From the NCBI GenBank assembly GCA_951406725.2, contig OX597835.1, positions 50,654,001-50,718,000 on the forward strand: DNA of 64,000 bases. The letters are read 5' to 3'. This DNA is from Octopus vulgaris. Its lineage: Eukaryota. The translations under genes and the position numbers were made by a program. The notes beneath the pieces were generated by a model, which had not been told where the DNA came from, made no database searches, and saw only the letters and a program-made list of their open reading frames with translations. Shown here piece after piece: positions 1-64,000 of the stretch (position 1 is its first letter; every line of letters begins with the position of its first letter).

Positions 1-1320
1 ATTTTGGTCAAGAAAATGTTCAGACTTTATGGCTTTGGACGAAAAATATGGCCCAGTTCTCTTGTTCCTAACTTTGTCTTGTGCAGAGTACTTTTGACCG
101 GATCTGCGTGAATTTTTGCAAAAGTTGAATGCGGATATACCAAATGTTGCTACAAAGCACACTAATGAGCTGTGTGTTGATGATGAACTGGCTGTTAGTG
201 AGCATTTCCACCATCGATTTGTCACTTTTATGAGAGAAGACATTAGACAAAAAACACAGTCCTTTTGGTCTGGTTGAGCACTTTTTTGGGAGATTGGAAT
301 ACCAGATGAGAGGTGCACCACACGTTCATATGAAATTGTGGATTAAAGATAGCTCAGTTATGGACAGAGACAATAAGAGTATAATTCAGACTTTTATACA
401 GTCCATGATCACTGGTTGTATTCCATCAAATGTGGAAAGTCCAGTTTTGTCAGACTTGGTGTCGCGTTTTCAACGACATGTCTGTAGTGGATCCTGCAGA
501 AAGCAGATTTATTCAAACAGTTGATTTTACACCCATGCAGATTTGGATTTCCATGTCCCAAGAGCATAAAGTCTCAGCACAAAGGCAGAACTGTCAAGAA
601 ACTTTACAAACTTGACAGATGACAAGGGGAAGTGTCCATTAATGACTATAACCCTCTTGTTCTGTATGTCTGGAAGGCGAATGTCAATATACAGTACATT
701 GAAGAGGATAACATGATTCTAAACTATGTTACTAGTTATCGGACAAGGCATTTGGGCTGAGATTGATAAATCCAAGTCCATTTATTCAAAGTATAAGAGT
801 GTCGGACATCAGTTGATGGGCAAGCACGAAACAGGCGCCTATGAAGTCACTGACAAACTGCTTGGCCACCATTTCTATGGGTGTTCTGAAAGCATTATTT
901 GGATTGGAGCGGACTTGCCCAGTTACTAATCGCATAGGTTCCGATCTCAGCATGAACTGGACCAACTGGAGCCAGAGTCCACTGATCTTTATTATGAGAA
1001 CATGGTGGAAACCTGGCATCCAAACAGATCCAATTCGATGGAGCCCGTGAGTTTGTCTGAGACTGCAAGTAAATATGAATGTGTGCCTCCAAACAAAGCC
1101 AGAAATGCTAATGAAGAAATGCGGTTGAGAAATAATCTTGGCCATTCTGTCAAAGAGCGAATTGTAAAGTCATCAAACATTAGACTGACTGCAGATACTT
1201 CGGAGCATTATTACCACAATCTGCTCCTGCTCTTCAAACGTTGGTGTGATGAGGAAAAAGACTTGCTCGGAGGTTGCAAGACTTATCAGGAGTTCTTTGA
1301 TCAGTGTGCCAAAGATTTAT
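1..1320 (+). mobile_element. Helitron/Helentron Rep (HUH replication initiator) remnant, frameshifted, truncated by the window edge
   Basis: Motif I-like GPVLLF/TLSCAEY (about 50-90), HUH motif EYQMRGAPHVH (ORF 294-524), FQRHVC..C, CRFGFP, INDYNPLVLYVWKANVNIQY (about 638-700), YVTSY, and later YYHNLLLLFKRW..E.DLLGGCKTYQE. All are typical of Helitron RepHel. Multiple stops and frameshifts; no helicase seen. Confidence 0.85.
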
Positions 1321-1429
1321 CTCTGAAATGGTCAGGTTCCAGAATGTGTGCAAATGTATGTAGGATGTGCTGGAACATGGTAAAAATATTCAGAGTGATC
1401 TTAATGATGACTATTTATCATTTGCTGCT

Positions 1430-1810
1430 GAAAATGTTAAACAAATATTCATCTTTGAGGAGAATACACTGCTCAAGTGCAATAGAAAACACGAGACCAA
1501 TTGCCCCAAATTACACAATAATTAGTGTGATTGCATTGACCAACAGCTGTGGCACTTTCACGAATATGACCAACCTCAAGTCTGATCTGACATTGCATCC
1601 TATTAGTGGTCAGCAACAGCTTAAGCGCTTGCTCAAAAATGAGGCTTCGATTATCAAGAGGTGCAGTTTGTGTGGCATTGACACCAAGCACACTGGTACA
1701 ACGAGCCATGTGTTCTTAAATACTATGCGTTACCTGGTTGTTTATTTGAACAGATTCAAATATATAGACAATCAGATGGTCAGGATTGATTCGGAATTGA
1801 TGAATTATCC
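1430..1810 (+). pseudogene. USP/peptidase C19-like (deubiquitinase) fragment adjacent to the Helitron Rep
   Basis: QIFIFEENTLLKC in an alternate frame, then DLTL...LKRLL...KRCSLCG...RYLVVYLNRFKY...VRID in ORF 1002-1988. This resembles the USP CxxC finger plus LxxxLKRF box. Catalytic Cys and His boxes not identified. Confidence 0.5.
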
Positions 1811-2458
1811 TCAGTGTGGCACACGTTGGCTAGTGTGGATTCCAGCCACTACCCACGCATCATTTGCAACCAGAACAGATGGCATTGACAATGCCATCTT
1901 TTCCAAGCAGTATCTAGCTTCCCTGTCTAAACTGCTTAACAACTACCTGCTGTTCTTGGAAAAATTAAATGAAATTGAATTGAATTGAAATGAAATTAAT
2001 TTTCATGGCCGATATAAAGCAACAAGCATTATTTGATGAATCACTTGCTTGGCGATCAGACAGGAAATGTGACAGATGTGATGAGCTATAACTTTTTATC
2101 TCTATATAGTGCTTTATTTGAATAGCTTGAGTGCATTTCTGAATTTATTAGAATATGAATCTGGTCCTGCCATTGAGGAATATTATCTCAGTGGTGAATG
2201 ACTGCCAATTTTTGACTTCTGGGAGGTTGTAGGTCGGATTTGCAGCTTGTATGGCGATTTTCGGTATAATATTGGAACGTCATGTCACTCGACTAGATTC
2301 TTGTTACCATTTTATCTCTCCATATGATAATAAACAAATAGGACACTTATTATCGATTTTATCGTACATTTTTTAATATTGTGACAGTCACACCATTTCA
2401 ATTGGTCAGCGTTCAGGTGTCAGTTTATTAGAGGTTGCCACACCTTTAGGAGAAATAC

Positions 2459-3560
2459 ATCATCATCGTTTAACATCTGCTTTTCATGCTGGCAATGGCT
2501 GGACGGTCTGGCTGACCAGGCTCCAATCTGATCAAGTAATATTTCTACAGCTGGATGCCCTTCCTAATGCCAACCACTCCAAGAGTGTAGTGGGTGCCTT
2601 TTATGTACCACCAGCACTGGGGCTAGTCAGGCAGCATTGGCAACAACCACGCTTGGATGGTGCTTTTTACATGCCACTGGCATGGGAGCCAGCCAGGCAG
2701 CACTGGCAATGATCATGCTCGAGTGGTGCTTTTTACGTGCTACCATCAAAGGACCAGTCAGGTGGCACTGGCATCAACCACGCTCGAATGGTACTTTTTA
2801 TGTGCCACTGGCACAAGTGCCAATCAGGCAGTACTGTCATCAGCCATGACAACAGGTCTTTGCAAGCACAGTTTATTGTCCAATGATTGAAGGGTACTCT
2901 TAAATGGGCTGGTTATGCTGCACTGGCATAGGCCATAGTTATGGTCTCACTTGGCTTGCCAGGCCTCAAGCACAGCATATCTCCAAAATTCTTGGTCACT
3001 TGTCATTGCTTCGGTCGGATCTAACAGTCAAAGGTCATACTTCAACACCTCATCCCAGGTCTTCCTGAGTCTGCCTTTTCCACAAGTTCCTTCAACTGTT
3101 AGGGTGTGATACTTTTCATACAGCTGTCCTCATCCATATGCAACGCATGATTATACCAGCGCAGTCGTTTCTCTTGCACACCATATCTGATGCTTCTTGT
3201 GTCCAACTTTTCTCTCAGGGTGCTTACATGTTTGCACACTAACATTACACATCCAGCAGAGCATACTAGCTTCATTGCTTGCAAGTCCTCAGCAGTCACG
3301 GTCCATGTTTCACTGCTATGTAGTATGGCTGTTTGCACACATGCATCATACAGCATACCTTTTACTCTGACCGAGAAGCCCTTTGTCACCAGCAGAGGTA
3401 GGAGCTCTCTGAACTTTGCCCAGGCTATTCTTATTCTAGCAGCTACACTCTCAGAGCAACCACCCCCACTACTGACTTAGTCACCTAGGTAACGGAAGTT
3501 ATCAACTACTTGTAGAATGTGATGGAAGCCGTTTTCTGCACATTTTCAGTTTTTATTGCT
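2459..3560 (-). mobile_element. RTE-clade LINE 3' fragment (RT C-terminus plus 3' UTR with tandem hairpin repeats and (GAT)n tail)
   Basis: ORF 3099-3389 KGFSVRVKGMLYDACVQTAILHSSETW...RLRWYNHA. The 3' UTR has repeated TGGCACRTAAAAAGCACC units and the AGGAAGGGCATCCAGCTGTAGAAA...GATGATG terminus. Confidence 0.85.
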
Positions 3561-3635
3561 CTTGAGCATTTGACACACATAAAAATACATAACATATATA
3601 AAATATTACAAGTGTTGCCTTAAAAAGTACAAAAT

Positions 3636-4406
3636 TAGAATTGAAACAATGCGCATGTTCAAAAGGATTATAGACTGTCATAATAAACCTTAAAAAGTAT
3701 GGGACTAGCATTGTTACTCAAAAATACTGGAATCACTATATGTTGTACATTCTGTGGCATCCTTTTATCACAAGAAATTTGTTTAGTTCATTGAAATTAA
3801 GTTGTATTAAAAATGAATCAAGTTAAATTATCGTATACTCAGTTTTAACAAAACAATGGTGTACAAATACTAATGTCATCTTTATGCACTAATTCAATCT
3901 ATGAATGATATTTTTTATAAATTTACAAGTAACCAATCAAAAATAATTTAGTAATAATTTGTTTGATTCGCATAACTATTTCATTAATATGTGTATCATA
4001 AAGCGAATTATCTTTGCTTATAATTATTTTGGTTTTGTACTTTTGCTGTTATATAGATTCGATTTCATCATAAATCCATTTTTTGTTTTTTTTCTATTAT
4101 CATGGTAATTTCCATACAGTGTGAAATATGCTTTTTATATATTTTAGTATGAAGAATATTATAATGAATTCACTTATTTGAAGTTAAAGATTAAATTTTG
4201 AACATTTTCAAATTTTTATACTAAGAACTCGGTTTAATAATTATCGTGACATTGTAATTCACGAGTCTCTTTTTGTCTTAAAACGCCACAAAATGTACAA
4301 CATACAGTGATTCCAATATTTTTGAGCAACAATGCTAGTCCCATACTTTTTAAGGTTTATTATGACAGTCTGTAACCCTTTTGAGTGTACACATTTTTCA
4401 ATTCTA

Positions 4407-4407
<1 letters not shown>
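3636..4407. repeat. Inverted repeat pair (about 125-bp arms at 3636-3762 and 4282-4407) next to a (TA)n tract
   Basis: tagaattgaaa...cataataaaccttaaaaagtatgggactagcattgtt...gtggc is the reverse complement of gccacaaaatgtacaac...aacaatgctagtcccatactttttaaggtttattatg...tttcaattcta. Confidence 0.85.
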
Positions 4408-4441
<34 letters not shown>

Positions 4442-4924
4442 ATGGGGTTTTATAGTATGTGATGTGAGTGTTTGTGGTACAAAATGGTGTGTGTGTGTGT
4501 GCACACACATGCAAAACATTGAGTGTGTGTATATGCATACAAAGTGTATGGTGTGTATGTGCATGCAAAGTGTATGTAGGAATTTGTTGCATGCCCAATA
4601 CAAATTTACATGAATAACAAAACAGATGAAGAGAGGGAAAGGGATTCTCCAATGTTTCTTTGTAATTTTTTCATTTCAATAAATGAGTTTTGTTATTAAG
4701 AGAGAGATGGGTGAGAGAGCAAGTAATATATAATCTAAGCAAAAATATGTGGACCAAGGTTAGAGGATGTATTGTATAACGTAAACATTAGAGGTGTGGA
4801 GGTACAGAAGTATCAGCCAGTGCAAAATAATCAAATCTTAGACAAAAATCACCAAAATATTTCACTGATCCTTGACATTGATGTTGGTGCCTGAGCCCTT
4901 ATCATTTTTATCATCATCATTTAA

Positions 4925-5050
4925 TACATTATTTACATCTGACGGATATTTGTCCTCATCTTGTTTGTTGTTAACACAATGTTTCGGATGAGGACAAATA
5001 GCTGTCAGATGTAAATAATGTACATAATTCCTCATCTCTTAAATATAGAA
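4925..5050. repeat. Short fold-back insertion (36-bp arms) with half a hammerhead motif, Penelope-like terminus
   Basis: tacattatttacatctgacggatatttgtcctcatc (4925-4960) is inverted at 4987-5022. The loop carries gtttcgg (CCGAAAC on the minus strand). It is flanked by duplicated tcatttaat and interrupts an RTE-type tail. Confidence 0.6.
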
Positions 5051-5949
5051 AATCTTCATTTAATGTCTGGTCAAACCATCAAACCCATGCTGGCACAGGT
5101 TAGATGGTTTGACCAGAGCTGGTAAGCTGGAGAGTTGCATCAGGCTCTAGTTGTCTGTTTACAGCTGGATACTCTTCCTAATGCAAACCATTTTACAGAG
5201 TGTGGACTGGGTGCCTCTCGTGTCACTGGCATGGGTGCACATTTATAAAAACCTCTATTTGTCATTTGCAAGCCGGGAAAGCTTAGTACCATGCTTTTGC
5301 TAACTGCTTTAGGTGCCTATGTGATCATAAGCAGACACAGCCATCTTCTTGACCCTTCTTACTATTGACTCAGTGGAACAAGCAGGGTGTGGCAAATGGG
5401 ATGGAAGAGGACTGCACCAGCAGTCGGCTAGTTCTCAGTTCAGCTTAATAGACTGGACCAACATGTTGCCCAATCCAGAAATTGAACTCATGACTTCACA
5501 ATCATGAGCCCAACACCCTAACCATCAGGCCATCCTATCCATTTTAAATTGTACTCATCCAAAATTAAAAACTTCCATCATAATTTTATCCAACAAAACC
5601 TTTTGTTGAGTTTTATTTCAAACACTAATTTAATTAAAATTTATCATATTACTAAACCCCTTCAATTTTTTTTTTTTTTTTTTGATATTTTCAACATTTA
5701 TTGAAATATGCAGATAAAGCATTACATTAAAAATATGGTAACAAGGAGGGTCTTTCCCCCACTTGAGTCTAGAGCAGCAGTTCTCAATTGTGACCTCCAG
5801 AGCTATATGCAATCCTCAAGTATCCTCTCAGCAGCCACCCCACCACCGACAGCCTTCCCTCTACAAATATAATTTTTTCTTTGACTTGTGTTTTACTTTT
5901 CTTGGTGCAGCCTCCTAAAAATCTAGGTCTTGGATCTGGCCCGGATATT

Positions 5950-6160
5950 ACAAAGGTTGAGAACTACTGGTCAAGAGGGAAGGAAACTGCTCATGACCTT
6001 TGCAGGATCTCTGTGATTGATGAAATTTAAGATGTTGCAGGTCAACATTTGCAGGAAAGACATGAGTGGAGAAGATTCCAGAAGACCAATGTTCTGAAGA
6101 GGAAGGATTGAGTACAGTAGTCAGAGCAGAGTTGGGGAGATAGGATGTAACAAGAGATTT
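5950..6160 (-). mobile_element. LINE (CR1/Jockey-group) extreme 3' fragment
   Basis: Minus-strand translation across a frameshift gives YCTQSFLFRTLVFWNLLHS/VFPANVDLQHLK, matching the SFFxRTxxxWNxLP...FK ORF2 C-terminus. Confidence 0.6.
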
Positions 6161-6379
6161 AAGAACCTTTTGTAATGAAAAATATAAAGAATGTAAATTA
6201 TGTGGAAGAGAAGATGCTTTACTTTCTGTTTTCAATGTACCTATATAACTGTTTATACTGGGGTTAGTTCTCATAGATAAAAAAAACCCTACACTGAAAG
6301 GTGCTCCAGCTTTGACCATTAAATCTTGATATACTGGGAACTACATTGTCCAATATGCCTTCATTTTTTAAACCAATAT

Positions 6380-7645
6380 ATAAGGGTAGCTGAAAAGTTC
6401 ATAGGCTGACTATGGAGGTATGATGCTAGACTGGAGCCATGAAATTTTGCATGCAGTAATTTCAACTCTTTTTCATAACTGCATGGTTTCTCTCAAGGTC
6501 AACTGATAGCTGACTGTTCAATGAAGACTGCTAAAGTAACTAGTAGTAACGTCTCTTGAAATTCGACAAAATTTGACATCATGGTATTATCAAGTAACTA
6601 CAGAAAAAGGATTTAACCATAAAAGACATTCATGCTGGTAAGGTTACTACATTAAGGGGCTGACACTTCAGCTTTATCAACAATGCAAAAGTGGGTAGTC
6701 GGATTTAGGAGGGGAAGGGAGATTCTTGAAGATCACCCCAGGTCCAGACATCCTACAACTACCATCATCGAGGAAAACGTTGTCTGCATTCACTACATGC
6801 TGACGGATGACAGGCAATTGACTATAAATCAAATAGCCAACGCTATAAAAGTATCCCATTAGAGATGAGAATATTCTGCACAATGGACTTGGCATGACAA
6901 TGGTTTCTACTTGGTGGGAGCCACATTGTCTAACACCTGATCAAAAGCACACAATGATGATCACATCACAGGAAAATCTGACATTGTTTCAGTCAAATCC
7001 AGCTGGTTTACTTGAGCATTTCCTAAGTCAGGATGAGTGTTGGTTTCATCACTTTGAGCCAAAGACAAATTAATAATGTATGCTGTGGAAGCACCTCCTT
7101 CTCACCTGCTCCAAAAAAAGCCAAGATTGTTTCATCTGCAAGGAAGGTGATAGATTCAGTTTTTGTGATGCGAAAAGCATTGGTTATTGATAGTCAATAA
7201 ACTATCTTCAAAAGAGACACACTATCAATGGAGGGTACTATACCAACTTGCTGGGGTAGTCACAAAAGGCTATCAAGACCAAATGCCCAGGAAAATTGAC
7301 AAAAGGGGGTCTTGATTCATCAGGACAATGCTTCAGAAAACAAGTTCTTGCTTTCAGTGGCTGTTACACATGACAACTGTGGCTTTGAACCCTAACCCGT
7401 TTCTCCTGATTTGGCCCCATCTCACAATCATCTATTTTCTCCAACATAATAAAACACTTGGCTGGGAACCAGTATTGCGGTGTTGATGACGTCATGTCTA
7501 CTGTTGATCACTTTTTGACCAACAGGACAAATGCTTCTTCACTAATGAGATCCAAGCAATGCGACACCAATAGAAGAAGGACTGCAAGGGTGACTATGTT
7601 GAAAAATAAACGACATTCAGCCACATTCCATGAGAGTATCTTTGT
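6380..7645 (+). mobile_element. Mariner transposon remnant
   Basis: Left end aagggtagctgaaaagttcataggctgac. Degenerate transposase includes WWEPHCLTPDQK, FLSQDECWFHHFEP, HQDNAS and SPDLAPS. A second copy of the same left end lies at about 53056-53175. Confidence 0.85.
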
Positions 7646-9255
7646 ATCTATAATATCTTGGTTATGATATAGCAATAACTATTTATTTATTTTTTCGTTA
7701 GCTTGTTTTGCTTTGTTTTCTGTTTGCCTTTTGTTCTTTTAGATGTCTAAAACCTGAGCAGAGATGTTAAGATTATAATTTTCAGGATAATTAACCTTAA
7801 CTTAAGTTATTATATTTCTATGAAAGATTGCTTGCTTATGTAATTAATGTAAAAAGATAAATAAATAGGATATACTTTCATATCTAAGGTTAATAGTCCA
7901 AAAAAAAAAAAAAAGTAATATCTTACATGATTTTAGTTTGTAGTAAAATATACAAACAAGATTCAGTACAAGTCAGTGACCTTTCCCATTAAAACAAACC
8001 ATAAACTAACTTGTTTCGCTCGGCACTTGAATTCACTTCAACCATATTTGACACTGCTGTCAACTTACATATCTCAGTCACTATCAACAATCTCCACCAG
8101 TCCATCTTTATCTACTACAACCTTATCTCTCATTCTTGTCACAACTATTCTTTCCTTCACACTATTGCTATCTCGTTCTCTTAAATGTTTCAGCTTTACT
8201 GGCTATGCAGCACTGGTTCAAGTATCAACTCCAAATCTAAAGAGATGAGGTGGTTTTTAAATTGAGGGAAACACTGACTGGTTGTAGATCCTGTATTCCA
8301 GATGTACCACAGCTCTCTTACCCTCAAAGCATACACACCTACATACATAACCATTTTCTGACAATATCGTCATCATCATCATTACTGTTTTAACATCCAT
8401 TTTTCCATACTTGCATGGGATGTACAAAGTTTATTGAGACAGATTTTCTATGGTTGGATGCCTTTCCTGCCACCAGCCTTCACCCGTTTCCAAGTGAGGT
8501 AATATTTCCCCGTAGCCAGACATATACGGAATATTAGAAACTAGCTGACGTACCCAGTAATTCTTGGAAACGCAGGGCTTATCCCTTGGTTCCGTTCTCA
8601 TAATTGTTACACTAATCTAATGACAACAAAACAAAGTATGTAGCCCTTAAAACAGTTTTTGTGCATTTACATAGAATACCAAACTGTCTTACACAGGATC
8701 TTGTTTTTAGAAATTCCGCAATAAGTTATGAATACCCAAATTGTGAAGTCAATTATGTAATAACATGAAATTAGTTACCCAATAGTTAAAATTCAAGTAA
8801 AGTAGCTCTGAAAAGGGCTTTAATGCATTCCCAGAGTATACAGAACTTAAGAGGAAATACTAATAAGGTATGTATACTAAAATCGTGAAGCATGTTACGT
8901 AATAACAGGCTAATCAGATACGAGATAATAACAATTCAAAGTAAATAACTCTGAAAAGGGCTTTTGTGCGTTCCCAGAGAATATTTCCCTCAGCGGTGTT
9001 AGTGTTGGTATATTCGTGAATAAGTCATTAACCGAAATAAGTGCATCTATTGTTTAGGAAAATACTATTTACTTGTTTAAGGGCTGTACTGGATAAATTG
9101 CGAAAATAACTAGTAGTTCAAATACTAAGAAATAAGCATACTCAATTTGATTTATACCAAATAATTTAGAAAATAAATGGGTTATTTCCCTTGACTGTTA
9201 AAATATGGGCGAATGGATTACTTCTCTTGGCTGTTAAAATGAAATATATTAGATA

Positions 9256-11033
9256 CAGGAGTCAGACAAAATTATGGAAACACCTAGTATCATAATTTTG
9301 AAATTTCTATAAAACTGTCAAAAGCTTGTTTATTTTTATGTTTATTGATTTATTATTAGAGAAGACCCGGCAAGCCAAATGAGACCATAACCTGTGGCCT
9401 ATGCCAGGAGCGTAACCAGCCCGCTTATGCGTACCTTTTCCTTCTTTGGTCACTAAACTCTGCTTGCGAAGACCTGTTGAGGCAAGTGAAATCAAAATCA
9501 AATTCAATGACTGGCATCCATGCTAGCGGGGTGCAAAGAGCACCATAGGAGTGTGATCGTTTGACAGAGTGGCTAACCGGCTTCCGTGCCAGTGGCACAT
9601 AAAAGAGCACCATTCGAGTGTGATCATTACCAGCGTCGCCTTACTGGCACTTGTGCCTGTGCTAGTAGGGTGCCAAGAGCACCATCTGAGCATGATCGTT
9701 GCCAAAGCAGCCAACTGGCTTCCGTGCCGGTGGCATGTAAAAGGGCACCATTCGAACGTGATTGTTACCAGCATCGCCTTACTGGCACCTGTGCCAGTGT
9801 CATGTGTAAAAAGATTCGAGCGAGGTCATTGCTAGTACCGCCTGACTGGCCCCCGTGTCGTGGAACGTAAAAGGGCACCATTTGAGCGTGATTGTTACCA
9901 ACGTCTCCTGACAGGCCCCCATGCCGGTGGCACGTAAAAAGCACCCACTGCACTCTCGGAGTGGTTGATGTTAGGAAGGGCATCTAGCTGTAGAAACTCT
10001 GCCAGATCAAGATTGGAGCCTGGTGCAGCCATCTGGTTCACCAGCCCACAATCAAACTGTCCAACCCATGCTAGCATGGAAAACGGATGTTAAACGATGA
10101 TGATGATGTTGCTTAATATGTTTTGATAAAATTGCTGTTTCTTTTCAGATATCATTAGAAAAAGGTAATTAAAATTCATTAAAATGACAGATCTATCAGA
10201 CTTTCAAAGAGGTCAAATTGTTGGTGCTCGTATAGCAGGTGTTAGCGTAACGAAAACGGCCAAAATGTTTGGTGTATCAAGAAGTACTGTCTCATAAGTA
10301 ATGACAGCCTTTAATCAGAAAACCACTACTTTCAAAAACAAATGTTGTGGGGTAAAAACCTACAGAATTGGTCCCTAGAGCAGTGGAAGAAAGTTATTTT
10401 CTCAGACAAGTCATCTTTTACCTTATTTCCGACCACCAGCTGAGTATATGTGTAGAGACAGCCAAAAGAAGCATTTGACCCAGACTGCCTTCTTCCAACT
10501 GTTATACATGGAGGAGGATCTGTGATGATCTGGAGGGCTATATCTTGGAAATCTGCCAGTCCAATGATTTCCCTTCATGGCAGAATTGATAGTCAAGACT
10601 ATTTAAGTATTTTACCTGATCCAATTCATGCTATGGTTGTGGAACTGTTTCCAGAGGGAAATGCAATCTTTCAGGATGATAATGCACCAATTCACACAGT
10701 TAAAGTTGTTACTGAATGGCACAAGGAACATTCTAGTGAAGTTCAACATCTTATCTGGCCACCACAGTCCCCATATCTCAATATTATTGAACATTTATGG
10801 TGCATTTAGAGAAACAAGTAACAAGTCGATATCCTCCACCATCATCACTACAAGAACTGGAGACTGTTTTAGCTGAAGAATGTACAAAAATTCCTTTGGA
10901 GACTATTCAAACTTTGTATGAGTCCATACCTCATAGAATTCAAACAGTAATTACTGCCAAAGGCAGTCCTACCCATATTAAAATAAATTTGTTTGAAATT
11001 TTAAGGTGTTTCCATTATTTTGTCCAGCCCCTG
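9256..11033 (+). mobile_element. Tc1 (DD34E-type) transposon, internally deleted
   Basis: TIRs caggagtcagacaaaattatggaaacacct / aggtgtttccattattttgtccagcccctg with a TA flank. Transposase MTDLSDFQRGQIVGAR (10183), WKKVIFSD, FQDDNAPIH, WPPQSPYLNIIEHLW. Confidence 0.92.
9356..10108 (+). mobile_element. RTE 3'-UTR insertion within the Tc1 element
   Basis: Same tandem GTGCCRGTGGCACRTAAAA units and ...ggatgttaaacgatgatgatg terminus as 2459-2900. Confidence 0.8.
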
Positions 11034-11034
11034 A

Positions 11035-11067
<33 letters not shown>

Positions 11068-11134
11068 CTAGCTTAAGGTGACCCGCTCTACACGCGGGTA
11101 AGAGTGTGGTTGTTACTTTCTGTTGCTTCCTTTC

Positions 11135-11441
11135 AGCACGTGAAAAGCACCATCCGAACGTGGCTGATTGCAGTGCCGCCTTGACTGGCTTCTGTGCCGG
11201 TGGCACGTAAAAAGCACCAACCGATTGTTGCCGCTGCGAGCCCCCCTGGCACCTGTGCCAGCGGCACAAAAAAAGCACCCACTACACTCACAGAGTGGTT
11301 GGCGTTAGGAAGGTCATCCACCTGTAGAAATACTGCCAGATCAGACTGGAGCCTGGTGTAGCCTCCTGGCTTCCCAGACTCCAGTCAAACTGTCCAACCC
11401 GTGCTAGCACGGAAAACGGATGTTAAACGATGATGATGATG
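11135..11441 (+). mobile_element. RTE 3' tail copy nested in Helitron B
   Basis: Tandem tggcacgtaaaaagcacc units plus the conserved terminus and (GAT)n. Confidence 0.8.
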
Positions 11442-11865
11442 ATTCTCCCTCTTTATTTCTCTCTCCTTTCTCTCTCACTTTCCCTCTCTCTTACTTTTCT
11501 TTTCTCTCGGACTCTCTCTCGCTTTCTCTTACTCTCTATCTTTATCTATCTCTCTCCAATTTATAAACAACAAAAGATCTTGTGTAAGTTGAGAAATAAA
11601 ATATTTAGAAAGATCAGTCATAAATATCAGGCAGTGGCAACGGAAAGGTCTGCTTCAAGGCAGACAGCAAAACACTAACATTTAAAAGGGACAGATGAAA
11701 TTGCGAGCTGAATAAAAATAATAAAATATTGGAAACCAAAGTTTGAAGGGATAGAATCTGAGGATAGTAGAGTCACCATGGCTGGCATTTCTTAACGACG
11801 GACAGCAATGTATTGACAGTTTAACGGCTGGCGTAAAATTTTGAACTTGATGTAAAAGAAAATTC

Positions 11866-12274
11866 GTAGGCCGTTGCCAGCCTCGACTGGCCCCCGTGCC
11901 AGTGGCACGTAAAAAGCACCACCCGACCGTGTCCGTTGCCAGCGCCGCCCCAACTGGCCTCCATGCTGGTGGCACGTAAAAAGGCACCATCCGATCGTGG
12001 CCGTTGTCAGCCTCGCCTGGTCCCCGTGCTGGTGGCACGTAAAAAGCACCATCCATTCGTGGCCGTTTGCCAGCCCCGTCTGGCACCTGTGTGGGTGGCA
12101 CGTAAAAAGCAGCCACTACACTCACGGAGTGGTTGGCGTTAGGAAGGGCATCCAGCTGTAAAAACACTGCCAGATCAGACTGGGCCTGGTGCAGCCTTCT
12201 GGCTTCCCAGACCCCAGTTGAACCGTCCAACCCATGCTAGCATGGAAAGCGGACGCTAAATGATGATGATGATG
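11866..12274 (+). mobile_element. RTE 3' tail copy nested in Helitron B
   Basis: Four hairpin repeat units plus the conserved terminus and (GAT)n. Confidence 0.8.
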
Positions 12275-12656
12275 ACCAAGTTTTGAAGTGATTCTTTCTC
12301 ACGACAGTAGACTCACCATGGCAAGCATTCAAAACTTCTTCATCATGGACGGCAACACATTGACGATTAAAAGGCTGGTGCAAATTTTTTAGCTTGATGT
12401 AACAAAGAATTCCTAAACACCCGCTCCTTTAAATTTTAATCCTTTCCAGCCCCATTTAGACCCCTTTTCACATTTTGGTTAATATAACCTGATTTCATTC
12501 GGGTCTACTGGGGCCACATTTTATAAGATGAGGAATTTTGTCCTAGAGGTCACGCCTTTCATTTGAGGAAAAAAATAGTTGACATGCAAACTTGCCAGCA
12601 CTTTTAACATAGGTGTGCATATTTTCAGCTCAACAGACCGACCACATAATTCACAC

Positions 12657-12693
<37 letters not shown>

Positions 12694-12809
12694 ATAAATA
12701 TTAGGGAATAAATCCAAATTTACAGGGGAAAATCAGATTTAGGATTGAATCCAATTTTATAGTAAAATATTATATCGTAGTGGTTATTTATAATTGTTAA
12801 ATTTTAATT

Positions 12810-12890
12810 TATATAAATTATTTTATGTATTGGCTTAAGTCTTTCTTTGTTTGATTTGCATAATAGTGGTTTTGTCTCTAATTTAATATA

Positions 12891-12926
<36 letters not shown>

Positions 12927-13066
12927 GTGTATGTGTATGTGAGTGCACGCATTATATATACACATGTATACAAATTATATATATATGTATAAATTAAATT
13001 AGAGATAAAACCACTAATAGGCAAATCAAACAGTGAAAAACCAAAAACATAAAAATAAAAATATAA
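12810..13066. repeat. AT-rich inverted repeat flanking a (TA)n/(TG)n microsatellite
   Basis: tgtttgatttgcataatagtggttttgtctctaatttaat (about 12848-12887) vs attaaattagagataaaaccactaataggcaaatcaaaca (about 12993-13032). Confidence 0.7.
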
Positions 13067-14617
13067 TATATAAAATATAAAATTGAAAAATTTAAATTAT
13101 TTAAATTTTTTAAAAAATATTAAATTGTATTTATAATTTGTTTAAAAATATATATAACTATCAAAAAGTATTAAAAAGTTTAATATACATAAATACAGAT
13201 ATATACACTTTGTATATATACATTATATATACATATTTATATATAGAACACACACACACACACATATATATAAATGAACGCAATAAATATCTGATTCCTA
13301 ATAATTGTTCTCATGATTGTGTGTTGGTGGTGACGATGATAATTCTCTCTATGAATGCAGACAGCGAGATATAGAACGCCGTTTGACGAAGTTATAAAGA
13401 GAAAGTGAAGGGGAGTTAGACGGGAAGGGAGGAAATAGCGTGAGTGAGTGAGGAAGACAGATACATAAAAGAATGGGAGTGGACTTGTCAAAGTGGGTTT
13501 TTGGCCCTAGCAACGACACCTTTTAAGATAGGGATTTCTAACGTAGCCCACTGGTATCGTCACCTCATTTTACATGTCCCTGTAAATTTGAGTCAATCCG
13601 ACGGGATGTTGTGGTGTTGAAAGCATGCCAAGCGGTGGAGTCTAACAAACAAACTTTTTTTCAGTTTTATAAATAGATATATATATATATAAGGATCCCT
13701 TCCAGGAGCACTATTATCGTTTGTTTTTTTTTCAATAATCTGAGTATGCCATGAGGTTTCCAGATATGAGTTCTACTCACATGTCAAGTTTCATCAAAAT
13801 CAATAAAACAATGTAGGAGGAGCTAACCAACAACTCCACAAACAGACCCACAGATGGAATTTCCTACATTTGTAGTAGTAGAAGGACACTGCTTTTTACA
13901 GTGACTTTCATTTCCAGCTATCACACAATGTTAAGGCAAGGAGACACACATGCATGTGTGACAGGCTTCTTTCAGTTTCCATCTATCAAATCCACTCACG
14001 CCCTGGGGAATAGTAACAAACACTAGCCCAAGGTGCAATGCAGTGGCACTGAACACAAAACTATGTGAATGGGGAGCAAACTTCTTACCCACACATACAA
14101 GAAATCAACTACTCACAAGGAAATACTCTAAGGACTTCAAATAATTTTCAAAATTAACAATTCTGAGAAGTCAGTTTAATGAATGCATGCAATCCATGCC
14201 TAAGATATATGAGGGAAAATAAATCCTACTTTAATATATATCATACATTACTGTGAGAAACAGCATGTTTTTTCCAATGCTAGCATGAGTTAGATGTATA
14301 TCAATGATGCATTGGTTTACAGCCAGATGTCCTTCCTGCCACAAACCCTTACTTGTTTTTCAACTAAGAGACCTCTTATTTTGTATGTCTTTGAAGGTGC
14401 AAAGCAAGGAGATGAATTGTTGCCAGAAATATCAACAATAACACCAGCCATTATAGCAAGTAGCTTTCACAGAGCTGCAAATAGAAACTAATATACACAA
14501 ATGCTATATGCACTCCTATTACATGGCTTTGATTTTTAAAATTGCATCCATAGCTTAAGTGTCAAGAACTGCTTCCTGATTTTGAGGATTTAAGTAACAT
14601 AACAAATATTTTCATTA

Positions 14618-14831
14618 TTAACCCTCCACTATTCAAATTATTTTGTCAAATGCAATGCTTGTTTATTCAGTGTTTTGAAGAAATCATGATTAATCTCATA
14701 GCTGCAAGATCTCAACGATATCATTGGTTCTTTTTAGAATGACATTGTAGGGTGGGTGTGAATGGCCAGATCTGGTTGGTTTAAACATAAAACAGGGCTG
14801 GATATGGCCAGTTGAAATGCTAAAGGGTTAA
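14618..14831 (-). mobile_element. TTAA-flanked MITE (piggyBac-like ends), same family as 20143-20362
   Basis: ttaaccct... / ...aatgctaaagggttaa, with internal similarity to copies at 20143-20362, 20390-20541, 34440-34598 and 50997-51211. Confidence 0.7.
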
Positions 14832-15045
14832 GCCAACATTATAAATATAACTAAAAAAATATGATGAAAGGCTTTAACTTTGATATGAACACTTTGAAAT
14901 TGTGGCTGTTCTGTGTCATATGAAATACAGCAGATTGGTATCAAAAGAGTTAAAGATGAGGTTAATGGTTGAAATAATTATATAATCTTATTAACTACAA
15001 CTTCTCTCATACAATTGGATGATTTAATTTAAGTAAATGACTTAC

Positions 15046-15089
15046 TTCATCGGTGTAATTAGGTGGGTAATGTTGCAGAATAAATGGTT
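15046..15089 (-). CDS. DENND1A: DENND1 (connecdenn, Rab35 GEF)-like gene, 44-bp internal coding exon (probable exon 3)
   Basis: tttctatttcag acceptor and gtaagt donor. Encodes (E)PFILQHYPPNYTDE, similar to DENND1A DPEVQRQFPEDYSDQ. Phase-compatible with the 17913-17977 exon. Confidence 0.75.
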
Positions 15090-15563
15090 CTGAAATAGAA
15101 ATATCAAAATACACCATTAACATGTATGAATACATAAATAAATATAATTAACACAGTCAACTATTTTCTATGCTTGGAAGGGAAAATGTTATTTTAGTTA
15201 TTTGACACTTATGTTGTAAGGTTTATTCCTTTCTTTAAAAGCTAGTACAGTTAAAGCATTTTATGTAATTTCTCTTTCTGCTCTCAAAAAAAAAACAAAA
15301 AAACAATCAGTCTGTTCTAACGAGTACAGAACGAAGGGTATACAAGAAATAAATGAGAATATATTGGGCTCTCTCTCTCTCTCTGGTCAAGTAAATAGAA
15401 ATACAAAGATATCTGGAATCATAGATTGTGTGAGGAAAGGAGAGAGAGGAGAGGAAGGGAGGGAGAGGAGAGGAAGGGAGAGAGGGGAGAGGAGAAAGAA
15501 GAGAGACATAGTGAGCAAGATAGACACAATCACTATGAATACACTGGACAACAGACTGCATAA

Positions 15564-15880
15564 TCATCATCACTTAACGTCTGCTTTCCATGCTGGCATA
15601 GGTTGGACAGTATGACAAGAGCTGGTTAGGCAGAAGACTGCACCATGCTTCGCTGTCTGTTTTTTTTGCAGGGTTTTTACAGCTGGATGCCCTTCCTAAC
15701 ACTAACCGTTGCAGAGTGGGCTGAGTGCTTTTTACATGGCACCAGCACAGGCGAAGTCAGTTTTGGCAAGGTTTTTCACAGTTGGATGCCCTTCCAAATA
15801 CCAGCAACTTTACAGTGTGAACTAGATGCTTTTTATGTGGGACCAGCACTGGCAGGGTCACCAAGTAACTTGCAAGATAA
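15564..15880 (-). mobile_element. RTE 3' tail copy with internal duplication
   Basis: catcatcacttaacgtctgctttccatgctggc...ggatgcccttcc, with the latter block present twice. Confidence 0.7.
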
Positions 15881-16334
15881 AGATCCTTTGAAAGGGGAGG
15901 GAGCATTGAAAGAGGTGATCTTGAATAATGAAAGGTTAGTGTGACAGAGAGACAGAAACGGGTGTCTTGCTTATAGAGGAGATACATGGTTACTCTGTCA
16001 GAGAGAGCAAGAAAGAAGAAGTGATCAAGAGTGAGGTGAGTAATGGGTGTGTCGTTGTAGAGGAGGTAATACATGGTTAAGCAGTCAGGGGGATAGAGCA
16101 AGAGGAAGTGAGAGAGTAGAAAAGAGAAAGAGAAAGAGTGAAAGAGAGCAAGAGAGAGATAGTGGCAAAGCACCAAAGTATGCACACAAGGAATGGGGAT
16201 CAGAATATACAAGGGATGGTGGAGAAGAGCCAGGGGGAGATAAGTGGTGGCAAAGTGGAAGGGCATGCCCTCAAGATACAGAGTCAGGATATAAATGATA
16301 GGGTATTGCCAAAGTGCATGAGTAGTGAATAGAG

Positions 16335-17027
16335 CGACAATGATCCTTCCAAGTCAATCGGGTCCATTGCCAGAGACATAGGAGTGCCTGAGTTTCTTAT
16401 CAGGCAGGTAGGGCACGAAGACATTCAGCATTCCTCATACAAGATGAGAAAGGACCAATTTTTGTCCCAAGCCATCGAGAACAATAGGAAAGACCACACT
16501 ATGAAGCTTTTGAACAAACTCAAGCATCCCTTCCAACCGAACATACTTTGGTTTTTCTCAGACAAGAAAAATTTCTGCCAGGATCACACTGCCCTGGGTC
16601 AAGAGGGTGGGTGCTGGAAGACCCTATGTCTAGCAACAGGACACTGCACCATGCCACACAAACAGAAGAATCCAGTTATGTCTGTCACCCCTAACATCTG
16701 GCCACCTAACACACCAGACTGCAACCCTCTTTATTATTATGTGTGAGAGACCAACAAAACTCTTTATAACACCAAAGATGAACTAAAGGCAAGGATAATG
16801 GCAGCATTCACCAACTTAAACACAGAGATTGTCCAGAAGAATTTCAAGAGATTCCAAAGTCGTCCGAAGGTCATAGCTGAAGCCAATGGTGATTTTATTG
16901 AATAAATTTACTCTTTAGTATTTCAAGATATTTTTGTGTAAATTTAGTAAATATATCTGTTAAAATGAGATGTGAGCGATATTTTCATTTTTGTATAATT
17001 TAGATGACAATTTATTCACTGCACTCT
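16335..17027 (+). mobile_element. Tc1/mariner-superfamily (maT/DD37D-like) transposase remnant
   Basis: NDPSKSIGSIARDIGV..., WFFSDKKNF, WPPNTPDCNPLYYYV, then a TIR-like end gacaatttattcactgcactctg. Confidence 0.75.
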
Positions 17028-17036
17028 GTCTGTCTA

Positions 17037-17078
<42 letters not shown>

Positions 17079-17080
<2 letters not shown>

Positions 17081-17453
17081 GGAAGCACTCCGTCGGTTAC
17101 GACGATGAGGGTTCCGGTTGATCCGAATCAACGGAACAGCCTGCTCGTGAAATTAACGTGTAAGTGGCTGAGCACTCCACAGACACGTGTACCCTTAACG
17201 TAGTTCTCGGGGATATTCAGCGTGACACAGAGAGTGACAAGGCCAGCCCTTTGAAATACAGGTACAATAGAAACAGGAAGTAAGATTGAGAGAAAGTTGT
17301 GGTGAAAGAGTACAGCAGGGATCACCACCATCCCCTGCCGGAGCCTCGTGGAGCTTTCGCTCAATAAACACTCACAACGCCTGGTCTGGGAATCGAAACC
17401 GCGATCCTATGACCGCGAGTCTGCTGCCCTAACCACTGAGCCATTACGCCTCC
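17079..17453 (-). mobile_element. tRNA-derived SINE, near full length
   Basis: Minus-strand head ggaggcgtaaTGGCTCAGTGGttagggc...GGTTTCGATTCCcagacc (Pol III A and B boxes) followed by a ~290-bp body, in a TA microsatellite. Confidence 0.8.
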
Positions 17454-17912
17454 ATGTATATATACATACATATGCATGCAAATACATCCGTATGTATTTG
17501 TATTAGTCTTAAGTGCTTGGCATGTAAAGTCTGCTCTGCATAAATCAATATTTGTGAACATGTGTTTATTGACATCATACATATACACACATAGACAGAC
17601 GTGACACACACACATTGGCAGTAAAAAAAATAAAAAGAAAATGACAGAAATGTTTACACCCAAAAACTTGTGCAGCTTCACAACTTACTCCACTCCAGTG
17701 AGTTACTCATTCTCAAGTAATAGTTACCACACCTATTAAATTTTCTCTACTATCCTAATTTACTTCCAAACTCTCAGCTGTTGGTACACTGCCAGACCTG
17801 GCCAAGTAGTTATGCTTAACTAATCATTAATAAGAGTAGCATAACATTGAGAAAATTGTGAAGGAGAGCAAATTTGCTATTAACAATTATTTAAGTGATT
17901 AGTATCTCTCAC

Positions 17913-17977
17913 CTTCTTTGTCACCCGATGGCTTGCCAATTTCTACAAAAAGTTCAAATATTCTTTCTGGATTTTCT
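17913..17977 (-). CDS. DENND1A: DENND1-like gene, 65-bp internal coding exon (probable exon 2)
   Basis: ttttcttctttcag acceptor and gtgaga donor. Encodes ENPERIFELFVEIGKPSGDKE, similar to DENND1A QNPETTFEVYVEVAYP. Splices in frame to the 44-bp exon (G+AA = Glu). Confidence 0.78.
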
Positions 17978-18263
17978 CTGAAAGAAGAAAACACTACAGT
18001 TACACACGCATACACTGAAGAAATATTTTACATATATTGTAATTAATAATACAAGCACAAGGTCTCAAATTCAGAGGTTATGTGTAATTATATTGACCTC
18101 ATTACTTGACTGGTAATTTATCAGTTCTGAAAGAATAAAAGATAAAATTGAAAGATTGGTGTGCGTATAACAGTGTAGATACAAATGTAGAATGATAGCG
18201 CATATAATATTTCATCTCAGAGAAACTTCTGAAAGGGACTTGTGTAGAAATTTAAAAAATACA

Positions 18264-18360
18264 GGCCTCACTCAGAATGCCTGGTGAATGGCCAGATATG
18301 ATATTTTGACTGGATTTGATCTCCTCAGTAATGAATACCTCAGACTTTCTGAGTTAAGCC
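18264..18360 (-). ncRNA. Decayed hammerhead-like motif at the apex of an imperfect hairpin
   Basis: Minus strand: CTGAGGA-gatcaaatccagtc-AAAA(G12>A)-tatcata-TC, enclosed by ctcagaa/ttctgag and ggc/gcc pairing. Confidence 0.45.
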
Positions 18361-19709
18361 AAAAGTGCTGGTTCCAATTTAGTGATTTGAACAAATTGAC
18401 CAAATTTGCAAACTGATAGAACTCCATTTCAAAGGGATAAAAAAATGAGAAGCAAAAGACACATATGACGCAAAAGTATTTAAAATAAAATTAAATAAAA
18501 TAAAAATCAAAGAAATATGGTTTAATCTTGGAAATCACTTGACAAAAATACTTTAGTAGTGTCATAAAGAGAAGTTTGATGTGGTATTCAGCTGTAACTA
18601 TTTATAAGTGGACTAAAAGTGGAGAAGATATAGAAAATGACAGAATGGCAGTCAACTGTACCAGATTGATACAAGTAATGGTGTTGATGGTAGTAATTCT
18701 ATTACTAATATTACCCTGATCAGCCTTCACTGAGCAGATCTATGATCAAAAGACATTCCATTGTGACCATTCTGTTTATTTCCTTTTTAATTTCCACGGT
18801 AGATCTAAGACTACACTGCTTAATGTAGGCCTTGCTTTTTAAAGACTCTTAACAGCCAAATTTCTCACAGAATCACACCAATTTCTAATGGCCAATTTCT
18901 GCTCACCCAATCGGTTCACAACATGGAAGTTTGTAACCTACTGTAGATAACTAGTTTCAAAGTTAGTAAAAACTTCTATATTGTATTTCTTAAAATCTCT
19001 TTCCATAGCATTGACAATTACAACCAGTCTTCACTTTTTAAATAAATGAGAAACCACTTCATGTGAGCTACATATACTCCACACATGTACATAAAACAGT
19101 TATCCACACAATGGTGTAACAAGAACAACAACATTCATGTTGTTCTCACAAGCAAGAAATATCATAGCAAATGCAGATATGGCAGTATATTTAAGACAGT
19201 TTCAGCTCTAACTTCAGCATGCAACATTGAGCAAATGACTTTTAGCCATTGCCTCAAGTCAACCAATGCTTTGTGAGTGAAATTTGACAGACAGAAATTT
19301 TATGAAAACCTGCCAATACGATCATTCCTGTTCTTTGGTGTCATCCATAGAATCTACTCTGTTGTAAACATGCAGACCTGGATCAGTTTAACAACAACTT
19401 TTCCATGCTTGCATGGGTCAGATGGAACTTGTTGAGGTAGATTTTCTACAAACAGATACCCTTCATGTTGCCAACCCTCACCTGTTTCCAAGCAAGCTAA
19501 TATTTCCCATAGCTGGATGTATTTTCCTGAAAGACTGAAAGTAAACATTTACAGTCATCATGTGATGTCAAGACAAAGGTACACACACACACACACACAC
19601 GACAGGCTTCTTAAAGTTTCTATCATCCAAATTCACTCACAAGGCTTTGGTTGGCCTTGGAGGGAGTAATAAATTACTCCCTCTTTCTACCAGTCTCACA
19701 TGCCCTTAA

Positions 19710-19928
19710 CCCTTTCATTACCAACCCAGCTGAAACCGGCTCTGGCTTTGAGTACAAATATCTTGTTTTCATAAGTTTTGAATTAAAATCTTCCACCAAA
19801 CCTTTGTCACAATTTATGTTTCTAACACTAGTTGAATGATAAGTAAGTTATTTTACTAAATTCTTTATTATAATTGAAGTAATTGAAAGAACACAGAGCA
19901 TCTCAAAATAAATACAGTAACAAAAGGG
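19710..19928 (+). mobile_element. TTAA-flanked MITE (CCCT...AGGG ends, piggyBac-like)
   Basis: TTAA|ccctttcattacc ... gtaacaaaaggg|TTAA, 219 bp. Confidence 0.8.
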
Positions 19929-20142
19929 TTAAAAAGTCATCAGCACTACTTGTCATCCTTTGCCTAAGCCCCCTCAATCATTCCCCATAAGCTAGTACCA
20001 AGCAAGCTACAGTATTTTGTGAGTGACAGTGATGTTCCAAAGAAAACTATGCCCATGTTGAAAGGAAGTGCTCAGTGACACTAGAAAACAATGAAATCTG
20101 TTTCTCAATGATTAGAGGAAATCTTTACCCTTAAGCACTTAA

Positions 20143-20362
20143 CCCTTTAGTGTTTAAACCGGCCATAACCGGCAAAAATATTCTACCTATTTTATGTTCA
20201 GAATAGTCAGATATGGTCATTCATAGCTACCTTATTGTGTCATTTTAAAAATAAACAATCACATCAATGAAATCTCAAAGCCATGAAATGATGCAAGATT
20301 AATTTTACATGGTGTGAATACATAAGCTTTATATTTGACAGAATAATCTGAATGCTAAAGGG
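20143..20362 (+). mobile_element. TTAA-flanked MITE, second family
   Basis: TTAA|ccctttag ... ctaaaggg|TTAA, 220 bp. A partial copy follows at 20390-20541. Confidence 0.8.
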
Positions 20363-21825
20363 TTAAACCATTGATTTTATGTTGGGACTAGCCTCTCACA
20401 CCTACCCTATAATGTCATTCTAAAAATAAATAATCACATCATTGAAATTTAAAAGCTATGAGATAATGCATGGGTAGTTCAAAACAATGCAAATAAATAA
20501 GCATTACATTGGCCAGAATAATCTGAACGCTAAAAGGTTAAATGTTCATGAACACAGGTGTGACTGTGGTTAAAAAATTCACTCTGCAAACACAGGGTTC
20601 CCCCATTTGATCCTGCCGCATGGCATCATGGGCAAGTGGTTATCACAATTTTAGGCTGATGCAAATCTTGTGAATGGAGTTAGATTAAGTATAAATTTAA
20701 AGAGTTGAAAGCTAACATGCTCAACACACCAAGCAGTTAACTCTGTATGTGTGTGTGTGTGTGTGTGTGCGTGCGTGCGTGCATGTGCAGTGAAAAAAAA
20801 GACTAATATGAAATACAACTCTGGAAATATTTTAGTATTATTCTGACCTCATCAATGAAGCATAATCCCCACTGTATTTGGCACACAAGCTTTGTACACT
20901 GGTGAGCATAGGTAATTAGGATTGTTGAGAAATGAAAAGATGTTGTGAATAGTGTTATCAACTGGAATTTTGAACTATAAGAATAATCTAATAATACTGC
21001 TTACATTTCGTATGCTTTTATTTCCTTTAAACTGGTGTTCCAGCATGATCTTAAACATGATGAAAAAAAAAATTGAAAAACTAGTTTTATGCAACCTATT
21101 TTTCTGACTATTTTTAATAAAATAATTTGGATTGTTTATAGATGAATTTATGAGGATAGGAGATTGATCACAAGAGCAAAATATTTGAGAGTAATTTTTC
21201 TCAACAGTAGGAAGAAACAAGTGTAACTAAGACAAATGCAGCAAACCCATGCAACGCTCGAATAAATTAAATAAGCTACAATGTTAAAGACCTACTTCAG
21301 AAAAAATAAGTAAATTCTATTTAACCCAGTTTATGCTAAATTCTTAAATAATTAGTTTGTCTTAGTGATGGATGAAGAGAATAGAAGATGAAGTATAGTC
21401 AAAACCAAACATTTTTATATTGTGTAATCTTTAAATGCCTTTCAGATGAAAGGAATATTTTTACGTCATGAGGTTACTTACAAGGTCAAATAATTTGACG
21501 AGGATTCTTTTAGACAAAAACCAATGCTGTTATCACAGTCAATAAACAAGACTTTCTTTCTTTAGCATGTAAGTACTAGAAAAATTAGTTCATTAGAAAT
21601 ATATACATGCTTTTTCATTTATATTCTATAATTTTGTTTTCACTTTCTTAACATGATATAACTAACAAGTGTTACTAACCTAAAATGTTAAAGCAATATG
21701 GTTGCTCAGTGAATGTTTAATGCACCAAGCCCACTAACACATTAGTTCACATCCTTGGACACTTGTATATACATACATATATATATATAGATATATATAC
21801 ACATACATATATATATATATATATA

Positions 21826-21991
21826 TGCATTGATGTAAGAATAAGTTGTTCTATAAAGCCCGAAACATATGTACTGCAACATCCTTTGCGTCCTGTTTTT
21901 CATTTATTTCATTTGATACATATATCCTATCACCTATGCAACTAGCTGGCATATACAGGTGCTTACATTTATCAAGTATTCACCCTGAATT

Positions 21992-21995
<4 letters not shown>
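21826..21995 (+). mobile_element. Penelope-like terminal fragment in (TA)n with a decayed hammerhead motif
   Basis: tgca-TTGATGT...cGAAA-catatg-TA-ctgca (21826-21878), with palindromic stem III ACATATGT. Bounded by TA runs. Confidence 0.45.
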
Positions 21996-22029
<34 letters not shown>

Positions 22030-22038
<9 letters not shown>

Positions 22039-22274
22039 ATATATATCCACATATATTACATATATACATAGATATACATATATATATATTGATATATACA
22101 TATATATATATATATATATAGTACATATATATCCACATATATTACATATATACATAGATATACATATATATATATTGATATATACATATATATATATATA
22201 TATATAGTACATATATATCCACATATATTACATATATACATAGATATACATATATATATATTGATATATACATG

Positions 22275-22285
<11 letters not shown>
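22030..22285. repeat. 86-bp tandem repeat x3 built from microsatellite sequence
   Basis: gtacatatatatccacatatattaca starts at 22035, 22121 and 22207. Confidence 0.9.
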
Positions 22286-22319
<34 letters not shown>

Positions 22320-22395
22320 CTACACACACACACACATATATATACACACACATACACACACACACACATATACACACACATACACACACACACAC

Positions 22396-22442
<47 letters not shown>

Positions 22443-22568
22443 CACACATTTTCTTATACATATATATATACATATATATATATATACATATATATATATA
22501 ATTAGTAATGCAATATGAAAGTATTGCTTTCCAGTAAAGAATAGCCCGTGAGGGAAAATTATACATAG

Positions 22569-22959
22569 AAGTAAATATATGGCACAACGAAGTACCGATA
22601 TTTACTGGAAATAGCGAAAGTAATAACACAACGCTAATGTATAGCTTCACCGCGTATGTACTAGCAAAAATGCGTGTGTGCAACAAACTTTAAAAAAATT
22701 TGGCTGATAAAGATAGATCAAGTATATGTGTGGAGGCATATCTTGAAAAATCTGAAACCGGCTCCGGTCCCACATTATCCTTTTCTAGGTATTTCATCTT
22801 TCAGATGTTCTCCCTGAAGGTAAGACAAATTTTTTTCAAGTTTGTTGCACTCACGCATTTTTGCTGGTACATACGCGGTGAAGCTATACATTAGCGTCGT
22901 ATTATTACGTTCGCTATTTCCAGTAAATATCGGTACTTCGTTGTGCCATATATTTACTT
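22569..22959. repeat. Fold-back element with 134-bp inverted arms (22569-22702, 22826-22959) in (TA)n
   Basis: aagtaaatatatggcacaacgaagtaccgatatttactggaaatagcgaa... is the near-exact reverse complement of ...ttcgctatttccagtaaatatcggtacttcgttgtgccatatatttactt. Confidence 0.95.
22697..22776 (+). ncRNA. Type I hammerhead ribozyme-like motif (G8>A variant)
   Basis: aatttgg-CTGATAA-[aga..tcaag..atatgt/gcatat..cttga..tct]-GAAA-ccggctccgg-TC-ccacatt. Stem I pairs at 6 of 7 positions, stem II is long, stem III is ACCGG/CCGGT, and the site is GUC. Confidence 0.7.
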
Positions 22960-22996
22960 TGATATATACATATATATATATATACATATATATATA

Positions 22997-25900
22997 TGAT
23001 TTTGATTTTTCCAGTTTCAGTTCATGAGCTGTGGCCATGCTGGGGCACCGCCATTTGGTTTGCTACATGATTTTACCTCACGAATGCTTTTTAGCAACTG
23101 CCATTTGGTGCATGAGAGAGTTCGATGCAGCTGCCCTCATCTGCACCTCCTGCCATGAAGTTGGTTCATCCGGGACACCTGACAGGAAGAGATCCTGTCC
23201 TACTTTAAAGACATCCGCATCTACACCATGCAGGTCCCTCAGGTTCTTCGGGAGGATATTGAAGAGCTGTGGGCCTCTGAAGTCCAGGCTATCACAGTAT
23301 CTTGTCCTACATCTTGATGGCAAATTTGGAGTCCTTGGTACCACGCAGTGGTGCCCGGTTCTGGCATTTGTGGGACTCTCGATGCCAAAGTTTGGGACAA
23401 GTCCTTCCAGATATATATTATGGCATATCTTTCTCGCCTACGCTCCAAGGAATAGAGTTTTAATCTCTTGAGTCTTTCCCAGTAGCTTATATGCTGCACA
23501 GTGGCTATCTTCTTCATGTAGCTTCGTTGGATCGCCTCAAGTTCTGTGATCAACTTGACACTGGATGGTGACCATAGCTGAGAGCAATAGTCAAAGTGGC
23601 TTAGGACAAGTGTCTTCCAGAGGACCATCATGGTTTCTTGTTCTCTTGTTCTAAAGGTTCTAAGAATCCATCCGGCCAGCTGTCTACATTTCATTGCCAA
23701 TTTAGCAACATGTACATGAAAGGTCGCGTCATCACTTATGTGAATACCCAGGTCATGCACTGATTGTGCCTCTGGGATTGCAATCCCTCCGGGTCCAGTG
23801 TATTCATTGGGTATTGCATTCAGTTTTGCATGCTGATAGCATAAAGCTTGAAACTTTTCAGCATTGAACTGCATGCTATTCTTTTCAGCCCACTTGTATA
23901 TTTTGTCCAGCTCACATTGCAGGTGCTTAGTGTCTTCAGGGTTCTGTATTGCCTGTGAAACTTTTGTATCATCTGCATAACTTGTGATCGTGGCTCTCTG
24001 CGTGGCTGAGGGCATGTCTGAAAGGGCCATTATGAACAGTAGTGGTCCCAAAACAGTGCCTTGCGGAACACCGCTCACTATTTGTGCGTTATTGGAGGTG
24101 GCCTCATTGGCTACTACCACCTGACTTCTATCCTTCAGAAAGTCATGAAGCCATTCTCCCAATTTTCCAACTACGCCAAGATCACGCAGTTTGTGACATA
24201 TCATTCCATGATCGACTTTATCAAAGGCCTTTGCAAAGTCGAGATATATCACTTCCACATTTGTGTGGTTGAGCAGTCGTTTCAGCACCCAGTCATAGTG
24301 TTGTAGGAGCTGAGTTAAGCAGCTTCTTCCTGGTCGGAAACCATGTTGGGTGTCAGGCAGCAAGTCATTTTCTTCAAGGAAGGTGATTAGTTTCCTTCTG
24401 ACTATTCGTTCCATGACCTTGCTGATGTGTGAGGTCAGAGATAGGTCTGTAGTTCTTGGCCTCCGCTCTGCTACCTCCTTTATGAATAGGGCATATTTTA
24501 CCTTCCTTCAGTTTTCTTGGGAGTTTACCAGTTGCAAGGAAGCTCTGAAAGAGGAACTGCAGTGGTCTTGCTAGGACTCTCTTACATACTTTTAGAAGGA
24601 TTGCTGGGAATTCATCGGGGCCAGTAGCTGAGTTTGTGTTCATTTCATCTATAGCCTTTATTACATCGTCTTCCTTTATATTGATGTAATCAATCATCGC
24701 TGCCTCTGATTTTATATCTGCAGTGGTAAAGACGTCAGTTGCATTTGAAACTTTTGTATGCCGTCTCATTAGAATTTTCCTCTCTCTGGGGATTTTGTTC
24801 TTGTGTACAGTGGCCTTTCTCTCTGGGACACATTTGTAGCATATGGCTTGCATTACAGACATGAATTGTTGAAGTTTCATGTCGATGTCTGGCGAGGAGA
24901 GACATTCAGGCCAGTTTTGTTTGAGGATCTCTTTCTCAATTTGTTTCCAGTTTGCCTTATGGAAGTTCAAGCTGGAAAGATTCTCAGAGTTTCTTGTAGG
25001 CTGCATGTCCATGCTTTCCTTTGGCCCGTACATGGTCAGCTCTACCATGTTGTGATCCGAGAGTAGTGTCGGTGTCACTTTCACATTATGAATGAGATCC
25101 ATATTATTTGTGAAGCAGAGATCCAGTATGTTACCTGCCCTGGTTGGTTGGAGTATTACTTGTTCCATGTACAGAGTGTTGATGAGGTTCAGGAGGGACC
25201 TCACCTGTCCTCGTTCACATCGTGTCATTCCTGGGAGAGAAAGGCCCTCGGGCCTTCTGACATTGGGTAGATTGAAGTCTACCATAAGAAGTACACTTAT
25301 GTGTTGTTCCAATGTGACTAGAACTTCTATTTTTATAAGGCAGTCTTCGAACTTGCCTACATGGCTTGGGGCATCTGGAGGGCGATATGTAGCACATATA
25401 ACTACACCAAGTTGACTTATATGTACAATTAGTGTGTCACACACCGAATTTGAGTATGACAAAAGGACCTGGGGTGTGAGGCCCTCGCAGATGTACATAG
25501 CAACACCTCCATGACTCTTTTCTTTTCTGTCAGTTCGTAGTACAACATACTGTGGTATGTGTATTTCCGCATCTACTATGTCCGGTTTCAGGTGTGTTTC
25601 CGTAAGTGCTATGCATAAGGCTTGATTGCATGCAACAAAGTCTCTCAAGAACGGGATTTTTGTCCTGTTACTGAGTGTTAGCAGTCCTCTGATGTTCAGT
25701 AGGAGCATCGAGGTGATGTGTATGCTGTTGCCGGCGGTGTCCACCATGGGTCTGTTTACTGTGGCGGTCTTGTGTATTGTGGATAGTCCCATCTGCGAGA
25801 TTAAGTTTGATGAAGCCAGGTTAGCTGCTGTACAATCTTTTGTGCCATGCACAAAAAAGATTCTTGTTAAGCAGCTGCACTTTCAATAACATGTTGGCGG

Positions 25901-26040
25901 TTTGTAGCACGCACCACATCTGCGTACATCTGTTTTGAGGCAGTTGGTGCGTGGTCCATTCCTTTTCCTTTTGGTAGTTGGTTTCTATCCTATTTCATGT
26001 TTATGTGGCAGGGTCTTCGGTGTGCAAAACGGCAGCCTGC
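22997..26040 (-). mobile_element. CR1-clade LINE, ORF2 (APE endonuclease plus RT) with frameshifts and an internal deletion
   Basis: LLLNIRGL, ALTETHL, GGVAMYI, NILDLCF, SDH (EN); YLDFAKAFDKVDH, SGVPQGTVLGPLLF, YADDTK, SYWERLKRLKLYSLERRR (RT). The EN-RT linker looks shortened. Confidence 0.93.
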
Positions 26041-26216
26041 ACATATGTATATACATATGTATATATATGTGTATAACAGATCATTAGGAAGGGCATCCAC
26101 CTGCAGAAACTTCGAACAGATCAGATTGGAGCCTGGTGCAGCCTTCTGGCTCGCCAGTCCTCAGTCAAACCATCCAACCCATGACAGCATGGAAAATGGA
26201 CGTTAAATGATGATGA

Positions 26217-26255
<39 letters not shown>

Positions 26256-26320
26256 ATATATATATATATAGATAACAAAAGAAAGAAAGAGACCTCAATA
26301 TTATGTAAATAGAGGAAATT

Positions 26321-26513
26321 TATCTGTAAATTAATATGTTACCATTATACAATACTCAAGATAAAACTCTGAGTTTCAGATGCCGAAGTGGAAATCCACA
26401 ACACCATCTCTTCGGCGAGATAACGGAAGAGATGGTGTTGTGGATTTCCACTTCAGCATCTGAAACTCAGAGTTTTATCTTGAGTATTGTATAATGGTAA
26501 CATATTAATTTAC

Positions 26514-26518
<5 letters not shown>
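26321..26518. repeat. Near-perfect palindrome (93-bp arms, 12-nt loop) in (TA)n
   Basis: 26321-26413 vs 26426-26518, one mismatch seen. Confidence 0.95.
26417..26481 (+). ncRNA. Type I hammerhead ribozyme-like motif (U4>G variant)
   Basis: gagataa-CGGAAGA-[gatg..gtggatttccac..catc]t-GAAA-ctcagag-TT-ttatctt, with a 7-bp stem I and palindromic stem III. Confidence 0.6.
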
Positions 26519-26565
<47 letters not shown>

Positions 26566-26569
26566 GTAT

Positions 26570-26765
26570 TTGTGTGTCTGTGTTTGTCCTCCCACCATTG
26601 TTTGACAACTGATATTGGTATGTTTATGTCCCCGTAACTTAGCAGTTTAACAAAAGAGACCAATAGGCTAACAATTAGGCATACAAAGAATAAGTTGTGG
26701 GGTTAATTTGTTCAACTATAGGTGGTGCTCCAACATGGCCACAGTCAAATGGCTGAAACAAGTAA
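26570..26765 (+). mobile_element. SINE 3' part (family also at 43085-43430, 45290-45405, 52205-52510, 54765-54980, 58890-59110)
   Basis: Shared body ...ccccgtaacttagc...aagaataag...ggtgctccaRcatggccacagtcaaatgRctgaaacaagtaaaa. Confidence 0.75.
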
Positions 26766-26794
26766 AAAAATATATATACACACACACATATATA

Positions 26795-27010
26795 CAGTAA
26801 TCCCTTGTCATATCGTGGTTCACCTATCTCGGTTTATCATTTAAGCTGATGTCAATTCCTTCATCGTGTTGTTTTGCATTTATAATGAAATAAATGTATA
26901 CAAATAATAAAAACTAAAAATAAATGTACAGTACTGTTTCTACTTCTTGGATTTTCACCTTTTGTGGGTGGTTTTGGAACATAACACCCACAATAGTTGA
27001 GGGATTACTG
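26795..27010. mobile_element. pogo/Tigger-type MITE
   Basis: TA|cagtaatccct ... agggattactg|TA, 216 bp. Confidence 0.85.
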
Positions 27011-27024
27011 TATATACATATAAC

Positions 27025-27068
<44 letters not shown>

Positions 27069-27199
27069 CATATAACTATATATATACAAACACACACATA
27101 TGTATAATATATACATATATATACTCAGACACACGTGCGTGCACACATATATATACACACACACAGACACACACATAAAATGATGCTGACCAGTGCAAC

Positions 27200-28155
27200 A
27201 TCAGCATCATCATCATCGTTTAATGTCCGTTTTCCATGCTAGCATGGGTTGGATGGTTCGACCAGGGTCTGGGAAGCCAGGAGGCTGCACCAGGCTCCAG
27301 TCTGATCTGGTAGTGTTTCTACAGCTGGATACCCTTCACAATGCCAACCACTCCGTGAGTGTAGTGGGTGCTTTTCACATGTCACCAGCACAGGGGCCAG
27401 GGGCGGCTGGCAAATGGCCACAATCGGTTGGTGCTTTTATGTGTCACTGGCACGAACACCAGTCAGGCGGTGCTGGCATCTTCCACATTTGGACGGTGCT
27501 TTTTATGTGTCACTAGCACGGGTATCTTAACTACAATTTCCATTTGATTTTTATTTTGATGTTGGCATACTTGACTCAATAGGTCTCCTCAAGAACAGCA
27601 GGTCACTTTACGATCCAAGGTTAGCAAAGCAGGCTGTCCTGCGTGCCATGAACTCATTTCATTTGTCGGGTCTTCGCAGTCACAGCATATCTCAGAGGTC
27701 TCAGTCTTCGTTATTTCTTCTTTAAGGCCCCACCAGCATGGGTATCACAACAGCATGGAGGTATGCTGTGACTGGAGATATGCAGTCACAGCATATCTCC
27801 AGAGGTATCGGTCTTTCATCATAGCCTCTGTGAGTTTCAACGTACGAAGGTCATGCTTGACCACCTCGTCCCATGTCTTCCTGGGTCTACCTCTACCCCG
27901 GATTCCTTCAACAGTTTGGGAGTGGCACTTCTTCACAAATCTCTCCTCATCCATCCAGAGTGTATGACCATACCAACACAAACGTCTCTCCTGCACGCTG
28001 CATCCGAAAAGTCCAACATTTCTCTCAGGGCACTTACACTCTGTCGTGCATAGACGTTGACATTGCACATCCAGCGGATCATGCTAGCTTCATTTCTTTC
28101 GAGCCTACGCATGTCCTCCGCAGTCACAGCCCATGTTTCACTGCTGTGCAACATA
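27200..28155 (-). mobile_element. RTE LINE 3' fragment
   Basis: MLHSSETWAVTAEDMRRLERNEASMIRWMC; RRLCWYGH...RGRGRPRKTWDEVV; 3' UTR and (GAT)n tail. Confidence 0.88.
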
Positions 28156-28323
28156 TGTTAGATTTTATTTTCTTATGTGTAGAAGTACTGTCTTAGTATA
28201 TAAAATTCATCTAGCAACCACTGCATCACAGTAAAACCAAGATAACCTTTTAAAATAGATGAATACCACAATATTCATTATAGTTATATTTTCCAGTGTG
28301 TGTGTGTCTAATTATACACACAC

Positions 28324-28379
<56 letters not shown>

Positions 28380-29768
28380 CATCATCATCATCATCATTTA
28401 TATGTTCACTCTTCCTGACAAGAAATGTATTATCCTTCATGCAATGGAATTGTGTCAGTGACTAATTTTTTGATACTTTAAAGTATAAATACTATCACAA
28501 AATATAACAAACTGAATGAATATGTGTGTGCAAGCATGTACTCACACACACACACACACACACACATAGACTTTATATGGAAGTCATAACTCTTCCAGGA
28601 TACAACTGTTTCACTTTCAACACCCACACACAACCCTGATATATAGCTCAACCTTCACTGAAAAATGTCAGATACAGGATTATTTAAAAAATCAAACTAA
28701 GTAGAAATTGGTGCTGTTAGAAGCATATAGATAAGAAGAAACTATGAAAAAGATTTGATTGTTATAAAGGCTCAAAGCAAAAGAGAGATCACACCAAAAT
28801 ATTGTATCTTCTGAAGCCTTTCTAAAACTATTTCAATCATCTTCCTAGCAACCAATCAACTTTCTTGTCAAATACATTTGTTTTAAAGAGACAAAATATT
28901 TTAAGAAAATACAATATTTTACACACAAGTAATTTTAATGCTCTCCATAGAATGTACAAAACAGATACTTTATACTCCACAAATTCTGACTGTTTTCTAA
29001 AGCTCTGCATTAGAATCCCTTAAATTGCTAATTTGTGTGTGTATACATATAAGGGATAATATTACTGTATATTTTCCCAACATAAAATTCATCCACTTCC
29101 TTTTTACAACAAAACAAAATTGTGCTTTCTACTAAAGCTAACAGATGGTTATAGTTCTTATAAAATTTGTTGTCTCTGTGTTTCAATTATTCTTAGGTAA
29201 GAATCTGGTAAAACAGTAAAATAACTAATATTTTCATTATTAATCTGCTGCTTGGAATGTTACATAACAAAAAGTCATGAGATAAAATTATGATGAAGGG
29301 TATTAATTTAAATAAGAACCAAATTAAAATTGGTAATTTTGTACTATAATACTAGGGGTAGGGTAGCTTTATATCAAAGAACCATAGACGGACAATATAA
29401 AAGTTTTTCACGACACTATACAAGAAACAACTCTTTGAAGCCAGTATTACCCAAAGCATACAAGACACTGCTACCGTTTCTTTTCATCTACTGAGGCCAC
29501 ACAAACACACAAATGCCAATGAGCTTGCGTCTGTTCACGTTCACCGTTACAATGACATAGCGTCATACATTTATGTCTACCAGTTAATGAAAACGAACTA
29601 TGTGAAGCTATTTATCATAATATGATTGCATGAAAAATAAAAAATCAAGATATAAAAACGAATCATCGTAAACATTGTAGAAATTCGGCAAAGAAATGAA
29701 TTTTCAGGATGTAGCCTGGAGGGTTTTTTCGTATTAATCGTTTGGACTTTGTGAACACATACCAATTA

Positions 29769-30131
29769 TCTATATATATAAAGCTGAAGTTGACTGTGTA
29801 TGGCAGGTTTGGTAGCCTTCAACTAACACTATCTTCTCCGAGACCCTGCAGCGCAAGTTGACCAAAATTGAGAGTATGATAGAAGGCTTGCTCTTCCTTC
29901 CCTAGAAGAAAAAATTCAAATCGGACCATGTTAACACCAAAAATTATTTACATCAAAAAGGTGCTTTTTTTCTATGAAAATCCCTATTTTTTTACGATTT
30001 TTTGACTCGCCATTTTTCGGTGTATTTCAACCAGAAAAATGTTCACTTAAAGAGAATAACAAGCTACATAATGCAAAATTTTTACTTTTCAAAAATTCCA
30101 ATTCTAAAGCAACAGCGGGTGATACTGCTAG
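29769..30131 (+). mobile_element. Short non-autonomous Helitron
   Basis: A|TCTATATATATAAAGCTG 5' end and ...gcgggtgatactgCTAG|T 3' end, inserted between A and T with no TSD. Confidence 0.75.
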
Positions 30132-31420
30132 TTAGATATAAAAATTAGATATAAAACATTTACTGGGTATAGGAACTGACAATAGTAGAGTAATGATAGG
30201 AATCAACAATGGTGTTTTCCAGAAATTAAAAGAAGTTCTATCATTATTTCTATTTAGAAGGGTGTGTCATTCTTTACAGTTGGCAGTATCCCACACTTGT
30301 GCTGAATGCTTGCCCATAAATTTAGAATATTTAGTATCCAAAACCTATAAATGGTCCTCTCATTCTTCAACAAGACAAAGTACCTACAAACAACTTTACC
30401 TTGCTATCAATGGTAAAAGAGCCTTTGAAGATTGTGAATTCTTGTACAACTAGGTGGCCCTCAACAGAACCAGCTGTAAATAGAATTTTAAGCCAATGGT
30501 TTGAATCCAAACTCACTTCCAAACTACAACTACAAAGAAAAAGGCTTTACGTTACATGAAATGTTTTGTGATTCTAGGAATGAACTTTACCTTTTATTTT
30601 TGCATCCTATTTTAAAACAAGTTCAGAAAGTGAATAAACTGTTCGAATCAAACACTGTCAGCAAAACAAAATTACTTGAAGATCTTTCAAATTTAATCAA
30701 ATTTGTTGCTAATATGATAGTGTTGCCAATATGTAGAATTGATCCTCTTGATCTGGATGATTCTATTGAAAAATTTCTGGATTCTAAACCAAATTTAGGC
30801 CACAGGTTCGAGAGAAACATATTAAAAATGATTATGAAAAAGATTGTAACAGCCACCAAAGAAAATAATATTCGCAAAAGAGTACAATTTTTACTCTGCT
30901 TTTATTAAAGAGCTCAAGCACCGTTTGCCAGAAAATATTAATATACTGAAGAACATCAAATGTTTTTCAGTAGAGAATATTTTGCAGCATTTCAAAGAGC
31001 CAATTTTACCTGTCTTAAAAGCAATGCATTTAAATAAGGAAAAAATTGCTTCAATTGAAATTCAGTTTCATAACATTCATTTAGTTAAATGGACAAATAC
31101 ATCTGATACTGAGGCATTCTGGCTAGAAGTCTTGGAATATAAAGATGCTACTGGAGGAAATCCTTTTAGAGATGTTGCAAATTTTGCCATTAATCTGTTG
31201 ACATTGCCAAACTCAACTGCAGAAGTTGAACGGTTTTCAGTAGTATGGATGTAATCAAATCAAAATTGAAAAACAAAATACATCTTCCTATGCTTAGATC
31301 AATAATGTCTATAAAATATGGGCTGAAAAGATAAGGTAAATGTTGCAAAAACTTTGATATTCCAAAATACATAATTAGCAAGATTGGGACCTTGGATGTA
31401 TACAGAATCAAAACCTAGGC
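30132..31420 (+). mobile_element. hAT-superfamily transposase remnant
   Basis: LGIGTDNSRVMIG, RRVCHSLQLAV (CxxH-type motif) and the dimerisation domain FWLEV...FRDVANFAINLLTLPNSTAEVERFS. Many frameshifts. Confidence 0.85.
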
Positions 31421-31650
31421 ACTGCAGCTGGAAGGGATCAAATCAGTGAAATTCAAGAAATTATTTCTCAATGCTGCATATAATTAAAGAAACTAAATAA
31501 AAATGTAAATAAAAATTAAGCTTTTTGATATAATTAGTCTTCAGCAGTTTTTATTCTAATTTGCACTGTAAAATGAGATTTAAATCTGTGTCAGGTTGGA
31601 AACAAGAGTTGCTTATCTGAACATGTTCTGTTTTTCTGACTTCCACTATA

Positions 31651-31690
<40 letters not shown>

Positions 31691-31903
31691 CACACACACA
31701 CACACAAGAGTAAAAGTGCATAGATGCAATGAGCTTCTACAATCTTATGCCTATGATTATATATTGTATCAATAAAGTTTTCTGCTTTGTATTTGAAAAG
31801 AAACTAATATATACCGAAGTCATTTCTATATCTTCACTAAACACCAACAGTGATGATGATTTGTAGTCCCAGGTGAGCTTAGAATGAGCAGATGACCTAT
31901 AAT

Positions 31904-32129
31904 CTATTTCTTTACTACCCACAAGGGGATAAACACAGAGAGGACAAACAAGGACAGACAAACGGATAAGTCGATTATATCGACCTCAGTGCATAACTGG
32001 TACTTATTTAATCGACCCCAAAAGGATGAAAGGCAAAGTCGACCTCAGCGGAATTTGAACTCAGAACGTAACAGCAGATGAAATACGGCTACGCATTTCG
32101 CCCGGCGTGCTAACGTTTCTGCCAGCTCG
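31904..32129 (-). mobile_element. tRNA-related SINE with a MetaSINE-like central domain
   Basis: gagctggcagaaacgttagc...GAGTTCAAATTCC B box...gactttgcctttcatccttttggggtcgattaaataagtacc. Confidence 0.8.
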
Positions 32130-32619
32130 AATCAAAGTCACTCCAGCTGTAACTAATCCATTTCTAAAATTATATAAGCCAATGTTTTTTTTTTGTTGTT
32201 TTTTTGGTGTTAATGTATAGTTTGAATGAAATATGGGAGCTCTTTCTAGAAGGTTCCTTTGTTAGCTCACCAATGACAATTTTGTGAATATGTGGAGAGA
32301 GGTGGACAGTGAGAAACTATTTACTAACCCTACCAACCTATTCAATTATTTGAAAAAAAAATATGGATATTAAACAGGAAAACTTGTAAAACAACTCTTC
32401 AAACAAATATGATTCACACAGCTTAAAATCCTGTAAAATGAAGAAAGAAGAGGATAAGCTCAAAAGTTGTAAACAGATCCATGACAGCTGTGACATGCAG
32501 AAGATTTCCTGATGAAAATGTGCGCCTTAATGATTTCTCCTTCCAAAAATTAGATATCGCATGACATGTACGATATACATACATATGCACATGCCTCTGT
32601 GCATGAGTATATGTGTAGA

Positions 32620-33512
32620 GGGGTGTATGGAGTGTACGGGAGGATTAGTACATCTGATGGGGCAACAGTCATGCTCCTCCTAGGAATAGTTGATCTGCCT
32701 TGGACCCCACCTGCACTCAGCTCTCACTTGTGGCTCCTAGTAGCTATTCGTATGCAACAACAGCCACATCCTAAGCAACGGCTTCGACTAGCCAGCAAAA
32801 CCAAGTGAGGGTAGCCAACTGGTCTTAAACCTTCGGCGAGTTAGGGCTTGCCTACCTACACATATGAAGACTGGAGCCAACTTATTCTGCAGAAGAAACC
32901 ACCAGAACGGTTTCAACGGAGAAGAGGGCAGTTACAGCAGGGCACTGTGGAGTGCATAGGGCAAGATGAGGCACTATAGGACATCTTGGTCATTCACTGC
33001 ATCCAGTTCTGTCCCCAGTCGTCTCAATCTGGTCTTGCCACTGGTTAAGACGGTCTCGGACAAGAAAGTGAGGTCAGGGATGTGCAACCCTTCCTCACTT
33101 TAAACAAAGTTTCCTCGTGCAAGTCATCTTTCATCCTTCTTTCCACCCCTTCATCCCAAAGTCCTGTGGTGACAGGCACATAACGAAGTGACAGGTGTGG
33201 GTACACTGGAAATCATAGCCGCAAACCTGCACACAGGTGGCTCAGGCCACAGGGTCGCTATTCACTGACCTGGAGCAGCAGTAGATTTTGGCAGCCGTCT
33301 GGGCGACTGAGCAGTCCTATTTAGGCAGAGGACTGCAGACAAGCCAGGAAGAACAGAGCTAACAACCCTGTAGCAGGCACTACCATTCCCTGTCCATACT
33401 GTCAAAGACTCTTTCAGGCACAGATTGGCCTCACTAGCCATCTGCAGACTCACAAAACAAGCCCACTCCAGGATGACTAGATGGTCTTTGTCGCATCAAC
33501 AGACAAACTACA
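32620..33512 (+). mobile_element. Internally deleted RTE/BovB-like element (5' UTR joined to ORF C-terminus)
   Basis: GC-richer non-coding 5' block joined to FPCPYCQRLFQAQIGLTSHLQTH (about 33385-33455), the C2H2 terminus typical of RTE-BovB ORFs, followed by a short 3' UTR. Confidence 0.6.
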
Positions 33513-33859
33513 TGACATGTGCAGAGTTAACTGCATAGACTGGTGCTTATTTTATGAATCCACTGCCAATCAGATATGCAAAATGTGAAAGTGAGCTAGC
33601 ATTGATTTGAACTCAGAAATGTAATCCACCAAACTGGATAGATTAAACCAAGAAATCTAGTTTTAAAATTTACCAGAATTTTCTCCAATATCTAACAATA
33701 AATCTACTCTGATTTTAGGCACAGGTGTGGTTGTGTTGTAAGAAGCTGGCTTCCTGACTACCTAGTTCTAGATTCAGCCCCACTGTATGACACCTTGGGG
33801 AAATGTCTTCTACTGACCAAACCCTTGTGAGAGGATTTGGTAGATGGAAACTGAAAGCC

Positions 33860-34385
33860 CATCGCAGAAGTTCTGAAAGTGTAGTTGCTAGAATAAGAAC
33901 GGGCTGGGCAAAGTTCAGAGAACTTCTTTCTTTGTTGGTAACTAAGGGCCTATCCCTCAAAGTGAAAGGCAGATTGCATGATGCCTGTGTATGTGGGACA
34001 AAGTGGTGAGAAAGGATCTTCAGGCACTGGGCTTCACCATGGAAGTGACAAGGGACCAGGAGATGGTGATTTGCTGTACTTGATATACTGTATCAAGCCA
34101 AGTAAAATCGCTGTCTTCCGTACATACAGGCTGGTCTTTTCAGGTGCTGGTACCACTCAAAAAGCAGCCATGCTGGTGCTGCATAAACACACCCATGCCA
34201 ATGACACAAAAGAAGCACCTAACATACTCTATTAGGTGGTTGGCATTAGGAAGAACATTTAGCCATAGAAACCAAGCCACGACAGACACTTGGAGTGTGG
34301 ATAGCTCCCTGCTAGCCAGCTCCGGGCAAACTGTCCAACCCATAACAGCATGGAAACCGGACATTAAACAATGATAATGACGACG
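33860..34385 (+). mobile_element. RTE RT fragment and 3' tail
   Basis: SESVVARIRTGWAKFRELLSLLVTKGLSLKVKGRLHDACV, followed by the conserved tail. Confidence 0.75.
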
Positions 34386-35242
34386 TATATGTGTGTGCAT
34401 CCTTGTGTCTGTCCCCTATTTGGTCTGTTTCATATTCATACTGGCCATATCTGACTTCTCACACCCAACCCACAATGTCATTCTGAAAATAAACAATCAC
34501 ATCATCTAAATCTCAAAATCTACAAGATAATGAATGATTAATTCAAAACAATGTGAATAAAAAAACATATTAGAGTAATCTGAATGCTAAAGAGGTTAGC
34601 TAAAAATAGTTTTCTAAATTAAGGAGTACATTTTTTTCCCATGATGGAACATTTTCCACCTACCCACCCTGACCTCACAACCACTATGACCACAAAAGTA
34701 AGCAAAAGTTCAAATACACATTGAAACAAACAGTTAAACTTAGAATTTTACAAGAACATCTCAGGTGCAGGTAAAGCTAGGTGGTTAAGAAATTCCTTTT
34801 GCAGCTTTGCTTCTAATGCACCCGAGGGCCACCTTGGTTAAGTCTTTTCTGCTATAAACTCGAGACTGCCCAATACCTTGTGAGTGACATTCATACAAAC
34901 TGTGTGGAAGCTGTGTGTGTGTGTGTGCGTGCACATGTAACTATAAATCAATTCCTCTCATGTTAGAAAACTACTATTTTTAAATCTCACAACATGAGAT
35001 ATTCAGCAACAGTACTTTGTAGTAAAGATTGTTTGCCAACATAACATGGCAATCCTAATTTAAGACAAATGTTGCTGTAATTTAACCGCAGGAGACATCA
35101 TCTCCAGTTGGCTATTTAACACGATCTGTGTCCTTATATTTTCAAACAAGGGAATTTCTTAATAAATTAGTGAGTAGTTGTCACTTTGAAAACTATATAT
35201 TTCAAACAGGAATTTGGCAGCACCACCTCTAGCCGAACAATT

Positions 35243-38200
35243 TTTCCTCAGTTACGCGTCATTATTTTCATTTGCTACCCAATCGTTACATGAGTTCGTT
35301 TCTGTTTGTGTTTTTATTGTTATTGTGTGTTACTGTACATTTATTTGAACTGCTGTCTTTTGATAAACAGTAATTTTCACCCTATGGGGCAGAAAATTTC
35401 TGATATTTTTGTGAACTGTTATTTTTGAAAATTTTGGTGACAAGTTTTTCTTGTCATTTGCAACAAGTATGGATTTTGACCTCACATCCAATATGGATTT
35501 TCCAGAGATGGGAGAAGTTAAAAATAACAACAAAAAACCAAAGGATAACCAGGAAAAACGAAGTTTTTCAGCCACCATAGGTGGTAATGTCACTGAACTG
35601 GAAGTAGCCATGGACAAGCTCTTCCAGTTCAGAAAATTAATTTTTAAAAAACAGAGAAGAAACTAAGGTGATACCACCCCCTGAAACTGTTCAGGCAATT
35701 CAAGAAAAAACTGTTGTTTATAAAATTTGCAGTATAAAGGATAAAAGAATTACTGAAGTAAAAAATGAAGTCATTGAATGATGTATGGCACCAATATGGA
35801 ACAAGATTTGCTACGTTAACCGAGGTGTAAGAAGTACTACAATAGAAGCACATTTCGAGTCAGCTAACGTAGCAAAAGAAATTTCGACTCAAACACTGAA
35901 GTGTGAGGAGATTATGTTGCTGCCTATGTATTTGGGTCATCAAACGACAAAAGCAATGGTTGAGGAGATACCTGTTGGTTACGAAGTCATGTAATATTTG
36001 ACATCGAAGGGAAATTAACAATCCTGAAATGGTGATACAAGCAGATAACTCAACATTAGAAAATTTGCCAGATAGAGTCTTTGTGGGGGAGGGGCATACA
36101 ATTCGTGTATCGATGGAGGGACATAGGTCCAGGTGTTTTAAGTGCGGGCAAAAGGGCCACGTTCGCTCTACCTGCACAAAGAAAAGAGCAGTCGAGGTTC
36201 CTCCCCAAACCATGGAGAAAAACACAGAGAAAAAGAAACAGGAAAACACAGCACTAACAAAAGAAAATAACAAAAACAACAAAATGAAAAACAGAATGAA
36301 AAACAAAAGGAAGAAGAAAAAAACAAACAAAAGAAAATGAACAAGAAGATATGGAATACACAGCAGTTACCTACAAATGGAAAAAAGATAGCACCCCCAG
36401 ACTCCCCTCCCCAAACAAAAAGGAAAACTACAAACACCAACGAACAATGACAAAAAATTTTCCAATCCTACCCCCCGCCAGTGCTACGTTGATAGGACAG
36501 GCCAGTGTTTCAACATAGCCCACCCACCCTAACACTAAAAGGCTTTAAAAAACAGACAGGATTGTTGCTTTCAATGTTAAAAATGAGAGGGTTTTATGCT
36601 TGATTAAAGCACACCCACACATTAAATTTTTTAAGGTGACAGACAAAGAGTCTGACATTCATTATGCCAAAGTCAGAGGGGAGGAGTGGAAAGGAAAACT
36701 GCTCTAAGAACATGTTAAAGACAATTTAATCAAAGATGTCACCCAGGAGGTGATAGCCGGGAAGCTAGTTATCAGCCTGGCAGCCATTCTAACAGGTGAA
36801 AAGCCCAGCAACTACGGAAAGTTTTGGGGAAGCAGGCAGACAAAAACTTGCCATGTCCCCTTTTACAAATTTGTTTTCTTTCTTCAATGATTAAGTTAGG
36901 TTGTTTAAATGTGCATGGAATGGGGTTGAGATGGAAACAGGCTTGTTTCCTGAACGACCTCATGACACATAGAATAGATGTGGCTATTGTAACCGAGTCC
37001 AAGATGAGTGGACCTCAAGCATTCTCGTCTCTTCTGAGTGGTTACGAGAAATTTATTTCTCCTAGCCAAGGAGGGGGTGCAGGCATGGCAGTCCTTATCA
37101 GGAAGAACTTGGACTTACAGATAAGTACTGTCTTTCTGGACCCAGAAGGTAGGCTGGTTGTACTAGATGTGACATACGTGAGTACACAATCCTTCAGGTT
37201 GGTAGCTGTATACGCTTCTCAGAAGGGTATGCAGTCAGGTTTTTATCAGGAACTGGAGCACTTTCTAGTGACGTCTAAAACATTAGTTTTTTTAGGGGAC
37301 ATCAACACTATCCTCGAAGCGCAGGTCAATAGTGTGGGCTCAACTGATAGGAAAGGGAATCCTTGCCTCAAATGTCTACTACAGAGCTATAATCTAGTAG
37401 ACCATTACTGACTGGATGAGCCAAGCGTTCCAAAGTGGACATGGAGTAACAATGACGGCTCACGCAGATCGTAACTAGATAGGGTATTTATTAAAGAAAG
37501 AGATAGTGTTAGTTGTCTACAATTTTGTATTGTGCCTTACACAGATCACAAACTTGTGACGTGTGAGGTACACGTAGATAAATGTCATAGACAGAGACCC
37601 GGGTATTGGAAAATGAACAAGTCCATTTTGACTTGTGAAGCTTTCTGTACCCGGATTAAGGTGTTAGTTCAGAGGGCATTATGTGGCACCATCATTAACA
37701 ATAGATGGTGGCACACCCACAAAAGAGCCATCCGTTTGGCGTCCATTAGATTTAGCAAGCAGCTGGGTTTAGATAGGACTAGAACAGAGGGCGATTTAGT
37801 TAAGAACTTAGATGAGGCAATGGAATCTGGCTCTGCATCTAGAGTGTTGGCAGCGAGAACAGTCTTGTACCGTCACCTCAATGCCAAGCATGAAGATTGC
37901 AGAGTCAGAGCTAAGCTACATGCAGGGAAACGAGAAGGTATTAATGTTGCTGGATGGGCTCGTCGTGAGGAGAATCAGAGAAGTAAAAAGTCCTCTATAA
38001 AGTCTTTAACGGATGAACAGGGGCGCAAGATCTATGGAGAGGAGAAGATGCAGAAAGTCTTTCACCAGCATTTCACTCGGTTGTTCAGGGAAAGTGGTCC
38101 GCTTGAGCGGGGAGAGACCTTAAAGGACTTCCTAACTGGTGGACCGCGACTCTTGGCACGTGAGGCTGAATGCTGTGAAGGACCAATCACTCCCGCAGAG

Positions 38201-40480
38201 GTAAGAGAGGTGTTGGCTGAGTGTGCCAGGGAAAAGTCGCTGGGGTTAGATGGTTTGCTCTATGAGTTTTATCGTTGTATGCCGGACTTGTTCAGGGATA
38301 TACTGGCAGGTGTCTATGCAAACTGGCAACAGAATGGGAGGATTCCCAGTTCTGTGAGCCAGGGAGTTGTGACACTGGTCCAGAAAGACCTGAGCAAGTG
38401 GGGTAGTATCTGTAATTATAGGCCCATAACTCTACTTAATGTAGAGTTAAAGATTTTGGCGAAGGTGTTAGCAAAAAGGTTGACGGCTGTCATGGAGAAA
38501 ATTGTTGGAAAGGCGCAGACATGTACAATCCCAGGCAGGTTGATCTATGATAATCTTCACCTTCTCCACTACACCTTCGATAGGGTTGGGAAATTAGCCG
38601 TCAAAGGAGGAGCATTGGGCCATTTAGACCAAAGTAAAGTGTTCAATAGGGTAGACCATTGATACCTGGCGGCAGTCCTCGAAGCGGCTGGGCTGGGCCC
38701 TGGCTTTCATGGGTGGATCTCCGCTATGTACAGCGACATCAAGTCCACAGTCCAGATAAACGGCTACCTAACGGAGCCGTTTTCAATCAAGCATTCTGTT
38801 CATCAAGGGTGTCCCTTGTCTCCGCTTCTGTACGTTTTGGCTCTTAAGCCATTGCTGCAGAAGTTGGAGAAGTTTGGAGGCAACTCAAATGAAATCGGAT
38901 GCAGTAAGTCTGTTTCTGCTTATGCGAATGGTGTCATCCTCATCATGTCCAACAAAGCACAACTACCTCATGTAGAAGATGCTCTCCAAGGATACAAAGC
39001 ATTGGCAGGGGCAAAAGTTAACAATGACAAGTCCATCGGTTTGCGCCTCGGCACCTAGAGGAACAAGCCAATATCATCCAGTGTCGTTGGACACTGGACA
39101 GATGGTCCTGTTAAGTTGCTTGAGTTTGGTTTGGTTCAGACTCCCAGACAGAAATTTGAAGCAAGGTAGTGGACAAGGTGAAGGCAATAGAACGGAAGTG
39201 GTCTGGAAGGCCCCTGTCCTTGAAGGGCAGGGCAGAGGTGGTGCAGGTGTTCATAGCATCTGTAACCACCTACCACCTGTCCATTGTGCCTTGCCCCGAT
39301 TTGTGGCTAAACAAGTTGGAATGACTCCTCTTCCACTTTTTGTGAAGGGAGGAAAGCCACTTGTGAGGCACTCTGTTTGCTGCCAGGAACCATTAAAGGG
39401 TGGACTGGGAATGCCCTGGCTAATGCGCAGACATGCATTGAGGCTGAGACATCTCTGGTCCCACCTGGAGAGTGATAAGGTGTGAGTCTGCTAGCGGAGG
39501 AGTTCTTGCCACGATCAGCCTCTTTGGAGAGATTTAAACCCGGTTTCATTAAAAAACGTAATCTGACTTTATGGCAGAAGGAGTGCCATCTAGCACTCTG
39601 GCTGATCCACAAGACAGGCAAGGCCGGCAGTGGGAATACCACCTCAGTGTTCTATAGAGGGCTGGTAGAGGCAAAAAGCGATGACGTCCTAGGAGGGGCT
39701 CTGGGGTTCAATGAGAACCAACTTGCCAACCTGTTCAAAAGAACTTTCAGGCCAGGGTACTTGGACAACTAAAAATCCCTGACCTGGCAGTGCTACAGGA
39801 ATGCATTACCTGTTTGTGATAAGTTATCCAAGCACGGTTTGTCAGTGCCACTGACATGTCCAAGATGTGGACTGGACGTTGAAACCGTTCAGCACGCTTT
39901 TATCGGGAGCTATCTAGCTTCATAAGTTATGTCGAACACATGTTGTCGCATCTGGGACGAGTACAGCTGTCAACTGGATCTATAATAAAGATGATACCGC
40001 CAACTGGACCCTCAAGGAAGGTAAGGCTTGTTTTTACTGTACAGTTGCAGTACTGAAAGAGTGTGTTTGGAGGACTAGAATGGAAGGTTTTGTGACAGGG
40101 TCCTTCGTCTCTGGTCCTGGTTTGCTGTGTTACTTCAGATACCATCTGAAGAGCAAGATGGGGTTCACCGAGTGAATATGAGGAACGATGGAAGGATGTG
40201 TTGAGAAAGGTGGGTGTCAGTAACCCAGCTTAATCATCGATGAAAGGAAAAGCTAGTTGCTGGGACTTATAGGCTGCCAGCTTCAATCTTTTAAACTTTT
40301 ATTGTTTTATTTCTTTGTTTTATTTTTAAAAAAAGTTCTAGTTAAAGGTAAAAAATTAGTTATTCATATAAAATAAATTTTTAACATAATGCTCATTCGA
40401 ACTCATTTAACATTTTTGTATTTGTTTGTCTTGTAATGTCCTTTTCTATGTACGATCTTAATGATCATAATACAGATTTT
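35243..40480 (+). mobile_element. Full-length but decayed Tx1/L1-clade LINE with 18-bp TSD
   Basis: TSD acctctagcYgaacaatt at 35225-35242 and 40481-40498. ORF1 with zinc knuckle CFKCGQKGHVRSTC. ORF2 EN (LGCLNVHG, TDHKLV, PGYWKMN), RT (YRPITLLN, QGCPLSPLLY) and C-terminal CPRC..ETVQH. Multiple stops and frameshifts. Confidence 0.93.
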
Positions 40481-40500
40481 ACCTCTAGCTGAACAATTAT

Positions 40501-40545
40501 TCTGTGCTGATGAAGGGAAATAATCTGGAAATCATGATACACAGA
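40501..40545 (+). ncRNA. Minimal type I hammerhead ribozyme with intact catalytic core
   Basis: tctgtg-CTGATGA-agggaaataatctg-GAAA-tcatga-TA-cacaga: perfect 6-bp stem I, weak stem II, palindromic stem III ATCATGAT, predicted cleavage after A40539. Confidence 0.8.
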
Positions 40546-43500
40546 TATTGTTTTGAGCTGAGTGGGGGTGCTAGATTCCCTTGTTCGAAAATATAAGGAC
40601 ACAGATCATATCATATAGCCAGCTGGAGATGATGTCTCCTGGGGCTAAATTACAGCAACATTCATCGTAAACCAGGACTGCCATGTTATGTTGGCGAACA
40701 ATCTTTCCTCTCATTTTATCTTCCTCATCCCACCACCATTGCCAAGAATCACCACCCATTCTCTCTTCTATTATCTGTTAGTTACAGAAGCCACTTCAGG
40801 CTCTTAGCCTTGCAACTTATGAGGTGATCTCCATTGTTGATGCTACAAAAAGCATCTAGCATACACTGTAAAGTGGTTGTTATTAGGAATTGCAACGAGC
40901 TATGGAAACCATCCAAAGCAGATACTGACGCAGAAACACAGTCCCTTGGCTTTGTAGATCTAGTTGAACTGTCCAGCCCATAGATACATGGAAACTGGAT
41001 ATTAAATGAGACTATGAGAGTGTGTGTGTGTCTGTGCACACAACAAAACCATGAACTAGAAACCCTTAAACAATTATCACCCTTAAGAAATATAATCCCT
41101 ATAAAAGGACAATGAGGTTCAGGTACATGGTGAATATGAGACAGAATAGGGGGAAAAGGTATGTGCACTGAGTGAAAAATAGTGTGACAGGATTAGAGAG
41201 AAGAAACGAGTTGGATGCAGGAGAGAGCAGTTCAGTGTATAGGGAAGTGAAGAAAATAGGGTAACATAAAAGACTGGGTGTGAGAAGATGAGCTGCAAAA
41301 GAAGCCTCAATTCTGCTGAGATGGATGGGTCTTCTCAAGCACAGCATAAAACCATGCATCTTCATCTTCCCCCACCACCATCATCTCCCCGGAGGTTCAA
41401 ATTATATGTGTGTGTGTGTATCAACAATAATAAGGATTATTACAAAGGGACATAGTATTATTAACTGTTGTATAACCTATTCTGAATACCTAACTGACAG
41501 CAAACTGGTAAATGTTTGGAGTAAAGTAGTGTACTAAACAGAAATCCCTACAATAAGTACCATATATACAATTAAGTGCTAGATTGATATGGCTAACTTT
41601 AAAAAAAAAACTTACAAGATTGTGCTCTAGTATGGCCACTGACTCATAACTGAGGCAAGTGAAAAGGTAAGCGTTTTTGCAATTAGAAAACAAATACATA
41701 AATTTAATGGAAAAGAAATTTGGACAAAATTTGTCTTCAATTTTGTTTTTTCTATCAAGAGTTATTTTTTTATGCATCTATTTTAAGAAAAACTAAATTC
41801 TACAATTTCTAAAAGTATCTAATCACAGGAGCAGGTTCCAAACCAAAAATATATTTATAGGACTTAACATTTGGTTTGATTTTCAAAATCAATGTTGGAT
41901 AAGGTGGAGATAGGAGTAGAGATGTCAATGTGAACGTCTTCAGTAATCCTAGTACACACATAAGACTGCCTGCATTAGATATGTGTCAATGCTTGTAAGA
42001 GTGTGTGTGTGTGTGTGCTTAGAGGAGTAAGTCTGTGTGCTTACAGAAATATGTGTAAGTGAATATACGAGTGAGTGCACAAGCACCAGTGAAAGTGTGG
42101 AAGTATGTATGTGTGAGTGAGCAAGTGTGGAAGTGTGTGTGTGTGCACACGCATATGAATGAGCATGAGTGTGTGTGTGTACATATAAATGAGGGTGTGT
42201 GAGTGAGAGTATGTTAACAAGTGAGAGTGCGTGAATGTGTGCATTTTCAGTAAATCAACTCCAAGCTGACAAACCCAGTTAGGAAACTGATAACTTTGGC
42301 CTTAAACAGAGTCAGTTAGTTTTCTCAAATGTAGTTCAATGCATAAATTACACTTTAGGGTGAGTAGCAGAAGGAGGTGGGATGGAAGGAGATTGAAATA
42401 TCAAAAAGTTCTGGATTATAGAATATTCAGGTCATACAAATATTTTCTCTAAATTCCAAGAGTCTGAGATAGTGCACAGCCTTTGGTCATTGGATTCCCA
42501 GACCATTGTAGACTATGGTTGGTGGATGGTATAATTGGTAGAGCATTGGATAAAATATCTTTTAGCATTTGGTTATGCCTATTTATGTTCAATTCCCAGA
42601 GTTCAATTCCCAATCAAGTTCACTTTACTGTTTACTCTTCCAAAATAAAGACTGTGACCAATCACTAACCAGTAATTTAGTCATCTAAATGCTTAGGAGA
42701 AATGTATACAAGTTTTAATAAACCCATTTTAATCTCACACATTCCCACCTAACACAAGCGTCTCTTGATAGAAACCCATTCAGGCAATGATTAGGACATC
42801 AACCAGCCAGTAAGATACTTTGCAATTTACTTGTTAATACTTCAGAAAGTTATAGAGTGTTTACACTTTGATGCGAGTCTATATCTAGCACTTGACAATG
42901 AGGAATAAAAAATTATGGAAGATAAACTAGGAATCATCTTAAATGTGCAACAACAAATATTACATTGGTACAGGCATGTGATGGATGGGAAACATAACGA
43001 GTAAGTGAAGAAACATCCAAGGGGAGGGAAACTGGAAGAGAAAGACCAAGACCAAAGAAATAGTAGAAGCTGATCTCAGGATCTTTTACTTGTTTTAGTC
43101 ATCAGACCTCAGCCATGCTGGGGCACCACCTTGACAAATTTTTAGTTGAATGACTCAAACACAGTACTTTATTTTTTTTTTTTAAAGCCTAGTACTTATA
43201 TTTTTTGCTGAACTGCTAAGGGGACACAAACACACCAACACCAGTTGTCAAACAGTGGTGGGAGGACAAATACACACACACAGAAGCTTCTTTCAGTTTC
43301 TGTCTACCAAATCCATTCAAAAGCTTTGGCCAGCCTGAGGCTATAGTAGAAGACACCCAAGATGCCATGCAATGGTATTGAACTCAGAACCATGTGACTG
43401 AAAAGCAAGCTGCTTACCACACAGCCATGCCTGTCCATAAAATATGATAATATCTGAATTAAGAAAATAATAATATACTAGGAATGTTATTGCTGGATGC

Positions 43501-45856
43501 CTTTGATCATAGGTCAGCCAAATCCGGACTAATCTAGGACTAAGCAATGATACCAAATGATTTTATTAAAGCCAAAGAATAGCGTCAGTGATGGAAATGT
43601 CAACTAGCACCTCAAGGTACCCAGCTAGGATTGTCAACGTTGTTTATCAGAGCATGTAAAGAGCCAACAGTCACCTACAAACGAGTATGTATCAAGCATT
43701 TGCCAATTGTTTTAGGTGCCTACATAGTTATGAGCAAGCATAGACATCCTCTCAACTCTACCTTACATTGACCCAAAAGAACAACCAGGGTTTGTCATCT
43801 GAAAGGTGAAAAGTACACCAACAAATGAAATAGAGCCAAAGAGACAGGAGCAACGTGAATGTGTCTTACGCAAGGATACAACACATCACCTAGTCCAAGA
43901 ACTGAATCCCTTGACATCATGACTGTGGTTCAAACACCCTAAACACAAGGCCTAGAACATGGATAATTGAAGAAAAGATCTCAGAATTTGTGGATGCTAA
44001 TCCTTTAGAAGTTACCCTAGCCAAAAAGAAGTTATTTCAACATGATACTTGTTAACTAAATTCAAGAAGACATTTAGCAAAAATATAACCATTTTGTCAA
44101 TTTTCAACATATTTCCTAGTCATAAATTTAATATTTTACACTGAATTTCACAGTTGCCTATATTGTATGCCTATGTATTAGGGGAGGCTCCTGGTATCTA
44201 TGCCACAGCATGCAATTATAAGAATCGAAACCATATAATTGAAGCAGAATACACATGGCATGTATGTACCCTCTTTTCCAGCTGTCTCATTTTAAAAATC
44301 AAAGATTTAAATTAAATTTGGATTCGTTAATTGTATTAATCATCATTATTGCTTTAACGTCTAGTTTTTTATGTTTGCATAGATCAGACAAAAGTATGTT
44401 GGGTCAAAGTTTTCTAAGGCAAGCTGCTCCATTTGTTTCTAAGCAAACTAATATTCTGCTAGTCTACCAAGTAACAAACAGAATGGACTGCTTTCTCAAT
44501 GGACTGTAAGCAAATAACACCACAGTGATGTCCATGTTTACAAGTGAACACATGACAAATAAGCAAAATATGAACTCCCTCTCTTACACGTGCACGCACA
44601 CACAAGTAGCTTCACGTTACAGCTACCTCAGAATATTGGGAAACGAAAATATGACTATTAACTTTGGGATATGGTCTTTAATTTTGCTCTTACAGGAAAC
44701 TCATATTGTGTAGTTTTAAATTGTCAACAACTTAAAATTTACTTTTTTTTCTTGGCTCAATGGCCACTTGCATTTTAGTTAAGATCAAAGCATATAGTTA
44801 ACGATTTGAACAATTATCATCATGTTACACACATACACACGTATATATAATGTACATAGTGTGTGTGTGTGTGTGTAATGAACGGGTGCTTATGTGTATG
44901 TTTCAATCAACATGAACACAATCATCACCAACAACAACAGTAATATATAGTATGAAGAAGTAAAGAAATAAGTCCATTTCAAAGAAAAACAAAGGTGTAG
45001 CCTAGTATTTGAAAAGTTGAATGAAATGTGTTTGATCTGAGGTCTATGAGGATTGACTTCAAACTCAACAGCTACATCAATACAATTAGCAAGAACAAAA
45101 GAACCACTTCAACACCAACAATATTCACACACTGTGACTAACATCTAGATCAGGCCTGGCCAACAGAATTGCATTGCTGGCCATTTTAATCACAGCAAGT
45201 TTTTCGAGGGTTGCTTCTATACTTAATGCATTCACAGTCAAATAATCAAATTACAGACTCAAGAATTTTTCATACTTTTCATTTTATTCTTTTACACATT
45301 TCAGTCATTTGATTGTGGCCATGCTGGAGCACTGCCTTTTAGTTGAACAAATCAACCCCCAGGACTTTTTCTTTGTAAGCCTAGTACTTATTTTATCAGT
45401 CTCTTATTTTACACTAACAATTTTATTTTGAAATTAAACACAATAAAGAGGTCACCCATTTCAAGAAAGTATTGAGCGGGCCACAAGATAAAAGTCTGTG
45501 AGTTGTGGGCCTCAGATTGGCCAGCTCCGATCAAGACCAATGCAACCCACTTCATCACCACCATCAACCCCAATGTGTGTGCATGCACGTGTGCACACAC
45601 ATTTATGTCTTAAATCAGAAATGCAAGGAGTAAATTGCCAATAAAACCAGGTGACTCTTCCAGAAACTAATCCTATCCTACTTTCTCTTCCTCAGTCCTT
45701 CACTTTTTCATCTCAATTTCATTATTGCATCAATAGGAAGAAAGACCATTTTCAGCTCTCACAAATCAGGTTTCCTTGGCCAATTATATTTTGACCACAT
45801 ATTTTGTTGTGGTTATTTAATTGCCACTGTTGTTGGATTTGCTTTCAATGTAAGAT

Positions 45857-47900
45857 GTGTGGAAAGAAGCTATCAAGTAGACCTGAAGACAGTAGTGCAA
45901 AGAGGAACCATAAAGGATTACACTGGATATCAAATGGTGTTTTAAAAATGCTTGATAAGTTAGTAGAACTAAGTTATATTGCCAAAACATTAAATCTTTC
46001 AATGTCTACAGTGGAACAATGCATGACAACAGTATAAAAATTGTCAAGAGCTCAAGAAGTTACCCCATTAACTGTCCAGACCTTATTTTTCCATAGATCT
46101 AAAGTCATGGAACAACTACTGAGTGTATGGATTGAGCATCAGAATCAGCGTAATGTGCTGATAAACACAATGGTAATTCAAAAGAGCCAACAATTTATAC
46201 GACGATTTTCAGAAAAAGGAAGGTGAAACTTCTAAAGGAAATACCTTTTTTACTAGCAAAAGCTGGTTTGAAAGGTTTAAGAAATGTATGAATTTGCATG
46301 GCATGAAAATGACTGGTGAAACTGAGAGCGCGGATACAGAGGCTGCTACTAATTATCCCGAGAAGTTGAAGAAAATGATTGCTGAAGGGAGCTACACACC
46401 CAAGCAAGTATACAATGTTGATGAAATGGCACTTTTCTGGAAGTACATGCCTGCTAGAACTTTTATTTCTCAAGAAGAAAAATTGACACCAAAATTGATA
46501 GCTTCCAAGTTTTGAGAAGAAATACGTCTTTGGGAGGAAATACTACTTGACTTGACTTGACTTGACAGCATTCACCCGGGGTGGATTGAGCTGGCTTCAT
46601 TCATCCTCAATGCTGCATCTCTCACAAACACCGACCAGGCCTGGCAATTTGAGGCTAACAACCGTGTGATCTCCAACCACTCCTTATTCCAGCGGCGAAC
46701 GTCATAGATATGGGGGCCTAGGTTGGGTTCCAGATCAGCCTTGATTGTCATCAGCCAGGTTTTTCGTTGTCCACCACATCGCTTTCGCCAACCCTGAAGG
46801 GGACCTGGGGCAATTGCTTCGTAGATGAATTCTCCTGATTGACAACGGCGGGCATGACCCAGCCAACGCAGACGTCTCATTAGGATGACTTGTCGGAGGG
46901 AGGTGATTCTGGACTGGTGTCGCACCGAATTGTTGGAGACAAAGTTAGGGTATATCATGTATATCAGGAAATACTACTAGTAACATGAAATTAAAACCCC
47001 TACACATGTATCATTCTGAAAATCTTAGGGCTTTCAAGGGTTACACAAAGTTTAATCTGATTTGACATTCAAATGAGAAAGCATGGATGACTTTCAGAGT
47101 CTTTTCAGAGAATGATTTATAAACGTATTCGTCTGTGGTACAGTGCCAAACAACATTTCCAACAAAGCATTGCTTCTTTCAGACACTACACTGAACCACC
47201 CAGTGAACTTAGATGACCTTTCTGATAATGTGAGTGGAATATATCCCCATGAATGCACCTTTTTCGCTCCAGTTGTACTAGCTAACTTTAAGGCATATTA
47301 TACAAGAACTTTTAAACAACTTATAAAGCTATTGATGGGGAGGATATACAAACAGTTAAAGATTTCTGGAAGAAATTCTACATAATGGATGCTGTGGATA
47401 ATACAGCTGAGTTGTGGGATGAAGTGAAACCTTCATCTTTGGATAGTGCTTGGAAAAGTAGATGACCAGACTGTATCCATGACATTGCAAGTTCTTCCTC
47501 AAGCAGAGAGTGTACATCAAATTTGGAAAGATATTGTGACACTTATAAAGAATGTAGGATTTGAAAAAGTCATAGAGGATGATGTGATTGAGTTGCTAGT
47601 GCTAATGAGAAGTTGATACCATTAGAACAAGCTGAGAATACTGAGGAGACAACATAAGTTACACCTACACTCAAAAACTACAAAAATTATTGCTAAATGG
47701 TTGGCACTGATAGAGGAAGGTCTGTAGGTTTTTGCTGATAATGACTAATTGTGAATGTAACAAAGATTACAAGAGGAGCTTACAATGAACTCAATTCCAA
47801 CTGAGCTGCAGAAAGAAATGATGCGTCATAAATAACAAACAACTTTGGATAAGTTCTTCACCCATCAAGCTGATGTTAATGACAACAAAGAATAAGATAC
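45857..47900 (+). mobile_element. Tigger/pogo (CENP-B-like) transposase remnant
   Basis: MEQLLSVWIEHQ, SWFERFK, LHGMKMTGETESAD...YTPKQVYNVDEMALFWKYMPARTF, NKALLLSD, ANFKAYY. Frameshifted. Confidence 0.88.
46548..46965 (-). mobile_element. 5'-truncated RTE insertion in Tigger with 13-bp TSD and (CAAGT)n tail
   Basis: TSD aggaaatactact at 46535-46547 and 46966-46978. ORF 46572-46958 RRLRWLGHARR...WRKRCGGQRKTW. Confidence 0.9.
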
Positions 47901-48757
47901 CAAATATTGTCCTTCCTCTTCCTGGTAAAGCTCATTCTACCACCACCCCTCACCCCTCATAGTCAATTATCTTTTGTGGTAAGAACTTACTCTTACACTA
48001 TTACAATACTTATTAATTCCTCAACTTATTCCTCTTGAAATGTTTTTGCAGTTTTATGTATGTATATTGTACCATTTATGTTTAGAAATAGTTATTTTCA
48101 TATATAAAGGTGATCGTGTTACTTCATTTGTGTTGCTTCCCTGTGCTTCTTTTGTTTTTTGCAATAAAGTCTGTAGGAACACAATCTCACCTGATAAAAT
48201 GAAAATCGAAAGAAAAATTTATTTCACATTACTGAATTTCGTGTTACGACCAGATATTCGAGAACACATTATTTCCGTAAATAATATACACACACACACA
48301 AATATATGTATATCATATATACATATATCGTCATAATCATCACTTAATGTCTGCTTTCCATGCTGGCATGGGTTAGATGGTTTCACTGGAACTGGTAAGC
48401 TGTAAGGCTGCACCAAGGAGAGTAATGGGTGCTTTTTACATGGCACCAGCAACAGCCACAACTGATTCCATTTACACGACACCGACAACAGCCATGACTA
48501 GCATTTGACTTGACTGTCAACCTTTTCCTTATGAAAGGAAGTATGTACTCTACTTAAAAGCATTAAGCAATCCCTCAGTTTAATGTTAAATTATTTTTAT
48601 ATGTCTTGAGATAAAAAAAAAAAAAAGATGAGCTTCTTTCAATTTCCATTTACAAAATCTACTCACAAGGCTCTGGTTGGCCTTGGCATTCATAGAAGAC
48701 ACATGCAAAAATTTCCACTGATATACATGTATGTTTGGATAAACATATATGAAAAAG

Positions 48758-48986
48758 TGGCGAGCTGGCAGAAACGTTAGCATGCCGGGCGAAATGCTTA
48801 GCAGTATTTCGTCTGTCATTACGTTCTGAGTTCAAATTCCGCCAAGGTCGACTTTGCCTTTCATCCTTTCGGGGTCGATAAATAAAGTACCAGTTTTGCA
48901 CTGGGGTCGATGTAATCGATTTAACCCCTTTGTCTGTCCTTGTTTGTCCCCCTCTGTGTTTAGCTCCTTGTGGGCAATAAAGAAAT
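48758..48986 (+). mobile_element. Full-length tRNA-related (Meta-like) SINE with 13-bp TSD
   Basis: TSD atatatgaaaaag at 48745-48757 and 48987-48999. Same family as 31904-32129. Confidence 0.88.
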
Positions 48987-51900
48987 ATATATGAAAAAGC
49001 AATACTACGTGGTGCATTGCTGTGCTCAAGAAGACCCACCCATCACAACAGAATTAAGATCTGTTGCCATGTAAACAGCATTGGTGTAGATATTGGTGCC
49101 ACGTAAAAAGTATTGGTACTGATGCCATGTAAAAAGCATGATGGTGGTGCAATGTAAAAATCACCCAATACACTCAGTAAAGTGGTGGGCATTAAGAAGG
49201 GCATCAAGCTGAAACAGTCTATGAAACCTGGTGTAGCTCCTGCCTTTCCACTTCCTGCCAGCATGGAAAAACCAAAGTTTGATGTTGGTGATGATGATGA
49301 TGAATACAGTTTATTTATTTATTAAAAGCCAAAGAATCAGTCTGTGTTAGTCTGAGTTTCCAGATCCCTACATTCATTCAGACAATTGACTAAATACACA
49401 TCAACAAACACTGTAGCCACTCTCCTTTCGATAATGGGAGTAGTTACATAGTCCCCCTACAGCAAGAAACCGATTGTTCTGGACTCTTCCTTTGTAACTT
49501 AAACCCTCATTTCCTAACAGAAAGCCACCTCCCACTCCAATGTAGCCCCACTCAGCCAAAGGGAGGGGGGCTCAGTCTTGCAAGATGTACGAGTGACCTC
49601 ACTAGTACTGGTGCCCTCAAAACAAAACACCCAGTACACTTTAAAGTGGTCAGCATTATAAAGGGCACACAGTTATATAGAAACCATACTAGAGTAAACA
49701 CTGGAATACAATGTTGTCTTCAGACCTGCTGGACACCAACACTTCTCAAACTGCCCAACCCATGCCAGCATGGAAGTAAACATTTGATGATGATGATGAC
49801 GATATGTCATCTCTGTTGTTTTCTCTGTTGACATGCGTTTACATCATAGGAGTATGTCAAATAGTATAATAGTAAATATGAACAGCCCTATTCACATCAG
49901 TATGGTGGGGGAGGGAACAGTTTTAAAATGATGACAATCAATTTATGTGCGCATGTGTTTTAAAGAGTTATTCCTATTTCATTCATCTCTTCCTCCTTGT
50001 TGTTGCTGTATGCTCCTCTCCCCATTACCACCTTCACTGAACCACAACACCCACCAAACCCACTGACTTCATAGAACACTATTTCAGGCAGTAGTAGTCT
50101 AAGAACATTCAAGTGATTCACACCACAAATTCTTTTGCCAGCTTCCTCTCAGGACTGAAGCCACTACACAGCTCTTCCCAGATTGATTGCTATCTCTAGC
50201 TGTTGTTCTTTCAAGTAGTTCCTGACACTGAAAACTCTTAGGTCACAAGATGTATCAACTGAACAACAATGACAACAATAAGAATTATCTACAGACATTT
50301 TTGAGGAATGAACTGTTTTTTGTTTAGGAATTTCTTTCTTCTGGAGAGGAGGGCCAGTTCTTTCCATTTTGATGGCCACCCACACTAAACTAAGTACTTT
50401 CTATTTTTACCGTTTGTCACATGCTACATTCCTCAAACTGATTTCCTGTACTAAATAGGAAGTTCGTCAATACAAACTTTTTCGTTAAGTAGCTAATCAG
50501 GATAAAATACTAACATGAGAAAACAAACAAAATAAAAAAGAATGTTTACATATTAAATGAAGTTTAACACTTAAGAGTCTTCTTGCACTTCAATCTGTTC
50601 CATGTGGGAAGTATATATCTATGACAATATTTAATAATTGAATGCTGTGGTGGTGTTGTTTATAACTGCAGCTTTATTACAGGAAATATCTATAAGAAGT
50701 TTACTATTGGCACTAAAATGGATTTTTTACAGCAAGAGAAAATATCCAAAAACAAAAAAAGAAATCTCCAAAAGATATCAGGAGAGCAGTGACTCCAAAT
50801 AAGAACTCATTTGGACCATGACGATCTGTTCAATCCATCTCAGCAAGGAAAGCAGACATAACATGAAGATAGTAATGGAAAACCAGTAAAAGAATTTTTA
50901 AATAGATGTCTGACATGCTAACAATAGCAGTCAGATCTCCATTACATCCTACAGGCATGCAAAAGCAGTAAACAAATTGCCTCAAATCACATAGTTTTAA
51001 CCGTTTAGCATTTAAACCAACCATATCATCAGACCAAGAAGTTCAACCTGTTTTTATGATCTGGCCTCTCACACCAACCCTGCAATGTCATTGTAAAAAT
51101 TAACAGCCACTCCTCATCAAAATCTCAAAGCTACAAAATAATGCAGGATTCAATCAAAACAATGTCAATAAATAAGCATTATGTTTGACAGAATGTGGAT
51201 GCAAAAGGGTGAAAGAAAAGATTTGTTGAACAATGTGGTGCTAGATTATACAGAAAGACAGGGGTGGATGTAGCTGGAACATCTTTGATCATAAGGAATA
51301 AACAACACTGACTAAGATGCTCTTCCTAAGTTAACGATGACCATACTTTCCAAAAAATGATTTTTAAATTATGAAAAATCCAAGTTCTACACTAAGTAGA
51401 TACATTATACTTAAACAAAGGGGGTGGGGCTAGTCATAGCTGGAAAGCCTTTAATTATAGGCCTACTTGATTAGTATTGATCTGGAATTAAATTACAACA
51501 TAGGGAAACCCTTGAAACATATAAGCTATTTGACTGAAGATTTCTCCAATAGTTCTCAGTGAATCTTCTGCTTTGATCTACAAAGACAAATGTGACCATT
51601 CTTTGACATAAAGAACAGCCAACCAGTACTACAGAACACTTGTAGTTGTTTAGTCCAGATCAGTCCTCACTGAGCAGGTTCATGATCAAAGATCATTTCT
51701 ATAGTGACTTCCTTGTCCTTTTATGTATATAGGATGACATTATCCACATAGGCTTCTTTTAAGACAGTATATTATGATTTTCAGAAATTTTGCTACTATT
51801 TCTAGCACAGCAAGGCTTGTAGGCACATAGCATATTTGTTTATTGTCATGGTAACAAGTAACAGTGAATTTGCTATAAAAAATTAAAAAAAAAAAAAAAC

Positions 51901-54299
51901 ATACAGCAAGTTAATGATTCAGTGAATTTATAGACAGACATGAAAGTTAGGCACGAAATTAAAGCCTGAGTTAGACCAGAAAGATTAAATCAAAAAGCAG
52001 GATGTGGTACAGTAAAAGCTGCAGCTGATGGCATTACAATGCAATGTTGAAAGTTTGGAAACTCATATCCTGTTGCATCCACTAGACTTCCAAACATTAC
52101 AAATTCACTCCTGCTCTCTGTTCCATGTGTCAATGTAGCCTGACCACCCTGAGGCTTCATTTTCACACCAAGATAATAGACTTCAGATTAAATATTCAAT
52201 GAAGAAGTGACTGTGTGGTTAAAGATGTTTGCCTTGCAACCACAAGATCTCAGATTTAGATCACAGACAAGTATTTGCTACCATAACCTCAGTCTGAGCA
52301 ATGCCTTGTGAGTGAAATTGGTAGCCTGTCACATGTATGAATGAGTGAGTGGATATTGACATTCATGTTTATGTTCCATAATATAATGGTGTAGCAAGCA
52401 GAGATTGCTAAAATAAGCAAGAGACTTAAAAACCAGTATTGGGGTGGATGTGACTGACTGAGACCCTTCAAAGTGAAACCCCAACATGGCCACAGTCCAA
52501 TGAATGAAACAAAACTAAATAACTATGATGATTTTTTTTATATTAATAAAATCTTAACAGAAAAAATACATTTCAACTTTTTTTTTTTTTACACTCAATA
52601 TACATAGGTAGAAATAATTTCATTTAAATTTCGTATGTAGATACTATGAAGCAATGAAACCTGGACATTAAAAATAGCCAAACTAACAATAGCTGGATAA
52701 AGATAATCAATGATTTGCTAAATGAACTAACTAGCTTTTAATTTACAATGTAGACCAGTTAGAAGTAAAATCAGTCTAGAATGATTATTGTGCTCATAAT
52801 ATTAAAGCTTTAAAAATAATTGTTTCAAATTTTGGCAACAGACTAGATCATTATATCACTTGAAGAGAGTAGGGTTGGTGACAGGAGGAGTGGCGCAGCC
52901 TACCATAAAAAAGTTCTTCCCTAATGTATTTTTGTTTGACCCATACAAACATTGAAAACAAGTCATCATTAAAATGGTACATATTCTTAATACTTACATT
53001 TTTTTTATGAGTGTGTGCATGTATGTTAGTATATGTGTAAATGAATGCATGTGTGTACAAGGGTGAGCAGAAAAGTTCAGAGCCTGACTATGAAAGAGTG
53101 ATGCTAGACTTGTGAATTCTTGCATGCAGTAATTTCAACTCTTTAATAACTGCATTGTTTCTCTCCAGGTAAATTAAACAATAGAAGTGGGTAAGAACAT
53201 TATAGCTTAGTGTGCATGCATGACAGAGTTCAAGGTCAGTTTGTGCCAAGCGGCTTCACTCTACAGCTATCCCTGTTTATCATAGCAACAGGTTAATACA
53301 TTTTAATCAGACCATGACTGCACATGCATGCATGTGTGTGTGTGTGTGTGTGTACCAGAATCATTCCCACAACACAACACCATGGTTTATTCAGGTTCAT
53401 TCCTACAACACAACACCATGGGCAAGCATTTTCTCCTATAGCCCTGGCTCAATTAAAGCCTTGTGAGTGGATTTGATAGAAAGAAACTTAAAGAAGCTCA
53501 TCGTGTACCGTTATCTTGACATCACATGATTGCAAATGAATATCATGGTCATTCAAGTGAGGCTGTTTTTTTTTTTCTAGTCTTCCACGAAAAACACATC
53601 CAGCTAGAGGAAATGTTACCTTGCTAGGAAACAAGTTAGAGTTAGTGATAGGAAGGGCATCTGGCCAAAGAAAATTTGATTGAAGAAATCCAAAATGATG
53701 ATGATGATGATGATATGGCTATATTCTTTGTCCATTGATGGCTGAGCATTCATTCATTTGGAAACGAATTATTACTATCACCACAATTTACTTTTCTTTT
53801 CACAAATGAAACTGACAAATTGATTTTTTACAGAATTATGCATACAACTTGGCTGCAATTACAACTCCAGGAACTAGCCAAATATTCTGAATTAACTATT
53901 AAAGATAAGTTTTCATTATAAGCTAAGGAGGAATGCTTCACTAGTATGAGGTGACATTCTGGTAAATAATGAAAATTCTATAAAAGAAAAAAAAACTTAG
54001 GCAGCAGCCCAAACTTTTGTCAGTGGTGACAGTTGATAGAATCAATACTAATATATTACTGGTATTATTTTGCAGTCTTTGTTTATGTGTAGTGGGATTA
54101 AGTGAAAAGCTGACCTCTTTGGTATTGAAGGCAAAACAAATGAAATAAATACTGTTTGTTACTCAAATCTGGCATTCTAACATTTCTTCTAATTTCCCAA
54201 AGAGTTAACTTTTTTGATACCAACCACCTAGTAACAATTTCCTGTTTTAAGATGATCAAAATTAAAATCTTTCACCAAAATTTCAACACTAGCTTGATT

Positions 54300-54715
54300 A
54301 CAGTTTCAAATCCGGTTCAAGGCCAGCAATTTCAGGACAGGTGGATAAGTTGATAACATCAACTCCACTACTTAACTGGTACTTATTCTATAGACACCAA
54401 AAGCATGAAAGGCAAAGCTGACCTTGGCAGCATTTGAACTCAAAACATAAAGACAAACGAAATGCAGCTATTTTGTCCCGCATGCTAACAATTCTGCCAG
54501 CTGAATAATGGTTTCAAATTTTGGCATAAGGTCAGCAAGTTCAGGAGAGGGGGTTAAGTCAATTACATCAAGCGCAATACTCAACTGATACACTTTTTAA
54601 TCAAGGATGAAAGGCAGAGTTGACCTTGGTGGAATTTGAACCAGAAAAATAAGACTGACGAAATGATGTTAAGCATTTTGCTCAGCGTGCTAACAATTCT
54701 GCCAGCTGTCCACCT
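54300..54715 (-). mobile_element. Two tandem Meta-like SINE copies
   Basis: Repeated ...atgaaaggcaRagYtgaccttgg...atttgaac...gctaacaattctgccagctg. Confidence 0.7.
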
Positions 54716-55135
54716 CCCACCAGCTCAATAATGACAGCTATTTCACTAAGTCTTCATTATATTTACTCTTTTACTTGTTTCAGTCATTTGACTGTGGCCA
54801 TGCTGGAGCACTGCCTTTAGTCAAGCAAATCAACCCCAGGACTTATTCTTTGTAAGCCTACTACTTATTCTATCGGTGTCTTTTGCTGAACCGCTAAGTT
54901 GCTGGGACGTAAACACACCAGCATCAATTGTCAAGCAATGTTGGGGGGACAAACACAGACACACAAACATATACACACACACACTAGGCATAGAGATGTG
55001 CTGTAAAAAGCTGATTTCCCAACCATGTAGTTTGGAGCTCCGTCCCACTGCATAGCATCTTGGGCAAATGCCTTCTACTGTAGCTCTGGACCAATCAAAG
55101 CCATGAAAGTAAATTTGTCAGATGGAAACTGAAAG

Positions 55136-55175
<40 letters not shown>

Positions 55176-56869
55176 ATGTGCGTGTGTGTGCATGTGCGTG
55201 TGTGCGTGCGCACGTATCCTTTTTCTGGTATTACATGATGGTTCTAAATGAACATTAGTCATACAAGTGATGTTCATTTCCAATCTTCTGTGAAAAACAT
55301 GTCTAGCCATGGAGAAATATTAGCTTGCTTGGAAACAGATGAGAAATGACATCATGATGGGCAGCCACCACTTATATGGATGACAAATACAATCCTTTTT
55401 TCATGGTAGAGGTGAGAGTGCAGGACAAAAAGGGTTGAGACACACAGACAGAGTGTGTCTAAGGCCAAAGTCACAAAATACTTCGGTGCATCTGGTAATA
55501 AAATAGATACTAGAGTTGTACCACTGTTGTAACTAGTGGGAGTACTATAAATTGACAAGTGTTTTCTTTATTTGCATGTATGTGGCTGAGTGGTTAGGGC
55601 TGTTGGACTCACAACTGTAAGGCTGAGGGGTTGGATTGATTCCTTGAGTAATGTAATTCATTTCATATTGCTGAAAATGAGTGTATGTGCAGCTGAGTAG
55701 GCTTCACAAGCTGCTAGCCCAAAATCTACCTTGTAAATGCAAAATCTCAACAACCCTTGATGGCCACAGGTAAACAATATGATGGCAATAACAGTGGTGG
55801 TGGTGATGATGAAAAGGAGAGCTTGCAGTGTTTAAATTCTGTTCCTCCTACAAGTTTAAATTAGGAGGAACAGACTTAAAGGCCAAAGCTGATTTGCTCC
55901 AGATATGCCATAAATAGAGGAAGTGGTACCATTTTAATCCAAAGAATGATAAGACTCACCATAGTCACTAATGAGGAGGAGAATGTTTGGTTCTGTAACA
56001 CAAATTCACAAACAATATAGGTCATAGATTATAGTATTAAGTGATGTGTAACAGTGATAAGACTCTTGGCTGCTCATGGTGGAAACATTTTTCATTTTCA
56101 TAATCACAGACAGAGTTCCTAAAAATGTATATGTCACCTAAAAAAATGTGTATTTTTTAATTATTATTCTTTTTTCCTCCCCCTCAAAAAAGTTATTTGG
56201 CTGCTTGAGTTAACATGAAATGCCACATCAAAGAAAGTGTTAAGAGCTGATTTGTTAGGTATAAAATTATTATCAGAGGTATACAGGAGATACCATCACC
56301 ACTATTATAAACAGCACTATCACACACTTCATTTATCAAACACATACGCATAATATTGGCATCTCCTCTGGATGTGTGCATATACACACACACGTCTGTG
56401 TGTATATAGACATATGTGTGTGTATATAGACACTTTGTCTGTGTGAGTGTGTGTGTGTGTGTGTGGGTATGGATATAAGATGAAACCTTAAATGCAAAAC
56501 AACCGCCAAAAGTGAAAAGAATAAAAAGTCATAATAATAATCACTGTGGTGATGATCATTACTTGATCTATTTCCTCTGAGAGTGGACGCAACAGTTTTT
56601 GATTGTGACTATTGATTGTCTCAGATCAGACACTGCTAGTCCTGCTGGAATTCAACCACACACACACACACACACAACCACCACTCTTTCTGCTACAAAA
56701 CATTAATAGTTATCGCCAAGCTAATATGGCAGTCCATAGATATAAGACTAAAGCTGCCATTGATTAGCTCCAAGAGGCCATCACCTCTAGCTAGCTATAT
56801 GACACGAACCTGTGTCCATTATAACCTTCGAACAGGGGAGGTCAGCCACTTCCCCTTGCTGGTCAGGCA

Positions 56870-56912
56870 TCTGCAGACATGTTTCAGAGTATTTGCCCTT
56901 TATCAATGCAGA
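56870..56912 (-). ncRNA. Minimal type I hammerhead ribozyme, U3-A8 core variant
   Basis: Minus strand tctgca-TTGATAA-aggg caaata ctct-GAAA-catg-TC-tgcaga. The flank gacacgaacctgtgtccattataaccttcgaacagggga resembles 35118-35155. Confidence 0.75.
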
Positions 56913-57680
56913 GTAGCCTATCTTAAATCTGGGTACTAAACACCAACTAGAGAGCAATATAACAAGAACAAATAGAAAGTAAATTGAACAAAGGGTAAAC
57001 AAGCTGACAGAAAAACACAAATGTTCAATGGTAGGAATGTCATTGCTATGATCTGCTTCAACCCACACAGCTACTTGCCACTACATTTGCAGTGACCCAT
57101 ACCCTAAGACACATCAACAAACACTCACAGTACAATTACTACATAAGAACATATTACAAAACAAATAAACACACACACTTTCTCTTTTTCAGGAAGCAAT
57201 GAAGAGACTTTTAGGTGGCGGTTCACCCTGCTACATCATTAAAATCATACACTAGCAGATTAAAGAAGGAGAAGGATGTATACATTGGGTATTTTAAACA
57301 TAGATAAACTGTCATAAAAAAAAATTAAAAAAGAGATAGAGTAAAAGATCAGGGTTTCAAATACCTTTGATCCCAAACTGCAGATTCATATTTGGCCTGG
57401 AACAAAACAACAGTTTCCACCATGTGATCTAAACAGAAAATGATTTCCACACTAAAACAGTTTCAGTATCAATAGCTTTATTAGGCTCAAAAGTTGCCCA
57501 ACACGTACAGTAAATCTACAAAAGAAACGAAACAATCATATATACACCGATCAAGTCCAGCTATTTGGCTAACCCAAACCCTAACATCAGGGCCTTGAAC
57601 CAAGCAAGAAAATATATACAGAAAACAAAGTAAAACACATCAGCTCTTTTGACACAAACCTTTCTAAAACTGCCCTTGGG

Positions 57681-58784
57681 TCTATGACACAAACATCCAG
57701 TCAAAAGAATTTAAATGAAAAACTTCTATGGCACAAACATCCTGTCAAACGAATTTAAATGAAAAACTTCTATGGCACAAACGTCCTGTCAAAGAAATTT
57801 CAATGAAAAACTTCTATGGCACAAACGTCCAGTCAAACGAATTTAAATGAAAAACTTCTATGGCACAAACATCCTGTCAAAGTAATTTCAATGAAAAACT
57901 TCTATGGCACAAACATCCAGTCAAACGAATTTAAATGAAAAACTTCTATGGCACAAACATCCTGTCAAAGGAATTTAAATGAAAAACTTCTGTGGCACAA
58001 ACATCCTGTCAAAGGAATTTAAATGAAAAACTTCTATGGTACAAACATCCTGTCAAAGCAATTTAAATGAAAAACTTCTATGGCACAAACATCCCGGTCA
58101 AAGGAATTTAAATGAAAAACTTCTATGGCACAAACATCCTGTCAAAGGAATTTAAAGGAAAAACTTCTATGGCACAAACATCCTGTCAAAGGAATTTCAA
58201 TGAAAAACTTCTATGGCACAAACATCTGGTCAAAGGAATTTCAATGAAAAACTTCTATGACACAAACATCCGGTCAAAGAAATTTAATTGAAAAACTTCT
58301 ATGGCACAAACATCCGGTCAAAGAAATTTAATTGAAAAACTTCTATGGCACAAACATCCCGTCAAAGGAATTTCAATGAAAAACTTCTATGGCACAAACA
58401 TCTGGTCAAAGGAATTTCAAATGAAAAACTTCTATGGCACAAACATCCTGTCAAAGGAATTTAAATGAAAAACTTCTATGGCACAAACATCCAGTCAAAC
58501 GAATTTAAATGAAAAACTTCTATGGCACAAACATCCTGTCAAAGAAATTTCAATGAAAAACTTCTACGGCACAAACATCCAGTCAAACGAATTTAAATGA
58601 AAAACTTCTATGGCACAAACATCCTGTCAAAGGAATTTCAATGAAAAACTTCTATGGCACAAACATCCTGTCAAAGGAATTTCAATGAAAAACTTCTATG
58701 GCACAAACATCTGGTCAAAGGAATTTCAATGAAAAACTCCTATGGCACAAACATCCGGTCAAAGGAATTTAAATGAAAAACTTC
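57681..58784. repeat. 44-bp minisatellite, about 25 copies
   Basis: Unit aaatgaaaaacttctatggcacaaacatcctgtcaaaggaattt. Period checked (aacttc at 57721 and 57765). One unit is 45 bp. Confidence 0.97.
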
Positions 58785-59684
58785 CATCAAAATTTCAAGT
58801 CAATTCACGTTCCAAACCCCAGTTCAATTATAATCAAACTGAGATACCTGGTGCTCTTCGGGATTAAAACGGCATAGTTTTTTTTATTGTCTTACTTGTT
58901 TCAGTCATGTGAATGTGGCCATGCTGGAGCATTGTCTTTACTCAAAGATATTAACCCCAGGATTTATTCTTTGTAAGCCTAGTACTTATTCCATCGATAT
59001 GTTTTGCCAAACAGCTAAGTTACAGGGACTAAAACACACCAACATCGATTGATTGTATAAGTACAAAGGGTAATTTGTTCAACTAAACCCTTCGAGGCAA
59101 TACCTCAACATAGCCACAATAATATAATATTAATATAATGTATTATATATAACTGACAGAAGTAATAAATGAAAAGATGGAATGTTCACCACTGAAATAC
59201 CTATGATCTGCTAAACAACCACTACAACCATCATCCGTATGTAGAAAAGACTCATTGGAGAGTATTCTTCTCTACATAAACTACTCTTTCTATCTCTATT
59301 CTCTAACCCCACCAATCAACTAATACTTTTTCACTCTATAATCAGCTTCAACAACAACTACCACTACTAAATCATCAACCAGCCTACATTTCTCCCCAGT
59401 TATGTCATCTTGCTCTCTTTCCCATTCCTTACACCAAGATGCAACATGTGATGTTCATTCTAATTCCCAAAATACCTTTTTCTTTGTTTTCGCTCCCCTC
59501 TGCCCAGCTACTCCATGTCTTATGAAATCATTTCATCACTCAATTTTCACTGCTATCCACTTCCCATCATTTCTAACATATGCAGGTCAGTAAGGAGGTA
59601 GGTGTCTTGAAGGATAACCTTAGTTATTAATTAGTACCTTTTTTTTCCTAACCAATTTCTATACTAGCATAAATAATGATAATC

Positions 59685-60353
59685 CTTTCTACTATAGGCA
59701 CAAGGCCTGAAATTTGGGAAAAGGGGACTAGTCAATTACATCAACCCCAGTGCATAACTGGTACTTAATTTTTCGAACCTGAAAGGATGAAGGGAAAAGT
59801 CAACCTGGTGGAATTTGAACTCCAAACGCAGCGGCAGATGAAATACCCACAAGATGCTAAACACAGAGGGGATAAACAAGGACAGACAAATGGATTAAGT
59901 CGATTATATCGACCCCAGTGCATAACTGGTACTTATTTAATTGGCCCCAAAAGGATGAAAGGCAAAGTCAACCTTGGTGGAATTTGAACTCAGAATGTAA
60001 CAGCAGACGAAATACCACTAAGCATTTCACCTGGTGTGCTAACAATTCTGCCAGCCTGCCACCTTAATAATCCCTTCTACTGGATGCATAATGCCTCAAA
60101 TTTGGGAGAAAGGATTAAGTCAAATACATCAACTCGAGCATGTAACTGGTACTTATTCAATCAACCCTGAAAGGATGAAAGGCAAAATTGACCTCAGCAG
60201 AATTCGAACTCAGACGAAATACCACTAAGCATTTCACCTGGCATGCTAACAATTCTGCCAGCTCACTACCTTAATAATAACGATTTCTTTATTAACCACA
60301 AAGGGTTTACATTAAGAAAGACATTATGGACAATACAGGACAAAACAAAGAAC

Positions 60354-60395
<42 letters not shown>

Positions 60396-60735
60396 ATCCT
60401 TTTCTACAATAGATACAAAATCTGAAATTTTGTTGGAGCGTAGTTAGTTGATTATATTAACCCTAGTTCTCAACTGGTACCTATTTTATAGACTCCAAAA
60501 GGATGGATAATAATATAATAATGGTTTCAAATTTTGGCACAAGGTGGGCACTTGTGGAGGGAAGAGGGAAGTCAATGATATCAACCCCAGTACTTCACTG
60601 GTGCTTATTTTATTGACCCCCAAAAGGATGAAAAGCAAAGTGAACCTCAGCAGAATATGAAGACGGATGAAATGCTGCAAAGCATTTTGCCTAGCAAGTT
60701 AACAGTTCTGCCAACAGCTCACCACCTTAATAATA
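59685..60735 (-). mobile_element. Cluster of about 5 head-to-tail Meta-like SINE copies
   Basis: Repeated actggtactta...aaaggatgaaaggcaaagtcaacct...gaatttgaactc blocks separated by aataat runs. Confidence 0.75.
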
Positions 60736-61069
60736 ACTAGCAGGACCCATGAATATTTCACGCAATTAATAGTAAACCTATTGGGTTTTTCCTGAAAATT
60801 TTATCCAAAAAACCTGAAAATGTAGCCTGTGTTGTGTCTGTATCAAAAGATAGTCGCTCATCTGCGCCATTCATTGAAAAGTGAAGGAAACTGGAATACG
60901 ATGATTACTTAATGCACTTTATATACTTTATGCACAATTTTATAGACTTAATACACAGCAATTATAAAATAAGTGTTCACTCATATTTTTCCATTTTTTC
61001 CCATAAACAGAAAAAATTATTTTAAAATTTACATGGTCACAATTTCATATCTAGGAACCAAAATTTTTA

Positions 61070-61278
61070 TAGGAGCATTGCAGAATGGATAAAGGAACAG
61101 CTAAGACAATATGACGACAGAAAACAGTCCTCCATACCAACATGCCAAAGGCCACCATGGAGGTAACTTGGGGCAACTTGACATCCGCATCTTATCCAAG
61201 TACCCAAAAGACCCAACACTCACAAATACGGGAGTACGTCCTTATAAATGAAACCTCCCCAATATTAAATAGGAAATA
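61070..61278 (+). mobile_element. Penelope-like element GIY-YIG endonuclease C-terminal fragment
   Basis: Across two frameshifts: RSIAEWIKEQLRQYDDRKQSS / YQHAKGHHGGNLGQLDIRILSKYPKDPTL / QIREYVLINETSPILNRK. This fits the RxxEH...H...H...IL...E...I...PxLN pattern of PLE GIY-YIG. Confidence 0.65.
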
Positions 61279-63799
61279 TACATAGTTGATATCATACCTC
61301 CATACCTACAGTTTACACAGGTAGAGTAGAATAGTTAGTGGACTGTTAAGTAGATAAATGTATGTATGTATGTGGGTGTGTGTGTATGCATTTTTTGTTT
61401 TTTCTGTATGTAAGCATATAGATATGTAAGTAAACAGATCAATATACAGATGGATAGGTATATAGACTATATGAACAGATACATATGGAGACACGGATCC
61501 ACACATATAAAGATGAACATCCATACATACAAACATGGTACATAGTTGCATAACACACAGACATGCACACACAAGGAAACAGAGGTGCATACATATACAA
61601 ACACATGCTCACACACACATACAAAGAAAATACACAAACACGGACATGCAAGCATATAAATATGCAGGATACGTACATACAGATGCACACACACACATAT
61701 ATACATACATACACATGCAAACACACACATACATACGTACAAGCATGCATGTATAGGCACCCACACACATGCGCACAAACAAACAAAAGGGAACACAGTG
61801 TAAATAACGGACAGAGTCAAGACTATTGAAAAGGTTGCAAGACTCAACGAAAATTTTAGGAAAATAAAAATAAGAAAAACGTGGAAATTTTACCGGTGAG
61901 TGTGTTACATAATAAGGCACAAAAAGAAAATGACTCTCCCCAGACACAATAAAAGTTTTATAGTAAAAAAAAAATAATTTTATATGTAAAATTTAGAGGT
62001 TACAATTTCATGGGGGTAAAAATTTCATGCAACATGGCATACTCTGAAAACCACATCATTGTAACTAATAAGCCAAGGCGATGGGTCAGAGCCAATACAC
62101 ATTTCAATATGCATACACCTTTCAATCCAATATTTCTTTGCAGAAGATATTCTTTGTGTAAGTTCTCCCTTTTCTTTTCCCTTGTTTGTCAGTGTTGATA
62201 ATTTTAACTCTCACATCAGATAATTTGCGAGCCTTTGAGAATGCAACATATAGCTGATCATGGCCAAATACAGGTTCAGGCAAGAACAGCTCCACTTATC
62301 AAATGTCTGCCCTTGTGATTTATTGATAGTCATTGCTTATGACAGGCGAACAGGAAACTGGTTTCTTTTTAAAGTGAATGACAAGTTTGGGATGTGCATG
62401 GATTAAATGATATAAAAAACTTCAATTAAAGAATAAATTACTTTTCACTATGCACTCACCATCATCGCTGCCACCACCACCACCACCACCACCTCTCTCT
62501 CTCCCTGCCTCTCTTTAATCACACCATCAGAACATCACCCCTCTGCTAAAATTATATTCCTAACTCTCCTCTATATCACTATCTTCAACTAACATTTTTA
62601 ACCACATAATAAATATTAGGTTCCCCCTACTACATAATTTGGATGCTTCTCTCTCCATCTTTTCTCTTTCCCTCTTTCTGCTTCACTCTATGCCTTATCC
62701 TCTTTCCTGCTTTTTTCTTTCTTCCTCTTTTTCACTAATCATGTGACAGTGTTACCAATGGGCTAGGTAATGTAATGACAAGCAGAACTATTATAAGATA
62801 GTTTCAAATTTTGACAATTAAGAACCAGTCAAGTACTAGGTTCAGTAAACTCCACCTCCTAAAATTGTTGGTCTTGTGCCAAAATTTAAAACATTAGTAA
62901 TAGTATTATATCCTTTCTCAGAATTAAAAATAAAACAAAAAGTATACAAATGAAATTTTGTTATCCATACTCCATGACTCACTTCACCTCCTCCCCTCCC
63001 CCAGCCATCACCAAAGAAAAAGAAAGTGGCTCACAGTCATTTATATAAAGCTGAGATATCCAAATACCAAGGACTATAAGAACTTTCACTAGTCCAACTC
63101 CATAATGTTATATTATTTACTTAATCATCATTATTGTTACAATTACTTGGAAAAATAGGAACACCTTAATATATGTATGTGTGTGTACACAAAGGCTTAT
63201 AAAAGAATTAAAACTGGAAGTCCTGAGATGAGTATCTATATTCAACACCCTCAAACATTAAGTAGTTACTTTTCAGAAGTCTCGTGTGTGTAAGTGGGGG
63301 GAGGTCTATTTATGTTATATCTGCTACACATCTTATTTTTACATAGAAATGTCTTAAGTCCGTGAAAAAAAATCTACAAATTAGGGTGGTATTGTTGAAT
63401 AATGCTGACTGATTGCTACTGTGTGGCTCCAATGCAGCACCTGCCATCTCAATTAATTGTGCTCACAATCTGTTAGCATTGCGTATACAGTGTTTATCAT
63501 AGTATGGACATCTAAGTACGACAAGTATAATCAAAACAATAACAATGGAAATAAAAACATGATGATAGAAGTGAAAGATTTTTCTTCCAAGATAACAGTT
63601 ACAGTAGGAAAGCACTTAAGCTAAACTGTTGCCTAGGAAGTAAAAATGAGAAACTATGCTAAGAAGTATGGCAATGAAGTGGAAGAGGGGATTCTGGAGG
63701 GCCAGGACAGCAAAAATATAAGAATGAAGAAAACATAAATAATAGTTACAGACTGCTTAACCCTTCTGTTACCATATTTCTATCAAAATACACCAGGTT

Positions 63800-64000
63800 T
63801 CATCATCGTCATCTAGCATCCATTTTCTATGCTGGCATGGGTTCGACAGTTTGACAGGAGCTGCCAGCCACAGAGGTGCACCAGGCTCCAATTGTCTGAT
63901 TGGGAGGATTTCTATGGTTGGATGCCCTCCCTAACATCAATCACTTTACAGTGTACTGGATGTCACATAAGTGACATGGGTACCACTTATGTGGCACCAG
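63800..64000 (-). mobile_element. RTE 3' tail copy, truncated by the window end
   Basis: catcatcgtcatc...atgctggcatgggtt...ggatgccctccctaac. Confidence 0.7.

Follow-up and report, generated by a model that had tools for sequence, protein, structure and literature searches.

Hammerhead repeats of the window and their ribozyme cores

The window (the whole 64,000-nt stretch of Octopus vulgaris contig OX597835.1 that was analysed) contains seven sites that are members of seven dispersed hammerhead-bearing repeat families, one family each, designated here A (the 40501 site), B (56870), C (22697), D (26417), E (21826), F (18264) and G (4980). The first-pass annotation had described six of them as complete CUGANGA/GAAA motifs with palindromic stem III and the one near 4980 as half a motif. 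Each of its coordinates contains the sequence as described, and six of six stem III palindromes are present, but examined copy by copy the canonical core is found in the 40501 repeat alone.

The 40501 repeat is a family A insertion split in two. The 5' part (34963..35242, no strand assigned) comprises an inverted long arm (34963-35155) and a sense arm (35159-35242), and the 3' part (40481..40710, plus strand; short end of the 350-nt unit) carries the hammerhead (40501-40545, plus strand), with the core at 40507-40513 and stem III at 40531-40538. Between them lies a decayed 5.2-kb L1/Tx1-like LINE (35243..40480, plus strand), inserted in that unit at a point 26 nt ahead of its hammerhead core; its 18-nt left target-site duplication (35225..35242, plus strand) is identical in 17/18 positions to the right one (40481-40498). 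This site-specific element was overlooked in the first-pass annotation. The LINE exhibits an ORF1 zinc knuckle, an APE endonuclease and an RT domain; zf-RVT was found in its relatives, without a match in the broken window copy, and a protein search with the LINE returned no named Tx1 protein.

The remaining copies are damaged or deviate from the canonical core. Family G is represented by a fold-back of two truncated 3' ends, one short and one long (4925..5050, no strand assigned), and the supposed half motif is genuine, being the 3' half of the hammerhead in a family whose ribozyme is intact. The family F copy (18159..18395, minus strand) is a decayed canonical-size type I hammerhead (core 18328-18322), with G12A and a degenerate stem III. 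The young family E copy (21824..21995, plus strand) is 5'-truncated at (TA)n and has thereby lost its true core, keeping the 3' half only (GAA 21862-21864, stem III 21865-21872, H17 21873); what had been taken for the core of a full motif at 21826 is part of the stem II insert. The family C fold-back (22496..22968, no strand assigned; inverted long arm 22496-22700, sense arm 22699-22968) has a private G8A in the core (22704-22710) and a 12-nt stem III (22757-22768). In the family D fold-back (26270..26521, no strand assigned; stem III 26465-26473) position 4 of the core (26424-26430), U4C in the family, is a private G. The truncated family B copy (56702..56918, minus strand) contains a hammerhead (56912-56870) with the natural U3-A8 variant of the core (56906-56900).

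Matches to the hammerhead descriptors, which were adjusted once the motifs were already known, exceed the shuffled rate at the stricter settings (canonical core: 1 site in the window vs 0 in 20 shuffles; canonical or U3-A8 core: 2 sites vs a mean of 0.03, with 0/60 shuffles as high; core with ≤1 mismatch: 3 sites vs a mean of 0.35, one of 20 shuffles giving 4; core with ≤2 mismatches plus stem I and palindrome of ≥6 each: 5 sites vs a mean of 0.2, maximum 1); a loose descriptor with two mismatches gave a shuffle mean of 1.5. The earlier estimate of about one motif per 10 kb applies to this window, but the density is lower in 200 kb placed arbitrarily, where 7 loci of the seven families and 2 descriptor matches were found.

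Among copies selected by likeness to the window copy, the full core (C3-A9, G12-A14, A15.1-U16.1, H17 or a known covariant) is retained, counting those that span it, in 34/39 members of family A, 25/29 of B (as U3-A8, which is thus family-wide), 19/22 of C, 46/54 of E, 19/33 of G and 14/36 of F. Family D exhibits the canonical core in 0/38 copies and U4C, a described natural hammerhead variant of low activity according to PMC3088659, in at least 30 of 38, intact young elements included. This substitution and the A-G mismatch at the base of stem II in family A would be expected to slow cleavage. In an author-chosen alignment of 12 rows from families A, B and F, double changes were observed in 11/14 pairs, including C3-G8/U3-A8, vs 0/500 shuffles, and compensatory variants of stems III and II were found in families C and E. 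The proposal that several distinct families keep the fold as their palindromes change is borne out, with seven families and covarying helices. Their description as minimal hammerheads does not fit A, B and F, which have canonical-size helices I and II plus an extended stem I.

The Rfam scan reported no hammerhead in the window or in family A or B copies, and 2/3 relatives of family F scored 29.5 and 28 bits against Hammerhead_1, short of the 34-bit cut-off; matches to alfalfa-virus, miRNA and snoRNA models were rejected as microsatellite noise. RNA-seq reads, unstranded and possibly from a different species, cover family A in both orientations and show no accumulation of ends at the cut site; the head-to-tail joints among them would arise from tandem DNA copies as well. 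Of the sequence records listed as containing copies, none is entered as RNA. A chance origin of the motifs in repeat DNA rich in AT and in hairpins is scarcely credible, since, even though loose descriptors also match shuffles, Rfam is silent on the window and 5/7 window copies are not intact, the family majorities restore the fold, the family A pattern has 235 exact matches vs 0 for the reversed control, the motifs are placed at the 3' ends of Penelope-like elements (PLEs), and the censuses and covariation refute this reading at the family level. By themselves, the ribozyme families are a known kind of biology with new members.

Penelope-like ends and ORF-less tandem units

The suggested link to Penelope elements is confirmed for families D and G, which are 3' ends of ORF-bearing Penelope-like elements; the label of non-autonomous families thus does not hold for all of the sites. 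Family D is, as judged from its motifs, the 3' pseudo-LTR (pLTR) of a Hydra-clade element: an intact ORF of 717 aa lies upstream of the ribozyme, one locus (L258) contains four head-to-tail units of 2590 nt, and the parent combines a single ORF in less than 3 kb, the RWK, DKT, CxCx5C, CxxC and CxH motifs, a pLTR and (TA)n insertion sites, with no Pfam match for the protein. Family G is, by its ORF fragments, the 3' end of an older Penelope/Poseidon-like element. On the 5' side of its ribozyme end lies an ORF of RT and GIY-YIG type. The order ORF end, tRNA-like stretch, ribozyme was observed in 19/20 loci (L202 being left out of the count), and tblastn matched a PLE protein in 5/20; ARAGORN identified no tRNA in the tRNA-like stretch. 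For family E no parent ORF was found; its copies share at least 1.4 kb of non-coding 5' DNA, and 3/8 long loci contain PLE fragments, different from each other. PLE ORF fragments adjoining B, D and E copies (L190, L194, L189, L310) were rejected as parents, being separate (TA)n insertions with their own 3' ends. Within the window no PLE ORF was detected except for one weak match near 8014-8241.

Families A, B, C and F consist of ORF-less units that recur head to tail (A 350, B ~360, C 434, F about 300-320 nt), in agreement with the retrozyme-like character first proposed. The longest ATG frames in B, C and F units span 25-73 aa, and the GC content is below 45%; the family B unit is related to that of A, and family F is old (about 70% identity). 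Folded as circles, A, B and C units reach z-scores of -4.9 to -7.2, as opposed to -0.8 for a flank and -1.5 for a family D end; the one folded copy of the family F unit, a decayed one, scored -0.85. Fold-backs have two fixed ends in 17/17 cases in A, 15/16 in C, 16/16 in D, 12/13 in E and 13/14 in G, and a footprint of one long and one short end is common to A, B (three readable fold-backs) and C on the one hand and D and G on the other. Families A, B, C and F are likely to be retrozymes copied by Penelope enzymes. No helper can be named, because the units have no sequence homology to the 24 loci of autonomous elements with which they were compared. PLEs have been proposed as helpers of animal non-LTR retrozymes, in the accounts of PMC7229834 and bioRxiv 10.64898/2026.07.22.740005, until now from co-occurrence and phylogeny; a two-ended footprint shared by ORF-less units and Penelope elements of the same genome provides physical support.

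The same footprint would be expected if A, B, C and F were detached, tandemised pLTRs of lost or unsampled ORF-bearing Penelope-like parents, carrying the ribozyme as inherited baggage and with no circular-RNA retrozymes involved. The long stem II and 3-bp stem I of family C, which resemble PLE variants, point the same way, as do the U3-A8 core and stem III of family B found in an autonomous Neptune-like element of 781 aa, and the derivation of retrozymes from pLTRs described in the 2026 preprint (bioRxiv 10.64898/2026.07.22.740005). However, the units stand head to tail with a fixed period and without an ORF, they fold far better than shuffles, in contrast to the D end, and a U2-like upstream motif (see below) is present in A and F and absent from D, G and the Neptune-like end. 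We therefore consider the detached-pLTR explanation improbable.

The recurrent insertion site of the LINE

Relatives of the window LINE were chosen blind to their flanks. A hammerhead core is located at +19 to +32 from the LINE 3' end in 9/24 cases (12/24 counting homology), vs 46/3000 random positions. Among long-ORF relatives, 12/20 are inserted in hammerhead units, at the equivalent base of several families, 2/20 at U2 +1 and 6/20 in other targets, with three more in a MITE-like repeat. Counted from the LINE site, the sense arm in the 5' part of the family A insertion has a U2-like motif near -59 and, near -30, a run resembling a TATA box. This motif was found at -57 to -62 in 11/12 target flanks and in 18/18 LINE-free U2 flanks vs 232/20000, figures to be read with the reservation that it was derived from the same sequences and that related copies are not independent; its distance to the site is equal in hammerhead units and U2 genes. 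Family C has none, B lacks the exact motif, and the one usable U1 flank is without it. A U6-type promoter was rejected, as U6 flanks do not contain the motif. The U2-like motif at -59 suggests that the LINE site marks a putative transcription start.

How the LINEs come to this position may be explained in two ways. Tentatively, we propose that a radiation of Tx1 LINEs finds its targets through the snRNA-type promoter itself, landing at +1 of U2/U1 genes and of hammerhead retrozymes and moving from one kind of target to the other while its own sequence hardly alters. Somewhat less probable, and in our view rather doubtful, is an ordinary endonuclease preference of separate Tx1 lineages, with the coincidence with the start site a by-product and the motif no working promoter. 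Targets often begin with A(C/T)C, subfamilies keep one target each (7 near-identical copies in family B, others in the MITE-like repeat or in unrelated DNA), and PMC4494074, in its discussion of target choice, credits chiefly the endonuclease, all of which would agree with such a preference. On the other hand, one copy in a hammerhead unit (L404) is 99.5-99.7% identical to two at U2 +1 (L413/L414), the targets having the first four bases alone in common, and the constant spacing between motif and site is likewise not anticipated by it.

Taken together, the seven sites are probably copies, damaged by truncation or mutation, of seven type I families, two of them Penelope 3' ends and four likely Penelope-copied retrozymes, with the 40501 unit split by a Tx1-like LINE whose relatives occupy one fixed base of such units, likely a transcription start. 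A U2-type promoter inside the unit would start the RNA 25-32 nt before the core, and because of this position a tandem copy would yield an RNA carrying two ribozymes. The dimer action proposed earlier is plausible for A and B, which may pair into active dimers by way of their palindromic stem III, but the modelled 12-nt stem III of C is favourable as a monomer, and C possibly cuts in this form. The cut unit would then close into a circle, from which an RT/GIY-YIG protein of a Penelope element would copy back fold-back DNA of more than one unit; for the LINE, the benefit would be a promoter plus a harmless multicopy landing site.

If the promoter-guided reading is true, there are three tiers of parasitism, LINE in retrozyme and retrozyme on Penelope, and the insertions mark the start site of an internal promoter, which would explain the constitutive expression of animal retrozymes and their need for tandem copies. 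LINE insertion at a single base in several retrozyme families, and also at U2 +1, represents a target class that we have not found in print and that points towards the promoter of the retrozymes; elements that are nearly the same but differ in target provide test material for target change in site-specific LINEs. In our search of the openly accessible literature, neither cephalopod retrozymes nor a hammerhead-targeting Tx1 element turned up.

Comparison with known systems

The PLE hammerheads described by Cervera & de la Pena 2014 (PMC4209133) are likewise of type I, reside in pLTRs, have a small palindromic helix III and include the U3-A8 variant, and the dispersed truncated and inverted copies and the dimer model also correspond; family G resembles them in the extra base before stem II and in G10.1-C11.1. 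The Octopus families differ from that account in a stem III of up to 9-12 nt, in the A-G base of stem II in A and in the U4C core of intact young family D elements. The family D parent agrees with the description by Craig et al. 2021 (PMC8557442) of the Hydra clade of C-terminal EN+ PLEs, to which Hydra-1_Obim belongs, in the single ORF, the 2.6-kb unit, the RWK, DKT, CxCx5C, CxxC and CxH motifs, (TA)n insertion and the ribozyme. Compared by description, Hydra-1_Obim has no pLTR according to the supplement of PMC8557442, whereas tandem pLTR copies are plain in family D, and the tails measure 55-70 nt in families A-E vs 30-40 nt in that paper.

With animal non-LTR retrozymes, as presented by Cervera & de la Pena 2020 (PMC7229834) and by Li, Clavereau & Pollet 2026 (bioRxiv 10.64898/2026.07.22.740005), the A, B, C and F families share ORF-less tandem units, a type I ribozyme, a self-paired fold and a GC content under 45%, the mussel units being 350-390 nt long vs 300-434 nt here. 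Unlike those described there, the Octopus units, known here from DNA repeats, occur mostly as 1-3 units with fold-back arms, have a U2-like upstream motif and show no pLTR homology. The same preprint reports that 8/9 predicted Xenopus retrozyme dimers were without cleavage.

Target-specific Tx1 LINEs described by Kojima 2015 (PMC4494074) include Tx1L in Tx1D, Keno in U2 and Tx1-Mar in Mariner-N4. The Octopus elements are alike in the APE type, the zinc-knuckle ORF1, the fixed insertion base, duplications of 16-18 nt, tandem stacking and multicopy targets, U2 and a MITE-like repeat among them; they depart from the elements described there in that their main target is hammerhead retrozymes, at an equivalent base of several families, and in that near-identical copies switch between U2 +1 and a hammerhead unit. 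A parallel is provided by newt satellite 2, a hammerhead repeat with an internal snRNA-type Pol II promoter reported by Coats et al. 1994 (as cited in PMC2220036), the corresponding promoter in Octopus being predicted from sequence and the position of the LINE.

Hammerhead motifs and their families

The first-pass annotation had reported six type I hammerhead motifs with a CUGANGA/GAAA core and palindromic stem III, and a half motif near 4980. The sequences are indeed present where it placed them, and descriptor matches exceeded those in local dinucleotide shuffles under every descriptor except the loosest (at one mismatch, 1 of 20 shuffles gave 4 sites). When the copies were checked one by one, however, the canonical core held for 40501 only, and what had been taken for the core at 21826 turned out to be a piece of the stem II insert. 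Genome searches (assembly size 2.8 Gb) from each of the seven sites revealed seven separate dispersed families, termed A (40501), B (56870), C (22697), D (26417), E (21826), F (18264) and G (4980), for which first-look candidates, not to be read as copy numbers, ranged from 43 to 2920 per family; a tight family A pattern gave 235 matches versus 0 for the reversed control. Among copies picked by likeness to the window copy, the core is intact in 34/39 (A), 19/22 (C), 46/54 (E), 19/33 (G) and 14/36 (F), and as a U3-A8 covariant in 25/29 copies of B; none of 38 family D copies has a canonical core, with U4C in its place. Judged against these censuses, the cores at 22697 and 18264 are private mutants relative to their families, and 21826 and 4980 are 3' halves of hammerheads. 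Arbitrarily placed genome DNA (200 kb) contained 7 loci of families A-G and 2 descriptor matches, which puts the density of such loci in the window at roughly three times that of this sample. The window is repeat-rich animal DNA with 38% GC, numerous (TA)n and (CA)n tracts, and broken LINE and transposase sequences.

Double changes were found in 11 of 14 named pairs when 12 rows from A, B and F were compared (0/500 shuffles as high), and the signal fell away in controls with slid pairing; stem III palindromes covary inside families as well (C, B subfamilies). The nearest-neighbour model, which yields predictions only, puts monomer closure of stem III at a cost of 2.6-5.7 kcal/mol in A and B, approximately neutral in D, E, F and G, and at a gain of 4.8 kcal/mol in C, with intermolecular pairing at -4.6 to -26.5 kcal/mol for 6- to 12-nt palindromes. 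On these predicted energies, dimer action is plausible for A and B and would be unnecessary for C.

Penelope elements and ORF-less units

Family D represents the 3' pseudo-LTR of a young element for which numerous intact 717-aa frames are present, with the ribozyme ~200 nt 3' of the ORF stop; one locus (L258) comprises four head-to-tail units of 2590 nt each. Its protein carries every Hydra-clade mark given by Craig et al. 2021 (PMC8557442), whose supplement lists Hydra-1_Obim. Intact young Hydra-clade elements (L255-L258, L264) retain the U4C core; a pyrimidine-rich stretch of stem II is a possible pairing partner for it, but folding gave this pairing no preference. The family G ribozyme end lies 3' of a decayed RT/endonuclease ORF end and a tRNA-like stretch in 19/20 loci. 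This stretch, between the stop codon of the Penelope-like element (PLE) and the hammerhead (L200-L219), exhibits A- and B-box-like motifs in 19/20 loci; ARAGORN called no tRNA in it. Possible roles are transcription of a short RNA by Pol III or the founding of a SINE carried by the PLE. Upstream, family E continues for at least 1.4 kb as non-coding DNA, and no consistent ORF was found in its 8 long loci. A separate autonomous Neptune-like family with 781-aa frames combines a U3-A8 core with the stem III of family B; one complete element (L181:771-5610) carries ORFs of 359 and 781 aa with a U3-A8 hammerhead on either side, and many identical intact copies occur in the genome. Unrelated PLE families accumulate at the same (TA)n runs (L190, L194, L189, L261, L310) and mimic linked ORFs. 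In the window, 8014-8241 weakly matches a PLE RT fragment (E 0.005).

The remaining families are ORF-less head-to-tail units of 350 nt (A), 360 nt (B, 65% similarity with A across 164 nt), 434 nt (C) and about 300-320 nt (F, old); predicted circular folds of A, B and C reach z -4.9 to -7.2. These four families fit non-LTR retrozymes as described in PMC7229834, and their units gave no alignment with 24 autonomous loci. Three RNA-seq runs from a related organism contain family A at 1458-1898 reads per about 12 million, mostly 90-95% alike, on both strands and with head-to-tail joints, without end pile-up; these reads demonstrate neither circles nor cleavage. At one locus (L025:1385-1734), A>G and T>C dominate the differences from the RNA reads, a pattern expected of A-to-I editing, though species or copy divergence may also account for it.

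In every family the 3' end takes one of two fixed positions, and a fold-back insertion (with inverted and sense arms) combines one of each type (A 17/17, C 15/16, D 16/16, E 12/13, G 13/14; in B, ends were readable in 3 fold-backs). This two-ended footprint corresponds to what Craig et al. 2021 (PMC8557442) describe as the PLE tail. Since it is common here to ORF-less units and true PLEs, we infer that Penelope enzymes are the helper of the former, as already proposed for retrozymes (PMC7229834; Li, Clavereau & Pollet 2026, bioRxiv 10.64898/2026.07.22.740005).

A LINE inside hammerhead units

Family A sequence also occurs at 34963-35242, colinear with 40481-40710, and between the two stretches lies a decayed 5.2 kb LINE (35243-40480) with an 18-nt duplication on both sides. 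Its features are an ORF1 with a zinc knuckle, an APE endonuclease and an RT, to which relatives add zf-RVT; on this domain content it is putatively L1/Tx1-like. The LINE tail is joined at the same base in 10/30 family A loci, a count biased by 101 LINE bases in the query and possibly including the window locus. In an unbiased genome search with LINE DNA alone, the 3' end could be located in 24/30 loci, and a hammerhead core follows at +19 to +32 in 9 of these 24 (window's included) versus 46/3000 random positions; in 3 more the flank aligns with the same hammerhead units. Of the 5' ends (30), BLAST matched 6 to family A, and visual inspection placed such units ahead of about half.

Twenty long-frame relatives were taken from 150 RT matches with their flanks unseen: 7 share a single insertion base in B-type units (4 of them with a directly visible 17-nt duplication), 5 were assigned by eye to other hammerhead units, 2 occupy U2 +1 and 6 lie elsewhere. 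One insertion in a hammerhead unit (L404) shares 99.5-99.7% identity with the two insertions at U2. Other relatives occur at U1 +1 and in a MITE-like repeat; the latter subfamily (L344, L349, L354, L372-374, L381) occupies one site of a short terminal-inverted-repeat element, with a 15-nt duplication. Hammerhead units of at least five additional families, some of which have a U4C or U3-A8 core, came to light solely through LINE insertions in them (L342, L350, L353, L355-357, L359, L365-367, L404, L410, L412, L416, L417). Near-identical LINEs are also stacked head to tail with a period of about 5.3 kb (C9:59206894-59249628, C5:29181674-29203284 and C2:73049888-73066867, contigs of assembly G000).

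With target flanks aligned at the first duplicated base, 11/12 show AT(C/T)AG between -58 and -62 together with a TATA-like run around -30; the same motif, defined post hoc and in copies that are related, occurs at -57 to -61 in 18/18 LINE-free U2 flanks among 20 loci, versus 232/20000 in random DNA. It lies 81-83 nt before the core in F and 85 nt in A; family B has only an approximate version, and it is absent from C, D, E, G and the Neptune-like end and missing from U6 flanks and the U1 flank. The LINE insertion base is the putative transcription start of the unit. Newt satellite 2 is reported with an snRNA-type promoter (PMC2220036). One U6 copy (L431), with upstream sequence resembling the L342-type hammerhead unit, is perhaps a template-switch chimera.

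Other repeats and relation to known elements

The window also contains a satellite (57681-58784; a 44-nt unit repeated 25 times, with 92% matches) and, at 23078-25882 on the minus strand, a broken LINE that retains endonuclease and RT frames and is not related to the one found in hammerhead units. Five fragments (930-1988, 10456-10809, 16333-16746, 30142-31254 and 46177-46515) resemble transposon proteins of the Helitron, Tc1/mariner, hAT and Tigger types, with a Pfam match for the last only.

Literature searches retrieved no report of a Tx1 element targeting hammerhead repeats and no cephalopod retrozyme study. Already published are PLE hammerheads with a palindromic helix III and the U3-A8 core (PMC4209133), retrozymes in a mollusc with their PLE link (PMC7229834), and Tx1 elements with U2 genes or DNA transposons as their specific targets (PMC4494074). 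The motifs as first noted are further members of these known kinds of element; the novelty lies in the LINE inside the unit.

Follow-up and report, generated by a model that had tools for sequence, protein, structure and literature searches.

Retrotransposon targeting by start-site position is established for Pol III genes. The LTR elements Ty3 and Tj1 and the non-LTR elements TRE5 and NLTR-A (L1 clade) reach Pol III start regions via TFIIIB: Ty3 and Tj1 insert 1–10 bp and NLTR-A 2–6 bp upstream of the genes, and TRE5 inserts 40–54 bp upstream in opposite orientation (PMC5911963). Most target-specific LINEs described so far recognise a single conserved sequence. Those of the Tx1 clade, including Keno, use U2, U5 and 5S genes, microsatellites and DNA transposons (PMC4494074, PMC4640811). 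The crocodilian Tx1-Mar and SINEU target Mariner-N4, with transcription from flanking promoters suggested, and template switching has been proposed for their U1 and U2 heads (PMC4494074). Metazoan non-LTR retrozymes are tandem units of 150–450 bp with a type I hammerhead and no ORF (PMC7229834; bioRxiv 10.64898/2026.07.22.740005); such hammerheads typically have a short palindromic stem III and depend on a dimer for cleavage (PMC4209133). Penelope elements insert with an inverted partial copy beside the 5′ end (PMC8557442) and have a start site within the pLTR (PMC7229834, PMC4209133, PMC8557442, bioRxiv 10.64898/2026.07.22.740005). L1-Tx1 and Penelope families are listed in a recent octopus repeat annotation, in whose main text the words 'hammerhead', 'ribozyme' and 'snRNA' are absent (PMC13282606). 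Searches of the open full-text literature returned no report of Tx1 elements at snRNA +1 or within retrozymes, and none describing a PSE in retrozymes of animals.

Here we describe a family of Tx1-like LINEs from Octopus vulgaris, one copy of which lies in the 64,000-nucleotide stretch of DNA analysed as a whole (the window; GCA_951406725.2 OX597835.1:50654001-50718000). Its 3′ ends are joined to +1 of U1 and U2 genes and, with the same geometry, to one position of hammerhead retrozymes, in sense orientation, with target site duplications (TSDs) of 10–23 bp and with TSD-sized heads at the 5′ ends of some copies. We consider it probable that this lineage nicks at the start sites of TATA- or snRNA-type promoters, guided by initiation factors or by opened DNA.

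A Tx1-like LINE in the window

The features of the window locus are listed in Table 1. The LINE matched the Pfam profiles for zf-CCHC, APE endonuclease and RT, and tblastn with its best relative, P0003, revealed an ORF2 remnant interrupted by 6 stops and several frame changes. The two TSD copies agree at 17 of 18 bases, and the LINE ends with AATACAGATTTT, the terminus of the family being AATAAAGATTT(T/C). The hammerhead begins after a gap of 20 nt downstream of the LINE; it fits the type I descriptor without core mismatch, and its predicted cut, after A40539, lies 59 nt past the LINE end. The preliminary description of an 18-bp TSD, a LINE 3′ end without poly(A) tail and a cut at this distance was therefore accurate. 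Contigs from three public runs bridge the 5′ junction with 1–2 differences, so the insertion is not an assembly artefact.

Table 1 Features of the window locus
Feature	Position	Strand	Basis or remark
Partial retrozyme unit (350-bp repeat), inverted, on the 5′ side (palindrome left arm)	34963..35155	-	90% identical to the L027 tandem unit, reversed
PSE-like box at -59, ATTAGTGA (family ATCAGTGA)	35166..35173	+	predicted snRNA-type promoter element; motif and distance shared with U1 and U2 genes
TATA-like box, -31 from TSD start	35194..35199	+	sequence; enrichment across hosts
TSD, 5′ copy	35225..35242	+	first A is the predicted +1 of the retrozyme, by analogy with U1/U2 insertions
Decayed full-length Tx1-like LINE, 5238 bp	35243..40480	+	ends set by other copies
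ORF1 remnant with CCHC zinc knuckle	36002..36340	+	PF00098, E 1e-4
ORF2 remnant: APE endonuclease, RT, C-terminal region	36887..40160	+	PF03372, PF00078; tblastn with P0003
Decayed polyadenylation-like signal AATACA	40469..40474	+	AATAAA in most other copies
TSD, 3′ copy	40481..40498	+	+1 to +18 of the host unit
Retrozyme unit, 3′ part (right arm 40575-40709)	40481..40710	+	93% identical to the L027 unit
Type I hammerhead motif, palindromic stem III	40501..40545	+	descriptor match; covariation over 24 host copies; predicted cut

An ORF1 with a CCHC zinc knuckle is a feature of the Tx1 clade, and such a knuckle was found in the window ORF1 (PF00098). In ORF2 the APE endonuclease (PF03372) is N-terminal to the RT (PF00078), and relatives also carry zf-RVT. 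P0003 is 37% identical to the window RT region; its closest named protein comes from Argonauta hians (68%), and it scored 407–488 bits against metagenome elements inside U2 versus 248.5 bits against human L1 ORF2p. The relatives from the metagenome scan are distant (24–41% identity), and Rfam scans of 40 of their 80 loci placed none at +1. Homologue searches returned no named Tx1 protein. A quick, unrooted tree was built from 48 of 49 rows, none of them a named Tx1 or L1 element; in it, the octopod proteins and seven relatives formed their own branch (99). The LINE is likely a member of the Tx1 clade. An intact ORF2 was found in none of 7 long copies, and every copy whose frame was checked is broken.

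The host repeat

The preliminary description placed the insertion in a fold-back element with a long palindrome. The outer arms were found (35021–35155 and 40575–40709; 135 nt, 88% complementary), but the inverted left copy extends further, from 34963, and the structure is instead a retrozyme unit with a Penelope-type inverted copy at its 5′ end, plus the long stem of the unit itself. The window host consists of one unit of ~350 bp and its inverted copy. Elsewhere the repeat is organised as head-to-tail units of 350–353 bp with an inverted, 5′-truncated partial copy at the 5′ end, as in the window and also at L005, L006, L027 and L406, and 23 of the 26 inspected units retain the retrozyme pattern. 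Neither Penelope RT nor GIY-YIG was detected among the 40 scanned of 75 ORFs downstream of hosts. In its layout, the host matches a metazoan non-LTR retrozyme inserted in the Penelope manner. One host family yielded at least 2949 first-look candidates in the 2.8-Gb genome; a junction-spanning search, biased to the window's host, was kept out of the frequencies.

The hammerhead had been called intact. It does have a perfect type I core, but Rfam reported no hammerhead in the window, neither at gathering score nor at E up to 10, the minimum-energy fold contains stem I without the catalytic fold, and stem II is weakened by two G-U pairs that are G-C in most host copies. A purine stands between stem II and GAAA. 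Because Rfam gave no match, a descriptor plus background counts was used instead. Across 24 host copies with a mean column identity of 51%, the stems were 81.5% paired versus 65.0% when shuffled (0/500) and 25–36% in slid controls, and 13 of 14 pairs show changes on both sides; stem II was the weakest (67% paired), and stem I is biased towards this result since the descriptor that picked the rows requires its pairing. Back-joined RNA reads occur at 353 nt, which is compatible with circles and tandem DNA alike. In three raw, unstranded RNA runs under another species label, 69–75% of the placed reads continue into unlike sequence, and these runs show neither a sharp start nor a sharp end for the retrozyme.

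Junctions of the LINE family

The family was sampled in one genome, that of Octopus vulgaris, by its LINE end, with patterns for the last 19 bases and no use of the flank. The first pattern gave 56 matches (reverse control 1) and the second 110 (control 8), 100 of them listed. The 100 regions taken comprised the 56 in full, 41 of 47 additional listed ends (a C12 cluster accounts for 4 of the omitted copies and a C20 pair group for 2) and 5 hand-picked ones. They held 102 junctions, and after removal of 2 duplicates and 9 junctions without Tx1 homology, 91 were analysed, including two hammerhead-host junctions, L177 and L180, that came solely from the hand-picked set.

A hammerhead core starting at +11 to +45 was present without mismatch in 11/91 junctions versus 0/1638 control windows, with one mismatch in 26/91 versus 5/1638, and with two in 34/91 versus 57/1638; nearly all starts cluster at +25 to +33. 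By homology, 38 of the 91 junctions lie in hammerhead hosts (24 groups at 80% identity, window counted) and 53 do not. PMC4494074 takes >20% of flanks in one sequence type as its mark of target preference, and the hammerhead hosts exceed this share. Twenty-one hosts, including the window, have confirmed TSDs around inserts of 73–5449 bp and hence represent independent insertions. The situation of the window recurs at L406, where a full-length copy on another contig sits in the window's host family with an identical TSD, as an independent insertion. A confirmed TSD is lacking at 46 of the 91 junctions; one host family comprises 7 hosts whose copies are non-independent. These data uphold the earlier proposal to the extent that ribozyme-bearing repeats are hit repeatedly and independently, at one position. 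Targeting of the ribozyme itself is not supported, nor do all targets share it: 53 junctions lie outside these hosts, and copies are present at +1 of U1 and U2 genes.

The cut context resembles Y|AYYT, with A at +1 in 83 of 91 flanks. Each host unit contains 20 motifs of this type, yet none of the 3′ flanks corresponds to a different position in the sense direction, so a short motif alone is insufficient to fix the site. Among the 53 non-host flanks, just two match a host, the first in antisense along 32 bp and the second at +1. With a held-out pattern, 40 matches were obtained (control 5); 30 of these were fetched and 20 had a Tx1 tail. Eight of these 20 ends have a hammerhead core at +26, one has a core at +14 and one is host-like with a damaged core; four sit at U2 +1, of which one had been seen before and one is a tandem, and six are other sites.

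Insertions at U1 and U2 genes

The RNA genes surveyed were U1, U2 and U6. For U1, a motif search gave 43 matches, of which 30 were fetched and 20 of these scanned with Rfam; at one of the 30 loci (L248/L393) the Tx1 3′ end is joined to a U1 gene recognised by Rfam, exactly at model position 1. This copy is truncated, and a U1-type promoter, with ~10 bp missing, lies upstream of it. For U2, with genes likewise validated by Rfam, the Tx1 3′ end is fused at +1 at 2 of 30 loci (L394 and L395), both laid out as promoter, U2 nt 1–14 (the TSD), full-length Tx1 and whole U2. The two lie on different contigs and in different clusters, each behind an intact promoter, and the two promoters differ in type. 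The internal U2 site common to Keno and Utopia is not used; the junctions here are at U2 +1. No Tx1 fusion was found at 20 U6 loci, ~7 of them with a TATA at -30.

Upstream layout of the targets

All 11 U1 and U2 promoters shown carry ATCAG or ATCAT at -56 to -61, which was seen in 0/3 U6 promoters, and a loose TATA-like run near -30. The hammerhead repeats, with positions counted from the TSD start, mirror this layout with ATCAGT near -59 and TATA near -31. With the interval -35 to -26 and the promoter motifs picked after inspection of the data, ATCAGY at -66 to -55 occurred in 12/21 TSD-confirmed hosts versus 4/315 controls, and TATAWA at -35 to -26 in 15/21 such hosts versus 9/462 control windows and in 5/21 unrelated targets (one repeat family collapsed; positions -30 to -33) versus 16/462 (p 0.0012). 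In the other 16 of these 21 unrelated targets, all with confirmed TSDs, the interval contains no TATAWA, and a PSE-like motif was seen in 0/24, so a large share of insertions is off-target or at other kinds of promoter. L440, the sole held-out unrelated site with a TSD, has a TATA-like run at about -23. With about half of the junctions lacking a confirmed TSD and most unrelated targets lacking a TATA, targeting is a strong preference and not strict. By analogy with U1 and U2, the retrozymes likely have an internal snRNA-type promoter, of which the PSE-like box would be an element.

5′ heads of LINE copies

The first bases of U1 (nt 1–17) stand at the 5′ ends of two LINE copies located outside U1 genes. 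In the U2-inserted copies, the TSD is followed by a stretch that matches +1 to +14 of a hammerhead host family (13/14 bases), and L154 has at its start the TSD of a different target family. The heads are TSD-sized and begin at or beside the donor's +1, as expected of a parent transcribed from the host start site. For single cases, heads added by template switching instead of inherited as TSDs are an alternative.

Probable start-site targeting and its alternatives

In the reading that we consider probable, transcription factors bound at the promoter, or the opened promoter DNA, would guide the endonuclease to the start site, where it would cut the template strand. The precise bond would be chosen by a weak preference for Y|AYYT, which would also leave room for off-target insertions. 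With the second nick 10–23 bp downstream, full-length copies sit in sense directly behind an intact host promoter, from whose +1 they would be transcribed, the old TSD being inherited as a 5′ head. The insertion position in retrozymes would accordingly mark their true start site, and both the tethering and the transcription from the host promoter are predictions of this scheme. The predominance of retrozymes among the targets likely reflects their abundance, greater than that of any other carrier of such a promoter, and a later move as retrozyme passengers is likely for some copies.

The strongest rival is that ORF2p reads naked DNA, namely Y|AYYT plus a bendable TATA-like run ~30 bp upstream, without any transcription machinery. 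The base preference at +1 to +4 is strong across the 91 flanks, the TATA enrichment is common to hosts and unrelated targets, and endonuclease specificity is stated in PMC4494074 to be the main determinant for Tx1 elements. However, the U1 and U2 promoters have merely loose TATA-like runs and yet received insertions precisely at +1, and the U6 loci were spared (0/20) even where the TATA box is good (although the first base of U6 is G). A contact 30 bp away is also long for an APE domain. On balance, we regard this explanation as unlikely.

A second alternative assigns the specificity to the ribozyme: the hammerhead would end the read-through RNA, whose 3′ extension would pair with the target. 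It is in keeping with the hammerhead hosts, all entered on the ribozyme strand and with the predicted cut mostly at +56 to +67, with the covariation of the stems and with the tailless LINE. Against it, most junctions lie outside hammerhead hosts, the U1 and U2 insertions are geometrically identical, and the hosts themselves are divergent (51% mean column identity). Host sequence extends past the predicted cut in 37/37 hosts with an in-register match (minimum 72 nt; one further host has no such match), and a search for a 3′ transduction stopping at the cut found none. Whatever the context, the family terminates in its own AATAAA and a few more bases. The suggestion that the ribozyme makes the end of the copied RNA finds no support, and the core is perfect in only 11 of the 38 targeted hammerheads, many having mismatches. 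Read-through RNA could be trimmed at the hammerhead cut, but specificity of this origin is very improbable, and the hammerhead is likely an incidental bystander of targeting.

Still less credible is an origin as chimeras or passengers, in which RT jumped from the 5′ end of a retrozyme or snRNA onto Tx1 RNA, or Penelope machinery spread one Tx1-retrozyme copy. Either route would join the Tx1 3′ end to the +1 of an RNA, and template switching has a precedent in the heads of crocodilian Tx1-Mar and SINEU (PMC4494074). The 5 of 7 junctions without TSD in one host family fit such a route, as does L222, a Penelope-like inverted pair without TSD that likely moved along with its retrozyme. In 21 hosts and 2 U2 genes, however, the promoter and the duplicated first 10–23 nt precede variously truncated copies, which requires insertion into a DNA locus. 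This rules out the route for TSD-flanked copies; it may apply to part of the 46 junctions without TSD. That the LINE landed in an abundant repeat by chance, as the size of the host family might suggest, has a negligible probability and is ruled out by the hammerhead-core counts (11/91 versus 0/1638), the single position and strand, and the repeat of host family and TSD at L406, the flank tabulation having shown 38 of 91 junctions in hammerhead hosts where chance predicted unrelated flanks.

Start-site targeting may be carried further, and we do so tentatively, with somewhat more doubt than confidence: the lineage might land on the Pol II/SNAPc pre-initiation complex, nick at +1 with single-base precision and capture host promoters in place of one of its own; retrozymes might be snRNA-like units with internal PSE and TATA; and U1/U2-headed Tx1 elements and SINEs might have a new origin. 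If true, a LINE landing on +1 of unrelated Pol II snRNA-type or TATA promoters would represent a novel rule of targeting as well as a knock-in of natural origin, with the cargo under the host promoter and a complete gene copy left promoterless downstream, and the insertion map would expose animal hammerhead retrozymes as snRNA-like transcription units. Retrozyme transcription in animals becomes testable, with a specific PSE, TATA and +1 predicted, as do the U1/U2 heads of Tx1 elements and SINEU, for which inherited TSDs can be set against template switching.

Comparison with known systems

The hosts share with metazoan retrozymes and Penelope elements the ~350-bp tandem units, the type I hammerhead with palindromic stem III and the inverted partial copy at the 5′ end, whereas neither an snRNA-type PSE/TATA promoter nor Tx1 insertions are described in the consulted passages of that literature (PMC7229834, PMC4209133, PMC8557442, bioRxiv 10.64898/2026.07.22.740005). 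Like Tx1-Mar and SINEU, the octopus family includes Tx1 elements with U1- or U2-derived 5′ heads that were added repeatedly; unlike them, it is accompanied in its genome by parent-type insertions at U1 and U2 +1, and its heads are TSD-sized.

With Keno and other Tx1-clade elements the family has in common an ORF2 with APE and RT, a zinc-knuckle ORF1, multicopy RNA-gene or transposon targets and a precise 3′ junction. An identity with Keno was rejected, because Keno-type junctions are internal to U2 after an A-rich tail (PMC4640811). Keno-type elements found in this analysis (L322, L324, L326) likewise resume inside U2 after such a tail, whereas the octopus family is tailless and joined to U2 +1. 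Unlike those of Keno, its unrelated targets (U1, U2, retrozymes and TATA-only sites) share a position relative to the promoter.

By analogy, Ty3, TRE5 and NLTR-A are most likely the closest working analogues, since these elements, like Tj1, insert position-specifically at or near the start sites of unrelated genes. Tethering is demonstrated for the Ty3/TRE5 type and proposed here for the octopus family. The targets seen for this family are not of the Pol III kind (0/20 among the U6 loci surveyed); they are U1 and U2 genes together with repeats whose layout resembles theirs. In contrast to the Ty3/TRE5 type, the octopus family would nick at +1 itself, at U1/U2-type and TATA promoters, inserting in sense and duplicating 10–23 transcribed bases.

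Tx1 copies in U1 and U2 gene clusters

Genes for U1 and U2 form large clusters in the genome G000, on contig C18 at 48.97-49.21 Mb (loci L243-L262), on C3 near 20.8 Mb and on C23 near 43.3 Mb, the latter two being U2 clusters. Several copies of the Tx1-like LINE family (Tx1) lay within these clusters, among them a tandem Tx1 at U2 +1 (L418) and a copy with a decayed U1-like flank (L161). The U6 promoters at L264, L266 and L271-L275 carried ATGC(A/T)AAT near -78 and TATA at -30, and lacked the ATCAGT motif, the PSE-like element of U1 and U2 promoters.

Other repeats and local duplication

The 3' flanks of L145, L150, L163, L130 and L174 belonged to a single repeat, without a hammerhead, that had received five insertions at one base; the copies among them confirmed by a target-site duplication (TSD) had TATAAC at -28. 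Further repeats (L135/L204/L170, L212/L427 and L125/L136) were each entered more than once at their own constant base, and L135 and L204 form an inverted pair facing one another. At L222 (C16:10.908-10.916 Mb), L205, L206 and L221, one of which is an inverted pair, one family of retrozymes (non-LTR hammerhead repeats) was joined to Tx1 3' parts without TSD; these parts are likely passengers of Penelope-type mobilisation of the retrozyme. Six 5'-truncated copies without TSD at G000 C12:28.51-28.60 Mb (L217, L218, L401 and L402) shared one short host-type flank and likely arose by local duplication.

Two ORFs lay downstream of insertion sites: a zinc-knuckle ORF (L196:7033-7668) at a distance of 532 nt, with which a further retroelement may begin, and a C2H2 zinc-finger ORF (L142:7411-7968) at 410 nt. 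In the window, the direct and inverted repeats outside the element are probably other interspersed repeats.

Additional repeats in the window
Feature	Position	Strand	Match
Older fragment of the window's retrozyme family	56715-56823	minus	73%
40-nt direct repeat outside the element	34329-34368 / 40967-41006		83%
25-nt inverted repeat outside the element	33477-33501 / 40835-40859		88%

Distant relatives in metagenome contigs

Metagenome contigs (L322, L324, L325, L326, L316, L318, L333 and L368) contained distant relatives, with sites inside 5S rRNA, inside U1, and at or inside U2, the last of the type of Keno, a known Tx1-clade LINE.
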